50,093 bases of DNA from Anaerolineaceae bacterium (GCA_036567625.1 DATCUC010000264.1:1-50093), one strand, 5' to 3'. Shown: positions 1 to 50,093, counted from the first letter of the stretch. Notes: a model not told the origin generated them from the letters alone. Program-made: numbers and translations.

Positions 1-754
1 GCCCGGTGGGCGCGCGCTGCGCCGGCGCACGCTGGAGGTGACCCCCTATGCTGCCGGTGTGCGCGAATACGCCTCGGGAGATGCGCTGAACCGCATCCAC
101 TGGCCTACCACCGCGCGCAAAAATCGCCTGATGGTGAAAGAGTTTGACCAGGACCCGATGGCCGATGTGTGGATCTTGCTGGATGCCAATGACGGCGTGC
201 AGATCAACATGCCCGACGAAGCCGCGGAGGTTGACCTGGCGGTTGTTGAGAGGCACTGGATCTGGCGCCAGCAGCAGCGCGTGGAACTGCCCAACCAGAC
301 CTTTGAATACGCAGTCAGTGCAGCGGCTTCAATCGCCAGCTACTTTATGCGCGCTGGCCGCGCGGTGGGGCTAGCGAGCGCCGGGCAGGCATTTACTGCC
401 CTGGCGGCTGAGCGCAGCGAGCGCCAGCTTGGCAAAATCCTCGAAACGCTGGCTTATTTGCAGCCGTTGGGCGAACTGCCGATGATGGGGTTGATCCAGG
501 CGCAGTCGCCGCACTTGCCGCGCGGCAGTACGGTCATCGTGATAACACCCTCTTTGGACAAGATGATCGAGGCCGGCGTGGAAGAATTGCTGCGGCGAAA
601 CCTGCAGCCGATGGTGGTGCTGCTTGACCGGGTATCCTTTGGCGGCCGGCGGCATGCGGCGGATATGGTCACGCGGCTTCGCGCGCGGCGCGTGCCTGTG
701 GCGGTCATCCACCGCGGCGACGATATTCGCACCGCGATTGAAGCTGGTTTCTAG
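1..754 (+). CDS. DUF58 domain protein (vWA-like, MoxR-associated), 5'-truncated by the window edge
   Basis: The frame is open from the first bases of the window, so the track start at 38 is internal. 'VREYASGDALNRIHWPTTARKNRLMVKEFDQD' is the DUF58 signature block. The stop TAG is at 752-754. Confidence 0.75.
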   Translation, partial: PGGRALRRRTLEVTPYAAGVREYASGDALNRIHWPTTARKNRLMVKEFDQDPMADVWILLDANDGVQINMPDEAAEVDLAVVERHWIWRQQQRVELPNQTFEYAVSAAASIASYFMRAGRAVGLASAGQAFTALAAERSERQLGKILETLAYLQPLGELPMMGLIQAQSPHLPRGSTVIVITPSLDKMIEAGVEELLRRNLQPMVVLLDRVSFGGRRHAADMVTRLRARRVPVAVIHRGDDIRTAIEAGF

Positions 755-1272
755 CCAGTTTTGCGCGGCTGCGCCGCGTTGTGGCCCTGTTCAGCGTCCG
801 GATTGTCGCGCAGCAGTTCCACCGCGTGCGGCAGCACCGGAATGATCACCGCCAGGTTTTCCACGGCGGCTTTTGGACTGCCCGGCAGATTAATCACCAG
901 TGTGCGCCCGCGGATACCGGCAGCAGCGCGGGAGAGCATGGCATGTGGCGTCACCTTCAGGCTTTCCAGACGCATGGCTTCGGCTAAACCTGGGGCATTC
1001 TTTTCCATAGCCGCCAGCGTCGCTTCGGGCGTGACATCTCGCGGCGCAAAACCGGTCCCGCCGGTGGTGAGCAGAATGTCGGCCAGATCGCGGTCGCAGT
1101 ATTCAATCAGGGTGTCCCGGATGATCTCAAAATCATCCGGGATCACCCCATATTGGGTCAACTGCCAGCCCTGCCCCTGGATCAGCGCGGAAAGCGCCGG
1201 CCCAGAGAGGTCAGGGCGCTCACCCCGCGCCGAGCGGTCAGAAATGGTCAGCACGGCCACGCGGATGGTCAC
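751..1272 (-). CDS. mogA: Molybdopterin adenylyltransferase, MogA/MoaB family
   Basis: 173 aa. The blocks 'VLTISDRSARGE', 'LTTGGTGFAPRDVTPEAT' and 'LVINLPGSPKAA' match MogA-type Moco biosynthesis proteins. The GTG start overlaps the upstream stop (GTGA). Confidence 0.8.
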   Translation of the reverse strand: MTIRVAVLTISDRSARGERPDLSGPALSALIQGQGWQLTQYGVIPDDFEIIRDTLIEYCDRDLADILLTTGGTGFAPRDVTPEATLAAMEKNAPGLAEAMRLESLKVTPHAMLSRAAAGIRGRTLVINLPGSPKAAVENLAVIIPVLPHAVELLRDNPDAEQGHNAAQPRKTG

Positions 1273-3044
1273 GCCATCTCCTCATCGCCAACCACTTTCT
1301 TCCAAGGGCCATGAATGCCGTCTTGCGTGACGCCAAAATACCAGCGAATGCCCTGCGGCGTGCGCTGCGCCAGGTCATAGTGCGTTGACTTGCCCTGTTT
1401 GTAGCGTCGCAGAAGGCCAAAATCGCCGTGCCACTGCGCCTGAACTTCGTTCACTTCGGGGGCAATTTCGCAGTAGCGCGTGATGGCGTAGTGCCACAGG
1501 CGGCGGGCTGAGCCCTTCGTCACATTCTTGACCATATTGCCGTTACGCAGATCGCGCATAGTGTAATACTTACCGCCCTGGCGTTCTTCGGGGGGCAGCA
1601 CTTCCACGCCGGTGCGCGGCGAGATATCATCACCATTATCCAGGGTCAAAGGTTGGGGAGGTGTTTCAGGTTCTACCTGGCTGATGGGCGTAACCGCCGC
1701 GGCCGGCGCGGCGGCGCTGGATTGGGCCTTGGGCTGCGCATTCTTGCTGCGTAGCACCAGGCCAACAATTTCATCACGGACTGCCAGGCCGGTTTCAGCT
1801 TCGTCGCGCACGTAGATCTTATTGTCATCCACCGCGTAAGGCGGGTCGTCGCCGCGCTGGATCAGCGCGCGGATGATCTTCTTGCCTTTATAGTCCTGAA
1901 CATCGAGCGTGTACTGGATCGGCGGGCTGATGCGGTTGCTGATTTCTTTCTCCAACTGCTGCATTCCCTGTTCCGGCTCGAGCACGCCCACGGGCGGCTT
2001 GTGCGGGTCTTCGGCCAGGCCAATATAGAGCGTGCCGCCGTTGGTGTTGGCAAAAGCGCAGATATCGGCGACGATTGCATACAGTTTGCCGCCGCGCACG
2101 GTCATGCTGTCATGAAATTCCTGAACGATATTGGAGCCTTCTTCGAGAGCGGACTGGATGTAATCAAATACCGGTTCTTCGCGGAAGCGCCGCGGGCGCG
2201 TGCGCGAGAAATCGTTGCCGCGAAAAACCTCCAACAGGGCTTCAAAAGTCAACTCTGGGAGCAAAACTTCGGTCGTTCGGTCACCGACACCCAGGTTCTT
2301 CTTGCGCGTGGGATCGGTGGTCAGGCGGTGCGAATCTGAGCTTTGAATGCAGTGCATGCGGCGCGGATACTCCGGTTTTGCGCCGTTGAAGAATGCCGCG
2401 GTAGAGCGTGCCCCTTTCAGCTCAAGGTCGGTGACTTCCAGGGCATGCAGGTTGGTATCCTGCGTATAGGCAATCTTGGTTTGGCCGCCAAAATTGAAGC
2501 CGCGCATGGCCACACCATTGCTCGAATTGGCATGCGCCGCAACGACCAGGCCACCGGCCTGGTTGATCATCCGGTAGGCGGTCAATACATCCGTGGTGGC
2601 GCCGACGGTGGCCGAGCCGTCATCCAGCAGGCTGGGGGGCACGTTCAGGCCGAGCAGCAAATGCTCGATCTCACGCACCGGCTTATCCGGCGAAAAAATA
2701 CCCAGGATATGGAATCCAAAGGTCGCGGTAAATTCGATCCCTGGCAGCACCAGGATTTTATCCATCAGACGCCGGTACTCTAAAAGCTTGCTGCGCTCTT
2801 CCGGCATGAGCCGGTTGAGTCTTTCCAGCATTTCTAACTGCTCGATCTCTTCACTCATGCGCCGGTAGCCGGCGATGGTGTTGTGATCGGTGATGGCGAT
2901 AATATCCAGCCCGCGGTTTTCCGCGCGCTGGAGAATATCCAGCATGGTTGTTTCCGGCTGTTGAAAGTCACTCGAAGCCGGGGTATGCAGATGTATATCC
3001 ATTGTGCGCCACTGCATCGGCGCGCGATTTTGTTTTCTTGCCAC
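1269..3044 (-). CDS. PHP-domain phosphoesterase fused to an AlbA_2/Schlafen-type putative DNA-binding domain and an unknown C-terminal domain
   Basis: 591 aa. PHP metal-ligand motifs are '[12 protein letters not shown]', 'IAITDHNT', 'VAAHANSS' and 'IQSSDSH'. The central block 'NIVQEFHDS...[19 protein letters not shown]' is typical of AlbA_2 domains. A Pro/Ala-rich linker is followed by about 110 aa of unrecognised sequence. GGAGA lies 7 nt upstream of GTG 3044. Confidence 0.7.
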
Positions 3045-3088
3045 AGGTTTTCTCCAGCGAAAGCCAGGCTGCTGATCGTTCCGGCGGG

Positions 3089-3457
3089 TTACAAGTGATG
3101 CGCAAGCTGCTCGCGTATGATGGCAAGCAGATCATCCGGCATGTATGGTTTCATCAGAAACGCATTCGCGCCGGCAGCAGCGCACCGCTGGCTGTAATCC
3201 ATCCCAGAAGACATAATCACCAGCACGTCTTTCAATTGGTGGTTCTGGCGAATCTGGCGCATGATTTCCAATCCATCGGCAAAGCGAAGATGCACGTCAA
3301 GAATAATGATATCGGGCGGCTGTAGTTCCAGCGCAGCCAGAATTGCTTGCTCATTCTCTTGCCCAAAGATTTCTGCCGAGTATCCCTCCAGTTCGAGGAG
3401 TGTTTTCAGCAGGGTTTGGGTCGAACGGTCATCATCGACCAGGCCAATCAGTGTCAT
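3089..3457 (-). CDS. Single-domain response regulator (CheY-like receiver)
   Basis: 122 aa. It has the acidic pocket 'LVDDD', the phospho-acceptor context 'IIILDVHL' and a conserved Lys in 'FLMKPY'. There is no output domain. The ATG overlaps the lon stop (ATGA). Confidence 0.85.
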
Positions 3458-6045
3458 TCAGCCGGATTCTCGTCTTTTTCCATCGCGGTTTGACCGGTTG
3501 CCAGGCCTTCCAGCGGCTCTTCGAATGCGTTTGCCAGCACTTCGCTCACCATATCGACCGGGATAAAGTGCATCGAATCGCGAACTTCTTGCGGAAGATC
3601 GTCTAAATCGGCGGCATTGTCGCGCGGCAGGATCACAGTTTTGAGACCCGCGCGGCGCGCAGCGAGCATTTTCTCTTTAATGCCGCCAACCGGGAGCACC
3701 TGTCCGCGCAGGGAAATTTCGCCGGTCATGCCAACGGTGGGCGAAACGACGTGCTGCGTGAGCAGCGATACCAGCGCGGTAGTCATGGTGATCCCGGCAG
3801 AAGGGCCGTCTTTGGGGGTGGCGCCAGCCGGAATGTGCAGATGGATATCGGTTTTTTCAAAAAATGCCGGGTCGATCTGGAGCTGGTTGGCATGCGAGCG
3901 AATATAAGACAGCGCGGCTTGCGCTGATTCTCGCATCACATCTCCCACAGACCCGGTGATCATGAAGCCCTTGCTGCCCGGCATTTGCGTGGCTTCGATG
4001 AACAATACTTCCCCGCCCACCGGCGTCCAGGCCAGCCCGGTGGCAACACCGGGGATGGATGTTCGGCGGGCAACTTCCTCGTTCTCCACAAATCGAGCGC
4101 GGCCGAGCAGTTCGCGCACCGATTCGGCGGTAATCAACATCTTCCCGGCCTGTCCTTCCGCAAACCGGGTGACTACTTTGCGGCAGATACCGCCAATTTG
4201 CCGCTCCAATTCGCGCACACCGGCTTCGCGGGTGTAGTTGCGCACTATGGTTTGAAGCGCCTCATCACTGAATTCGATTTCGCCGGTATGCAGGCCGTTT
4301 TCCCGCATCTGGCGCGGAACCAGGTAGCGTTTGGCAATCACCAACTTCTCGCCCTCGGTATAACCCGCAATCTGGATCACTTCCATGCGATCCAGCAGGG
4401 GGGCGGGGATAGTGCTGAGCTGGTTGGCGGTGGTGATAAACATCACCTGCGAAAGATCGAACGGAACCTCGATGTAGTTATCGCGGAACTCAACGTTTTG
4501 TTCCGGGTCTAATACTTCCAGCAGCGCGGAAGCCGGGTCGCCGTGAAAGTCAAAACTCAGCTTGTCGATCTCATCGAGCATGAACACCGGGTTACGAGTT
4601 TCCACCCGCCGCAGCGCCTGAAGAATGCGCCCGGGCATAGCGCCAATGTATGTGCGGCGGTGACCGCGAATTTCGGCTTCGTCGCGGATGCCGCCCAGAG
4701 AAACGCGGATGAACTTACGTCCCAGGGCGCGCGCAATCGACTGGCCCAGCGAGGTCTTGCCCACACCCGGCGGGCCAACAAAGCACAAGATCACGCCTTC
4801 GCGCTCGCGCCGGATGCGGTCAGCGACCGGCTCGCTGTTTTCTTCATTCTTGCGTTCCAGGCGCAGCTTGCGCACCGCCAGGAATTCGAGAATACGGTTT
4901 TTCACGTCTGACAGGCCGTAATGGTCCTCTTCCAGCACCGCGCGAGCATTGGTGATATCGAGGTTATCCGGCGTGGACTTGCTCCACGGCAGGCTGGTAA
5001 GCCAATCCAGGTACGTGCGGATGACGCCGTATTCCGCGGCAGCCGTTGGCAAGCGCGAGAGACGCGATAGCTCGCGCTGCGCCTGCTTCGAGGCTTCATC
5101 GGGCATGCTGGCTTCGCCCATCTTGCGCCGGAACTCTTCTATATCCGCGGTCTGCTCGTCGCCTTCCCCCAATTCTTTTTGGATCGCCTTCAACTGCTCG
5201 CGCAGGAAGTAATCGCGCTGCACCTTTTCGATCTCGGAACGGGCCTCATTCTGGATCTTCTGGCCCAACTCCAGCACTTCGCTCTCGCGGGTGAGAATGC
5301 TGACCAGGCGGCGCAGTTTATCGCTGATCGAGTCCAGCTCCAGGATGGCCTGAGCTTCTTTCAGATCCATGCGCTGGAAATTGGCGATGGTATACACCGT
5401 TTGCAGCGGGTCGGTGATCGCGGAAATCGAGGCAGCCACCTCGCGCGGAATGGAGGGAATCATCTCGGCAATATGCTCGAACTGGTCGCGCGCATTGCGC
5501 GCCAGCGCTTCCACTTCCAGCCCGGTTTCGGTCACTTCGGGGCGCGGGGTGATCTTTGCCTGCAGGTAGGGTTCGGTGTTGGTGAATTCATCCACCGTAA
5601 AGCGCCCGAGGCCCTGCACCAGCAAACGGATGGTGCCATCTGGGGCGCGGAACAGGCGGTGGATGGTGGCCACGGTACCCACCGAGTAGAGATGTTCAGG
5701 ACCGGGGGCTTCCAGTTCGGGGTCTTTCGAGGTGACCAGGCCGATCATGCGCTGGTCAGAAACCGCGTCGTCGATCAGGCGAATGGAACGCGGCTGGCCA
5801 ACGGTGAGCGGCACGACCGTCTGTGGGTACACTACCAGCCCGCGCAGCGGCAGGATAGGAAGTTGCTCCGGCAAATCCAGGTTCTGGTCGCCGGCAGCGC
5901 GGATTTCTTCTTCGAACTGCTCGGTTGCGTCGCTGAATGGATCGGGGATTTGAAAACCGGCCAGTTGATCGGAAAACCGGCCTTCATGTTCCTCAATCCA
6001 GCGAAGGATATTCATGTAGTTTGTATTCCACCGTGATGCTGCCAT
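3454..6045 (-). CDS. lon: ATP-dependent Lon protease (endopeptidase La)
   Basis: 863 aa. It has the N-terminal LON substrate domain ('[13 protein letters not shown]'), AAA+ Walker A 'GPPGVGKTS', Walker B 'FMLDEIDK', and the proteolytic Ser site '[11 protein letters not shown]' with downstream 'GGIKEK'. The start could also be the internal Met at 6015. Confidence 0.95.
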
Positions 6046-6056
6046 GTAGGCTCAAT

Positions 6057-6383
6057 TCATTCTTTCGATATTTTGATTTGTTTTGGCTGTGCTTTGGGCA
6101 GACTGATGCGTAAGAAACCATCAACATATTCTGCCTGAGCCTGATCGCGTTCAATGTTCGCGGGTAGTTCTACCTGGGTAATAAATTCGCCAAAATGGAT
6201 TTCCATCTGATGAAAGGCTTTGCGCTCGCCGCTATCGGCTCGGGTTCCGCGAACCGTGAGGATATTTTGATCCATACTGATCGAAAAATCGGCTTCATTC
6301 ATGCCGGCCACTTCAACGCGGATAATATAACGATCTTCGATTTCGATCACATCGGTTGAGGGACGCCATAAATGCGGGCGCAT
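6057..6383 (-). CDS. Hsp20/alpha-crystallin family small heat-shock protein (short N-terminal arm)
   Basis: The alpha-crystallin core runs 'WRPSTDVIEIEDRYIIRVEVAGM...GFLRISLPK'. I chose ATG 6383 because GGAGGA lies 6 nt upstream. The longer track ORF (start 6482) begins inside an AT-rich promoter-like stretch. Confidence 0.75.
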   Translation of the reverse strand: MRPHLWRPSTDVIEIEDRYIIRVEVAGMNEADFSISMDQNILTVRGTRADSGERKAFHQMEIHFGEFITQVELPANIERDQAQAEYVDGFLRISLPKAQPKQIKISKE

Positions 6384-6521
6384 GGTGATCCTCCAATCAA
6401 CAAAACCGGATTCAGCCAGGGGGTGACTGTTGACCCGGTCATCCCGGCGAGCGTTTTGGGATCGTAGATTAACAATAATCATTTTTATTTTCCGTCAAGC
6501 GCTGCCCAATCCAATTTTCAG

Positions 6522-6594
6522 CGCCCCTGGTGAGATTCGAACTCACAGCCAATAGCTTAGAAGGCTACTGCTCTGTCCATTGAGCTACAGGGGC
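6522..6594 (-). tRNA. tRNA-Arg (anticodon TCT)
   Basis: The reverse complement folds as a cloverleaf. It has acceptor GCCCCTG/CAGGGGC, D arm GCTC-AATGGAC-AGAGC, and anticodon stem GTAGC/GCTAT with loop CTTCTAA (anticodon TCT). It also has a 5-nt variable loop, T arm GTGAG-TTCGAAT-CTCAC and discriminator G. CCA is not encoded. Confidence 0.9.
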
Positions 6595-6626
6595 TCATTC
6601 TAGACTCATTTTATCACAAACAACCC

Positions 6627-7061
6627 TTAACGCTGCGTGGGGCGGATGCCCTTATAGACCTGAGGGCCGGCGATGGTGCGCAGAATGGTATCGGCCGGGC
6701 GGCCGATTTTTTCCGATAGCTCCACCGGCGTGAGGGGCTGGTTGCCATTGGCTAGAAGCTCGCGAAAGACGCCATCCACCACGGTGGTGTAGCTCTCGCG
6801 AAAGTCAGATTGCCTGGCGCAGTGACTGATCAATACATGCTGCAGACCATCCACTGCGGTGATCTCGGCAGTTTCCGGGTCGATCCAGTCGATTTCGACA
6901 TCATCATCCATATTGGCATAGCTGGCCTGGTGATCGGCGCACAGCATATCATGCAGATAGATATGCCAGTTGCTGTCGTGCTTCTTCCACCAGTCAAAAT
7001 CGATGTGAAAGGGGGTATCTTTCGTCGGTTTTACCAGGCTAAACCTTTTGGATTCAATCAT
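6627..7061 (-). CDS. Hypothetical protein (144 aa), translationally coupled to the upstream gene
   Basis: ATG 7061 overlaps the stop of the 534-aa gene in the sequence ATGATTGA. No family was recognised. The C-terminal segment 'LTPVELSEKIGRPADTILRTIAG' looks like a winged-helix recognition unit (weak). Confidence 0.5.
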   Translation of the reverse strand: MIESKRFSLVKPTKDTPFHIDFDWWKKHDSNWHIYLHDMLCADHQASYANMDDDVEIDWIDPETAEITAVDGLQHVLISHCARQSDFRESYTTVVDGVFRELLANGNQPLTPVELSEKIGRPADTILRTIAGPQVYKGIRPTQR

Positions 7062-8658
7062 GCGTATTTTCCTCTTGAATGTTCTCATTCAGGCGGAAGT
7101 ACAGATCGCCCATGTGCGATGACCAGGGCCGGTCGACCAGCAGGCTCAAGATTGGGCCGGGGGGCGTGCGGCGCACCAGGTTGACAGTGGCATACAGATC
7201 CTGCGCGTGGACGCTGCCCTGCGGGTTGAGCTTGGCTAACTCACGCATCATGCTAATGACGGTATTTTCCAGCGGGCCGCGGCTCTTTGCGCCGCTTGTC
7301 CAAACCTGATCGAGGGCTTCGGGGTCGGGGATGGCAGTGGCGAGGTGATCATCGAACGTGGTGGTGATCAACTGCTTGAGCATCGCGAAGACCACGCCGC
7401 CATCCGCGCCAACCAGCGCGGTGCGAATCCACTCGCGCCCGGGCCGGCGCTTCTCGGCGCGGATGATGACTTCACCCTGAGTCTTGCCCTTCTGAATATG
7501 GATAATGCTGCCGGGGAAAATCCCTTGCGCAATATACCAATCGCGCAGGCCGTATGCGTAACCGTACTCGCGTACAATCCAGCCGTCAATCTTTTGGCCG
7601 CTGTCGCCATCAATAAAGGTGAAGCGCACGCGCGGCGATTCGTATGCGGTGGGCAGAAACGGATTGACCCGGCAGCAAAGCGGCAGGGTGCCAGCCCGCC
7701 AGTGCGCGAACACCAGCGCCACGCGCACGTCATCGGCATCCGGGTTAACCTCGCCGCCGGCGTTGGGCTCTAATTCGTCGCATACCAGCGGATCGAGTAA
7801 TTTCATTGCGCTGCGCACCCTTTCGGCGTCGTACGCGATCGGGCGGTATTTCAGCCAGGACGGCGGTTCTTTGACGGGATCGGGTTCGAGGCGGCGCAAG
7901 AACCACAGCACTTCACCCGACGGGCCGACTTCATCAAAGCGCCCATCTTCTTGCAGCGCCAGGTTAAGCGAGAACTCGGTCAGTTTCAGGTTGCTGTCGG
8001 ATGGTAACTCGATCTGGTCAAGAATGGCCTTGGTCGGCAGCGGGCCGCCACCTTCCATATCCAGCACGGCTTCAGCGAGGTTGAGGTGACCAATGTTCAC
8101 ATCGACTAGCAGCGCGCGCGGGAACCAGCGCCCGGCAATTCGCACCAGGTCTTCGTTGGCTTCCAGGGCTTCGGTTAACTGCCCCGCGATCTTCTGACCA
8201 AATTTCTTTATCACGTGGTCAGAGTTGAGCAGCGGATCATCAGACGCGATGGCGACCGGCTGGTTGAGCACATGCTCTTGCAGCCCGGCTGCGAACTGGC
8301 GTTTTTCGCCATTTTCGAAAGCGACAGCGATTACCGAAAACGGCGCAAATTCCGGGTTGCGGCCTTCGCGGACTGCGGTTACCTGGCCTTTTTCGTAACC
8401 GAAAGCGGGGAAAACGACCGTCTGCCCGGCCTGGTATTCATTCTTCGGCAGGTAGAGGTCGCCGCCGGCTTTTTGTTCTTTTTCCAGCGCTTGTTTTTCC
8501 GACCGGATGCGTTCGTCGACAACAGCGCGGGTTAATTCTTGAGGGGTTTGCGGCGTTTCGATTTCCAACAAGAAGTTATACAGAAACTCCAGGTCAGTAT
8601 CGAGGATTTGGAAGGTGTCCCAATAATCCGGTCGCAACGAGAGAGGAGCAATTGCCAT
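7054..8658 (-). CDS. Hypothetical protein (534 aa), no recognised family
   Basis: This is a long ORF with codon usage like its neighbours, and AAGGGA lies 10 nt upstream of the ATG. wHTH-like segments occur at both ends ('TPQELTRAVVDERI', 'ISMMRELAKLNPQGSVHAQDLYATV'). SH3-like beta stretches are also present ('QAGQTVVFPAFGYEKGQVTAV', 'FPGSIIHIQKGKTQGEVIIRA'). Confidence 0.6.
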   Translation of the reverse strand: MAIAPLSLRPDYWDTFQILDTDLEFLYNFLLEIETPQTPQELTRAVVDERIRSEKQALEKEQKAGGDLYLPKNEYQAGQTVVFPAFGYEKGQVTAVREGRNPEFAPFSVIAVAFENGEKRQFAAGLQEHVLNQPVAIASDDPLLNSDHVIKKFGQKIAGQLTEALEANEDLVRIAGRWFPRALLVDVNIGHLNLAEAVLDMEGGGPLPTKAILDQIELPSDSNLKLTEFSLNLALQEDGRFDEVGPSGEVLWFLRRLEPDPVKEPPSWLKYRPIAYDAERVRSAMKLLDPLVCDELEPNAGGEVNPDADDVRVALVFAHWRAGTLPLCCRVNPFLPTAYESPRVRFTFIDGDSGQKIDGWIVREYGYAYGLRDWYIAQGIFPGSIIHIQKGKTQGEVIIRAEKRRPGREWIRTALVGADGGVVFAMLKQLITTTFDDHLATAIPDPEALDQVWTSGAKSRGPLENTVISMMRELAKLNPQGSVHAQDLYATVNLVRRTPPGPILSLLVDRPWSSHMGDLYFRLNENIQEENTHD

Positions 8659-8781
8659 AAAACGATTATCCCTTACTGGCGCGGGCGGGAACCCACCGGC
8701 GCGCCATCAATTAAAATTCCAGACGGTATGGATTATACACTGTATTTTGATCAGGGTGGTACAGGCGGCCAACAGAAATCC

Positions 8782-10176
8782 TTAAGGATACGGAACTTCC
8801 AGCCAATCCAATGGCTCGACCTGCACACCACCGACGGCGACTTCCCAATGCAGATGCGGCCCGGTCACGCGCCCGGTTCCGCCGATCTGGCCAATCAACT
8901 GGCCGGCCTCGACTTTATCTCCAACCTGTACGTTGATCTCCGCCTGATGGTAGTAGGCAGTAAAAACACCCCAACCGTGGTCAATAAAGGTAGCGTTGCC
9001 GCGCACGGTCATTGGACCGGCGAAGACGACTACGCCGGGCGCCGGGGCGTATATGTTCAAATTGGCGCATACGCCGTAATCCGCGCCGGTGTGGAAGTAA
9101 TCAAACCCGCCGCCGTTGTACGATCTGCGGTTGCCATACCAGGATTTGATGCACACCGGTTCATCAACCGGCACGCGGAAGAGCCCTTGCCAGTAGCGCG
9201 TGGGCGTAATCTGCGAATAGATGGCGGCCACCTGGTCGTCTTCGGGTTTGGTATTGGCCGGATCGATCGTCGTCGGGTCAACATACAGCGGCGGGTCTTG
9301 CGCGTAACCACCGACTTGCAGCAGTACCATCTGTTGGAAGGAGATGGTATGACCGTTCTCGGCTGTGCCGGTGAGCACGAAAGGCGCAAGCCCGGTTTTT
9401 GCCATGGCATGCACGCCCTGCAGCGCCACATACTGGTTATTGGCCGCATCGATGGCAAAGAAATTCAGCTTGCGGCCGTTCAAAGACCCGCCCAGGGTGA
9501 GCGGAGCCGTGGTGGTGACGCGCACCACAACGGTTTTGCCCTGCACCAGCGGCAGCGAATCGATTTGCAGCGAGGCAATGAAGGGGATGCCGGTATCGCT
9601 TTGAGCCTGGCTGCCGCCTTCATAGAACAGCGCTGAACCGGGGAGCGCATCCCACGCGCCGCTGAGCTGGTTGCTGGTCATCATCGCCCACGGGCTGACG
9701 TTGCTGCTGGCAGCGGCCTCAAGCAGTGATTGGCCGGCGGCCATCACGGTGCGGCCAGTCATCGGCGCATTGTTTTCATCCTGAGGGATGATAATGTTCG
9801 CCCCGGCGTAGACTTCATCCGGGCTGGTCAGCCGGTTAAGTTTGACCAGCATGTCCTGCGGAATGCGGTAGCGGCGGCTGAGGCTGGCGAGGTTTTCGCC
9901 AAGCGGGGCGCTTTCCGTAATCAGCCGTCCCTGCACGCCTTCCAGGCCGGGAATCACCAGTTCTTGACCGGCAGCAAGCATGTTGGGGTTTTCCAGGTTA
10001 TTAGCGCGGATCAGTTCATCCACGGAAACACCAAACCGCATGGCAATGACGTTGAGCGTATCACCGGATTGGACGACGTAGACCGGTCCGCTGGGGGTTT
10101 CCTGAGCAGAAACCTTCTGCAAGGGCAGCAGCAAGAATGTGCAAATGAGGAAGAGGCGAAGCAGATTATGGCGCAT
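8782..10176 (-). CDS. Secreted LysM-repeat / M23 family metallopeptidase (peptidoglycan hydrolase)
   Basis: It has a signal peptide 'LFLICTFLLLPLQKVSAQ'. Two LysM repeats are present ('YVVQSGDTLNVIAMRFGVSVDELIRANNL', 'ENLASLSRRYRIPQDMLVKLNRL'). The M23 zinc motifs are 'HTGADYG' and 'GPHLHWEV'. Confidence 0.85.
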   Translation of the reverse strand: MRHNLLRLFLICTFLLLPLQKVSAQETPSGPVYVVQSGDTLNVIAMRFGVSVDELIRANNLENPNMLAAGQELVIPGLEGVQGRLITESAPLGENLASLSRRYRIPQDMLVKLNRLTSPDEVYAGANIIIPQDENNAPMTGRTVMAAGQSLLEAAASSNVSPWAMMTSNQLSGAWDALPGSALFYEGGSQAQSDTGIPFIASLQIDSLPLVQGKTVVVRVTTTAPLTLGGSLNGRKLNFFAIDAANNQYVALQGVHAMAKTGLAPFVLTGTAENGHTISFQQMVLLQVGGYAQDPPLYVDPTTIDPANTKPEDDQVAAIYSQITPTRYWQGLFRVPVDEPVCIKSWYGNRRSYNGGGFDYFHTGADYGVCANLNIYAPAPGVVVFAGPMTVRGNATFIDHGWGVFTAYYHQAEINVQVGDKVEAGQLIGQIGGTGRVTGPHLHWEVAVGGVQVEPLDWLEVPYP

Positions 10177-10546
10177 CGGTTATTACGATTTGATCTCCCA
10201 CATGAAATTCCGGCAGGTATTCGGGGCGGGTTTCGAGTGTATAGCGGGCAGGTTTGGCGGGCATGTAGCTCGCGCGCCAGCGCAGCGCCTTCTGCGCGTC
10301 TACCACGCACAGGTTGTTATCGAGCCATACGACGGCAATGTCAAAACGCATAAACAGCATATGAATCGCGGCATTCAGCCGCGATTCGTTTGATTCCACC
10401 AGCAGCAGACCTTCGCGCTCGGCTAACGATTTGCGCAGCATCAATCCGCGAAAGCGGCAGAGGAAGGAATCGCAATATTTCGCCTGCAAGGGCGCGGAGA
10501 GGGGACTGGTCTGGTTGTGAAGGAGAATGCGCCGCATACCTTGCAA
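10166..10546 (-). CDS. DUF192 domain protein (COG1430)
   Basis: 126 aa. 'GLLLVESNESRLNAAIHMLFMRFDIAVVWLD...VVD' resembles the DUF192 core. It overlaps the M23 gene start by 11 nt. Confidence 0.6.
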   Translation of the reverse strand: MQGMRRILLHNQTSPLSAPLQAKYCDSFLCRFRGLMLRKSLAEREGLLLVESNESRLNAAIHMLFMRFDIAVVWLDNNLCVVDAQKALRWRASYMPAKPARYTLETRPEYLPEFHVGDQIVITDAP

Positions 10547-10555
10547 AAACGCTCG

Positions 10556-10948
10556 CTAGGCCGAAGCCCGGTCAAGCACGCGATCGATGCTATCTAGTAA
10601 TTCCTGGGGGCGGAAGGGCTTGCTGATGTAGTCATCCACCTTGGCGATATGCAGCCCGAGGACGCGGTCAATCGCCTGGGACTTGGCCGTGATAACGATC
10701 ACCGGGATATTGCGCGTCGTCTCATCGGCTTTGATCTGCTGGTAAACGTCCCAACCATCGACATCGGGCATCATGAGGTCCAACAGAATCAGGTCGGGCT
10801 TATCTTCCATCACCAGCTCCAGACCCTGTTTTCCCCCATGCGCGCCCTTTACCGTAAAGCCGCGACGGTTTAAAATCAACGTCACCAGGTCGATCATCTC
10901 TGGATCGTCTTCGATATAAATGATCGTGCAGATTTTTCCGCTTTCCAT
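10556..10948 (-). CDS. Single-domain response regulator (CheY-like receiver)
   Basis: Start at ATG 10948 with GAGGAG about 8 nt upstream. Receiver motifs are 'IIYIEDDPE', 'LILLDLMMPDVDG', 'PVIVITAK' and 'DDYISKPF'. The longer track ORF adds a non-homologous N-terminus. Confidence 0.85.
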   Translation of the reverse strand: MESGKICTIIYIEDDPEMIDLVTLILNRRGFTVKGAHGGKQGLELVMEDKPDLILLDLMMPDVDGWDVYQQIKADETTRNIPVIVITAKSQAIDRVLGLHIAKVDDYISKPFRPQELLDSIDRVLDRASA

Positions 10949-11012
10949 ATGGGAACTCCTCGCCTGATCATTCAAGTGTACCACAGCCTGAAAGCATGTC
11001 AAACAAAATCGC

Positions 11013-11777
11013 ATGAAAATCACAACCTGGAATGTCAATGGAATCCGCGCTGCAATGCGCAAGGGCTTTCGTGAGTGGGCGCATACTCACCAACCGGATA
11101 TTCTTTGCTTGCAAGAAGTAAAAGCCCGCCCCGAGCAGGTGGAAGGTATATCTGAAATTATCCCAGGTGGGCAAATCTACTGGAATCCCGCCGAACGGCC
11201 CGGTTACAGCGGCGTGGCGTCTTTTTGCCGCGTGCCACCGTTGAGCGTGCAAATGGGCCTGGAAGATCAACGCTTCGATAACGAAGGCCGGGTGGTGCGT
11301 ACGAGCTACCCGGATTTTACCCTGTTCAATATTTACTTTCCGAATGGACAGCGCGGCCACGAGCGGGTGACGTATAAGCTGGATTTCTATGCCCGGCTGC
11401 TGGACATTTGTGACCAGCTTCACGCGCAGGGCGAACAGGTAATCATCACTGGCGATTTCAATACCGCGCACCGCGAGATCGACCTGGCAAACCCACGGCA
11501 AAACAGCACGACCTCAGGGTTCTTGCCCGAGGAGCGCGTATGGATTGATTATTACCTGGCGCACGGTTTTGTGGATGCCTTTCGCAGCCTGTACCCAGAT
11601 AAGATCCAATACACATGGTGGACGTTCATCACCAATGCGCGGGCTCGCAACGTGGGCTGGCGGCTGGATTATTTCCTGGTTTCCAGCAGCCTGATGCCGC
11701 GCGTGCAGGATGTCGTTGTCCATGATGATATGCCTGGTTCGGATCACTGCCCGGTGACGCTGTACCTTTTGGATTAG
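11013..11777 (+). CDS. xth: Exodeoxyribonuclease III (AP endonuclease, EEP family)
   Basis: 254 aa. 'MKITTWNVNGIRA', 'DILCLQEVKA', 'VIITGDFNTAHREIDL' and 'GSDHCPV' are the canonical ExoIII/APE1 blocks. Confidence 0.9.
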   Translation: MKITTWNVNGIRAAMRKGFREWAHTHQPDILCLQEVKARPEQVEGISEIIPGGQIYWNPAERPGYSGVASFCRVPPLSVQMGLEDQRFDNEGRVVRTSYPDFTLFNIYFPNGQRGHERVTYKLDFYARLLDICDQLHAQGEQVIITGDFNTAHREIDLANPRQNSTTSGFLPEERVWIDYYLAHGFVDAFRSLYPDKIQYTWWTFITNARARNVGWRLDYFLVSSSLMPRVQDVVVHDDMPGSDHCPVTLYLLD

Positions 11778-11814
11778 ACAGCCCGGGTAACGGTGTGCAG
11801 CATTTCATATCATC

Positions 11815-11843
11815 TTGCCAGCCGGTCGAACCTCGTTTATACT
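11815..11843 (+). promoter_or_regulatory. Sigma70-like promoter for the NarL-type regulator gene
   Basis: The -35 TTGCCA (11815-11820), a 17-nt spacer and the -10 TATACT (11838-11843) are followed by RBS GAGGAG (11851-11856) and ATG 11863. Confidence 0.45.
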
Positions 11844-11862
11844 CAACGCAGAGGAGACACGC

Positions 11863-12516
11863 ATGACAAAACAGCGGATATTGTTGGTAGATGACCATGA
11901 AGTAGTGCGGCTGGGCCTGAAGGCCCTGCTTGAGCATCACCCGCAGTTTGAGGTGGTTGGCGAAGCCGGCACGGCAAAAGAAGCCATCGACCAGGTCGAA
12001 CGCCACCAGCCCGATGTTGTGCTCATGGATATCCGCTTACCTGGCGCGTCCGGCATCGAAGCCTGCGAGGAAATTGTGCAAAACTACCCGCAGACCCGGG
12101 TGATTATGTTGACCTCATACGCGGAAGATGAAATGCTGTTCTCCGCCATCCGCGCCGGGGCCTCTGGCTATGTGCTCAAGCAAATCGGCGGCGATGATCT
12201 GATCCGCGCCGTTGAAGCCGTCGGCCGCGGCGAGGCGATGCTCGATCCTTCCGTGACGCAGCGCGTCTTCCAGGAAGTGCGCCGCGCGGTGAAGGAAGAA
12301 GAAGCCTCTGCCTTTGCCAACCTGAGCCAGCAAGAGCGCCACGTACTCCTGTTGGTTTCCGAAGGGAAGACAAACCGTGAGATCGCCAAAGCGCTGTTTC
12401 TGGGTGAAGGCACGGTGCGCAATTATGTCAGCAGCATTCTGTCGAAGCTGGGCGTGAGCAACCGCGCCGAAGCCGCAGCGTATGCGGTAGAACATAATCT
12501 GCGCGAATATCTATAA
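11863..12516 (+). CDS. NarL/FixJ (LuxR-type HTH) family response regulator
   Basis: The receiver carries '[10 protein letters not shown]', '[10 protein letters not shown]' and 'GYVLK'. The C-terminal LuxR HTH is '[48 protein letters not shown]'. I chose the start by its RBS. Confidence 0.9.
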
Positions 12517-12541
12517 ACCGCTCAGCAAGGTTTGCCAACAG

Positions 12542-12563
12542 GCGCAGCGCAGGCTGCGCTTTT
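12542..12563 (+). terminator. Rho-independent terminator between convergent genes
   Basis: The perfect 7-bp GC-rich stem GCGCAGC/GCTGCGC has loop GCAG and is followed directly by TTTT. It lies 26 nt after the regulator stop. Confidence 0.55.
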
Positions 12564-12574
12564 CGGTTAAGCGC

Positions 12575-13702
12575 TTATTGGAAATATATCTTCCCAATGT
12601 AATAGGTGTACACGAATTGCGAAATGACGCAAAGCACTGCCGTAGCAACCCCGGCGGCTTTCAGCCATTTTCGCGGTTGTAGTGTTTGCTGAGTGTACCT
12701 GTGCGCGATTACAAGCCCCAGGGGAAGGACGAGTAACCGGCCAAAGCGCACAAAGCCCCAGGTCAATCCTTCGTTGAGGCTCATCGCCATAATGAGGGCT
12801 GAAATGGCAACCGCGCAGCCAAATAGATAATATTTGGGTTTCCGCGTGAAGAGATACCAGAGAAGGAAAGCCGCCAACAAACCATAGCCTGTGGTTACCG
12901 TTCCTTTGAGCAAACTGGCTGCATCGCCTACCGCGAAGGACTCGAGGATGCCGTGAAACGGGTACCAAAGTTTATTGTCTTTGATCTCGTTAAGATTACT
13001 GCTCAGAATCCATTTCCAGTCATGATGATAACTGGCCCCGCCGATCCAGATAACGACCAATGGTGAAAGGATGATTAGCGGATATAGCAGCCATTTCCAG
13101 GAGAACTGCCTGCGCTGCCAGAATCCCCATGCCAGGAAGGAAAATGCGATAAAGGGCCAGATGGCTTTGTGCGTGATGACCGCTCCGGCCCAGGCCAATG
13201 ACCCCAGGAGCGGCTGGTTGCGCATAAACAGGAATATCCCCAAAAGGAAAAGAGCGATTACCAGGTAATCCGCGATCGGGTAGATCACGGCATACAGTCC
13301 CGCCAACGGCCAAAAGGCCAGCAGGAATGGCATGATGATCGTCACCGGATGATCGGGACCGACGAACAGCCGGCTGGTGCGATAGATAACGTACATGCTC
13401 AGCAACAGGCTGACACTGGTCACAAAGATCATGTAAAGCAGTGGTGGGAAGGTATTGGAGGTTATCCCACGCAGGGCGGCGATCAAAAGAGCGTAGCCGG
13501 GAACATGAAAAGTGTGGTAGGGCGCGCGCCAGTTCAGGCTGTCCTGCCAGTACGCAGCGACATCCGAGCGGAAGAGATCAAAGCGCAGGGCAGAAAACTC
13601 AAGTCCGATGGCAATGAGTGCCAGGAGCGTACCCAGCCCCAGCATGCCCAGGCGGTGGTTTCTCGCCGCAGTGTGGAGCAGATGCGAATGACCAGTTTCC
13701 AT
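12575..13702 (-). CDS. Polytopic integral membrane protein, possibly a GT-C-type glycosyltransferase
   Basis: 375 aa, very hydrophobic, with roughly 9-11 helix-length apolar segments, AT-richer than its neighbours. I recognised no catalytic motif, so the glycosyltransferase idea rests only on topology and size. Confidence 0.45.
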   Translation of the reverse strand: METGHSHLLHTAARNHRLGMLGLGTLLALIAIGLEFSALRFDLFRSDVAAYWQDSLNWRAPYHTFHVPGYALLIAALRGITSNTFPPLLYMIFVTSVSLLLSMYVIYRTSRLFVGPDHPVTIIMPFLLAFWPLAGLYAVIYPIADYLVIALFLLGIFLFMRNQPLLGSLAWAGAVITHKAIWPFIAFSFLAWGFWQRRQFSWKWLLYPLIILSPLVVIWIGGASYHHDWKWILSSNLNEIKDNKLWYPFHGILESFAVGDAASLLKGTVTTGYGLLAAFLLWYLFTRKPKYYLFGCAVAISALIMAMSLNEGLTWGFVRFGRLLVLPLGLVIAHRYTQQTLQPRKWLKAAGVATAVLCVISQFVYTYYIGKIYFQ

Positions 13703-13703
13703 A

Positions 13704-14549
13704 TTACCCGGCGACTTCTTGCCAGACTTTCGCCATGTACGCGGCGTCCTCTTCCATAGCCGGGCTTTCGCACAGAATTCTGCCGCCGCAGCCGCGTTCG
13801 AGCAAGGCGCGAAACAGGTCTTCCAGTAAGAAGTCTGATTCCTGGATGGGGAGATGATTTCGCTCGCCTTTGGCGCCGTACTCGATGCCGGAGAGGTGAA
13901 TATGCAGGGTCTTCAATGCGGGTTCGCCCAGCCTCTGCGCATAGGCATCAAGGACAGTCTGCCATTCGGTGTAGGTGTTCATCGAGCCATCGCCGGCGCG
14001 GGCGTGCAGGTGGGCGAAGTCAAGGCAGGGGGCCACGCCGGGGATGGCGCAGCTCATATCCAGCGTGTCTTCTAATGAGCCGATCATGGCTACTTTGCCC
14101 ATCGTTTCCGGCCGCAAGGTGACCGGGTTGCCCGCGGCGCGCAGTTCATCAACGCACTCGCGCAACCGCTGGATGGCGACTGGCATAACCTGCTCGCGCG
14201 GGCTGCCGAAGTATGAGCCGGGATGAAAGATGATATCTGTTGCCCCGGCGAGGTTTCCAAAGAATGCTGCATCCATCAACCGCTTGCGGGATTTGGGCCA
14301 TTCTTCATCGTCCGCGTTGAGGTTGATGAAGTAGGGAGCATGCACGCTGACCGCCACGTCATGGTCGATTCCGGCAGTTTTAATCAGGCAGCAGGTATCT
14401 TCGGTCACGCGCACCGACTGCACCCAGCCCAATTCAAATGCGCCCAAGCTCAACGTCCGGCAGTGCTGGATCGCTCCGGCGCTTCCGCCCGGCTTTTTCG
14501 GCGTCGAAATTGGCGCGCCGACGGTTCCAAACCGGAATGCAGTGTTCAT
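13704..14549 (-). CDS. TIM-barrel AP endonuclease family 2 protein (endonuclease IV-like)
   Basis: Start ATG 14549 with GGAGG 8 nt upstream. Metal-ligand blocks appear in EndoIV order: 'HAPYFINL', 'IIFHPGS', 'LRPETMG', 'LDFAHLHA', 'HIHLSGIEYGAKGERNH' and 'ILCESP'. Confidence 0.6.
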   Translation of the reverse strand: MNTAFRFGTVGAPISTPKKPGGSAGAIQHCRTLSLGAFELGWVQSVRVTEDTCCLIKTAGIDHDVAVSVHAPYFINLNADDEEWPKSRKRLMDAAFFGNLAGATDIIFHPGSYFGSPREQVMPVAIQRLRECVDELRAAGNPVTLRPETMGKVAMIGSLEDTLDMSCAIPGVAPCLDFAHLHARAGDGSMNTYTEWQTVLDAYAQRLGEPALKTLHIHLSGIEYGAKGERNHLPIQESDFLLEDLFRALLERGCGGRILCESPAMEEDAAYMAKVWQEVAG

Positions 14550-14571
14550 GGATAAACCTCCGAAATTGAGA

Positions 14572-14958
14572 TCAGGCAAACAGGCTTTGCAGCCGCAACC
14601 AGAGCGGCGGGCCAAGGATCAGCAAGCCAACGACAATGGCGCACAATGCGGCGATCAAAACAGCCGCCGCGCCTACGTCTTTTCCGGCTTTGGCCAGCGG
14701 GTGCTGCTGCGGGCTGGCCAGGTCAACGATTGACTCCAGCGCGGTGTTGATAAACTCGGCCGTCCACACCGCGCCGATGGTCAGCACCAGAACGGCCCAA
14801 TCGCGCAGCGGCAGGCGCAGCCAGGCAGCCAGCAAAATCACCAGCAGCGTCGCCAGAGAATGAATCCAGGCATTGCGCTGCGTGCGCAGCACATACCACC
14901 AGCCGGCGAAGGCATAACGAAAAGCGTAGATGCGCGTGCGCAGGAAGTTGCTGATCAT
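14572..14958 (-). CDS. dgkA: Diacylglycerol/undecaprenol kinase, DgkA family
   Basis: Start at 'MISNFLRTR'. Three TM segments and the blocks 'RTQRNAWIH', 'WTAEFINTALESIVD' and 'KAGKDVGAAAV' are typical of DgkA. Confidence 0.8.
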   Translation of the reverse strand: MISNFLRTRIYAFRYAFAGWWYVLRTQRNAWIHSLATLLVILLAAWLRLPLRDWAVLVLTIGAVWTAEFINTALESIVDLASPQQHPLAKAGKDVGAAAVLIAALCAIVVGLLILGPPLWLRLQSLFA

Positions 14959-14975
14959 TGCGTTTCGCGGTTGGG

Positions 14976-15449
14976 TTAATGGCCGCCGGAAATCAGCGGC
15001 CAGGAGCGGATATCGATCCCCAAGGAGTCCATAATCTGGTATTGGGCATTCCACATCACCTGGGTATCCGCGGGTTCGATGTGATCCATGCCGAGCAGGT
15101 GCAGCACGCCGTGTACAGCCAGGAGCTGCAGCTCGGCATCTACCGCGTGCCCGGCGTTAAGCGCCTGTTCCTGCGCGTACGGGTAAGAAATGGCAATATC
15201 GCCCAGATAACGATTTCCGGTGTCGGGGTCAACTTCATCAGCGGAAAATGCGAGAACATCTGTTGGCGCGTCCACGCCGCGAAATTCACTATTCAGGGCT
15301 TGCAGGTCATCATTTCCCTGGATGACGATGGTAATCTCGGTATCGGCGTCGATGTTCTGGTGTTGAAAAGCCGCCAGCGCGGCTTTTTCGACCAAATCCA
15401 GGCTGACCTGGTTCTCATATTCTTCCAAAACCTGAATATTGATGATCAT
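14976..15449 (-). CDS. ybeY: rRNA maturation endoribonuclease YbeY
   Basis: 157 aa. It has the zinc motif 'HGVLHLLGMDH' and the upstream block 'APTDVLAF'. Confidence 0.9.
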   Translation of the reverse strand: MIINIQVLEEYENQVSLDLVEKAALAAFQHQNIDADTEITIVIQGNDDLQALNSEFRGVDAPTDVLAFSADEVDPDTGNRYLGDIAISYPYAQEQALNAGHAVDAELQLLAVHGVLHLLGMDHIEPADTQVMWNAQYQIMDSLGIDIRSWPLISGGH

Positions 15450-17611
15450 GGCTGTTTTCCTTTGCCGGGCGTGGGCACGGTGGGTACATTTTCCGCCGCG
15501 CGACCGTCGCCGCCATCCACCGGCGCGACGGGTTTTATCTCGGGATACTGAATGCGCGGGTGGTAAGCATTCCGCAGCGCTTTGACAAACGTCTCGCGAG
15601 CAATTTGCAGGTCGCGGAAGGTCAGCCGGGTATCTTCCAACTGCTCTTCTTTCTGCAAGAAATCAAATACCTTTTTCACCAGGGCGCGCAGTTCGTCTTC
15701 GTTCTTGGGCGATTCTGCCCGAGCGCGCGCCTCTACGCCGTCCGCCAGCATCAACAGGGCGGTTTCGCGCGAGCGCGGGCGTGGCCCAGGATAACGAAAG
15801 CGTTCCATGTCCACTTTGGTGACATCACCTCCGGCGGCCTCCAGCGCGCGGGCGTACTGGTAGCGCGTAATTAGCGTGCCGTGATGCTCGCGGATAAAGT
15901 CCTGCACCGCAGGCGGCAGCCGGTAGCGCCGGGCCAGTGCGACGCCGTCATCGATGTGCTTAATGATGGTGGCCGCGCTGGCAGCCGGATCAATATCATC
16001 GTGCGGGTTGAGGTGGGCGATGCCCTGGTTTTCAATAAAGAACGAGGGGTTCGCCGCTTTTCCCGCATCATGGTACAGCGCGCCAACGCGCGTCAGCAGC
16101 GGGTCGGCGCCAATCGCTTCCGCGGCTTGCTCGGCCAGGTTGGAAACTTGCAGGCTGTGCTGGTAGCTGCCCGCGGCATTGTTCAAAATGTACTGCTGCA
16201 GCGGGTGGTCAGGGCGCATTAATTCCAATAGCTGCAAGGCAGTGGTCAAACCCAATAGCTGCGAGAAGAAATACTGCAGCAGCAGGGTAATGCTGGCGGA
16301 TGCCAGCCCATTGAAAAAGGATGCGCCCACCAGCGTGGCAATACCGATCAGGTCGCTGTAATTGTCGGTTAGCCGGTACGCCAGGATTACCGCGCTGCCG
16401 GCCACGCCAATGGCCAGCCCCGTCCAGAAAAAAGTATCCACGCGGCGGCCGCGGTTCAGCACCAGGATGCCGCACAGGCTGCTGAGGATGTAGAAGAGGG
16501 TCAGATCGAGGCTGTTATCTAACCCGTAGGCGGCAAGGATACTTAACACCAACGAGAAAACCATGCCGAACTCAATCGAGAACAGGGTGGAAACCGTCAG
16601 GCCGAAGGCTGCCAGAGGGTAGATGTAAGGGACGATGGCCCGGTTGGGTATGAGAAAGCGCGCGGCAAACAAAAAGGCCAAAAACGTAAGCGCGATAACC
16701 AGCAGGTTGCGCGGATTATTCAGCGCCTGGTTGTGCCGCCGGCGCACATATAAGCCAGTAAAGGCTGTCAGCACAACCACCAGCGCCCCGTCAGCGATCA
16801 AGTCGGGATAATCGCGGCGCGGCTGTACCAGGCCGTACTGCTCCAATGCTTCCCAAACGGTGGGGTTGATGATCTGCCCGCGGCGGACAATGATCTCTCC
16901 TGTCGCAAAGCTGCGGGTGATAGGTGCTACCGATTCTCGCGATTTTTGCCGGGCGGCCTGGGTCTGCTCTTCGCTGTACAGGCTGTTGGGCTGCAAGAAA
17001 GGCGAAACCAGGTTGGTGATCGTCAGCGCCAGGTCTTCGGGTAAGGAGTAGCTGATCAGCGTGGGGATACTGCGCCGTGCTGCGTCGACCTGATCTTCGC
17101 GGATGGTGCTGCGCATCACCTGTTCCAGCACTTTGAGCGATTCTTCCTGAACCATTTCCCAACGCGCTTCGCTCAGATTGAGGATCTGATTGGATAATTC
17201 ATCGTTAATTGGCACCGCGGAGATTTCTTCCAGGTCGCCCAGTTTTTGTTCCACGGTGGCAAATGCATCCTGGCGCACCGAATCCATATACGCCAGCGTG
17301 ACGCGCATTTGCTCAATTTGCCGCCGGGCAATGGCGGGGTCTGCGGGCAGATAAATCGGTTCAACTGCCAGTTCCGCGTTCTTCTGGGCATCCTCGGTCA
17401 GTATTTTGCTTTCGTAGGCCAGCGGCCACGGCGCAGTGATATCTTGTGACGCGACTTCCTGCAAGCGTACCTGATACGAAGATGGCCGCGTTGCAATCGG
17501 CAGCACCAGCGCGGCAAATGACAACACGCCCAGGGCAAACAGGATCAGCAACCGCAGCAATCCCTGCCGGGAATACCAGTGAGAAGGTTGATCCTGTGAT
17601 GCCAGGCGCAT
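15446..17611 (-). CDS. 7TM-HD membrane phosphohydrolase (PgpH/YqfF-like HDIG protein)
   Basis: 721 aa. An extracellular N-domain is followed by seven hydrophobic segments and then an HD domain ('HSLQVSNLAEQAA', 'ALYHDAGK', 'IREHHGT'). It sits in the conserved pgpH-ybeY-dgkA gene order. Confidence 0.8.
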   Translation of the reverse strand: MRLASQDQPSHWYSRQGLLRLLILFALGVLSFAALVLPIATRPSSYQVRLQEVASQDITAPWPLAYESKILTEDAQKNAELAVEPIYLPADPAIARRQIEQMRVTLAYMDSVRQDAFATVEQKLGDLEEISAVPINDELSNQILNLSEARWEMVQEESLKVLEQVMRSTIREDQVDAARRSIPTLISYSLPEDLALTITNLVSPFLQPNSLYSEEQTQAARQKSRESVAPITRSFATGEIIVRRGQIINPTVWEALEQYGLVQPRRDYPDLIADGALVVVLTAFTGLYVRRRHNQALNNPRNLLVIALTFLAFLFAARFLIPNRAIVPYIYPLAAFGLTVSTLFSIEFGMVFSLVLSILAAYGLDNSLDLTLFYILSSLCGILVLNRGRRVDTFFWTGLAIGVAGSAVILAYRLTDNYSDLIGIATLVGASFFNGLASASITLLLQYFFSQLLGLTTALQLLELMRPDHPLQQYILNNAAGSYQHSLQVSNLAEQAAEAIGADPLLTRVGALYHDAGKAANPSFFIENQGIAHLNPHDDIDPAASAATIIKHIDDGVALARRYRLPPAVQDFIREHHGTLITRYQYARALEAAGGDVTKVDMERFRYPGPRPRSRETALLMLADGVEARARAESPKNEDELRALVKKVFDFLQKEEQLEDTRLTFRDLQIARETFVKALRNAYHPRIQYPEIKPVAPVDGGDGRAAENVPTVPTPGKGKQP

Positions 17612-17616
17612 AATTG

Positions 17617-18063
17617 TTAGCTCTGCAGCAGTTTGCGAACCGTCTGGCTGACGCGGTCGTTTGCGGCGCGGCCTTGCAGCCGGGGCAGCAATTCTTTCAT
17701 TACTTTGCCCATATCATTTGGAACCGTTGCACCAACCTCGGCAATCACTGCCTGGGCTGCCGCCTGGAGTTCCGCATCCGTCAGCGGCTGCGGCAAAAAT
17801 TCCTCCAGAATGCTGATCTCTTCTTCCGCCAGGGCAATCAGGTCTGGGCGGCCGGCTTTTTGCGCGTCGGCAATCGTTTCGCGGCGGCTTTTCACCTCTT
17901 TTTGTAGCATGCCGGTTACTGCCAGATCGTCCAGCGGCCCGCCTTTTTCCACCTCGGCAAGTTTAATCGCCGACAGCGCGCTGCGAATGGCGCGCTTGCG
18001 CGGCTCGCTTTGCGCGCGCATGGCGTCTTTTAATGCGTTTTCCAGATTCAGCTTGGTTTCCAT
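17617..18063 (-). CDS. GatB/YqeY domain protein
   Basis: Start at 'METKLNLENALKDAMRA'. 'KEVKSRRETIADAQKAGRPDL' and 'MGKVMKELLPRLQGRA' match the YqeY family. Confidence 0.8.
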   Translation of the reverse strand: METKLNLENALKDAMRAQSEPRKRAIRSALSAIKLAEVEKGGPLDDLAVTGMLQKEVKSRRETIADAQKAGRPDLIALAEEEISILEEFLPQPLTDAELQAAAQAVIAEVGATVPNDMGKVMKELLPRLQGRAANDRVSQTVRKLLQS

Positions 18064-18079
18064 AATCGATCGCGGTTTC

Positions 18080-18661
18080 CTAATAGATGGATATGAGGTC
18101 TTGAATGGTCTCGAAGATTTTTGGTCCGATCCCCGGCACGTTCTGGATATCCTCAATGCTGGCAAAAGGGCCATTTTCTTCGCGATAAGCGATGATCTGC
18201 GCGGCTTTGGTTTCTCCGATCCCGGGCAGCGCGTCCAGTTCTTCCAGGGTCGCAGTGTTGAGGTTCACCCTGGCCGGCGTTCCGTTCAACGGAAGCGCTG
18301 GCGACCGGGTGTCCGGCGCTGGAGCTCCCGGCGCGCTGGTGGGGGATATGGACGGGATAGTGATCTTCTCGCCGTCGGCGATCCTGGCTGCAAGGTTGAT
18401 CTGCCGCGGGTCGGCATCTGCTGAGAAGCCACCCGCTGCGCGAACCGCGTCTTCCAGCCGGCTGCCGCCGGGCAGAGCATACACCCCGGCATTTGTCACC
18501 GCGCCGGAGATATGCACCACCAAAGGTGCGGCAGTTGGAAGCGGTGGCAGTTCGATTGCCTGGCCGGTGGGCCGGTTATTGATGACAAGGATCAAAGCGC
18601 CAGACAGCAAACCAAAGAAGACACCCAATAGAATCCCCTGCCACAGCTTCATTGTAACCAT
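18080..18661 (-). CDS. comEA: ComEA-like helix-hairpin-helix DNA-binding protein
   Basis: It has an N-terminal TM anchor, a SLBB-like middle region, and tandem HhH motifs 'LNTATLEELDALPGIGETKAAQIIAYREENGPFASIEDIQNVPGIGPKIF'. The alternative start ATG 18652 has better AAGGA spacing. Confidence 0.8.
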   Translation of the reverse strand: MVTMKLWQGILLGVFFGLLSGALILVINNRPTGQAIELPPLPTAAPLVVHISGAVTNAGVYALPGGSRLEDAVRAAGGFSADADPRQINLAARIADGEKITIPSISPTSAPGAPAPDTRSPALPLNGTPARVNLNTATLEELDALPGIGETKAAQIIAYREENGPFASIEDIQNVPGIGPKIFETIQDLISIY

Positions 18662-18704
18662 CCTTGGCCGGTGTGATGCGAGCGTTCGCGCGGAATATAT
18701 AACC

Positions 18705-18732
18705 AGTATATCCGGGAGGTGGACGGTGTCAA
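18705..18732 (-). promoter_or_regulatory. Sigma70-like promoter for the comEA-yqeY-pgpH-ybeY-dgkA operon
   Basis: On the minus strand: -35 TTGACA (18732-18727), a 16-nt spacer and -10 TATACT (18710-18705), about 40 nt upstream of the comEA start. Confidence 0.45.
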
Positions 18733-18748
18733 GTGCGCGGCGGCGAGG

Positions 18749-19681
18749 TTAAAAAGGGGCAACCTCCTGGCTTTGCTGTTTGACGTTGATCGTGAAGCGA
18801 TTCCTCGCGCGGCCTTCTTCCAGCTCGAGCATGGTGGTAAAGGCGGTGATGGCCACTTCCAGCATCTCGAGGGTTGGCTCGCGCGTTGTCAGGCTTTGCA
18901 GGGCCAGGTTAGGGCGGATCAGCAGGCGCACGAGCGGGCTGTCGAGGTGATTGGCCATCCACCGAATATACTCGTACGCAACCCCAGCCAGCAGCGGCAG
19001 CAGGATGATACGGCTGGCATAGCGCCAGAACGGGGGCAGCGGGCCAATCAGCGCAAAGACCAGGATCGACAGTACAATCAGGGTCAGCAGAAAAGATGTG
19101 CCGCAGCGTGGGTGCTGGAGTGAATAGCGAATAACCACCTCGGGCTTCAAATCTGCTCCGGCTTCATAGGCATTGATTGTCTTGTGCTCCGCGCCGTGAT
19201 AGGCAAAGACGCGCTGGATATCCGGCATGCGGCCGATGAGCCAGATGTAGCCGATCATCAGCGCCAGGCGCACCAGCCCTTCGACGACATTGCTCCACCA
19301 GGGATTCATACCGGTCAGGCGTTCACCCAGGTGACCGATACCGGCAGGCGCAACAAAGAACAAGGCAACGGCGAAGAGCAGCGAAAAACCGATGGTGACA
19401 TACTGCATCGGACCTTCAATTTGCTCTTCTTCGCCGGCCTGGACGTTTGCAGAAAGGGTCAGGTAGCGAAAGCCCAGCCCCAATGCATCCCACAGCAGCA
19501 CCAGCCCGCGCAGGAAGGGAATCCGCGCCACCGGGCTGCGATAAATGCCTTCCAGGTGCTGGGTTTCGACAATAATTTTTCCATCGGGCGCGCGAAATGC
19601 GGCAGCCAGGGCTTTTGAGCCGCGCATCAGCACACCTTCAATTAACGCCTGTCCGCCGTATGACGGTAATCGTTCACTCAT
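18749..19681 (-). CDS. DUF1385 (YqhQ-like) membrane protein
   Basis: 310 aa. The N-terminal block 'YGGQALIEGVLMRG', 'YHGAEHK' and several TM segments are as in the DUF1385 family. Confidence 0.75.
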   Translation of the reverse strand: MSERLPSYGGQALIEGVLMRGSKALAAAFRAPDGKIIVETQHLEGIYRSPVARIPFLRGLVLLWDALGLGFRYLTLSANVQAGEEEQIEGPMQYVTIGFSLLFAVALFFVAPAGIGHLGERLTGMNPWWSNVVEGLVRLALMIGYIWLIGRMPDIQRVFAYHGAEHKTINAYEAGADLKPEVVIRYSLQHPRCGTSFLLTLIVLSILVFALIGPLPPFWRYASRIILLPLLAGVAYEYIRWMANHLDSPLVRLLIRPNLALQSLTTREPTLEMLEVAITAFTTMLELEEGRARNRFTINVKQQSQEVAPF

Positions 19682-19707
19682 AACCGCATCTCTTTCCGAT
19701 CGTCGTG

Positions 19708-21078
19708 CTATTCAGCCAGTAAATATAAGTAATGGATTATCGCTTCAATGCCGCGGTACCAGGTGGCGAGATGCAGCTTCTCGTTCGGCGCGTGGATGTT
19801 GTCATCCGGTAGGCCAAAGCCGGTGATCACCGACGGGCAGCCGAGGATCTGCTGCATATCCGCCACAACCGGGATCGAGCCGCCTTCGCGCTTATACAAT
19901 GGTTGCTTGCCCCACACGGTTTCGAGGGCGCGGGCAAAAGCGCGCACTTCGGGTAGATCCAGTTCGGCCATGACTGCCGGGCCGCCGCCAAAGTATTTCA
20001 ACTCCCAGCGGATCGATTCTGGCGCGTTTTCGGTCAGGTAACGCAAGAACGATTGGTGGACTTCATCGGCTTGCTGATTGGGAACCAGGCGGCAAGAAAT
20101 CTTCGCCATTGCCCAGGCCGGGATGACGGTTTTTTTGCCTTCTTCAACAAAGCCGGACAGCAGGCCGTGAACGTCTAACGTCGGCCGGGCGCCGGTCTGT
20201 TCGGCAGGGGAATAATTCTGTTCACCGTGAAGCGCGGGTACGCCGGTTGCTTCGCGGTAAAAATCCACGGACATGGGCAGGCGCTTCATCTGCTGGCGTT
20301 CTTCTTCGCTCAGGGGGTGAACAGCATCGTAAAAACCGGGCAGGGTAATGCGCCCCTGGGCATCGTGCATCCCGGCGATGAGCTCGCAAAGTGCATTGGC
20401 CGGGTTGTGAACCACGCCGCCAAACATGCCGGAGTGCAGATCATGCGCCGGGCCTGTGACCCACAGCTCAAAATAGGCCAGCCCGCGCAGGCCGTAGATG
20501 ATGGTTGGGAGTTCGGACGAGATCATGCCCCCGTCAGGGTTGAGCGCAAGATCACAGGCCAGCAGATCCTTGTATTCACGCAAAAAGGCTGGCAGGTTGG
20601 GTGAGCCGATCTCCTCTTCGCCTTCCAGAATGAATTTGATATTGACCGGCGATGGCCCCTGGGCCAGCACTGCTTTCACGGCTTGCAGGCAGGCGACTAC
20701 CTGGCCTTTCATATCGGAAGAGCCGCGGCCATACAAATTACCATCGCGAACATCGGGTTGGTATGGGGAAGTCTTCCACAGATCTAATGGATCCGGCGGT
20801 TGGACATCATAATGTCCATAGATCAGCACGGTGGGCATATCTGGCTTTGCAGCGCGGATCTCACCGAATACTACCGGATGGCCCTGGGTAGGAAAGATCT
20901 GCGGCGCGGCTCCCATTTCCTTTAATTGGCCGGCCAACCATTCAGCGGCGCGCTGCATATCGCCTTTGTTGGCAGCGAAAGTGGACACCGATGGGATGCT
21001 AACCAGCTCTTTGAGCGCGTTTAAAGCGCCGATCTGGTTCTTTCGGGCAAACTCAATCGCGTTTTCGCGATGATCCAT
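19708..21078 (-). CDS. M20 family metallopeptidase (dipeptidase-like)
   Basis: 456 aa. 'LIYGHYDVQP', 'GRGSSDMKG' and 'EGEEEIGS' are the M20 metal and catalytic blocks. AGGAGA lies upstream of the ATG. Confidence 0.8.
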   Translation of the reverse strand: MDHRENAIEFARKNQIGALNALKELVSIPSVSTFAANKGDMQRAAEWLAGQLKEMGAAPQIFPTQGHPVVFGEIRAAKPDMPTVLIYGHYDVQPPDPLDLWKTSPYQPDVRDGNLYGRGSSDMKGQVVACLQAVKAVLAQGPSPVNIKFILEGEEEIGSPNLPAFLREYKDLLACDLALNPDGGMISSELPTIIYGLRGLAYFELWVTGPAHDLHSGMFGGVVHNPANALCELIAGMHDAQGRITLPGFYDAVHPLSEEERQQMKRLPMSVDFYREATGVPALHGEQNYSPAEQTGARPTLDVHGLLSGFVEEGKKTVIPAWAMAKISCRLVPNQQADEVHQSFLRYLTENAPESIRWELKYFGGGPAVMAELDLPEVRAFARALETVWGKQPLYKREGGSIPVVADMQQILGCPSVITGFGLPDDNIHAPNEKLHLATWYRGIEAIIHYLYLLAE

Positions 21079-21163
21079 AGCGGTTATATCTCCTGCTGGT
21101 TGGTGGTTGCGCGAAGAATTCCAATGCGCGCGTCGGCTTGATTATATGCCATTTTCAGGCGGT

Positions 21164-21193
21164 TTGCGAGGAAAAACCGCGCTATGATACAAT
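21164..21193 (+). promoter_or_regulatory. Candidate promoter for the subtilase-sortase operon
   Basis: The -35 TTGCGA (21164-21169), an 18-nt spacer and -10 TACAAT (21188-21193) preceded by TGA (extended -10-like) lie about 65 nt upstream of ATG 21258. The call rests on pattern only. Confidence 0.3.
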
Positions 21194-21257
21194 CTTAATG
21201 AAAGGCCATCTGCCTTCGGCGTGCCTGATCATTCTCAACTATCCCGGAATACATGCC

Positions 21258-23684
21258 ATGCGAACGTTCGTGCTCCTCATTCTCACCGGCTGTCTCTTGC
21301 TCTCCGCTCTGTTGGGCGTTGGCGTATCCCCCGCGGCGGCGCAAACAACCGTGCCAGAACAGGACGCGCCGCCCGTACCCGGCATTTTGATCGTGGGGTA
21401 TCAGAAAAGCATAATCCCGCGCCTGATGGACCTGCCGCAAGAGGCCGGGATGGCTGCGGTGGGTCAGGAGTTGCAGGCGCTGAATGCGCTCAATACGGTG
21501 AAGATTTCCGTGCCGGAAGGACAGGAAGAAGCCATCCGTCAGGAACTGCTGAAAAACCCGGATGTGCGTTACGTGGAACGCGATTACCGCGTCGAAGCCC
21601 AATTAATCCCAAACGACGCGCGCTGGAGCCAGCAGTACGGACCGCCGGCAGTCAACGCGCCGGACGCGTGGGATATTACCACCGGCTCCAGCGCTGTGAC
21701 CCTGGCGGTGATCGATTCGGGCATTTATGCCAATCACCCGGAGTTTTCGGGGCGGCTGGTGCGCGGTTATGATTTTATCGATGCCGACAGTACGCCCCAG
21801 GATGACTGCGGGCACGGTACACACGTCGCCGGCATTGCCGCCGCGACCGGAAATAACCGCACCGGCGTAGCCGGGATCAACTGGCGGGTAAAGATCATGC
21901 CAATCCGTGTGATCCACAGTACCGGCTATTCCTGTTCCGGGGATACGAGCAACCTGGCCAGCGCAATCATCTACGCCGTAGAACACGGCGCGCAGGTGAT
22001 CAATATGAGCGTTGGATTTTCTGCCACGCCAGTGTCGCAGTTGATGGCGGACGCCGTCCAATATGCCAATGATCGCGGGGTGGCCCTGTTTGCCGCGGCG
22101 GGCAACAACAGCGGGGCAGAGCTGCTCCAGCCAGCCTCGCTGCCGCACGTTATGGCGGTAGGGGCCACCAACCGCGCCCTGACCGACCGCGCCTGGTTTT
22201 CGAATCGCAGCAGCGAAGTGGGTCACTTGTTCGTCGCCGCGCCAGGGATGGATATCCTGTCGACCACACCGGCCGGGTCGTTTTTGTATGAAGACTTTGG
22301 CACCGAGCGCAATTATGGTTTGATGAGCGGCACATCCATGGCAACGCCTTTTGTGGCCGGGGCAGCCACCCTGCTGGCTGGTTTGCCGCAATTTGATTCA
22401 CCAGATAAGATTTACCAGGCGATCTACCAGACCGCGCAAGATATCGGACCGGCCCCCGGATGGGATAGCAATACTGGCTATGGGCTGCTGCAGATCGACC
22501 TTGCCATGGGGTATGAAGATTTCACCCCCACGCCAGTTGAAGAACCGGATGTTGAGTATGACTGGGTCAGTTCCGAAGACTGCCCGGCGGTGGCCTTTGA
22601 ATGGCAAGACATTGCTGACGATGGAGATCCTGCGTTTATCGGCGCCGATGGTCGCATCACCCTGAGCGTTGGCGGCGATTTATCTGCTCCGATTGCCTAT
22701 GCAGGCCAGTCGTTCGACAGCATTACGATCAGCGCAAATGGCAATGTGTTTTTTGATCCTGTCGTTTCGAGCGACAAGATCTCTTACCCCATCCCATGGC
22801 CAGCCGCGCCGAATTACCTTGTCGCTCCACTATGGGCTGACCTGACCAATTCGGTTGGCGGGGTCATCTATTATCGGGATTCCGGTTCACAGTTTATCGT
22901 CCAGTGGGATCGGGTATCGTTTCAGGGGCCGGGGTCGCCGGGCAGGCTGACCTTCCAGGTGATTTTCTACCGCAGCAGCGGAAATATCCTTTTCCAGTAT
23001 CTGACTCTCAGTGGAAAAGGCACGGATGGCTCGCGCGGAACGGTGGGGCTGGAATACGGCCCGAGCTTTGGCACGCAGTACGCCTACAACCAGGCTGGCA
23101 AACTAAGCGAAGGTCTGGCGCTGCTGTTCATTCCAACAGAACCGGGCAGCACCCGCCAGATCTTCGACTGTCTGTTTGTCACCCAATCCGAATTTGGCGG
23201 GTGCGACCAGCTTCCGCCGTTTGGGGTGGACCTGCTGAGTGACACAGGCGATATTCCCGAGGGAACGCAACTCTCGATCCGGCGGCTGCAGTCCGCGCCG
23301 GCGCGCTGGCCGGCGACGTTCAAACCCTTGAATCGCTGGGCGGAGATAGAGGTGTCACCTGGCCGGGGTGGCGGGCTGGTATGTTACGACTATACGGCCG
23401 AAGATGTGCTGCGCGCGGGCGGACGACCACAAAACATGTTCCTCGCCAGCGTTCAATCTGGCTCGCGCGGCTGGAAACCCCTGCAAACGCTGGTAGAACC
23501 GGAAGAAAGCCAGTTGATTGGCAACGCGGAGCATTTCTCCATCTTCGGCGTTTTCGCGCTGCAGCCGGTCAGTTTGCCGGAAACCGGCGCGAACCGTTCA
23601 AATCAATTGAACTGGGCCTGGGTAGCGCTGCTGCCGCTTGCCCTGGCTGCATTCGCGGCTGTCATCGGCGGAAAACGGCGGTAA
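21258..23684 (+). CDS. Secreted S8 (subtilisin-like) serine peptidase with an unknown C-terminal region and an LPXTG cell-wall sorting signal
   Basis: I set the start at 'MRTFVLLILTGCLLLSALLGVGVSPAAAQ' (signal peptide). An I9-like propeptide is present. The catalytic triad blocks are 'VIDSGI', 'HGTHVAG' and 'SGTSMATP'. The C-terminus is 'LPETG' plus a hydrophobic helix plus 'KRR'. Confidence 0.9.
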   Translation: MRTFVLLILTGCLLLSALLGVGVSPAAAQTTVPEQDAPPVPGILIVGYQKSIIPRLMDLPQEAGMAAVGQELQALNALNTVKISVPEGQEEAIRQELLKNPDVRYVERDYRVEAQLIPNDARWSQQYGPPAVNAPDAWDITTGSSAVTLAVIDSGIYANHPEFSGRLVRGYDFIDADSTPQDDCGHGTHVAGIAAATGNNRTGVAGINWRVKIMPIRVIHSTGYSCSGDTSNLASAIIYAVEHGAQVINMSVGFSATPVSQLMADAVQYANDRGVALFAAAGNNSGAELLQPASLPHVMAVGATNRALTDRAWFSNRSSEVGHLFVAAPGMDILSTTPAGSFLYEDFGTERNYGLMSGTSMATPFVAGAATLLAGLPQFDSPDKIYQAIYQTAQDIGPAPGWDSNTGYGLLQIDLAMGYEDFTPTPVEEPDVEYDWVSSEDCPAVAFEWQDIADDGDPAFIGADGRITLSVGGDLSAPIAYAGQSFDSITISANGNVFFDPVVSSDKISYPIPWPAAPNYLVAPLWADLTNSVGGVIYYRDSGSQFIVQWDRVSFQGPGSPGRLTFQVIFYRSSGNILFQYLTLSGKGTDGSRGTVGLEYGPSFGTQYAYNQAGKLSEGLALLFIPTEPGSTRQIFDCLFVTQSEFGGCDQLPPFGVDLLSDTGDIPEGTQLSIRRLQSAPARWPATFKPLNRWAEIEVSPGRGGGLVCYDYTAEDVLRAGGRPQNMFLASVQSGSRGWKPLQTLVEPEESQLIGNAEHFSIFGVFALQPVSLPETGANRSNQLNWAWVALLPLALAAFAAVIGGKRR
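23574..23681 (+). other. Sortase sorting signal (LPETG, TM helix, KRR tail) within the S8 peptidase
   Basis: Codons ttg ccg gaa acc ggc at 23574-23588 encode LPETG. They are followed by 'ANRSNQLNWAWVALLPLALAAFAAVIGGKRR' and the stop. Confidence 0.8.
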
Positions 23685-24451
23685 TGGGAACTGCGCGGGT
23701 TCTTCGCGGCCGGTTGATCCGCGCCTGGCGTTGGGCGGGTTCTCCAGCGATCTGCGTCTGGCTCATTCTGTTCGGCCTGGCAGGCTGCGTGAATGCGACC
23801 GCCACGCCGACCGGCACCGGCGTACCCCCGGATCTGCCAACCCCGGTGGCCCGGCATCCGGGTCAGCCGGAAACCCGGCTGTCTGCGCCCCAGTCAACCG
23901 ATATTTCCACCGTGACGCCAGTGCCGGAGACGCTGGGTGAACTGGCGCGGAGCGTGTACGGCAGCCGGCTGGTGGAATGGATCGAGATTCCCGCGATCGG
24001 CGTGCGCGCCCCGGTGCGGTCAGTCGGGTGGGCCAGCGAGAATCTGGACAGCCTGCCCGAATGGGATAATCCCGAGGCCGAGGTGGGGTGGGTCGTTTCC
24101 AGCGCGCTGCCGGGCGATGCCGGCAATATCATCCTCTATGGGCATAATAACATCCATTCATCCGTTTTCAAGCGGCTGACCGAATTACAGCCGGGGGATA
24201 CTGTGACCCTGAAAACCGGCGAAGGGCCGCAAATGTACCAGGTGGCTGGGGTGACCATCCTGCCGGTCAGCGGCGCGGACGCCGACCTGGCGGCATACCA
24301 GCAGTACCTTAGCGAGACGGCGGAAGAAACCTTGACGTTGCTTTCGTGCTGGCCGCCGGATAACAATACGCACCGGGTAGTCATTCAGGCAATTCCGGTA
24401 AACGCGGATGCTGAATCGCTATCCCTTTTTGGAACGGTCATGTTAAAATAA
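23684..24451 (+). CDS. Sortase family transpeptidase (possible lipoprotein)
   Basis: ATG 23684 overlaps the peptidase stop (TAATG). The N-terminus 'MGTARVLRGRLIRAWRWAGSPAICVWLILFGLAGC' has a charged n-region, an h-region and an LAGC lipobox. Catalytic blocks are His 'ILYGHNN', Cys 'TLLSCWPP' and Arg 'HRVVIQA'. Confidence 0.8.
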   Translation: MGTARVLRGRLIRAWRWAGSPAICVWLILFGLAGCVNATATPTGTGVPPDLPTPVARHPGQPETRLSAPQSTDISTVTPVPETLGELARSVYGSRLVEWIEIPAIGVRAPVRSVGWASENLDSLPEWDNPEAEVGWVVSSALPGDAGNIILYGHNNIHSSVFKRLTELQPGDTVTLKTGEGPQMYQVAGVTILPVSGADADLAAYQQYLSETAEETLTLLSCWPPDNNTHRVVIQAIPVNADAESLSLFGTVMLK

Positions 24452-24666
24452 CCGTATCAGGATCAGGTGGTCGGTTTCAAGCGAAACTTGACCGGCGTGG
24501 GGTGGCAAACCCTTCGAAAAGTACCGCCGACCTAAAACACCGATCCTATGCAAAGACGATTACCCTCCCCATTTGAGAAAAAGCGTGCAACCTGCCAGGT
24601 TCGCGCAAATATATTTCTATCGGCGTTTGAAGCCTGCTTATTCGGATGGAATATGGAGCGTCTATT

Positions 24667-26013
24667 ATGCTGATTACGAACGGCAAGATCGTCACCTGGG
24701 GGCAGCCGAACCAGATATTGGAAGGCCAGGCTATATATATTCAGGATAACCGCATCGCTGAGATTGGCGCGCAGGCGGAAATGCTGGAGCGCTACCCGCA
24801 AGAGGAGCGCTGTGATGCGCATAGCCAATATGTGCTGCCGGGGAATATTTGCGCGCATACCCACTTTTACGGAGCATTCTCGCGCGGCATGGGCATCCCC
24901 GGCCCGGCGGCAAAAGATTTTCCGGAAATCCTAGCCAGGCTGTGGTGGCCGCTGGACAAATCGCTTTGCATGGATGATGTGCGCTACTCAGCGCTGGTGT
25001 GCATGGTGGACGCAGTGAAGCATGGAACCACTACTCTTATCGATCATCACGCGTCGCCTTCGGCGATCACCGGCTCGCTGGATGCGATTGCCGAGGCAGT
25101 GGAATTGGCCGGGGTGCGAGCATCCTTATGTTATGAAGTCACCGACCGCAACGGCATGGATGGGGCAGAGGAAGGCATCCGCGAGAATGTGCGCTTTATC
25201 GAACGCGTGCAGCGTGAGCGGCCGGCCGATGGGCGCCTGGCTGCCATGTTTGGCCTGCATGCCGGCCTGACGGTGTCGGACGAAACCCTGGCCGCCAGCC
25301 GGGATGCCGTCGCTGGCCGGGCAGGGTTCCACATTCATGTGGCAGAGCACCCGGTCGATGAGTATGACAGCCTGGAAAAGAGCGGCCTGCGCGTGGTTGA
25401 TCGTCTGCAAAAGTTCGACATCCTCGGGCCGCGGTCAATTGTGGTGCATGCTGTACACGTGGATGCGCGCGAAATTGCGATCCTGGCTGAAACGCAAACA
25501 TGGGTCACGCACCAGCCGCGCTCGAATATGAATAATGCCGTCGGTCTGCCCGCCGTGGAAGATATGTTGCGCTCGGGCGTGCGCGTTTGCCTGGGGAATG
25601 ACGGTTTTGCCAACGCGATGTGGGAAGAATGGAAAGCGGCCTATCTGGCGCACAAGCTGCTGCATCGTGATCCGCGGCGCATGAACGGCAGTACGCTGGC
25701 GCAAATGGCGGTGTACAACAACGCCGCGCTGGCCGAAGCGATGTTTGGCGCTGGACCGGTCGGCGTAATCCAGCCCGGCGCGCTGGCCGACCTGATTTTT
25801 GTCGACTACCATCCCTTCACCGAACTTTCCAGCGGGAATTTACCCTGGCAGATCCTGTTTGGTTTCCACGAGAGTATGATTACCGCCACGATTGTCGACG
25901 GGCGGGTGTTGATGTATAACCGCGCGCTGCTGACATTGGATGAAGAAAAGATCGCCAGTGAAGCGCGTACGTTATCTGCTGGCGTCTGGCAGCGTTATCA
26001 GAAACTGTTCTAA
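24667..26013 (+). CDS. ssnA: SsnA-type amidohydrolase (chlorohydrolase/cytosine-deaminase superfamily)
   Basis: Start at 'MLITNGKIV' with GGAG upstream. 'CAHTHFY', 'LWWPLDKSL', 'TLIDHHASPSAITGSL', 'HIHVAEH' and 'HQPRSNMNNAVG' track E. coli SsnA as I remember it. Confidence 0.75.
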   Translation: MLITNGKIVTWGQPNQILEGQAIYIQDNRIAEIGAQAEMLERYPQEERCDAHSQYVLPGNICAHTHFYGAFSRGMGIPGPAAKDFPEILARLWWPLDKSLCMDDVRYSALVCMVDAVKHGTTTLIDHHASPSAITGSLDAIAEAVELAGVRASLCYEVTDRNGMDGAEEGIRENVRFIERVQRERPADGRLAAMFGLHAGLTVSDETLAASRDAVAGRAGFHIHVAEHPVDEYDSLEKSGLRVVDRLQKFDILGPRSIVVHAVHVDAREIAILAETQTWVTHQPRSNMNNAVGLPAVEDMLRSGVRVCLGNDGFANAMWEEWKAAYLAHKLLHRDPRRMNGSTLAQMAVYNNAALAEAMFGAGPVGVIQPGALADLIFVDYHPFTELSSGNLPWQILFGFHESMITATIVDGRVLMYNRALLTLDEEKIASEARTLSAGVWQRYQKLF

Positions 26014-26028
26014 TCCACCGGAGGAAAT

Positions 26029-26712
26029 GTGAGCGACACGCAACCTGTGCAACCCCGAACCATCGCCATTATTGGCGGAACCGGTAAAGAAGGCAAAGGG
26101 CTGGCTTACCGCTGGTGTAAGGCCGGCTACAAGGTAATTATTGGCTCGCGCCAGGCGGAGAAAGCTCAGGCCGCGGTAGAAGAAGTGCTGGCGCTGACCC
26201 CCAACGCCGACCTGCATGGAATGACGAATCCTGAAGCCGCCGCCCAGGCCGATCTGGTGGTGCTAACCGTGCCCTTCGCCGTTCACTGCGACATGCTCAA
26301 CCTGCTCAAGCCGCAGTTGGCCGGGAAAATCCTGGTCGATGTGACCGTGCCGCTGGTGCCTCCTAAGGTAACCCGGGTGCAAATGCCGCCGGAGGGCAGC
26401 GCGGCGCAGCAGGCGCAGGCCATTCTGGGCGAAGAGACCCAGGTAGTAGCTGCCTTCCAGAATATTTCGTATGAGAAACTGTTGAATGATGAAGACATCG
26501 AGTGCGACGTACTGGTGTGCGGCAGCGGGAAGGCTGCGCGCGCGGCGGTCATTGGGCTGGTGCAGGATGCCGGGATGGTGGGCTGGGATGCTGGCCCGCT
26601 GGAGAACTCGGTGGTGGTAGAAGGGATGACCTCGGTGCTGATCGGCCTCAATAAGCAATATGGGGTACAATCAGCGGGAATTCGCATTACCGGTTTGCCG
26701 CGTCCGAACTAA
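26029..26712 (+). CDS. npdG: NADPH-dependent F420 reductase
   Basis: 227 aa. The Rossmann start 'IAIIGGTGKEGKGLAYRWCKAGYKVIIGSR' and the overall length match NpdG/Fno. It has a GTG start after GGAGGA. Confidence 0.8.
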   Translation: MSDTQPVQPRTIAIIGGTGKEGKGLAYRWCKAGYKVIIGSRQAEKAQAAVEEVLALTPNADLHGMTNPEAAAQADLVVLTVPFAVHCDMLNLLKPQLAGKILVDVTVPLVPPKVTRVQMPPEGSAAQQAQAILGEETQVVAAFQNISYEKLLNDEDIECDVLVCGSGKAARAAVIGLVQDAGMVGWDAGPLENSVVVEGMTSVLIGLNKQYGVQSAGIRITGLPRPN

Positions 26713-26723
26713 GGAGAAGGACT

Positions 26724-27494
26724 TTGCCAGCGCTTACGCTTACACCTGTTCCGGGTATCCCTTTGATCGAGCCTGGCGACGATCTCGCGGCAATCCTATG
26801 GAGCGCGATGCAGCGCGCAGAAGTTGGGCTTGCGGCGGGGGATATTCTCGTCCTGGCGCAGAAGATCGTTTCCAAAGCAGAGGGGCGGCTGGTCAACCTG
26901 ACCGAAGTTGTGCCCGGTGAGCGCGCCATGGAATTGGCCGCGGTCACCGAGAAAGACCCGCGCTTTATGGAACTGGTGCTGCGCGAAAGCCGCGAAGTAC
27001 TGCGCACCCGCTCGGGAACGATCATTGTGGAGCACAAGTGCGGTTTTGTGTGCGCGAATGCCGGGATCGACCATTCTAATGTGCGCGGGTCGTGGGGCAA
27101 CCAGGATGATTGGGTTCTGCTGCTGCCGGATGACCCGGACCAATCCGCGCGAAATTTGCGCGCGCGGTTTGAAGAACTGAGCGGCTTTATGCCGGGCATC
27201 GTCATCATCGATTCGCATGGGCGCGCCTGGCGCATGGGCACGGTCGGCGTAGCCATTGGCGTGGCTGGCTTACCGGGGTTGGTCGATCTGCGCGGGCAGC
27301 CGGATATGTTTGGGTATACGCTGCGCGTCACTATGGTAGCCGCGGCAGATGAACTGGCCGCAGCGGCGTCGCTGGTGATGGGGCAGGCGGATGAGCGTAC
27401 TCCGCTGGTGCACGTGCGCGGCTTTCCTTATCCTTTGCGGGAAAGCAGCCTTTCAGAACTGATCCGTCCGAAGGAAATGGACCTGTTTCGCTAA
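26724..27494 (+). CDS. cofE: Coenzyme F420-0:L-glutamate ligase, stand-alone CofE (no nitroreductase domain)
   Basis: 256 aa with a TTG start 7 nt after AAGGAG. CofE blocks are 'ILVLAQKIVSKAEGR', 'ANAGIDHSN', 'IIDSHGRAWRMG' and 'AAADELAAAASLVMGQ'. Confidence 0.85.
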   Translation: MPALTLTPVPGIPLIEPGDDLAAILWSAMQRAEVGLAAGDILVLAQKIVSKAEGRLVNLTEVVPGERAMELAAVTEKDPRFMELVLRESREVLRTRSGTIIVEHKCGFVCANAGIDHSNVRGSWGNQDDWVLLLPDDPDQSARNLRARFEELSGFMPGIVIIDSHGRAWRMGTVGVAIGVAGLPGLVDLRGQPDMFGYTLRVTMVAAADELAAAASLVMGQADERTPLVHVRGFPYPLRESSLSELIRPKEMDLFR

Positions 27495-27508
27495 CCCTGG
27501 AGGGGCGT

Positions 27509-28048
27509 ATGTATGTGGTCGCATCGCTTTTGAATCCAACCGCTACACTGCGGACGCAAGAGCTCTGGCAGTGGTTGGAAAGAAACTGCGGCCTGTCCGG
27601 GATCAAATTGACCCCTTTGCCGCATTTTTCCTGGCAGGCAGCCGGTCAGTACGATCTGGAAGGCGTTGAGACCGCGCTGCGCGACCTGGCTGGACGGACA
27701 AAACCGTTTAACGCGCATACCTCCGGGCTGGGGATCTTCACCGGCGATAACCCGGTGCTGTACACCCCTCTGGTGAAGACGCGCCGGTTGATGGAGCTTC
27801 AGGAAGAAATCTGGCAGGTCACGCATGCGCACGCCGCTCACTTGAATGCCTATTACGAAACCGAATCATGGATGCCGCATGTCACGCTGGCTTACCGCGA
27901 TGTGACCCGTGAAAACCTGGCCTGCGCCATGCAAGAGCTGGCCTTTCGCGAAATAAAAATGGATATCCGCGTCGATCACCTGGCGTTGATTTACGAATTG
28001 GATGGGCAAATCGGGATCAAGTTCCGATACGATTTTCTGGAGAATTAA
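27509..28048 (+). CDS. 2H phosphoesterase superfamily protein (2'-5' RNA ligase/LigT-like)
   Basis: 179 aa with the two spaced H-x-T/S motifs 'PHFSW' and 'PHVTLAY' that define the 2H fold. Confidence 0.65.
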   Translation: MYVVASLLNPTATLRTQELWQWLERNCGLSGIKLTPLPHFSWQAAGQYDLEGVETALRDLAGRTKPFNAHTSGLGIFTGDNPVLYTPLVKTRRLMELQEEIWQVTHAHAAHLNAYYETESWMPHVTLAYRDVTRENLACAMQELAFREIKMDIRVDHLALIYELDGQIGIKFRYDFLEN

Positions 28049-28063
28049 ACAAAGGAGCTGCCG

Positions 28064-28459
28064 ATGGTTGAGATACCTGCTTCACACGCAGACTTACTTT
28101 CGGATGATGTGAAAAGTTTTGCATTCCTGGCGACGATCATGCGCTCGGGGAAACCGCAGGTCACGCCGGTGTGGTTCAATTACCGGGATGGGTATATTTA
28201 TATCAATACCGCTGAGGGCCGCGCGAAGGAGCGCAATATGCAGCAGCGCCCGCAGGTGGCGATTGTCATTCCCGACCCGGAGAATATGTACCGGTACATT
28301 GAGTTTCGCGGGCATGTTGTGGATGGAACCATTGAAGGCGCGGATGAGCATATCCACTTTTTGTCGCTCAAATACCGCGGAACGCGTTACACCATTCCGG
28401 CCGGGCAGGTGCGGGTGATGTACCGGATTGAGCCCGACAGCGTAACGGTGAAAGACTGA
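28064..28459 (+). CDS. PPOX-class (pyridoxamine-5'-phosphate-oxidase-like) FMN/F420-binding split-barrel protein
   Basis: 131 aa. 'FAFLATIMRSGKPQVTPVWFNYRDGYIYINTAEGRAKERNM' is typical of PPOX/FDOR-family proteins. Confidence 0.7.
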   Translation: MVEIPASHADLLSDDVKSFAFLATIMRSGKPQVTPVWFNYRDGYIYINTAEGRAKERNMQQRPQVAIVIPDPENMYRYIEFRGHVVDGTIEGADEHIHFLSLKYRGTRYTIPAGQVRVMYRIEPDSVTVKD

Positions 28460-28496
28460 ACCTGGACATAGTACGAACCAGAGGAAGCAAGCATCA

Positions 28497-29426
28497 ATGA
28501 AAATCACAGCTCTGGCGGGTGGGGTGGGCGGCGCGAAACTGGCCGACGGACTGGCGCGCTGCCTGGCCCCGGGTGATCTGACGATCATCGTCAACACGGG
28601 CGATGATTTTGAGCATTTTGGTCTGCGCATCAGCCCGGACCTCGATACGGTTTGTTATACGCTGGCCGGGATTGCCAACCCGCAGACCGGATGGGGGCGG
28701 CAGGGCGAGACATGGACGGCGATGGAGAGTTTACGCCGCCTGGGCGCCCCGGATTGGTTCAACCTGGGCGATGGCGACCTGGCTACCCACCTCGAACGCA
28801 CGCGGCGGCTGCGGGCCGGTGAGAGCCTCTCGCAGGTAACGGCGGCATTCTGCCGGGCGTGGGGCATCCCTCAGCTTGTGCTGCCGATGAGCGACCAGCC
28901 GGTTGAAACTTTTGTGGAAACCCGCGATGAAGGCAGCCTCGCGTTCCAGGAGTATTTCGTTCACCGGCGCTGCGAGCCAGAAGTGACCGGGTTTCGCTTT
29001 GTTGGGATTGAAGCCGCCCAGCCTGCGCCAGGCGTACTGGAAAGTATCCGGGCGGCAGACGCGGTGGTCATCTGCCCGTCCAACCCCTGGGTCAGCATTG
29101 GCCCAATCACTGCTCTGAATGGGGTAGAGCAGGCGCTGCGGGAAAAATTCACCCTGGCGGTCTCGCCGCTGATCGGCGGGCAGGCGGTCAAAGGTCCGGC
29201 GGCGAAAATGTACCGCGACCTGGGGATTCAACCCACGGCAAAAGCCGTGGCAAACAGTTACCGCGGCTTTGTAAGTGCTTTCATGATCGACCGCGTTGAC
29301 CATGCTGAAGCAGAAGAAATCCAACGATGGGGTATAATGACAGTAACCACGGATATCATCATGTCCAGCCCAGAAGACCGACGGCGCCTTGGGAGAGAGG
29401 TTCTTGCCATTTGTGAACAGCACTAG
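28497..29426 (+). CDS. cofD: 2-phospho-L-lactate transferase (FO phosphotransferase)
   Basis: 309 aa. 'KITALAGGVGGAKL', 'IIVNTGDDFEHFGLRISPDLDTVCYTLAG', 'LPMSD', 'ICPSNPWVSIGPI' and 'AVSPLIGGQAVKGPAAKM' align block by block with archaeal CofD. Confidence 0.9.
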   Translation: MKITALAGGVGGAKLADGLARCLAPGDLTIIVNTGDDFEHFGLRISPDLDTVCYTLAGIANPQTGWGRQGETWTAMESLRRLGAPDWFNLGDGDLATHLERTRRLRAGESLSQVTAAFCRAWGIPQLVLPMSDQPVETFVETRDEGSLAFQEYFVHRRCEPEVTGFRFVGIEAAQPAPGVLESIRAADAVVICPSNPWVSIGPITALNGVEQALREKFTLAVSPLIGGQAVKGPAAKMYRDLGIQPTAKAVANSYRGFVSAFMIDRVDHAEAEEIQRWGIMTVTTDIIMSSPEDRRRLGREVLAICEQH

Positions 29427-29441
29427 GAGGAAAACCGGCGA

Positions 29442-30056
29442 ATGAGCTTGTGGGCGATCATCCCCGTCAAGCCATTAAGAAGAGGCAAGTCCCGCCTCTC
29501 GGGAGTATTGTCTGAGGATGAGCGGGCGTTGCTGAATTATACGATGTTATCCAATACCTTAAAAACATTAGCGGAAGTACCTGAGATCAGTGAGCGGTTA
29601 GTCGTCAGCCGGGACCCGGCGGCGCTGGCGCTGGCACGCGAGTACGGCGCACGCACACTGCAAGAGGATGGCAACCCTGGGTTGAATACCGCGCTTCGGC
29701 GGGCCACGGTGGTGGCACAAGTGTATTCCGCCAGCGGCATATTGATTATGCCTGCCGATCTGCCGCTGCTTTCGCAGTCAGACGTCAGGGAGTTGATCTC
29801 ATATACCGATAAGCCGCCGGTAGTGGTCATTGCTCCTGACCGGCGCAGAGATGGCACGAATGCACTGTTGACCACTCCGGCCGGGCTGATCGAGTATCAT
29901 TTTGGGCCCGGTTCGTTTCAAAAACATGTCCAGCTCGCCGAGCGGCAGAATGTGCGCGTTGAAGTTTGTTCTCTTTCAACGCTGGGGCTGGACCTGGATT
30001 ACCCGGAAGACCTTGAATTGCTGCGCCAAATGAAAGCATTACAGGTAGATATTTAG
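29442..30056 (+). CDS. cofC: CofC/FbiD-type guanylyltransferase (2-phospho-L-lactate / PEP guanylyltransferase)
   Basis: 204 aa. 'WAIIPVKPLRRGKSRL', 'PADLPLL' and 'DRRRDGTNAL...LDLDYPEDL' are CofC family blocks. Confidence 0.8.
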   Translation: MSLWAIIPVKPLRRGKSRLSGVLSEDERALLNYTMLSNTLKTLAEVPEISERLVVSRDPAALALAREYGARTLQEDGNPGLNTALRRATVVAQVYSASGILIMPADLPLLSQSDVRELISYTDKPPVVVIAPDRRRDGTNALLTTPAGLIEYHFGPGSFQKHVQLAERQNVRVEVCSLSTLGLDLDYPEDLELLRQMKALQVDI

Positions 30057-30092
30057 TTTCGATCATTCATCTTCATCCTTTTTGGAGGCTCC

Positions 30093-31091
<999 letters not shown>

Positions 31092-31095
31092 CCGG

Positions 31096-31557
31096 ATGAA
31101 AAAGCAAGCCAGCGCCCAGCAGTGCTTTGTGTGCGGCGTCCATAACCCGTTTGGCCTGCACCTCGCGTTTTACGAGGGCGAACCGGGAGAAACGACTGCC
31201 GAAGTGACCATCCCCGAGCAGTACCAGGGGTATCCGGGGGTAGTGCACGGCGGAATCGTTGCGGCCATGCTGGACGAGGTATCTGCGCGGGCTATGCTGG
31301 GCGACGGCGCGCCGCGCTTTATGGTTACAGTAAAAATGTCAGTGCGGTATCGCCGGCCGGTACCGGTAGGCAAGCGCCTGATCATAAAAGGCCATGCCGG
31401 GCAGGTGAAGGGCAGCGTGGCCTACGTAACCGGCGAAATTACTGCGGAAGACGGCTCAATCCTGGCGGAGGTCGAATCGGTACTGGCCGATATTCCGCCA
31501 GAATTGAGGCAAGCTGAGCAAATGGATGGGGACGCCTGGAAGGTGTACCCGGATTGA
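31096..31557 (+). CDS. PaaI-type hotdog-fold thioesterase
   Basis: Start at 'MKKQASAQQCFVCGVHNPFGLHLAF', 4 nt after the LLM stop. 'GYPGVVHGGIVAAMLDE' is the hotdog active-site helix block. Confidence 0.7.
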   Translation: MKKQASAQQCFVCGVHNPFGLHLAFYEGEPGETTAEVTIPEQYQGYPGVVHGGIVAAMLDEVSARAMLGDGAPRFMVTVKMSVRYRRPVPVGKRLIIKGHAGQVKGSVAYVTGEITAEDGSILAEVESVLADIPPELRQAEQMDGDAWKVYPD

Positions 31558-31568
31558 GGAGAAACCCG

Positions 31569-32333
31569 ATGATCGTCGCGTATCACCGACCTACAACCCT
31601 TCAAGAAGCATTGGATCTGCTGGCGCGCAGCGAACCGGTCACGGTTCCGTTGGGCGGCGGTACGATTCTCAGCCGCCCAGGCGCGGGAAAATTCGCCGTG
31701 GTTGATCTGCAGGCGCTAGGCCTGAACCAGATCGAACGCCAGGGCGATCAGCTTATGATTGGCGCGACCGCGACCCTGCAAAGCCTGTATGCACATGCAG
31801 CAATTCCCGCCGGGCTGCGCGCGGCGATCGAGCGCGAAACCACCTACAATCTACGCCAGACAGCCAGCGTGGGCGGGGCAATCGTTTCCGCGGACGGCCG
31901 CAGCCCGTTTGCCGCCGCTCTGCTGGCTCTCAGCGCAGTGCTGAAATGGGCCGACGGCACAAGCACCAGCCTGGAGGAATACTTCGCGGCCCGAAAAAGC
32001 GCTGTTCGCGGCCTGATTTTGCGTGTAGCCATTCCTGCTGCATCAAGAATCGCGTTCGAAACCATCTCAAAGACCCCGGCAGATTTTCCGATCCTGATGG
32101 GGGCAGCAGGGTGGGGCGAGAATGGGCTCGAGCGCCTGGTGTTGGGCGGCGCGGGTGATGCTCCCGTAGCGATAGCCTGGTCAATAAACCGCGAAGGAGA
32201 GCAGATGACCGCCGAACTCATTGAAAAGTATATGCAAAATGCGTATAGCCAATATAGTAATCAGGTTTTTGAAAATCTTGATTACATAAAAACAACCAGC
32301 GCGCTTCTCTTGCGGCGCTTGAGCAGTGGGTGA
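31569..32333 (+). CDS. Molybdenum hydroxylase FAD-binding subunit (YgfM/CoxM-like)
   Basis: Start at 'MIVAYHRPTTLQEALDLL' with GAGGAG 7 nt upstream. 'PLGGGTIL' is the FAD-binding PCMH block. The size is close to the E. coli YgfM size as I remember it. Confidence 0.8.
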   Translation: MIVAYHRPTTLQEALDLLARSEPVTVPLGGGTILSRPGAGKFAVVDLQALGLNQIERQGDQLMIGATATLQSLYAHAAIPAGLRAAIERETTYNLRQTASVGGAIVSADGRSPFAAALLALSAVLKWADGTSTSLEEYFAARKSAVRGLILRVAIPAASRIAFETISKTPADFPILMGAAGWGENGLERLVLGGAGDAPVAIAWSINREGEQMTAELIEKYMQNAYSQYSNQVFENLDYIKTTSALLLRRLSSG

Positions 32334-32349
32334 GATACAGGTGACAATT

Positions 32350-35300
32350 ATGGACATTACTCTTTCCATCAACGGCATCGCCCGGCAGTACAGCATTGCC
32401 CCGAGTGATACGCTTTTATCCGTATTGCGCCGGTCAGGCTTTTTTGGCGTCAAATTCGGCGGCTGCCAGCAGGGTGAATGCGGCGCGTGCGCTGTTTTAC
32501 TCGACGGGCGGCCGGTGAATTCTTGCTCAATGCTGGCAGCGCAGGCGGAAGGCCACCGGATCGAAACCATTGAGGGCATTGGCGAGCATCCCGAGCAGGG
32601 CTGGAAGAAAACCGGCGGGCTGCACCCAATCCAGCAGGCGTTTATTGAAAGCGGCGCCGTGCAGTGCGGTTACTGCACCCCGGCAATGGTGCTGGCCGCA
32701 AAATCTCTGTTGGAACGCGAACCAAACCCCACCGAAGACCAGGTGCGCGAAGTGCTCTCCGGTGTGCTGTGCCGCTGTACTGGGTACCTCAAACCGGTAC
32801 AGGCTGTTTTGCGCGCAGCCGCGGTAATGCGCGGCGAGGCCGTCCCTCCGATTGACGGGGCTTTCCCGGCGCCAGAGGGCCTGTTTGGCGATACCGGAAA
32901 ACCGGGTGAATCCCCGCTCGGGCCAGATGCTTCGCCGGAATCAGCAACGCTGACGCGCGTGATGCCGCGCATTTCCGTGGCCCCGCAGACCGAGAATTGG
33001 AAACAGGTCGGCAAGCCGGAGCGAAAGGTTGACGCCGTGAAACTGGTGCAGGGCAAACCGGCCTTTACCGCCGATGTGGATATTCGCGGCATGCTGGTGG
33101 CCAAAGTGCTGCACAGCCCGGTGGCGCACGCACGCATCAGGCGCATTGACACATCACAAGCCAAAGCACTGAAAGGCGTAGCCGCGGTGCTGACCTACCT
33201 GGATATTCCGCGCGTGGTCTATTCCACCGCCGGGCAGTCCGACCCGATCCCCGGCCCGCTGGACAGCTTCTCGCTGGACAATAAGGTTCGCTTCGTCGGC
33301 GACCGGGTCGCTTTTGTGGCCGCGGAAACCGAAGAGATTGCCTACCAGGCGCTGAAGCTAATCGAAGTCGAGTACGAAGAACTGCCTGCCATCCTTGACC
33401 CGGCGGATGCGATGAAGCCCGGCGCGACACAGATACACGATGAGCCGGAATACGTCAACTTTGCCGACTCCAATCCGGCGAAAAACCTGGCCGCGGAGCT
33501 GCGCATCGATATCGGCGACGTCGAAAAAGGTTTTGCTGAAGCTGATTTCATCTTTGAAGGTGATTACGAGGTGCCCAAGGTACAGCAGGCGCACATCGAG
33601 CCGCACGTGGTGGTGACCTATTGGGATGAAGATGACCGCCTGGTAATCCGCACCAGCACGCAGGTTCCTTTTCATACCCGGCGCGTGCTGGCTCCGGTTC
33701 TCGGGCTGCCGATGAAGCGCATCCGCGTGATTAAGCCGCGCATTGGCGGCGGATTCGGCGGCAAGCAAGAAATTCTGATGGAAGATGTAGCCGCGCACCT
33801 GACGATTGCCACGCGCCGGCCAGTCATTTATGAATATACCCGCGCGGAAGAGTTTGAGGCTGCGCGGTCGCGCCATCCGATGCGCGTGCATATGAAGACC
33901 GGCGTCAAACGCGACGGCACGATCACGGCCAACGAGATGTACGCCCTGTCGGATACCGGCGCGTACGGCTGCCACGCACTGACCGTTACTGGCAACACCG
34001 GGCACAAGTCAATGGGCCTGTACGTTGGCGACGGCCCGTACCGAACCTCGCCCAACATTCGCTTCTATGCGGACGTGGTGTACACCAACACTCCGCCGTC
34101 CGGAGCCTTCCGCGGCTACGGCGTGCCCCAGGGGTATTGGCCGCTGGACCGGCACATGGAAAAGATCGCCCGCGCGTTAGGGCTGGACTCGCTGGACTTC
34201 CGTTTGAAGAATACCATCCGGCCGGGTGAATATCACCCGTTCAGCACGGCCTGGAGTGAGGGCCGCGAGCCGCGCCCCGAGATCGTGCACACCGTGGGGC
34301 TGGAGCAGTGCGTACAGCAAGGAAAAGCCGCAGCCGGTTGGGACCAGAAATATAACAATCCCGAATGGCGGATGGTTCCCGGAAAGCCCAACCTGCGCCG
34401 CGGGATCGGCGTGGCAATGGTGATGCAGGGTACGGCCATTCCCTACCTGGATATGGGCGGCGCGAGCATCAAGATGAATGACGACGGCTCGTTCAACCTG
34501 CTGGTCGGCGCTACCGACCTGGGAACCGGCTCAGACACCGTGCTGGGGCAGATGGCCGCCGAAGTGCTGGGCATTCCGCTGGACGATCTGATCGTCTACT
34601 CGTCCGATACCGATTTCACGCCCTTCGACAAAGGTGCATATGCCTCCAGCACCACCTACATCTCGGGCACGGCGGTCGTCCTGGCGGCGCAAAAGGTGGC
34701 GGAACGCATCCGCGTTCGCGCGGCGCAAATGATCAACGCGCAGGGCGGGTCAGAAGTGCAGCCGGACGAGATCGAACTGGCTCACCGCAAAGCCATTGCG
34801 CCCGACGGTCGCTCGGTGACCCTTTTCGAGGTGGGGCACGAAACGCTGCACCATGCCGATCAGGAACAGATTATGGGCGTGGCCTCCTATGTTTCTCCGG
34901 CCTCGCCTCCGCCGTTCGCGGCGCAGTTTGCCGAGGTAACGGTAGACATCGAAACCGGCCAGGTTACCGTTGAAAAGCTGGTTATGGCCGTCGATGGCGG
35001 CGTGATTGTGAACCCGATCCTGGCTTCTGGCCAGGTGGAAGGTGGTATGACCCAGGCGTTGGGTTATGCAGTTTGCGAAGAAATGCGCTATGATGATAAG
35101 GGGCGCGCGCTGGAGAAGGACCTGGTGGACTACCACATCTTCCGCGCGAATGAAATGCCCGAGCTGGAAACGCTTTTCGTCGAGACCTACGAGCCGACCC
35201 ATCCCTTTGGGGTAAAGGCCGTCGCGGAAATCCCGATGGACGGCGTGGCTCCGGCCGTTGGCAATGCCATCCTGGATGCATGCGGCGCGCAGGTGGACGT

Positions 35301-35385
35301 CAATCCCACCACGCCGCAGCGCGTTTGGGAAGCGCTGCGTTTGGGCAACCCGGCTGGTTTTACCCGCGTCGAAAAGCGCGTTTGA
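32350..35385 (+). CDS. Fused [2Fe-2S] / molybdopterin-binding hydroxylase subunit (XdhD-like, xanthine dehydrogenase family)
   Basis: N-terminal ferredoxin clusters are 'CQQGECGACAV', 'NSC', 'QCGYCTP' and 'CRCTGY'. Next come the aldehyde oxidase/XDH hammerhead and Mo-binding domains ('RIGGGFGGK', 'GAFRGYG'). A C-terminal catalytic-Glu block 'VKAVAEIPM' follows. This is the same fusion as E. coli XdhD. Confidence 0.85.
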   Translation: MDITLSINGIARQYSIAPSDTLLSVLRRSGFFGVKFGGCQQGECGACAVLLDGRPVNSCSMLAAQAEGHRIETIEGIGEHPEQGWKKTGGLHPIQQAFIESGAVQCGYCTPAMVLAAKSLLEREPNPTEDQVREVLSGVLCRCTGYLKPVQAVLRAAAVMRGEAVPPIDGAFPAPEGLFGDTGKPGESPLGPDASPESATLTRVMPRISVAPQTENWKQVGKPERKVDAVKLVQGKPAFTADVDIRGMLVAKVLHSPVAHARIRRIDTSQAKALKGVAAVLTYLDIPRVVYSTAGQSDPIPGPLDSFSLDNKVRFVGDRVAFVAAETEEIAYQALKLIEVEYEELPAILDPADAMKPGATQIHDEPEYVNFADSNPAKNLAAELRIDIGDVEKGFAEADFIFEGDYEVPKVQQAHIEPHVVVTYWDEDDRLVIRTSTQVPFHTRRVLAPVLGLPMKRIRVIKPRIGGGFGGKQEILMEDVAAHLTIATRRPVIYEYTRAEEFEAARSRHPMRVHMKTGVKRDGTITANEMYALSDTGAYGCHALTVTGNTGHKSMGLYVGDGPYRTSPNIRFYADVVYTNTPPSGAFRGYGVPQGYWPLDRHMEKIARALGLDSLDFRLKNTIRPGEYHPFSTAWSEGREPRPEIVHTVGLEQCVQQGKAAAGWDQKYNNPEWRMVPGKPNLRRGIGVAMVMQGTAIPYLDMGGASIKMNDDGSFNLLVGATDLGTGSDTVLGQMAAEVLGIPLDDLIVYSSDTDFTPFDKGAYASSTTYISGTAVVLAAQKVAERIRVRAAQMINAQGGSEVQPDEIELAHRKAIAPDGRSVTLFEVGHETLHHADQEQIMGVASYVSPASPPPFAAQFAEVTVDIETGQVTVEKLVMAVDGGVIVNPILASGQVEGGMTQALGYAVCEEMRYDDKGRALEKDLVDYHIFRANEMPELETLFVETYEPTHPFGVKAVAEIPMDGVAPAVGNAILDACGAQVDVNPTTPQRVWEALRLGNPAGFTRVEKRV

Positions 35386-35420
35386 TCCTGTGGAATGATA
35401 GAGGTAAGAAAACGTTGAAT

Positions 35421-36767
35421 ATGGCATCCCCAATCTACGTGATTGGACACGTCAATCCGGATACCGATTCGATCGCAGCAGCCATGGGTTACGCCTGGCT
35501 GCTGCGCGAGCGAGATGGTGCGGATACCGTGGCCGCGCGCGCCGGCGCGTACAATCCCCAGACCGTCTGGGTACTCAAGTACCTGGGGTTAGAAGGCCCG
35601 GCGCTGCTGACCGACGCCTCGCCACGGTTTGAGTCGGTGATGCGCCGCTTTGATACTGTGACGCCCGAACGCCCGCTGCACGAAGCCTGGACGATCCTCA
35701 ACCGCACAGGCGGGCTTGCCCCGGTGCTCAACGAAGATGGCACGCCGTACGGCCTGGTCACCGGGCGCAGCCTATTCAACCTGCTCAGCCGCATGGTCGG
35801 CCCGCGGATCAAGCAGCAAGAACTAAAGGTAAACGATTTTCTCAACCTGCCTTGTAAGGAAGCCGCGGATACCAACGTGGCGCGCTTTCAGGCCTCAACG
35901 CGCATCCGCGACGTGCTGCACCGCATACTGCGCGAAGAAGGCGATGAATTTTGGGTACTGGACGATAACAAGCGCTATGCTGGCATTTGCCGCCAGCGCG
36001 ATCTGCTCAATCCGCCGCGGCTGCGCATCATTATGGTCGACCATAATGAGCCCGGCCAGGCGGTCGGCTCCCTGGAAGAGGCTGAACTGCTGGAAATTCT
36101 CGATCACCACCGGCTGGGAAACCCATCCACGCACACGCCGATCAAATTCACCGTGGATGTGGTGGGCAGCACCAGCACGCTGGTCTCAGAACAAACGGAA
36201 GAGGCCGGCTTAAGCGCGCCGCCGCCAATTGCGGGGATGCTGCTGGCCGGCCTGCTTTCCGATACACTCATCCTGACCTCGCCGACGACTACCGACCGCG
36301 ACCGCCAGGCCGCGGAACGGCTGGGCCGCTGGGCATTCGCTGCCGGCAGCAAACTGGCCGGCGAAACGATCAAGAGTTACGGCGAAAAGGTGGTAGCCGC
36401 CGGGGCCGGGCTGGCAGCGCGCGCACCGCGCGAGATCGTTTCGACCGATATGAAGGTCTACAACGGCGGCGGCCTGCAATTCTCCATCTCACAGGCGGAG
36501 GTCAGTGATCTTTACGAAGTCACTGAGCACCTGGATAAGCTGAACCAGGCATTGCATGATCTGCGGGTCAGCCGCGGGTTGGATTTTTCGATGCTGATGG
36601 TCACGGATGTGGTGCGCGGCTCGAGCCGGCTGCTGATCTCCAACTCACCAGCGGTGCTGGACGATCTGCCATATCCCCCGGGCAACGACGGCACGCGCCA
36701 GGCGGAGGGCGTCGTCTCGCGTAAAAAACAGCTCTTGCCCGTAGTGCTGGGCTTGCTGGAGGAATAA
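35421..36767 (+). CDS. CBS-domain-containing DHH/DHHA2 family II inorganic pyrophosphatase-like protein
   Basis: Start at ATG 35421. DHH motifs are 'GHVNPDTDSI', 'IIMVDHNE' and 'ILDHHRLG'. A CBS pair is inserted between motifs II and III, and a DHHA2 C-terminus follows ('FSMLMVTDV'). Confidence 0.75.
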   Translation: MASPIYVIGHVNPDTDSIAAAMGYAWLLRERDGADTVAARAGAYNPQTVWVLKYLGLEGPALLTDASPRFESVMRRFDTVTPERPLHEAWTILNRTGGLAPVLNEDGTPYGLVTGRSLFNLLSRMVGPRIKQQELKVNDFLNLPCKEAADTNVARFQASTRIRDVLHRILREEGDEFWVLDDNKRYAGICRQRDLLNPPRLRIIMVDHNEPGQAVGSLEEAELLEILDHHRLGNPSTHTPIKFTVDVVGSTSTLVSEQTEEAGLSAPPPIAGMLLAGLLSDTLILTSPTTTDRDRQAAERLGRWAFAAGSKLAGETIKSYGEKVVAAGAGLAARAPREIVSTDMKVYNGGGLQFSISQAEVSDLYEVTEHLDKLNQALHDLRVSRGLDFSMLMVTDVVRGSSRLLISNSPAVLDDLPYPPGNDGTRQAEGVVSRKKQLLPVVLGLLEE

Positions 36768-36770
36768 CGC

Positions 36771-37571
36771 ATGACAGACGTTTCCATCATTCGCACCCTG
36801 GCAGAACTGGAAGCGAACGGCCAGGCGGGCGTGCTGTGCACGATCATCGAAACCAGGGGTTCCACGCCGCGCCACCAGGGCAGCAAGATGCTGGTCTTTG
36901 CGGACGGCAGTTTTATCGGCACGGTTGGCGGCGGAGAGGTTGAAAACCGTGTACATCGCGAGGCAATGCAAGCCCTGCGCGATGGAAAATCGCGCGTGCT
37001 CCGGTATAATATGGTGGATCCCCAGAAGGGCGACCCCGGTGTGTGCGGCGGCACGTTGGAGGTTTATGTGGAACCGTATCTACCCCAACCATTGCTGGTC
37101 GTAATCGGCGGCGGGCACGTTGGCAAGGCCGTGGTTCACCTGGCGCACTGGCTGGGATTTCGCGTGGCAGTTGTTGATGACCGGGTGGAATTCTGCAATA
37201 AAGAAGCCAACCCGGATGCTGATCTGTTTTACCCGGTGACAATGGCTGAACTGCCGGAGCACCTGCAGATTACACCGTACACCTACCTGGTGCTTACTAC
37301 TCGCGGTTCCGCGGTAGATATCGACGGACTGCCTGCGCTGCTGAATACACCGGCAGCGTATATTGGAGTCATCGGGTCAAAACGGCGCTGGCTGACGACG
37401 CGCAATGCGCTGCGCGACAATGGAATTTCCGAAGAAGCGCTGGCGCGCGTGGTTTCCCCCATGGGATTAGAGTTAAATGCCGAAACCCCGGAAGAGATCG
37501 CGGTGAGTATCCTCTCTGAGATCATCATGCAGCGCAATGCCGGGTCTGGAAAACGCATGGACATCGATTAA
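36771..37571 (+). CDS. xdhC: XdhC/CoxI family molybdenum hydroxylase maturation protein
   Basis: 266 aa. 'GVLCTIIETRGSTPRHQGSKMLV...GTVGGGEVE' and the Rossmann-like 'LLVVIGGGHVGKA' match XdhC. Confidence 0.85.
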   Translation: MTDVSIIRTLAELEANGQAGVLCTIIETRGSTPRHQGSKMLVFADGSFIGTVGGGEVENRVHREAMQALRDGKSRVLRYNMVDPQKGDPGVCGGTLEVYVEPYLPQPLLVVIGGGHVGKAVVHLAHWLGFRVAVVDDRVEFCNKEANPDADLFYPVTMAELPEHLQITPYTYLVLTTRGSAVDIDGLPALLNTPAAYIGVIGSKRRWLTTRNALRDNGISEEALARVVSPMGLELNAETPEEIAVSILSEIIMQRNAGSGKRMDID

Positions 37572-37588
37572 TTTTTGGAGGCCAGAAT

Positions 37589-39004
37589 ATGTGGCAAGTT
37601 TGTATCAGCGCAACGAGCATTGAAGAAACCGTTCAGGCGCTGGCGGATACCGCGCAAGGCGCGCGGATTATCGCCGGCGGAACTGATCTGATCCTGGAGA
37701 TGGAACGCGGAACGCGCAAAGGCGTGCAAACCATTATCGATATCACCCGTGTCCCCGGCCTGGATCAGATTTGCATGGATGAAGATGGCGCGCTGCACCT
37801 CGGCCCCCTGGTGACGCACAATCACTGCGTGCAATCGCTGTTGGTGCGCGACCGTGCTTTTCCCCTGGCTAAAGCCGCCTGGGAAGTTGGTTCGCCGCAG
37901 ATCCGTAACCGCGGCACGGTGGCCGGCAACCTGATCACCGCATCACCGGCAAATGATACGATCCCGCCGCTGATGGCGCTGGGAGCGCTGCTGACGCTGC
38001 GCTCGGTACGGGGTGATCGCACGGTGCCGATCAGCGAGTTTTACACCGGTGTGCGGCGCACGGTGATGCTGCCGGATGAGATTCTGGTGGATATTTGTAT
38101 CCCCGGGGCAAAAATGCCCCGGCGGGGAACGTTTATCAAATTTGCGCTGCGCCGCGCGCAGGCAATCTCGGTGGTAAACACGGCGGTGGTGCTCACCCTG
38201 GATGGCGCAATGGTGCATTCTGCGGCTATCACTCTCGGCGCGGTTGCCCCGGTGATTATCCATGCCGAAGAAGCCGAAGCGTACCTTGCGGGGAAAACCC
38301 TGACTCCGGATGTGATTGACCAGGCAGCGGAACTGGCCGCCAAAGCCGCCCGGCCGATTGACGACGTGCGCGGCAGCGCGGTGTACCGCCGCGCGATGGT
38401 GCGTGTCATCGTCAAACGCGCCCTGGCCGCGCTGGCCGACGGCACAGAATGCGCCGGTTACCCGACCGAGCCAGTGCTGTTGTGGGGCGACGATTACAAC
38501 GAGCCATCCTACCTGCCAGGAATGCTGCGTCACACGGCGGCAGACCCCATTGTCACGCGGATTAACGGGAAAGAATACGTTTTTACCACCGGGCAGAATA
38601 AAACCCTGCTGCGGCTGCTGCGCGAAGAGGCCGGGCTGGTCGGCACCAAGGAAGGCTGCGCCGAAGGTGAATGCGGCGCTTGCACCGTCTTCCTCGACGG
38701 CGTGGCCGTGATGAGCTGCATGGTTCCCGCGCCGCGTGCGCATGGCGCGGATATCACCACGGTGGAAGGCTTGACCGTCAATGAACAACTTCACCCCGTT
38801 CAAGAAGCCTTCATCGAAGAAGGCGCGGTGCAGTGCGGCTACTGCACGCCGGGCTTCTTGATGTCCGCGGCCAAGCTGCTCGAAGAAAAGCCGCATCCCA
38901 CGAAAGAGGATATCCAGCAATCCCTGACCGGAAATTTATGCCGCTGCACCGGGTATTATAAGATCATCCAGGCAGTGGAACGCGCTGCGGAGAAAGGACA
39001 ATAA
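37589..39004 (+). CDS. Fused FAD-binding / [2Fe-2S] subunit of a second molybdenum hydroxylase
   Basis: The N-terminal CoxM-like FAD domain carries 'IIAGGTDL', 'NRGTVAGNL' and 'DDVRGSAVYRR'. The C-terminal ferredoxin module carries 'CAEGECGACTV', 'MSC', 'QCGYCTPG' and 'CRCTGY'. Confidence 0.85.
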   Translation: MWQVCISATSIEETVQALADTAQGARIIAGGTDLILEMERGTRKGVQTIIDITRVPGLDQICMDEDGALHLGPLVTHNHCVQSLLVRDRAFPLAKAAWEVGSPQIRNRGTVAGNLITASPANDTIPPLMALGALLTLRSVRGDRTVPISEFYTGVRRTVMLPDEILVDICIPGAKMPRRGTFIKFALRRAQAISVVNTAVVLTLDGAMVHSAAITLGAVAPVIIHAEEAEAYLAGKTLTPDVIDQAAELAAKAARPIDDVRGSAVYRRAMVRVIVKRALAALADGTECAGYPTEPVLLWGDDYNEPSYLPGMLRHTAADPIVTRINGKEYVFTTGQNKTLLRLLREEAGLVGTKEGCAEGECGACTVFLDGVAVMSCMVPAPRAHGADITTVEGLTVNEQLHPVQEAFIEEGAVQCGYCTPGFLMSAAKLLEEKPHPTKEDIQQSLTGNLCRCTGYYKIIQAVERAAEKGQ

Positions 39005-39007
39005 AGC

Positions 39008-39376
39008 ATGGGACGCCATTCTCAATATGATTTTCACGAGAAGAAGGTCGATCGCAACGAAATTCATCCCATCTGGCGCATGATCGGCTTTGCGATGATG
39101 CTGTTGATCCCTTTTCTTTCGTATATTGCCGCGATTGGGATTTTGCAGGAGAACGCCAAACAGCGCTGGTTTCCCATTCCGGCAGACTTGCTGGTTCCCT
39201 GGGGTTCCGACTCGATGTTGGGGATCAAGATCTTGCTGACGCTGGTCATCGCTTTTCTGCTGTACATGATTTTTATGTTGATTACTTTCATAATGAACCG
39301 CCTTTTCGCGCCCCCGCGCTATGGGCCAACCGATGTCCCGCAGGTGACGTACCGCGGAAAGAAACGCGTCCGGTAG
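39008..39376 (+). CDS. Small two-TM membrane protein of unknown function, embedded in the hydroxylase operon
   Basis: 122 aa. ATG lies 3 nt after the upstream stop. Two clear hydrophobic helices are present ('IGFAMMLLIPFLSYIAAIGIL', 'ILLTLVIAFLLYMIFMLITFIM'), with a basic C-terminus. No family was recognised. Confidence 0.5.
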   Translation: MGRHSQYDFHEKKVDRNEIHPIWRMIGFAMMLLIPFLSYIAAIGILQENAKQRWFPIPADLLVPWGSDSMLGIKILLTLVIAFLLYMIFMLITFIMNRLFAPPRYGPTDVPQVTYRGKKRVR

Positions 39377-39408
39377 ACGGTAGAGAACGCTTTTGGAGGT
39401 AGACAAGT

Positions 39409-41637
39409 ATGGCGTATGTTGGGGAAACGGTTCACCGGATTGACGCTGTTGGTAAAGTGACCGGAGAAGCAGCTTATCCTGGTGATGTGAACCTGCCGGG
39501 CCAGGCGTATATGAAAATCCTGTTTGCGCGCCGCCCGCACGCAATTGTGCGCAGCATTGACACTCGCGCCGCTGAAGCGATGGACGGCGTGCTGGCTGTA
39601 TTCACGGCCAAAGACGTGCCGGTCAATGAATACGGCCTGATTGCGCCCGATCAACCGGTGTTGTGCGGGCCGGGATCGGCCAAACCCTTTGCAGACCGGG
39701 TTCGCTTTGTGGGCGATCAGGTAGCGCTGGTGGTGGCCGAAACCGAAGAAATTGCCAGCCGGGCGCGGGATGCGATTGTTGTCGAGTACGAAGACTTGCC
39801 CCTGGTAGACGATCCGCTCGAAGCCGTGAATGACACCGTCTTACTGCATCCCGATCGCGGCTCTAACGTGTTTGTCAAATACCGCATCCGCAAAGGCGAC
39901 ACGGACGCTGCATTTCAACGCGCGGACGTGATCATCGAAGGCAGCTACCGCACTCCAGTTCAGGAACATGCCTTCTTGCAGCCGGAAGCGGGAGTGGGTT
40001 ATATCGACGAGGAAGGCCGGTTGACGGTAATCGTTGGCGGCCAGTGGGTGCACGAAGACCAGGAACAGATCGCGCATGCGCTGGACCTGCCCAAAGACCA
40101 GGTACGCGTGATCTACCCGGCGATTGGCGGGGCGTTTGGCGGTCGCGAGGATATGTCAGTTCAGATTGTGCTGGGGCTGGCTGCCTGGCGGCTGGCGCAG
40201 CGCGGCATCCACCGCCCGGTGAAGATAATCTGGAGCCGCGAGGAGTCGATGATCGGGCATCACAAGCGCCACGCGTTCTATATTAATACGCGCTGGGGCG
40301 CCACCCGTGATGGCCGGGTGATCGCAGTTGAAGCCGATGTAACCTCCGATGGCGGCGCGTATATTTATACATCCGGTAAAGTTCTCGGCAATGCCACGCT
40401 GCTGGTCACCGGCGCGTACGAGATTGAAAACGTCAAGGTCGACACGCGCTCAGTGTATACCAATCACATTCCCGGCGGCGCTTTCCGCGGGTTTGGCGGG
40501 CCGCAGGCGGCCTTTGCCGCGGAAATGCAGATGAATAAGCTGGCTGAGGCGCTGCACATCGACCCGGTTGAACTGCGGTCACGCAATATCTTCCGCGAGG
40601 GCTCGCTCCTCTCAGTCAACACGCCGCTGCCTGCGGGCGTGAGCATGCCCGAAGTGCTGGAAAAGACCGCCGAAGTTGGCGGCTGGCAGCGCACGCCGGA
40701 TGGCTGGCAGCACCCCAGGGTCAAGCGCGCAGCTGATAGCCCGGCGCACATCCGCCGCGGCAAAGGTGTGGCTATTGGGTTCAAAAATGTGGGCTTCTCC
40801 TTTGGCGCGCCGGAGCACTGCTGGGCGACTGTGGAACTCCACGGCGGAGCCAGGATCGAGCGAGCCGTTCTGCGCCACGCCGGCGCGGAAGTTGGACAGG
40901 GCTCGCATACCGCTTTTGTGCAAATGGCCGCTGAAGCGCTGCAACTGCCTATAGAGCGCATCCAACTGATTGCACAGGATACTGCCTACACCGACAATTC
41001 CGGCAGTGTCTCCGCCTCACGCATGACCTTCATGGCCGGAAACGCCATTCGCGGCGCGGCGCAGGCCGCCCTGGAAAAATGGAACGCCGAAGAGCGTCCA
41101 GCGGTCGCGGCGTACATGTATCGCCCGCCCGCCACCACGGCTCTTGACCCGCAAACTGGCAAGAGCGAGCCAAACTTTGCCTATGGGTACGTGGGGGAAG
41201 TGGCTGAGGTGGAAGTAGACACCGAAACCGGCCAGGTGCGGCTGTTGAACGTGCACTGCGTTGATGACGTGGGCAAGGCAATCAACCCGCAGCAAGTGCA
41301 GGGCCAGGTGGAAGGCGCAGTCGTGCAGGCCGCCGGTTATACTTTGATGGAAGACTTCATCGAAAAAGGTGGGCGCGTGCTGACCCCCTATCTGTCCAAT
41401 TATCTGATCCCCACCGTGCTCGACATCCCCGACAACGTGCAATCGCATTTGCTCGAATATGCCGACCCAATCGGTCCGTGGGGCGCGCGCGGCATGGGCG
41501 AAATGCCCTACCTGCCGCTGGCCGCGGCAATTGCATCCGCAGTGCACGATGCCACCGGCGTATGGATGGATGAATTCCCGCTGACCTCTGAGCGCATGTT
41601 CGCCGCGCTGCAAGCCCAAGCGCAGGATCAACGCTAA
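39409..41637 (+). CDS. Molybdopterin-binding large subunit, xanthine dehydrogenase/aldehyde oxidase family
   Basis: 742 aa with GGAGG upstream. Blocks are 'GKVTGEAAYPGD', 'IGGAFGGRED' and 'GGAFRGFGGPQ', plus the C-terminal catalytic-Glu block 'ARGMGEMPY'. Confidence 0.9.
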   Translation: MAYVGETVHRIDAVGKVTGEAAYPGDVNLPGQAYMKILFARRPHAIVRSIDTRAAEAMDGVLAVFTAKDVPVNEYGLIAPDQPVLCGPGSAKPFADRVRFVGDQVALVVAETEEIASRARDAIVVEYEDLPLVDDPLEAVNDTVLLHPDRGSNVFVKYRIRKGDTDAAFQRADVIIEGSYRTPVQEHAFLQPEAGVGYIDEEGRLTVIVGGQWVHEDQEQIAHALDLPKDQVRVIYPAIGGAFGGREDMSVQIVLGLAAWRLAQRGIHRPVKIIWSREESMIGHHKRHAFYINTRWGATRDGRVIAVEADVTSDGGAYIYTSGKVLGNATLLVTGAYEIENVKVDTRSVYTNHIPGGAFRGFGGPQAAFAAEMQMNKLAEALHIDPVELRSRNIFREGSLLSVNTPLPAGVSMPEVLEKTAEVGGWQRTPDGWQHPRVKRAADSPAHIRRGKGVAIGFKNVGFSFGAPEHCWATVELHGGARIERAVLRHAGAEVGQGSHTAFVQMAAEALQLPIERIQLIAQDTAYTDNSGSVSASRMTFMAGNAIRGAAQAALEKWNAEERPAVAAYMYRPPATTALDPQTGKSEPNFAYGYVGEVAEVEVDTETGQVRLLNVHCVDDVGKAINPQQVQGQVEGAVVQAAGYTLMEDFIEKGGRVLTPYLSNYLIPTVLDIPDNVQSHLLEYADPIGPWGARGMGEMPYLPLAAAIASAVHDATGVWMDEFPLTSERMFAALQAQAQDQR

Positions 41638-41682
41638 GGATCACTTGCGCGGCCAGCCCTTTCGCCGCGATCGATAAGGAAC

Positions 41683-42498
41683 ATGATGGCTCTCCTGGCT
41701 CTTCTACGCGGTGGTGGTGATCTGGCAAGCGGTGTGGCGCTGCGCCTGGCGCGCGCCGGGATCCAGGTCATTGTTGCTGAACTCCCCCGGCCGCTGGCCG
41801 TGCGCCGCCTGGCATCTTTTGCGCAGGCTATTTACGACGGCCAGATCGAAATCGAAGGCATCACCGGACGGCGAGTGGAAGGCCTGGATGGAGTCGGCGC
41901 TGCCCTGGCGCGGGGTCAAGTTCCGGTACTGGTAGACCCAGATGCGGATATTGCGGCTGCACTGCAGTTGGATGTGCTGGTAGATGCGCGCATGACCAAG
42001 CGCCCACCGCAGCCACAGCTTCACCTGGCGCGGTTCGTTGTCGGACTGGGGCCGGGATTTACCGCCGGGGTCGATTGTCACGCAGTGGTGGAAACGCAGC
42101 GCGGGCCGTTTCTCGGGCGGGTGTACTGGCAGGGCAGCGCAGCGGCAGATACCGGCCTGCCGGAAACCGTGCGCGGCCATCAGGGTGACCGCGTGCTGCG
42201 CGCGCCTGTGGCCGGGATGCTGGAGACCCGGGTGATGATTGGCTCGCGGGTGCAGGCCGGTCAGCCGCTGGCGGCGGTCGATGGGCATGTTCTTTCCGCG
42301 CCATTTGACGGCGTGCTGCGCGGGCTGTTACAAAATGGATTGGCAGTCAAACAGGGCGAAAAAATCGGCGACCTGGACCCGCGGGGTGATGAACGTCTGG
42401 TGCGGTTGGCCTCGGATAAGGCCCTGGCCATAGGTGGCGGCGTGCTGGAGGCCGTGCTTTCCCGCCCGGAACTGCGCGCAAAACTGGGAGAGGCGTGA
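41683..42498 (+). CDS. yqeB: YqeB/EF2563-family selenium-dependent molybdenum hydroxylase system protein
   Basis: 271 aa. The N-terminal block 'LLRGGGDLASGVALRLARAGIQVIVAELPRPLAVRR', the following 'VEG' element and the length fit the short YqeB family as I recall it. Its position next to yqeC and mocA matches E. coli. Confidence 0.7.
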   Translation: MMALLALLRGGGDLASGVALRLARAGIQVIVAELPRPLAVRRLASFAQAIYDGQIEIEGITGRRVEGLDGVGAALARGQVPVLVDPDADIAAALQLDVLVDARMTKRPPQPQLHLARFVVGLGPGFTAGVDCHAVVETQRGPFLGRVYWQGSAAADTGLPETVRGHQGDRVLRAPVAGMLETRVMIGSRVQAGQPLAAVDGHVLSAPFDGVLRGLLQNGLAVKQGEKIGDLDPRGDERLVRLASDKALAIGGGVLEAVLSRPELRAKLGEA

Positions 42499-43820
42499 AT
42501 CTGCGAAGCGCGCTGCGCCTGGGCGATGCGCCGCGCCTGGCGCTGACGGGCGCCGGAGGAAAAACCACCGCGCTGTTTCAATTGGCGAGGCAGTTCACCG
42601 GGCCGGTACTGCTGGCTGCCAGCACGCATCTATCGGTGGAACAGGCGCGTCAGGCCGACCGCCATTGGATGGTGGCCGACGCGGGCGAAATCCGCCGCCG
42701 GGAAACCGAACTGCTGCAGCCGGGCAGCACGCTGATCACCGGGCCGGTTGGCGCGGATGAGCGCCATTATGGGGCCAGCCCGGAAGCGCTGGATGCGCTG
42801 TATGCCGCGGCCGAGCGCTACCACCTGCCGCTGATCATCGAGGCAGACGGCTCGCGCCGCCGCCCGGTCAAAGCGCCGGCCGAACACGAGCCGCTTATCC
42901 CGGCCTGGGTTGATATGGTGGCGGTGGTCGCCGGCCTGTCTGCCCTGGGCCAGCCGCTGAATGAGACCTGGGTACACCGCCCAGAGCGTTTTTCCGCGCT
43001 GAGTGAGATAGACGCCGGAAACCCGATCATGGTAGATGGATTGGCGCGGGTGTTGAGCCATGCGCAAGGCGGGTTGAAGGATATTCCTACCAGCGCTCGA
43101 CGCATAGCACTGCTCAACCAGGTGGATACCCCTGCGCTGGAAACTGCCGCGGGTGAACTGGCGGGGTTGCTGCGCGGCGCGTACCATGCGGTCTTATGCG
43201 CCGCGCTGGGTCGTGAAAGCGTTCAGGCCGTTTATGAGCGCGAAGCTGGGGTCGTGCTGGCTGCCGGTCAATCCGCGCGGTTTGGCGCGCCCAAAGTACT
43301 GCTAGAATGGCAGGGCGTTCCGCTGGTACGACGCGCAGCCGAGGTTGCGATCGAGGCCGGCCTGGACCCGGTCATCGTGGTTGTTGGTGAACACGCGGAC
43401 GCAATTCGCGCGGCGCTAGAGGAACTGGCCGTGGATATCGTATCCAACCCGGCCTGGGTTGAAGGCCAGAGTACCTCGTTGCGCGCCGGGCTGAGTGCAG
43501 CCGCAGGCGCGGGCTGCGCAGTTTTTCTGCTGGCCGACCAACCCTACCTGACCGCGGAAACCCTGCTCGCGCTGCTGAGCGCACACCGCGGCAGCCTGGC
43601 CCCGGTGGTTGCTCCGCGAGTTGGCGGGCAGCGCGCTAACCCGGTACTGTTTGATCGAGTCACCTTTGCTGACCTGGGGAGCATTACCGGCGACCGCGGC
43701 GGCCGCGCGGTGATAGAACACTGGCCGGTGCGGTTTGTTGACATGCAGGACGAGCGCTTGCTGGTAGATATTGACACCCCGGAAGATTACCGCCGCCTGT
43801 TGGAAGAGGGATCGCAGTGA
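42495..43820 (+). CDS. Fusion of a YqeC-family accessory protein (N-terminal) with a MocA/MobA-like nucleotidyltransferase (C-terminal)
   Basis: 441 aa, with the GTG start overlapping the yqeB stop (GTGA). The P-loop-like 'LALTGAGGKTTALFQLA' and 'LIIEADGS' mark the YqeC family. From about residue 250, 'GVVLAAGQSARFGAPKVLL', 'LLADQP' and 'DIDTPEDY' mark the MobA-like NTP-transferase fold. Confidence 0.7.
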   Translation: MNLRSALRLGDAPRLALTGAGGKTTALFQLARQFTGPVLLAASTHLSVEQARQADRHWMVADAGEIRRRETELLQPGSTLITGPVGADERHYGASPEALDALYAAAERYHLPLIIEADGSRRRPVKAPAEHEPLIPAWVDMVAVVAGLSALGQPLNETWVHRPERFSALSEIDAGNPIMVDGLARVLSHAQGGLKDIPTSARRIALLNQVDTPALETAAGELAGLLRGAYHAVLCAALGRESVQAVYEREAGVVLAAGQSARFGAPKVLLEWQGVPLVRRAAEVAIEAGLDPVIVVVGEHADAIRAALEELAVDIVSNPAWVEGQSTSLRAGLSAAAGAGCAVFLLADQPYLTAETLLALLSAHRGSLAPVVAPRVGGQRANPVLFDRVTFADLGSITGDRGGRAVIEHWPVRFVDMQDERLLVDIDTPEDYRRLLEEGSQ

Positions 43821-44437
43821 ACCCGGCAGCTCAGTTCCCGCATACTGGCGCGGTGATCCTCGCCGCCGGACAGTCACGGCGCATGGGTACGCCCAAGCTG
43901 GTGCTGCCCTGGGGCAGCGAAACAGTGGTTGGCCGGGTCGTCAGCGTTTTGCAGGCGGCGGGTATCGGTCAGATCGTTGTGGTCACCGGGGCCAACCGCG
44001 TTCAGGTCGAGAGCGCTTTGCAAAGCAAAGCGCTGACCCTGGTGCATAACCCGCAGTACACGCAAAGCGAAATGCTGGCCTCGCTGCAAATTGGGCTGCG
44101 CGCGCTGGATGCAGATATCAACGGCAGCCTGGTGGTTCTGGGCGACCAGCCGCAGATCGAAGCGCCAATTGTGGAAGAGATCGCTCGCCGGGCCGGGGAA
44201 CGCCTGGATGCGCTGATCGTGCCCAGTTATCAAAACCGGCGCGGCCATCCCTGGCTGGCTGGACGGGCATTATGGGAGGGCATCTTTGCGCTGAACGATC
44301 CCCCGCAAACGCTGCGTGATTTCTTGCGTGACCATGCCCGGCAGATTGAATACGTCAACGTGGACAGCCCATCTGTGCTGGCGGATGTAGACACCCCGGA
44401 GGATTATCACCGCCAGCGCCCGCAAAACGGCGCTTAG
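43817..44437 (+). CDS. mocA: Molybdenum cofactor cytidylyltransferase-like protein (MocA/MobA-like NTP transferase)
   Basis: 206 aa with a GTGA overlap with the upstream gene. Blocks are 'GAVILAAGQSRRMGTPKLVLPW', 'VLGDQP', 'RRGHP' and 'DVDTPEDY'. Confidence 0.75.
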   Translation: MNPAAQFPHTGAVILAAGQSRRMGTPKLVLPWGSETVVGRVVSVLQAAGIGQIVVVTGANRVQVESALQSKALTLVHNPQYTQSEMLASLQIGLRALDADINGSLVVLGDQPQIEAPIVEEIARRAGERLDALIVPSYQNRRGHPWLAGRALWEGIFALNDPPQTLRDFLRDHARQIEYVNVDSPSVLADVDTPEDYHRQRPQNGA

Positions 44438-45198
44438 CTCTGGAATTTGTCCTTCCAGGCGGCAAAAACCACCCGGGGTAGGGCGGTTCCCGCGGCAGCC
44501 GACAAATAGTACCGCGCATATACCGTCAGCGGGGTGGGGTTGGGGTTAATCTCCACCAGTTCACCGTGCGCGCGCACGGCCTCATATGGCAGCGAAGCCG
44601 CCGGCTCTACCACCCCCGAGGTACCAATGGAAAAGAATAAGTCGCAGTCGCGACTGACCTGCAGCGCGTCTTGCAGAGCACGCGTGGGCAGCAATTCCCC
44701 AAACCAGACCACATCCGGGCGCAGCAGTTCACCGCAATCCGGGCAGACCGGCAGCGTGGTGGGGTCATCTTGCCAGTTATCAAACACTGCCCCGTCGCGC
44801 GTACAGCGCGCGCGGTAGATATTACCGTGCAGCTCGATTACGTTGCGGTTGCCAGCGCGCTGGTGCAGCCCATCGATATTTTGCGTGATCAGCGTCAAAT
44901 GGGGCACGTTGATTTCCATTTCCGCCAATGCAACATGCCCCGGGTTGGGCGCAGCAGCGCGGATGAGGCCCATGCGCCAGCGATACCAATCCCACACCAG
45001 ACGAGGGTCTTTTTGGAAGGCTTCAGGGGTGGCCAGGTCCTGCGGGCTGTAGCGCGCCCATAAACCGGTCTGCGAATCGCGGAAGGTGGGGATGCCGCTT
45101 TCCGCGGAAATGCCCGCCCCGGTCAGCACTACCACGCGCTGAGCGCTGCGCAGCTTTTCCACTAACCGGTCAGGGATTTGAATAGAATTTTGTGCCAT
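44434..45198 (-). CDS. cobB: NAD-dependent protein deacylase (Sir2/CobB family)
   Basis: Blocks are 'VLTGAGISAESGIPTFRD', 'ITQNIDGLH', 'HGN', the zinc ribbon 'CPDCGELLRPDVVWFGE' and 'GTSGVV'. I set the start at 'MAQNS'. The alternative upstream ATG at 45243 lacks an RBS. Confidence 0.85.
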   Translation of the reverse strand: MAQNSIQIPDRLVEKLRSAQRVVVLTGAGISAESGIPTFRDSQTGLWARYSPQDLATPEAFQKDPRLVWDWYRWRMGLIRAAAPNPGHVALAEMEINVPHLTLITQNIDGLHQRAGNRNVIELHGNIYRARCTRDGAVFDNWQDDPTTLPVCPDCGELLRPDVVWFGELLPTRALQDALQVSRDCDLFFSIGTSGVVEPAASLPYEAVRAHGELVEINPNPTPLTVYARYYLSAAAGTALPRVVFAAWKDKFQS

Positions 45199-45314
45199 GC
45201 GGTTTCCGGAAGCGCCTGTACCAGGCGGGAGTTTTGATTCCATTGTAGCAGAGGCGCGAAAATTGTAGAGTATAATCCGAGCAGCAAGTATTTCTCCCCT
45301 CAGGCAAGGTCAGC

Positions 45315-46154
45315 ATGGCAACAGTCGCATTATGGAAGCTGTCACCCACAGCAAACACCGCGGTACGGTTGGAGACAGCCGGGCAAACCCTGGATGAAGT
45401 TTCGCGCGGACTGCCAAACGGCGCGTATACCACCTTTCGCACCTTTCCGGGCAACCGGGTCATGCATTTTTCCGCGCATATTGCCCGGCTGGAAGAAACT
45501 GCGCGCCTGGTTGGCAAAGCGGTGCGCCTCAATGCAGCCGCCCTGCGAGAAACCGTGCACACCGCGCTGTTGGCCTATCCCACGGCGGAAAAACGCGCGC
45601 GCATTACGCTGGATTTGGAGCAAAATACCGGTGATATCTTTGTTTCCGTGGAGCCTTTGCTCGTACCTTCCAGCCGTGATTATCTTCATGGGGTGCGGGT
45701 GATCACCCGGCAGGCCCACCGCGATAACCCGAAGGCAAAATTGACCAGCTTTATTCAAACCGCGGGCAGCATCCGCGAGGATATACCAGCCGGGATCAAT
45801 GAGGTCGTCATGCTGGATGAGGATGGGTGGCTGCTGGAAGGGCTGACCAGTAACTTTTTCGCCGTGATGGATGGAGCCGTATGGACGGCCGAAGAAGGCG
45901 TGCTGTCCGGCCTGACGCGCTCGATAGTGCTTGAGGAAATTGCCGCATCGGGTCTCAAACTGCAGCGCAAACCGGCGCATATCGCCGATCTGCCCGATTT
46001 TGAAGAAGCCTTCCTTACCAGCGCCAGCCGGGCTGTGCTGCCGGTAGTAGAGATCGACGGGAAGCTGGTGGGCCGCGGCCAACCAGGGGCGGTAACCCAG
46101 ATCTTGTTGAAGCGCTATAACGCGCGCATTGAGCGCGAAACCGAACCGGTTTAA
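45315..46154 (+). CDS. Class IV (fold type IV) PLP-dependent aminotransferase / aminodeoxychorismate-lyase-like protein
   Basis: 279 aa. 'YTTFRT', the PLP Lys context 'NPKAKLTSF', 'LEGLTSNFF', 'GLTRSIV' and 'EAFLTSASRAVLPV' fit the family. Substrate class cannot be assigned by eye. Confidence 0.8.
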   Translation: MATVALWKLSPTANTAVRLETAGQTLDEVSRGLPNGAYTTFRTFPGNRVMHFSAHIARLEETARLVGKAVRLNAAALRETVHTALLAYPTAEKRARITLDLEQNTGDIFVSVEPLLVPSSRDYLHGVRVITRQAHRDNPKAKLTSFIQTAGSIREDIPAGINEVVMLDEDGWLLEGLTSNFFAVMDGAVWTAEEGVLSGLTRSIVLEEIAASGLKLQRKPAHIADLPDFEEAFLTSASRAVLPVVEIDGKLVGRGQPGAVTQILLKRYNARIERETEPV

Positions 46155-46158
46155 GCGT

Positions 46159-46464
46159 TCAGTCTTGCGCGTCCGCCGCGCTATCCTCTTCTTCGGGATT
46201 TTCGCCAGCGGAAAGGTCAACCGAAGGCGGCAGTTCGTACTTGCCGGCTTCCATATCGCTCAGGATCTGAATGGCTTCTTCAGCTTGAACCGCGGGAACG
46301 AGAATATCCACTTCGCCCAGTGGGGCCACGGTTAGCCCATAGGTTGTGCCAACGCTCTCGCCATAGGCCAGAGCCGGTATTCCATTGGATTGCAGGAAAG
46401 CACAGATCATATTCGCGTCGAGCTGACCTTTGGCGTGATATACGACTTCATAATTCTCGGGCAT
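46159..46464 (-). CDS. DUF2007-like small protein with an acidic tail
   Basis: Start ATG 46464 with AGGAGA 7 nt upstream. 'EVVYHAKGQLDANMICAFLQSNGIPA...VPAVQAEEAIQIL' resembles the DUF2007 (PII-like) fold pattern. The call is weak. Confidence 0.5.
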   Translation of the reverse strand: MPENYEVVYHAKGQLDANMICAFLQSNGIPALAYGESVGTTYGLTVAPLGEVDILVPAVQAEEAIQILSDMEAGKYELPPSVDLSAGENPEEEDSAADAQD

Positions 46465-46477
46465 GAGTTTTCTCCTG

Positions 46478-46828
46478 TTAATCCGGTTCTTCGGTGGCGG
46501 CCTGTCTGGCCAGGGTAAGCATGCTATCGAGCCGCTGCCGGTAGCGCAATAACTGCTGCAGGACTGGCGACTCGTCGGCCTGCGCAAAGGCGTTGTCCAG
46601 CCCGGCCTGCCCCGGAAACGGTTCCACATTTTTCTCGCCGCCCAGCACTCGGATCACTGCCTGGGTTACGAAAGCATCGTAATCCACAAGCTGTTGGCGT
46701 AGCCCTTCCAGCGGGGAACCCACGGGTACGTCGGGCAAAGCCGCCGACTTTTGGCCGATGATCAACTTACGCAACTGCACAATTGGCGGTTCCATACCAG
46801 TATCCATATCATACTCCGAATTTGTCAT
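46478..46828 (-). CDS. Hypothetical protein (116 aa)
   Basis: This ORF sits in the operon between the methyltransferase and the DUF2007 gene. No motif was recognised. Confidence 0.4.
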   Translation of the reverse strand: MTNSEYDMDTGMEPPIVQLRKLIIGQKSAALPDVPVGSPLEGLRQQLVDYDAFVTQAVIRVLGGEKNVEPFPGQAGLDNAFAQADESPVLQQLLRYRQRLDSMLTLARQAATEEPD

Positions 46829-46860
46829 TTGACGATTTATGCGCCCCAGAAGATAAAATT

Positions 46861-47433
46861 TCAGGCAGCATCCGGGCGGCGCGCAATCAGACCGGCAACC
46901 GCTTTTTGATGCCCGTGATCAGAATGGATCGAGCCTTCGCGGTATACCAGGATCTCCCATCCCTGAAAAACCGCGCGCAGCTCCCCTGGCTGGAGCAAAT
47001 GCCGTGGATCGAGGTCGGGCCGCTCGGCCAGCATTTCCAGGGTCAGGGTTTCTATCACCAGCAGGCCGCCGGGTTTGACCAGTTTCCAGAACTCAGGAAA
47101 CCATGCACGGTCGAGGAAGTACAGGTCCAGCAGCAGATCAAATTGCCCGCCGCTGAGGCGGTACTCCTCCAGGTCAACCACCGCGGCCATAATCTCTGGG
47201 CAGCGCTGCTTGGCTGCGCTCACCGCCGTGAGCGAGATATCCAGGCCGATCACCTGCAGCCCGCGCTTGACCAGAAACGCGGCGTTCTGCCCCATACCCA
47301 TCGCCAGGTCCAGCGCCAGGCCGCGCTCAGGCAGCAGATGCGCATGCTGGACGAGAAAAGAACGCGGCTTTGCGTTCCAGTCGCTGGCTGCCTGGTAACG
47401 CTGGTTCCAGCGCTGGGCATCGCTTCTGGCCAT
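46861..47433 (-). CDS. Class I SAM-dependent methyltransferase (small-molecule/TehB-like type)
   Basis: 190 aa starting at ATG 47433, 4 nt after the upstream stop. Motif I is 'LALDLAMGMGQNA', followed by 'VIGLDIS' and motif post-II 'FDLLLDLYFL'. No DPPY/NPPY or PC motif of DNA methyltransferases is present. The 399-aa track ORF is an out-of-frame extension. Confidence 0.7.
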   Translation of the reverse strand: MARSDAQRWNQRYQAASDWNAKPRSFLVQHAHLLPERGLALDLAMGMGQNAAFLVKRGLQVIGLDISLTAVSAAKQRCPEIMAAVVDLEEYRLSGGQFDLLLDLYFLDRAWFPEFWKLVKPGGLLVIETLTLEMLAERPDLDPRHLLQPGELRAVFQGWEILVYREGSIHSDHGHQKAVAGLIARRPDAA

Positions 47434-47437
47434 GCTG

Positions 47438-48718
47438 CTATTCTCCCGACCTGGGGGCAGGTCTCCCCGGTTTTCCGGCCAATTTGCGCAGCAGGCGCTC
47501 TTTGCGATGCGCCAGTTCTTTCTGCATTTCCCGGCGCGAGATGATGCCGCTGATGCAGGTATCGACCATGCCGATGGCGCGGTCGGTCCAGGCCAGGGCT
47601 TCGTCGCACTGGCGCTGCTGGTGTTCATAGTACTTGGCCAGCTCAATGCATGCGCCGATCTGATGGTGATCGACAGCTTTTTGCCACAGTTCGATCGTGC
47701 GCGCCCAGTCGCCGCGCTTGCGGTACAGCTCGGCAAACCGCGAAAGGGTATCGACAAAGAATGGCTCGGGCATACCCATCGAAAGCCCGGATTCATACAT
47801 CTGGACCGCCGGGGCATACATGCCCAGTTCTTCGTACAGCCGGGCAATCGCGACGATATCCAGGCTCTGCGGGATGGTGTAGCCAAGCGGGTCTTCCAGC
47901 AGGCCAGCGGTGTACTGGTACAGCGCTGCCAGCGAGAGGATATCCATTGCATTGTGGTACATGACGCCGGCCAGCGGGCGGGCATCGCCGCTGCGCAGAT
48001 ATTCAAAGTAGATTTCTGGGATGAGGTATCCCGGCACTTCCTCTTGCGTGCGGGTGACATTCAGGACTTCGATCTCCAGGTTGCCCAACGAACGACTGGG
48101 CAGACGGTTGCGCCACAGGCGGCGCGCCAGGCCCAATAGATCAATATGATTGATCTGCGCAAACGGAGAAGTGAAGCCGTTGAGCACGTGGCGGTTGTTG
48201 AGCAGTGGAATGTCAAAGCCCTTACCGTTGTACGTGACGATAGCGTCAAATTGGCTGACGTACTGGTTGAGCAGGAATAACTGCGCCGCCTCTTCTTCCG
48301 GCGAGCGCATCAGCAGTTGGATCAGGTGAAAACCCTTGTCGCTCAGGTAGCCCAGCCCAATCAAGAACGGGAACGTACCCGTACCACCACCCAGGCCGGT
48401 GGTTTCCGTATCCAGAAACAGCAGCCGGCCAAATCCGGACCCGGCCAGGTGCGGTACGCGCCCCCAATCAGTGAGAACCTTCATCGGCAAGCTCAGATGG
48501 AACTGGATCAGGCCGTGCTGGTAATCCTGGGCATACCATTCTTCCACCTGGTAAGTTGGTCCGTAGGGAGTCTGCACCAACTCGCCCGCGATCACGTCTT
48601 CGATGCCGAATGACTTGCGCTTTTGCGGCGCAGGGATGTTGCGCGCGCCAACCTGCACGCCCAGCGATTTGAGTTTATCCGAGAGCGATTCCGCCATGGC
48701 TCCCTTCGCTTTCCCCAT
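47438..48718 (-). CDS. RNase H-like (DEDD) exonuclease with C-terminal TPR-like repeats, MrfB/YprB-like
   Basis: 426 aa. The exonuclease block 'LLFLDTETTGLGGGTGTFPFLIGLGY' is followed by 'TYNGKGFDIPLL' and 'HNAMDILSL'. The C-terminal 130 aa look like helical TPR-type repeats. It lies directly downstream of a DUF1998 helicase, as in B. subtilis mrfAB. The alternative start is ATG 48697. Confidence 0.65.
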   Translation of the reverse strand: MGKAKGAMAESLSDKLKSLGVQVGARNIPAPQKRKSFGIEDVIAGELVQTPYGPTYQVEEWYAQDYQHGLIQFHLSLPMKVLTDWGRVPHLAGSGFGRLLFLDTETTGLGGGTGTFPFLIGLGYLSDKGFHLIQLLMRSPEEEAAQLFLLNQYVSQFDAIVTYNGKGFDIPLLNNRHVLNGFTSPFAQINHIDLLGLARRLWRNRLPSRSLGNLEIEVLNVTRTQEEVPGYLIPEIYFEYLRSGDARPLAGVMYHNAMDILSLAALYQYTAGLLEDPLGYTIPQSLDIVAIARLYEELGMYAPAVQMYESGLSMGMPEPFFVDTLSRFAELYRKRGDWARTIELWQKAVDHHQIGACIELAKYYEHQQRQCDEALAWTDRAIGMVDTCISGIISRREMQKELAHRKERLLRKLAGKPGRPAPRSGE

Positions 48719-50093
48719 TTTGACTGCGCGTGTACGGCTTGCCGTTCAATACCGCCAGCAGCGCCAGGGTTTCCTCTTTTCCGCCGTAGCCGTTTTCTCC
48801 GGCTGGCCCCACGCAGGACGGGCAGCCTTCCTTGCAATCACACTCGCTGACCAGTTCATAGGCCCGGGCGATGAGCTCGGCATGGATGCGGTACAGGTTT
48901 TCGCTCAGGCCAATCCCCGCCGGAACTCTGTCATAGATAATCACTGCCGGCGCGCCTTCCTCAAAGGCGCATTCCATTTCGGCATGACCGCCCAGGTCTT
49001 CGCCGTCGCACATCAGGAACAGCGGGGCGAGGTTATTGAGAGTGTAACTCAGCCCGGACAAGCCCGTGCGGATGCGCACCGCGGTTTCGACGCGCCGGTG
49101 ACAGGACGGACACAGCGTGATCAGGTTTTCAAGCTGGTTTGCCGCCAGGTACGAGGTGAACTGGCGAAACGGCGTCTTGTGATGCACGTGATGCGAGCGG
49201 CCGGCTTCGGGCGTACCGCAAAGCTGGCAGGTGAAGTTATCCCGCTCGCGGGCGCGGATGCGCTGCACCACCCAGTTCGGCCCATAGTTGTTCGGGTCGC
49301 TATTCCAGGCGTTTTCAGCACGCAGTTTTTCAATTGTATCGCTCGAGATCGTCAGCCAGTAGCCGGTGGTGCGCAATTGAGTCGGCGGCAGGTCTACCGG
49401 GCCGGCGCCCAGCACCTCGTGCGTAAACCAGCGGATGCGGCGGTAGCCGGTGGTTTGCGTGGTGACTAAAATATCACCCCAGGATTTCTTGGCGCCGCAT
49501 ACCGGCTCTTCGGCAATCGTTTGGATCTTGTCGACCGTCACCTCGCGCTGCGGCTCGGTGTAGAAGTCGCTTTCCACCGGCTTGAGGCGGGCAATATTGG
49601 TTTCCAGATCCAGGCTTTCCACCTCAAAGGTCTGGCCTTCGTGCAAATAGATCGCCTGGGGATGGACAAGCCAGTATGCACTTTCCTGGTCGACTGTCCC
49701 AATGGTCAGCAGCCGGTCATCCGTTTCGACCTGCAGCACTACCGGCTGGGCTGATGTGCTGCGCAGCGAAATCTGCGCCGCGGGGTAGGCGTCGGCCATC
49801 CAGAAGAAGCGTTCTCCGCTGTCATGCAGGTCACCGGATTCGGTCAAAAATGCCAGGTATTCTTTCAACATGCCGGCATCCAGGCTGCCAAAGTGCTCGC
49901 CGCGGGTGAACGCCATTTCAAACGCGGCGCAGCGCAGGTGATGCAGCAGAATCAGCGGGTTATCAGGATTGATCAGCGCCTGTTCGGGTGAACGCGCGCG
50001 CAGGTATTCGGGATGCTTCATCAAGAACTGGTCCAGTGGGGCCGCGGAGGCAACCAGCACTGCCAGCGCCGCGCCATGCCGCCGTCCGGCCCG
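48675..50093 (-). CDS. DEAD/DEAH-box helicase C-terminal part with DUF1998/MZB zinc domain (MrfA/YprA-like), 5'-truncated by the window edge
   Basis: The frame is open to the window end, where it reads 'RAGRRHGAALAV' (the helicase motif VI remnant GRAGR). The DUF1998 core carries 'LAPLFLMCDGEDLGG', 'VIIYDRVPAGIGLSE' and the zinc cluster 'CDCKEGCPSC'. An HNH-like block sits at residues about 262-326 of the track ORF. Confidence 0.75.
   Translation of the reverse strand, partial: RAGRRHGAALAVLVASAAPLDQFLMKHPEYLRARSPEQALINPDNPLILLHHLRCAAFEMAFTRGEHFGSLDAGMLKEYLAFLTESGDLHDSGERFFWMADAYPAAQISLRSTSAQPVVLQVETDDRLLTIGTVDQESAYWLVHPQAIYLHEGQTFEVESLDLETNIARLKPVESDFYTEPQREVTVDKIQTIAEEPVCGAKKSWGDILVTTQTTGYRRIRWFTHEVLGAGPVDLPPTQLRTTGYWLTISSDTIEKLRAENAWNSDPNNYGPNWVVQRIRARERDNFTCQLCGTPEAGRSHHVHHKTPFRQFTSYLAANQLENLITLCPSCHRRVETAVRIRTGLSGLSYTLNNLAPLFLMCDGEDLGGHAEMECAFEEGAPAVIIYDRVPAGIGLSENLYRIHAELIARAYELVSECDCKEGCPSCVGPAGENGYGGKEETLALLAVLNGKPYTRSQNGESEGSHGGIALG

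Follow-up and report, generated by a model that had tools for sequence, protein, structure and literature searches.

What role does a set of genes for the tail of the deazaflavin cofactor F420 play inside a putatively selenium-dependent molybdenum hydroxylase island? This question is raised by the window analyzed here, a stretch of 50,093 nucleotides from an Anaerolineaceae bacterium of the class Anaerolineae (Chloroflexota; GCA_036567625.1 DATCUC010000264.1:1-50093), in which 19 tightly packed ORFs, all on the plus strand, extend from 24667 to 44437 with the gene content listed by a first-pass annotation made from the sequence. Profile searches of these ORFs (Pfam and NCBIfam), which that annotation had suggested, placed 18 of the 19 products in the families it had named. 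SsnA, NpdG, CofE, CofD, CofC, the F420 class of PPOX proteins, YqeB, and YqeC exceeded the curated NCBIfam cut-offs, with the YgfM-type, XdhD-type, and MocA matches falling below them. With refined starts for ssnA (24667), the hotdog gene (31096), and the pyrophosphatase gene (35421), the successive junctions measure 15, 11, 14, 15, 37, 15, 36, 4, -4, -8, 35, 3, 17, 3, 32, 45, -4, and -4 nt, and the coding density reaches 98.7%. The range of 3–45 nt given initially for the gaps holds, but not all overlaps are of 4 nt, that between the short FAD subunit and the FeS-Mo gene being 8 nt long. A consensus terminator scan gave 24 matches, not enriched over the 18.4 ± 4.8 found in shuffled sequences; those on the plus strand all lie within coding sequences and none in an array junction, in line with the initial reading, and the 19 genes are probably co-transcribed. 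The plus-strand run already begins at 21138, a correction to the initial description, opening with genes for an S8 peptidase and for a sortase ahead of the array, neither of which is at the same position in Anaerolinea thermophila or Bellilinea caldifistulae. At the other end lies a convergent SIR2 gene (44434-45243, minus strand).

The chemistry and substrates of the SsnA/XdhD trait had at first been taken as unresolved, a view that is outdated, since work published in 2025 showed the ssnA-xdhD-ygfK cluster of Escherichia coli and Clostridium to code for a reductive urate pathway, in which XdhD-YgfM converts urate to 2,8-dioxopurine and the ring of the latter is reduced by YgfK (DOPOR) or UacX and hydrolysed open by SsnA (PMC12507026; bioRxiv 10.1101/2025.04.24.650524). 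YgfK or UacX is an obligate partner of SsnA, the reduction being detectable only if coupled to it (PMC12507026). The chemistry of XdhD, YgfK, and SsnA, together with the SelD dependence, is established for E. coli and Clostridium only. XdhD-YgfM of E. coli uses NADH, different electron donors have been proposed for different lineages, and in an SsnA similarity network the Chloroflexota clusters have a putative F420-dependent reductase (PF00296) replacing YgfK/UacX (PMC12507026). The F420 link to the purine cluster, initially thought to be undescribed, had thus already been predicted in print, and the comparisons presented here support this reading of the luciferase-like (LLM) protein. As first noticed, the adjacency of ssnA and ygfM-xdhD is broken: the E. 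coli order is ygfK-ssnA-ygfM-xdhD (NC_000913.3), whereas here ssnA and the ygfM-like gene have eight others between them. The lack of a YgfK-like subunit, also pointed out then, turned out to be the key clue. There is no YgfK homologue in the window, nor in the related loci at E<1e-8 with the E. coli query, and the absence of UacX rests on the Chloroflexota statement in PMC12507026. Since YgfK is absent and SsnA needs a reductase partner, we propose the LLM protein as the replacement reductase.

The array opens with ssnA (24667..26013), coding for an SsnA-family amidohydrolase (NF005540, 502.7 bits, cut-off 444; TIGR03314, 461.2 bits, cut-off 455.5) with 34% identity over its full length to E. 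coli SsnA, the predicted ring-opening partner of the reductase. The candidate 2,8-dioxopurine reductase itself (30093..31091, PF00296) is a Mer-like LLM hydride transferase, predicted to use F420, as its top NCBIfam matches are all F420-dependent LLM families, with scores against the Mer models below their cut-offs (176 vs. 276; 174.5 vs. 348.7). Its AF2 model (pLDDT 90) has Mer as best Foldseek match (TM 0.88–0.89), followed by Fgd and Adf, and the 29 top PDB matches are all F420-dependent LLMs. A chemical precedent is the dearomatization of picrate by NpdG and an F420H2-dependent hydride transferase (review PMC8498797).

Between these two genes lie those for the cofactor. NpdG (Fno; 26029..26712) is an NADPH-dependent F420 reductase (TIGR01915, 208.4 bits, cut-off 149.8; PF03807) predicted to recharge F420H2, and its gene was found in 58 of 61 related loci, as was cofE (26724..27494), coding for an F420-0:gamma-glutamyl ligase (TIGR01916, 278 bits, cut-off 180.65). 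This CofE has a single domain (256 aa, PF01996 only), without the C-terminal nitroreductase domain of FbiB. The tail synthesis genes continue with cofD (28497..29426; TIGR01819, 325.4 bits, cut-off 257.45), for a 2-phospho-L-lactate (or EPPG) transferase, present in the cluster in 49/61 loci (in the cofD-negative loci examined cofE is directly followed by cofC), and with the guanylyltransferase gene cofC (29442..30056; TIGR03552, 165.2 bits, cut-off 105), present in 59/61. Two accessory genes are inserted between cofE and cofD, one for a 2H phosphoesterase superfamily protein (27509..28048; PF13563 at 5e-15), which occupies this slot in 20 of the 61 loci and is absent in Bellilinea, and another for a PPOX-class (FDOR-B type) predicted F420-dependent oxidoreductase (28064..28459; TIGR03618, 84.7 bits, cut-off 79.05). 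The latter appears in 19/61 loci, usually adjoining a stand-alone nitroreductase gene that the window lacks. SelD, FO synthase, and transporters had been described as absent from the window, and none was found; neither the window nor any related locus has a radical-SAM ORF.

Downstream of the LLM gene, the array codes for two molybdenum hydroxylases. The first one comprises a short YgfM-like FAD subunit (31554..32333, PF00941) of 259 aa, the length of E. coli YgfM, to which it is 27% identical (TIGR03312, 87 bits, cut-off 241.5), and a fused 2Fe-2S and molybdopterin subunit of 1019 aa (32326..35385) with Fer2, Fer2_2, Ald_Xan_dh_C, and MoCoBD_1/2 domains, 36% identical to XdhD over 1018 columns (TIGR03313, 682 bits, cut-off 1101.9), which makes it a candidate urate/2,8-dioxopurine oxidoreductase (DOPDH). 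This protein carries the 11-residue loop specific to XdhD, in which a Glu aligns with E606 of XdhD, the residue linked to urate orientation (PMC12507026); in our alignment the loop is found neither in XdhA nor in the second Mo subunit of the window. The second hydroxylase consists of a fused FAD and 2Fe-2S subunit (37589..39004; PF00941, PF03450, Fer2, Fer2_2), with the xanthine dehydrogenase small subunit model as top NCBIfam match (TIGR02963, 324 bits, cut-off 467), and a molybdopterin subunit of canonical xanthine dehydrogenase type (39409..41637), with PucD as its top NCBIfam match (549.7 bits, cut-off 783.65). Its motif GGAFGGRED places a Glu at the canonical substrate-binding position of xanthine dehydrogenase, where XdhD, XdhA, and the FeS-Mo protein have a Gln. 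An XdhC-family maturation protein (36771..37571; PF02625, PF13478) matches the N-terminal half of E. coli YqeB (37% identity to residues 1–259), and the C-terminal-half type YqeB (41683..42498; TIGR03309, 295.1 bits, cut-off 220), a marker of selenium-dependent Mo-cofactor maturation, is 45% identical to residues 270–524. The array closes with a yqeC-mocA fusion (42495..43820; PF19842, PF12804), joining the Se-cofactor marker YqeC (TIGR03172, 159.2 bits, cut-off 73.05) to an MCD-type cytidylyltransferase domain (TIGR03310, 148.4 bits, under 186.45), and a second MocA-like nucleotidyltransferase (43817..44437; PF12804; TIGR03310, 141.8 bits, under 186.45).

Close relatives of the LLM protein are present in at least 586 GTDB species representatives, and all of the inspected loci (84/84) carry some form of the arrangement, including those of the cultured A. 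thermophila UNI-1 and B. caldifistulae. The initial view, by which the F420 block belongs functionally with the purine-type island and is no accident, is supported. Across these loci ssnA-npdG-cofE-(cofD)-cofC-LLM is a near-constant unit, with ssnA upstream of the LLM gene in 56/61, and the Mo-hydroxylase genes shift or drop out: Mo-subunit genes are located downstream in 33/59 loci and in either flank in 39/53, and the remaining 14 of 53 have no hydroxylase genes within 10 kb on either side. Because the former unit is near-constant and the Mo-subunit genes are variable, the comparative data support F420 being tied to the LLM and SsnA pair rather than to the hydroxylases. The LLM protein is 82–91% identical across the Anaerolineales loci and the products of neighbor genes 28–78%, a contrast that could hint at a more central role of LLM. 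More distant relatives (46–69% identity) appear in six further settings, unrelated and free of cof genes, where they adjoin nucleobase-catabolism genes: two XDH-family enzymes (L090-L092), in L090 with an adenine deaminase and an SsnA/GuaD-like amidohydrolase as well; in L086, L087, and L089 a HyuA-like hydantoinase/dihydropyrimidinase together with CN-hydrolases, aminotransferases, and YgeW-like carbamoyltransferases; or an XDH-type FAD subunit (L088).

We consider it reasonably probable that the island represents, in an Anaerolineales form with an F420-linked reduction step, the upper steps of the reductive (2,8-dioxopurine, 'yanthine') purine/urate pathway, the substrates of all window proteins being predictions. 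The canonical-type xanthine dehydrogenase would convert hypoxanthine/xanthine to urate and the XdhD/YgfM-like enzyme (31554-35385) urate to 2,8-dioxopurine, an intermediate suggested by both the SsnA score over the equivalog cut-off and the XdhD loop of the FeS-Mo protein. The LLM protein would then transfer a hydride from F420H2 to 2,8-dioxopurine in place of YgfK (E. coli) or UacX (C. difficile), and SsnA would hydrolyse the reduced ring, pulling the reaction forward. NpdG would regenerate F420H2 from NADPH, and CofC, CofD, and CofE would add the F420 tail to a deazaflavin head (FO) made or acquired elsewhere. XdhC, YqeB, YqeC-MocA, and the second MocA-like protein would mature the selenium-dependent Mo-cytosine-dinucleotide cofactor of both hydroxylases. 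Against this model count the XdhD- and YgfM-type scores well under the NCBIfam cut-offs, the hydroxylase genes missing in some relatives, the LLM conservation far exceeding that of its neighbors, and the window having neither an FO-making radical-SAM ORF nor a stand-alone nitroreductase. The same is true of the downstream urate-pathway enzymes: the window lacks HyuA, YgeW/UacY, YgeY, YgeX, and YqeA (by its scores, the M20 peptidase next to the array is a generic dipeptidase and no YgeY), and up to 10 kb from the LLM gene none of the 84 loci showed E. coli-type homologues.

The first-pass annotation had envisaged F420-linked hydroxylation, of which the tie to the island is supported and the direct partnership with the hydroxylases is not, given that the F420 genes go with LLM and SsnA. 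Such a partnership, with F420 as direct electron acceptor or donor of both hydroxylases via their FAD subunits, replacing NAD(P)/YgfK-type partners and leaving LLM and PPOX as side activities, we regard as improbable. It would suit the YgfM-like FAD gene directly following LLM, or separated by the hotdog gene alone, in 28/59 loci, the Ardenticatenia genome in which a 69%-identical LLM precedes an orphan XDH-type FAD subunit, and the proposed lineage-specific donors, but the SsnA-coupled reductase step would stay unfilled, the F420 genes accompany ssnA and LLM (56-59/61) far more faithfully than Mo-subunit genes do, and the E. coli enzyme uses NADH (PMC12507026). It is also disfavored in that the FAD_binding_5 family includes, to our knowledge, no subunit shown to use F420. 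Even less credible is that LLM takes part in F420-tail synthesis, e.g., as a dehydro-F420-0 reductase needed because CofE lacks the FbiB C-terminal domain and the window a nitroreductase. LLM lies directly downstream of cofC (at most 1.5 kb) in 75/77 loci, but 28/61 keep it although the cofE-cofD interval codes for a stand-alone nitroreductase (PF00881), and its relatives adjoin purine/pyrimidine genes with no cof genes near.

Another reading, unlikely in our opinion, would see npdG-cof-LLM as a general F420 supply operon, without functional link to the purine genes beside it and kept there by inherited synteny within one order, LLM fulfilling a central function, e.g., that of a Mer-like methylene-tetrahydrofolate/-pterin reductase or of an F420-reducing dehydrogenase. 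All 84 loci indeed come from Anaerolineales-type genomes, synteny in A. thermophila and Bellilinea extends even to the unrelated upstream PgpH, YqeY, ComEA, DUF1385, and M20 genes, the degree of LLM conservation is that of a housekeeping enzyme, the closest solved relatives of LLM are Mer, and downstream pathway genes are not close by. However, the Mer equivalog models stay under their cut-offs, ssnA keeps with the block when hydroxylase genes move, SsnA paralogues are inserted directly upstream of LLM in six loci, and the cof-less relatives again adjoin nucleobase genes in varying arrangements, a pattern not explained by inherited synteny. There is also a slim chance that the pathway is the same and the substrate another, LLM reducing xanthine, uracil/thymine, or a hydantoin-type compound with F420H2 and the purine route departing from that of E. 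coli after the hydroxylase steps. The LLMs of 46–48% identity beside HyuA-like, CN-hydrolase, and aminotransferase genes, a setting resembling reductive pyrimidine degradation, would agree with this, as would the hydroxylases of L090-L092, in which the XdhD loop was not found, and the missing E. coli-type downstream genes; on the other side stand the equivalog-level SsnA and the adjacent FeS-Mo protein with its XdhD-specific loop.

The remaining genes of the array are accessory or have no family match. A hotdog-fold (4HBT) thioesterase-superfamily protein (31096..31557; PF03061 at 6.7e-15), for which nothing supports the role in ring opening once suggested, is encoded by an ORF opening at 31048, the ATG at 31096 removing the overlap, and its gene sits between LLM and the FAD subunit in 17/59 loci. 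A CBS-domain DHH/DHHA2 family II inorganic pyrophosphatase (35421..36767; PF01368, PF02833, PF00571; NF011443, 325 bits, cut-off 335) has the same position in 15/59. Finally, the product of 39008..39376 is small, has two hydrophobic segments, and gave no Pfam match over threshold and no NCBIfam match. It is encoded between the subunit genes of the second hydroxylase, a position shared with A. thermophila and Bellilinea (125–130 aa) and kept in 24/59 loci.

Nineteen genes, all on the + strand, span positions 24667–44437, with a coding share of 98.7% and junctions that, with refined starts, measure in order 15, 11, 14, 15, 37, 15, 36, 4, −4, −8, 35, 3, 17, 3, 32, 45, −4, and −4 nt. GGAGG-like ribosome-binding sites are found ahead of many of them. 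A terminator consensus scan returned 24 sites against 18.4 ± 4.8 in shuffled sequences, i.e., no enrichment, and detected no terminator in any junction of the array, every + strand site being located inside a coding sequence. A single long transcription unit is plausible, and the promoter and terminator scan carries no positive information on promoters in the host phylum. The array ends at the start of a convergent SIR2 gene (44434–45243, − strand), and a gap of 215 nt separates ssnA, its first gene, from the sortase and S8 peptidase genes upstream (21138–24451, + strand).

The SsnA protein exceeds both curated cut-offs (NF005540, 502.7 against 444; TIGR03314, 461.2 against 455.5), and its gene is followed by those for an NpdG/Fno-type NADPH-dependent F420 reductase (TIGR01915, 208.4 against 149.8), a single-domain CofE (278 against 180.65), a 2H phosphoesterase, a PPOX-class F420 oxidoreductase (above its cut-off), CofD (325.4 against 257.45), and CofC (165.2 against 105). 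The eighth gene (30093–31091) encodes a Mer-like luciferase-like protein (PF00296; hereafter LLM), whose best matches are all F420-dependent families. Then come a hotdog-fold protein, a 259-aa FAD subunit (31554–32333; PF00941), a 1019-aa 2Fe-2S plus molybdenum (FeS–Mo) subunit (32326–35385; Fer2/Fer2_2/Ald_Xan_dh_C/MoCoBD), a CBS-DHH pyrophosphatase, XdhC (36771–37571), a fused FAD plus 2Fe-2S subunit (37589–39004), a 122-aa protein of no recognized family that has two hydrophobic segments (39008–39376), a 742-aa Mo subunit (39409–41637; best family match PucD), YqeB (41683–42498; TIGR03309, 295.1 against 220), a YqeC–MocA fusion (YqeC part above cut-off, TIGR03172, 159.2 against 73.05), and a second MocA-like protein. 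The description in the first-pass annotation, 19 + strand genes of these families without junction terminators, was found to be accurate. Curated models bear out its names for SsnA, NpdG, CofC, CofD, CofE, PPOX, YqeB, and YqeC; the XdhD-type model (TIGR03313, 681.9 against 1101.9 on the FeS–Mo protein) and the YgfM-type model (TIGR03312, 87 against 241.5 on the short FAD subunit) stayed far below their cut-offs. Looking up the exact sequence of the short FAD subunit gave no match, probably due to a different start call.

The chemistry of SsnA, YqeB, and YqeC, considered unresolved in that annotation, was solved in 2025 (PMC12507026; bioRxiv 10.1101/2025.04.24.650524). Li et al. (2025; PMC12507026) showed that E. 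coli XdhD–YgfM converts urate to 2,8-dioxopurine ("yanthine") with NADH, and YgfK catalyzes the reductive dearomatization of 2,8-dioxopurine, the product being seen only when SsnA hydrolyses the ring. The same pathway was reached by Liu et al. (2025), who named the enzymes DOPDH and DOPOR and reported that the DOPDH of Clostridium sporogenes and a separate xanthine dehydrogenase (XDH) both need SelD (bioRxiv 10.1101/2025.04.24.650524). Li et al. predict for Chloroflexota clusters a PF00296 putative F420-dependent reductase replacing YgfK or UacX, a prediction repeated in their Discussion; cof and npdG genes go unmentioned in their passages on these clusters (PMC12507026).

Compared to the E. 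coli region (ygfK-ssnA-ygfM-xdhD / yqeB-yqeC-mocA), the window shares an SsnA that passes the equivalog cut-off, a 259-aa FAD subunit encoded on its own just upstream of a FeS–Mo protein with the XdhD architecture of fused 2Fe-2S domains, and YqeB, YqeC, and MocA-type maturation genes. The FeS–Mo protein is 36% identical to E. coli XdhD and has in common with it an 11-residue insertion, absent from XdhA and from the second Mo subunit. The motif GGAFGGRED of this second Mo subunit places a Glu at the substrate-binding Glu position of canonical xanthine dehydrogenases (bovine E802), while XdhD, XdhA, and the FeS–Mo protein have Gln there. A Glu within the FeS–Mo insertion aligns with E606 of E. 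coli XdhD, a residue that Li et al. propose to orient urate (PMC12507026). We read the two hydroxylases, judging by these residues and architectures, as a predicted XDH plus DOPDH pair as in C. sporogenes. YqeB and YqeC, markers of labile-selenium Mo hydroxylases, are encoded beside the hydroxylase genes.

There are also differences from E. coli. YgfK is absent, and the Mer-like LLM is the candidate for its step; npdG and cofC/D/E separate ssnA from the gene for the FAD subunit; the XdhD and YgfM scores fall below cut-off; and YqeC forms a fusion with a MocA domain. The 541-aa YqeB of E. coli comprises, in a single protein, an XdhC-like N-terminal half and a YqeB-specific C-terminal half, whereas in the window the halves are two genes 4 kb apart, XdhC (37% identical to residues 1–259) and yqeB (45% identical to residues 270–524). 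Positions 15615–17240 of one related locus (L005) belong to the same comparison as the two window genes (36771–37571 and 41683–42498). Neither are there ygeW, ygeX, ygeY, hyuA, yqeA, or purine transporters near the window cluster; searches for homologues of YgfK, YgeW, YgeX, YgeY, HyuA, and YqeA were negative in the window, and E. coli-type ygeW, ygeX, ygeY, hyuA, and yqeA, as well as any YgfK homologue, were missing from both the window and 84 related loci.

When a single genome of each GTDB species was scanned, at least 586 species proved to have a close LLM relative. The window proteins were mapped by tblastn onto the best 80 loci (LLM 82–91% identical), mostly labeled as Anaerolineales-type or unclassified Chloroflexota, and four further ones, which together make up the 84. 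In 61 loci the sequence extends 6 kb or more beyond the LLM gene on its upstream side; of these, ssnA was present in 56, npdG and cofE in 58 each, cofC in 59, and cofD in 49, always on one strand and in one order where found. In the cofD-negative loci examined cofE runs directly into cofC, so that these clusters really do lack cofD; this was seen at L008, L012, L014, L020, L040, and L079 and apparently applies to the other cofD-negative loci (12/61 in total). Hydroxylase genes behave differently. A Mo subunit lies downstream of LLM in only 33 of the 59 loci with at least 9 kb on that side, a different XDH set is found upstream of ssnA instead in 14/61, and 14 of the 53 loci with both flanks have a Mo subunit on neither side. 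It is evident from these counts that ssnA, npdG, the cof genes, and LLM form the constant unit and that the hydroxylases are a variable attachment. The earlier view that F420 belongs to this island is upheld; as to the check proposed with it, whether the cof block travels with the hydroxylase genes, over the 84 loci the block goes with ssnA and LLM and only loosely with the hydroxylase genes.

Other positions are more fluid. The hotdog gene is found at the same position in 17/59 loci and the pyrophosphatase in 15/59, neither being peculiar to the window. The slot between cofE and cofD is empty in 15 loci, contains the 2H gene alone in 14, and in the remainder a nitroreductase (PF00881) with or without PPOX; the 2H plus PPOX combination of the window, without nitroreductase, is rare. 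A stand-alone nitroreductase sits there in 28 of 61 related clusters (311 aa at L013, 7353–8288) and is likely the counterpart of the C-terminal dehydro-F420-0 reductase of FbiB, an activity needed if the PEP route is followed; in the window CofE is single-domain and no nitroreductase homologue was detected. At six loci (L055, L064, L069, L071, L076, and L085) an SsnA paralogue (43–47% identical) lies directly upstream of LLM, preceded in three of them by a YgfT-like protein (27–29% identical), and L085 has both ssnA copies.

LLM is better conserved than any other protein of the island by a wide margin, with 82–91% identity across Anaerolineales genera (loci L001–L085); its neighbors range from 28 to 78% (SsnA 55–71%, CofD 45–66%, FeS–Mo subunit 66–78%, short FAD subunit 28–49%). 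Such conservation is at housekeeping level or above, despite the presumed catabolic role. The protein is 88–95% identical to Anaerolineae proteins, including those of Anaerolinea thermophila UNI-1 and Bellilinea caldifistulae, and the next full-length relatives in an exhaustive HMMER search (1.84 billion representatives) are ~50% identical. The window, which is an entire metagenomic contig of 50,093 bp, belongs to Anaerolineae. Its closest solved relatives are Mer enzymes (phmmer E 4e-40), and all its PDB sequence matches are Mer or Fgd. The AlphaFold model (pLDDT 90) superposes on Mer at TM 0.88–0.89, and its 29 best Foldseek PDB matches are Mer, Fgd, Fgd2, and Adf, all F420-dependent LLMs. 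Methanogen Mer (PDB 8QPL, 1Z69), the best match in both sequence and structure, is an F420-dependent TIM-barrel hydride transferase and acts on a reduced pterin-type N-heterocycle. However, identity in the structural alignment is only 24–28%, the host is a fermentative bacterium, and the context is purine catabolism rather than C1 metabolism. We have not filed LLM as a Mer because it scores below the Mer equivalog cut-offs (NF002619, 176.2 against 276; TIGR03555, 174.5 against 348.7). By fold and kinship, it is a predicted F420-type hydride transferase.

More distant relatives of LLM appear in other surroundings, again next to genes of nucleobase breakdown. At L090, L091, and L092 (metagenomic contigs, 61–63% identical) the LLM gene is divergently oriented beside two complete XDH-family enzymes; after it, at L090, come genes for an adenine deaminase and for an amidohydrolase with 30% identity to the window SsnA. 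Small ThiS-like genes (PF02597) are interleaved with the subunit genes of the two enzymes at these three loci. In L088 (Ardenticatenia, 69%) an orphan XDH-type FAD subunit follows. The LLM genes of L086 and L087 (Bathyarchaeia, 46%) and L089 (48%) adjoin a HyuA-like hydantoinase/dihydropyrimidinase (36–39% identical to E. coli HyuA), with OTCase-family genes (one 40% identical to YgeW), CN-hydrolases, class III aminotransferases, cytidine deaminase, and a nucleoside-type ABC transporter in the neighborhood. This setting resembles a cluster for the reductive degradation of pyrimidines or hydantoins and hints that archaea have an F420-dependent equivalent of dihydropyrimidine dehydrogenase. No cof genes were seen near the LLM relatives of L086–L092. 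The association of the LLM clade with purine and pyrimidine breakdown genes recurs in different arrangements and lineages, a pattern not accounted for by inherited synteny. In the literature we found no F420-dependent dihydropyrimidine- or purine-ring reductase described, save for the remark of Li et al. (PMC12507026).

Taken as a whole, we think it on balance probable that the island is a variant of the reductive urate pathway with LLM as an F420H2-dependent 2,8-dioxopurine reductase. F420 is an obligate hydride carrier with a potential slightly below that of NADPH. The XDH-type enzyme would oxidize hypoxanthine and xanthine to urate, the XdhD-like enzyme would reduce urate to 2,8-dioxopurine, and LLM would reduce the latter with F420H2, SsnA then opening the ring; NpdG would recharge F420 from NADPH, and CofC, CofD, and CofE would build F420 from FO. 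Starting from hypoxanthine, four electrons would be released and four consumed, by arithmetic from the published stoichiometry. The pyrophosphatase might pull both nucleotidyl transfers (CofC and MocA). A chemical precedent for the proposed LLM step is the dearomatization of picrate by F420H2-dependent hydride transferases working with NpdG (PMC8498797). Several points weigh on this model, namely the absence of the E. coli-type downstream genes near the cluster, the XdhD and YgfM scores below cut-off, the source of FO, and the extreme conservation of LLM. A variant in which LLM acts on another nucleobase is much less probable.

The first-pass annotation had made F420 the direct redox partner of the hydroxylases. 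The adjacency of LLM and the FAD subunit is a small point in favor; however, the F420 genes follow ssnA and LLM and not the hydroxylases, E. coli XdhD–YgfM uses NADH, and the reductase step coupled to SsnA would stay unfilled, so this placement is probably wrong and we regard it as improbable. That a housekeeping LLM is merely juxtaposed to catabolic genes is unlikely, given the contexts of its outgroup relatives. A biosynthetic role of LLM is the least probable of these readings, and we rejected it as dehydro-F420-0 reductase because it co-occurs with the stand-alone nitroreductase and its relatives are also found without cof genes. The reductive urate pathway with LLM as dioxopurine reductase remains the reading that we prefer.

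A similar substitution is known from C. difficile and C. sporogenes, which use UacX, a PydA homologue, and not YgfK. As there, the dearomatizing reductase would be swapped for another family with a different presumed electron donor, alongside two Se-dependent hydroxylases (predicted ones in the window). The replacement in the window, however, has the LLM fold and is presumably F420H2-dependent, not an FMN/Fe-S enzyme of PydA type, and the cluster itself carries genes for making and recycling the cofactor. The absence of UacX from Chloroflexota clusters is taken from PMC12507026, and we infer that LLM fills the YgfK/UacX role. With the npd system of Rhodococcus and Nocardioides (picrate and 2,4-dinitrophenol) the window would share the NADPH to F420H2 step via NpdG (PMC8498797 Table 1) and, as proposed here, an F420H2-dependent transferase that adds hydride to an electron-poor aromatic ring and dearomatizes it. 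The npd substrates are nitroaromatics and the proposed one an oxopurine, and the npd cluster is not known to contain an SsnA-type hydrolase, Mo hydroxylases, or cof genes.

The first-pass statement that YgfK, selD, and FO synthase are absent from the window was confirmed by homologue and radical-SAM ORF searches. SelD had no match in either the 50-kb window or the fetched loci. For FO synthase (CofG/CofH, FbiC), neither the window nor any fetched locus has an ORF of 300 aa or more with a CxxxCxxC motif, and no gene was seen in the window or, at the 84 loci, up to 10 kb away from the cluster; a search of the literature on FO synthase in Anaerolineae returned nothing relevant. The simpler expectation is an unlinked cofG/cofH or fbiC elsewhere in the genome. 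It is also conceivable, if rather unlikely, that Anaerolineales keep only the tail-building and recharging of F420, mainly for one catabolic step, and obtain FO or F420 from co-growing methanogens, with LLM as the founding member of a new class of nucleobase reductases that depend on F420H2 and are shared with Bathyarchaeia; the lack of a nearby FO synthase gene is compatible with such cross-feeding. If so, purine breakdown in a lineage abundant in digesters and sediments would depend on an archaeal cofactor.

Since the F420 link was already flagged in one sentence of the 2025 paper, the present analysis is a confirmation and extension and not a discovery. New are the finding that ssnA, npdG, the cof genes, and LLM stay together as a constant unit in hundreds of species, the independent occurrence of the LLM clade among nucleobase catabolism genes of other lineages, and the XdhD-type loop, split YqeB, and variable nitroreductase/2H/PPOX slot. 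Should LLM be an F420H2-dependent reductase of 2,8-dioxopurine, or of nucleobases in general, it would be a third unrelated solution, after YgfK and UacX, to the hardest step of anaerobic purine breakdown, and a new functional class of F420 enzymes extending to archaea. It would also be, to our knowledge, the first defined physiological role of F420 in Anaerolineae, which are very abundant in digesters and sediments. The extended cluster, joining substrate-level enzymes, cofactor tail synthesis, and recharge, and in many loci Mo/Se cofactor maturation, is a compact test case, and the prediction is directly testable because the cultured A. thermophila UNI-1 and B. caldifistulae share the arrangement.

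Some minor features deserve mention. The ORF at 39008–39376, flanked by the two subunit genes (FAD/FeS and Mo) of the second hydroxylase, has comparable ORFs in this place in A. thermophila (130 aa), Bellilinea (125 aa), and 24/59 related loci, and may encode a membrane anchor or partner of that enzyme. In Rfam scans, the region upstream of ssnA gave no match to a riboswitch for purine, xanthine, or any other ligand, not even with the threshold relaxed to E ≤ 1; the sole match in the window is a tRNA gene (6522–6594, − strand). The 848-aa S8 subtilase and sortase-domain protein (21138–24451), located between an M20 dipeptidase and ssnA, look like a local insertion because the pair is absent at this position in A. 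thermophila and Bellilinea, where the divergent M20 dipeptidase abuts ssnA. This peptidase was rejected as a YgeY, having no match to E. coli YgeY at E ≤ 1e-5 and scoring as a generic dipeptidase. Three long putative ORFs are without NCBIfam match (7054–8658, − strand, 534 aa; 12575–13702, − strand, 375 aa; and 38–754, + strand, 238 aa), the 375-aa one also without Pfam match. Finally, possible defense or repair genes are found at the window ends (47438–50060 and 1269–3044, both − strand), the proteins encoded there being an RNase_H_2 plus TPR protein, a protein with MrfA Zn-binding, HNH, and HRQ1 winged-helix domains, and a PHP plus Schlafen/AlbA_2 protein.
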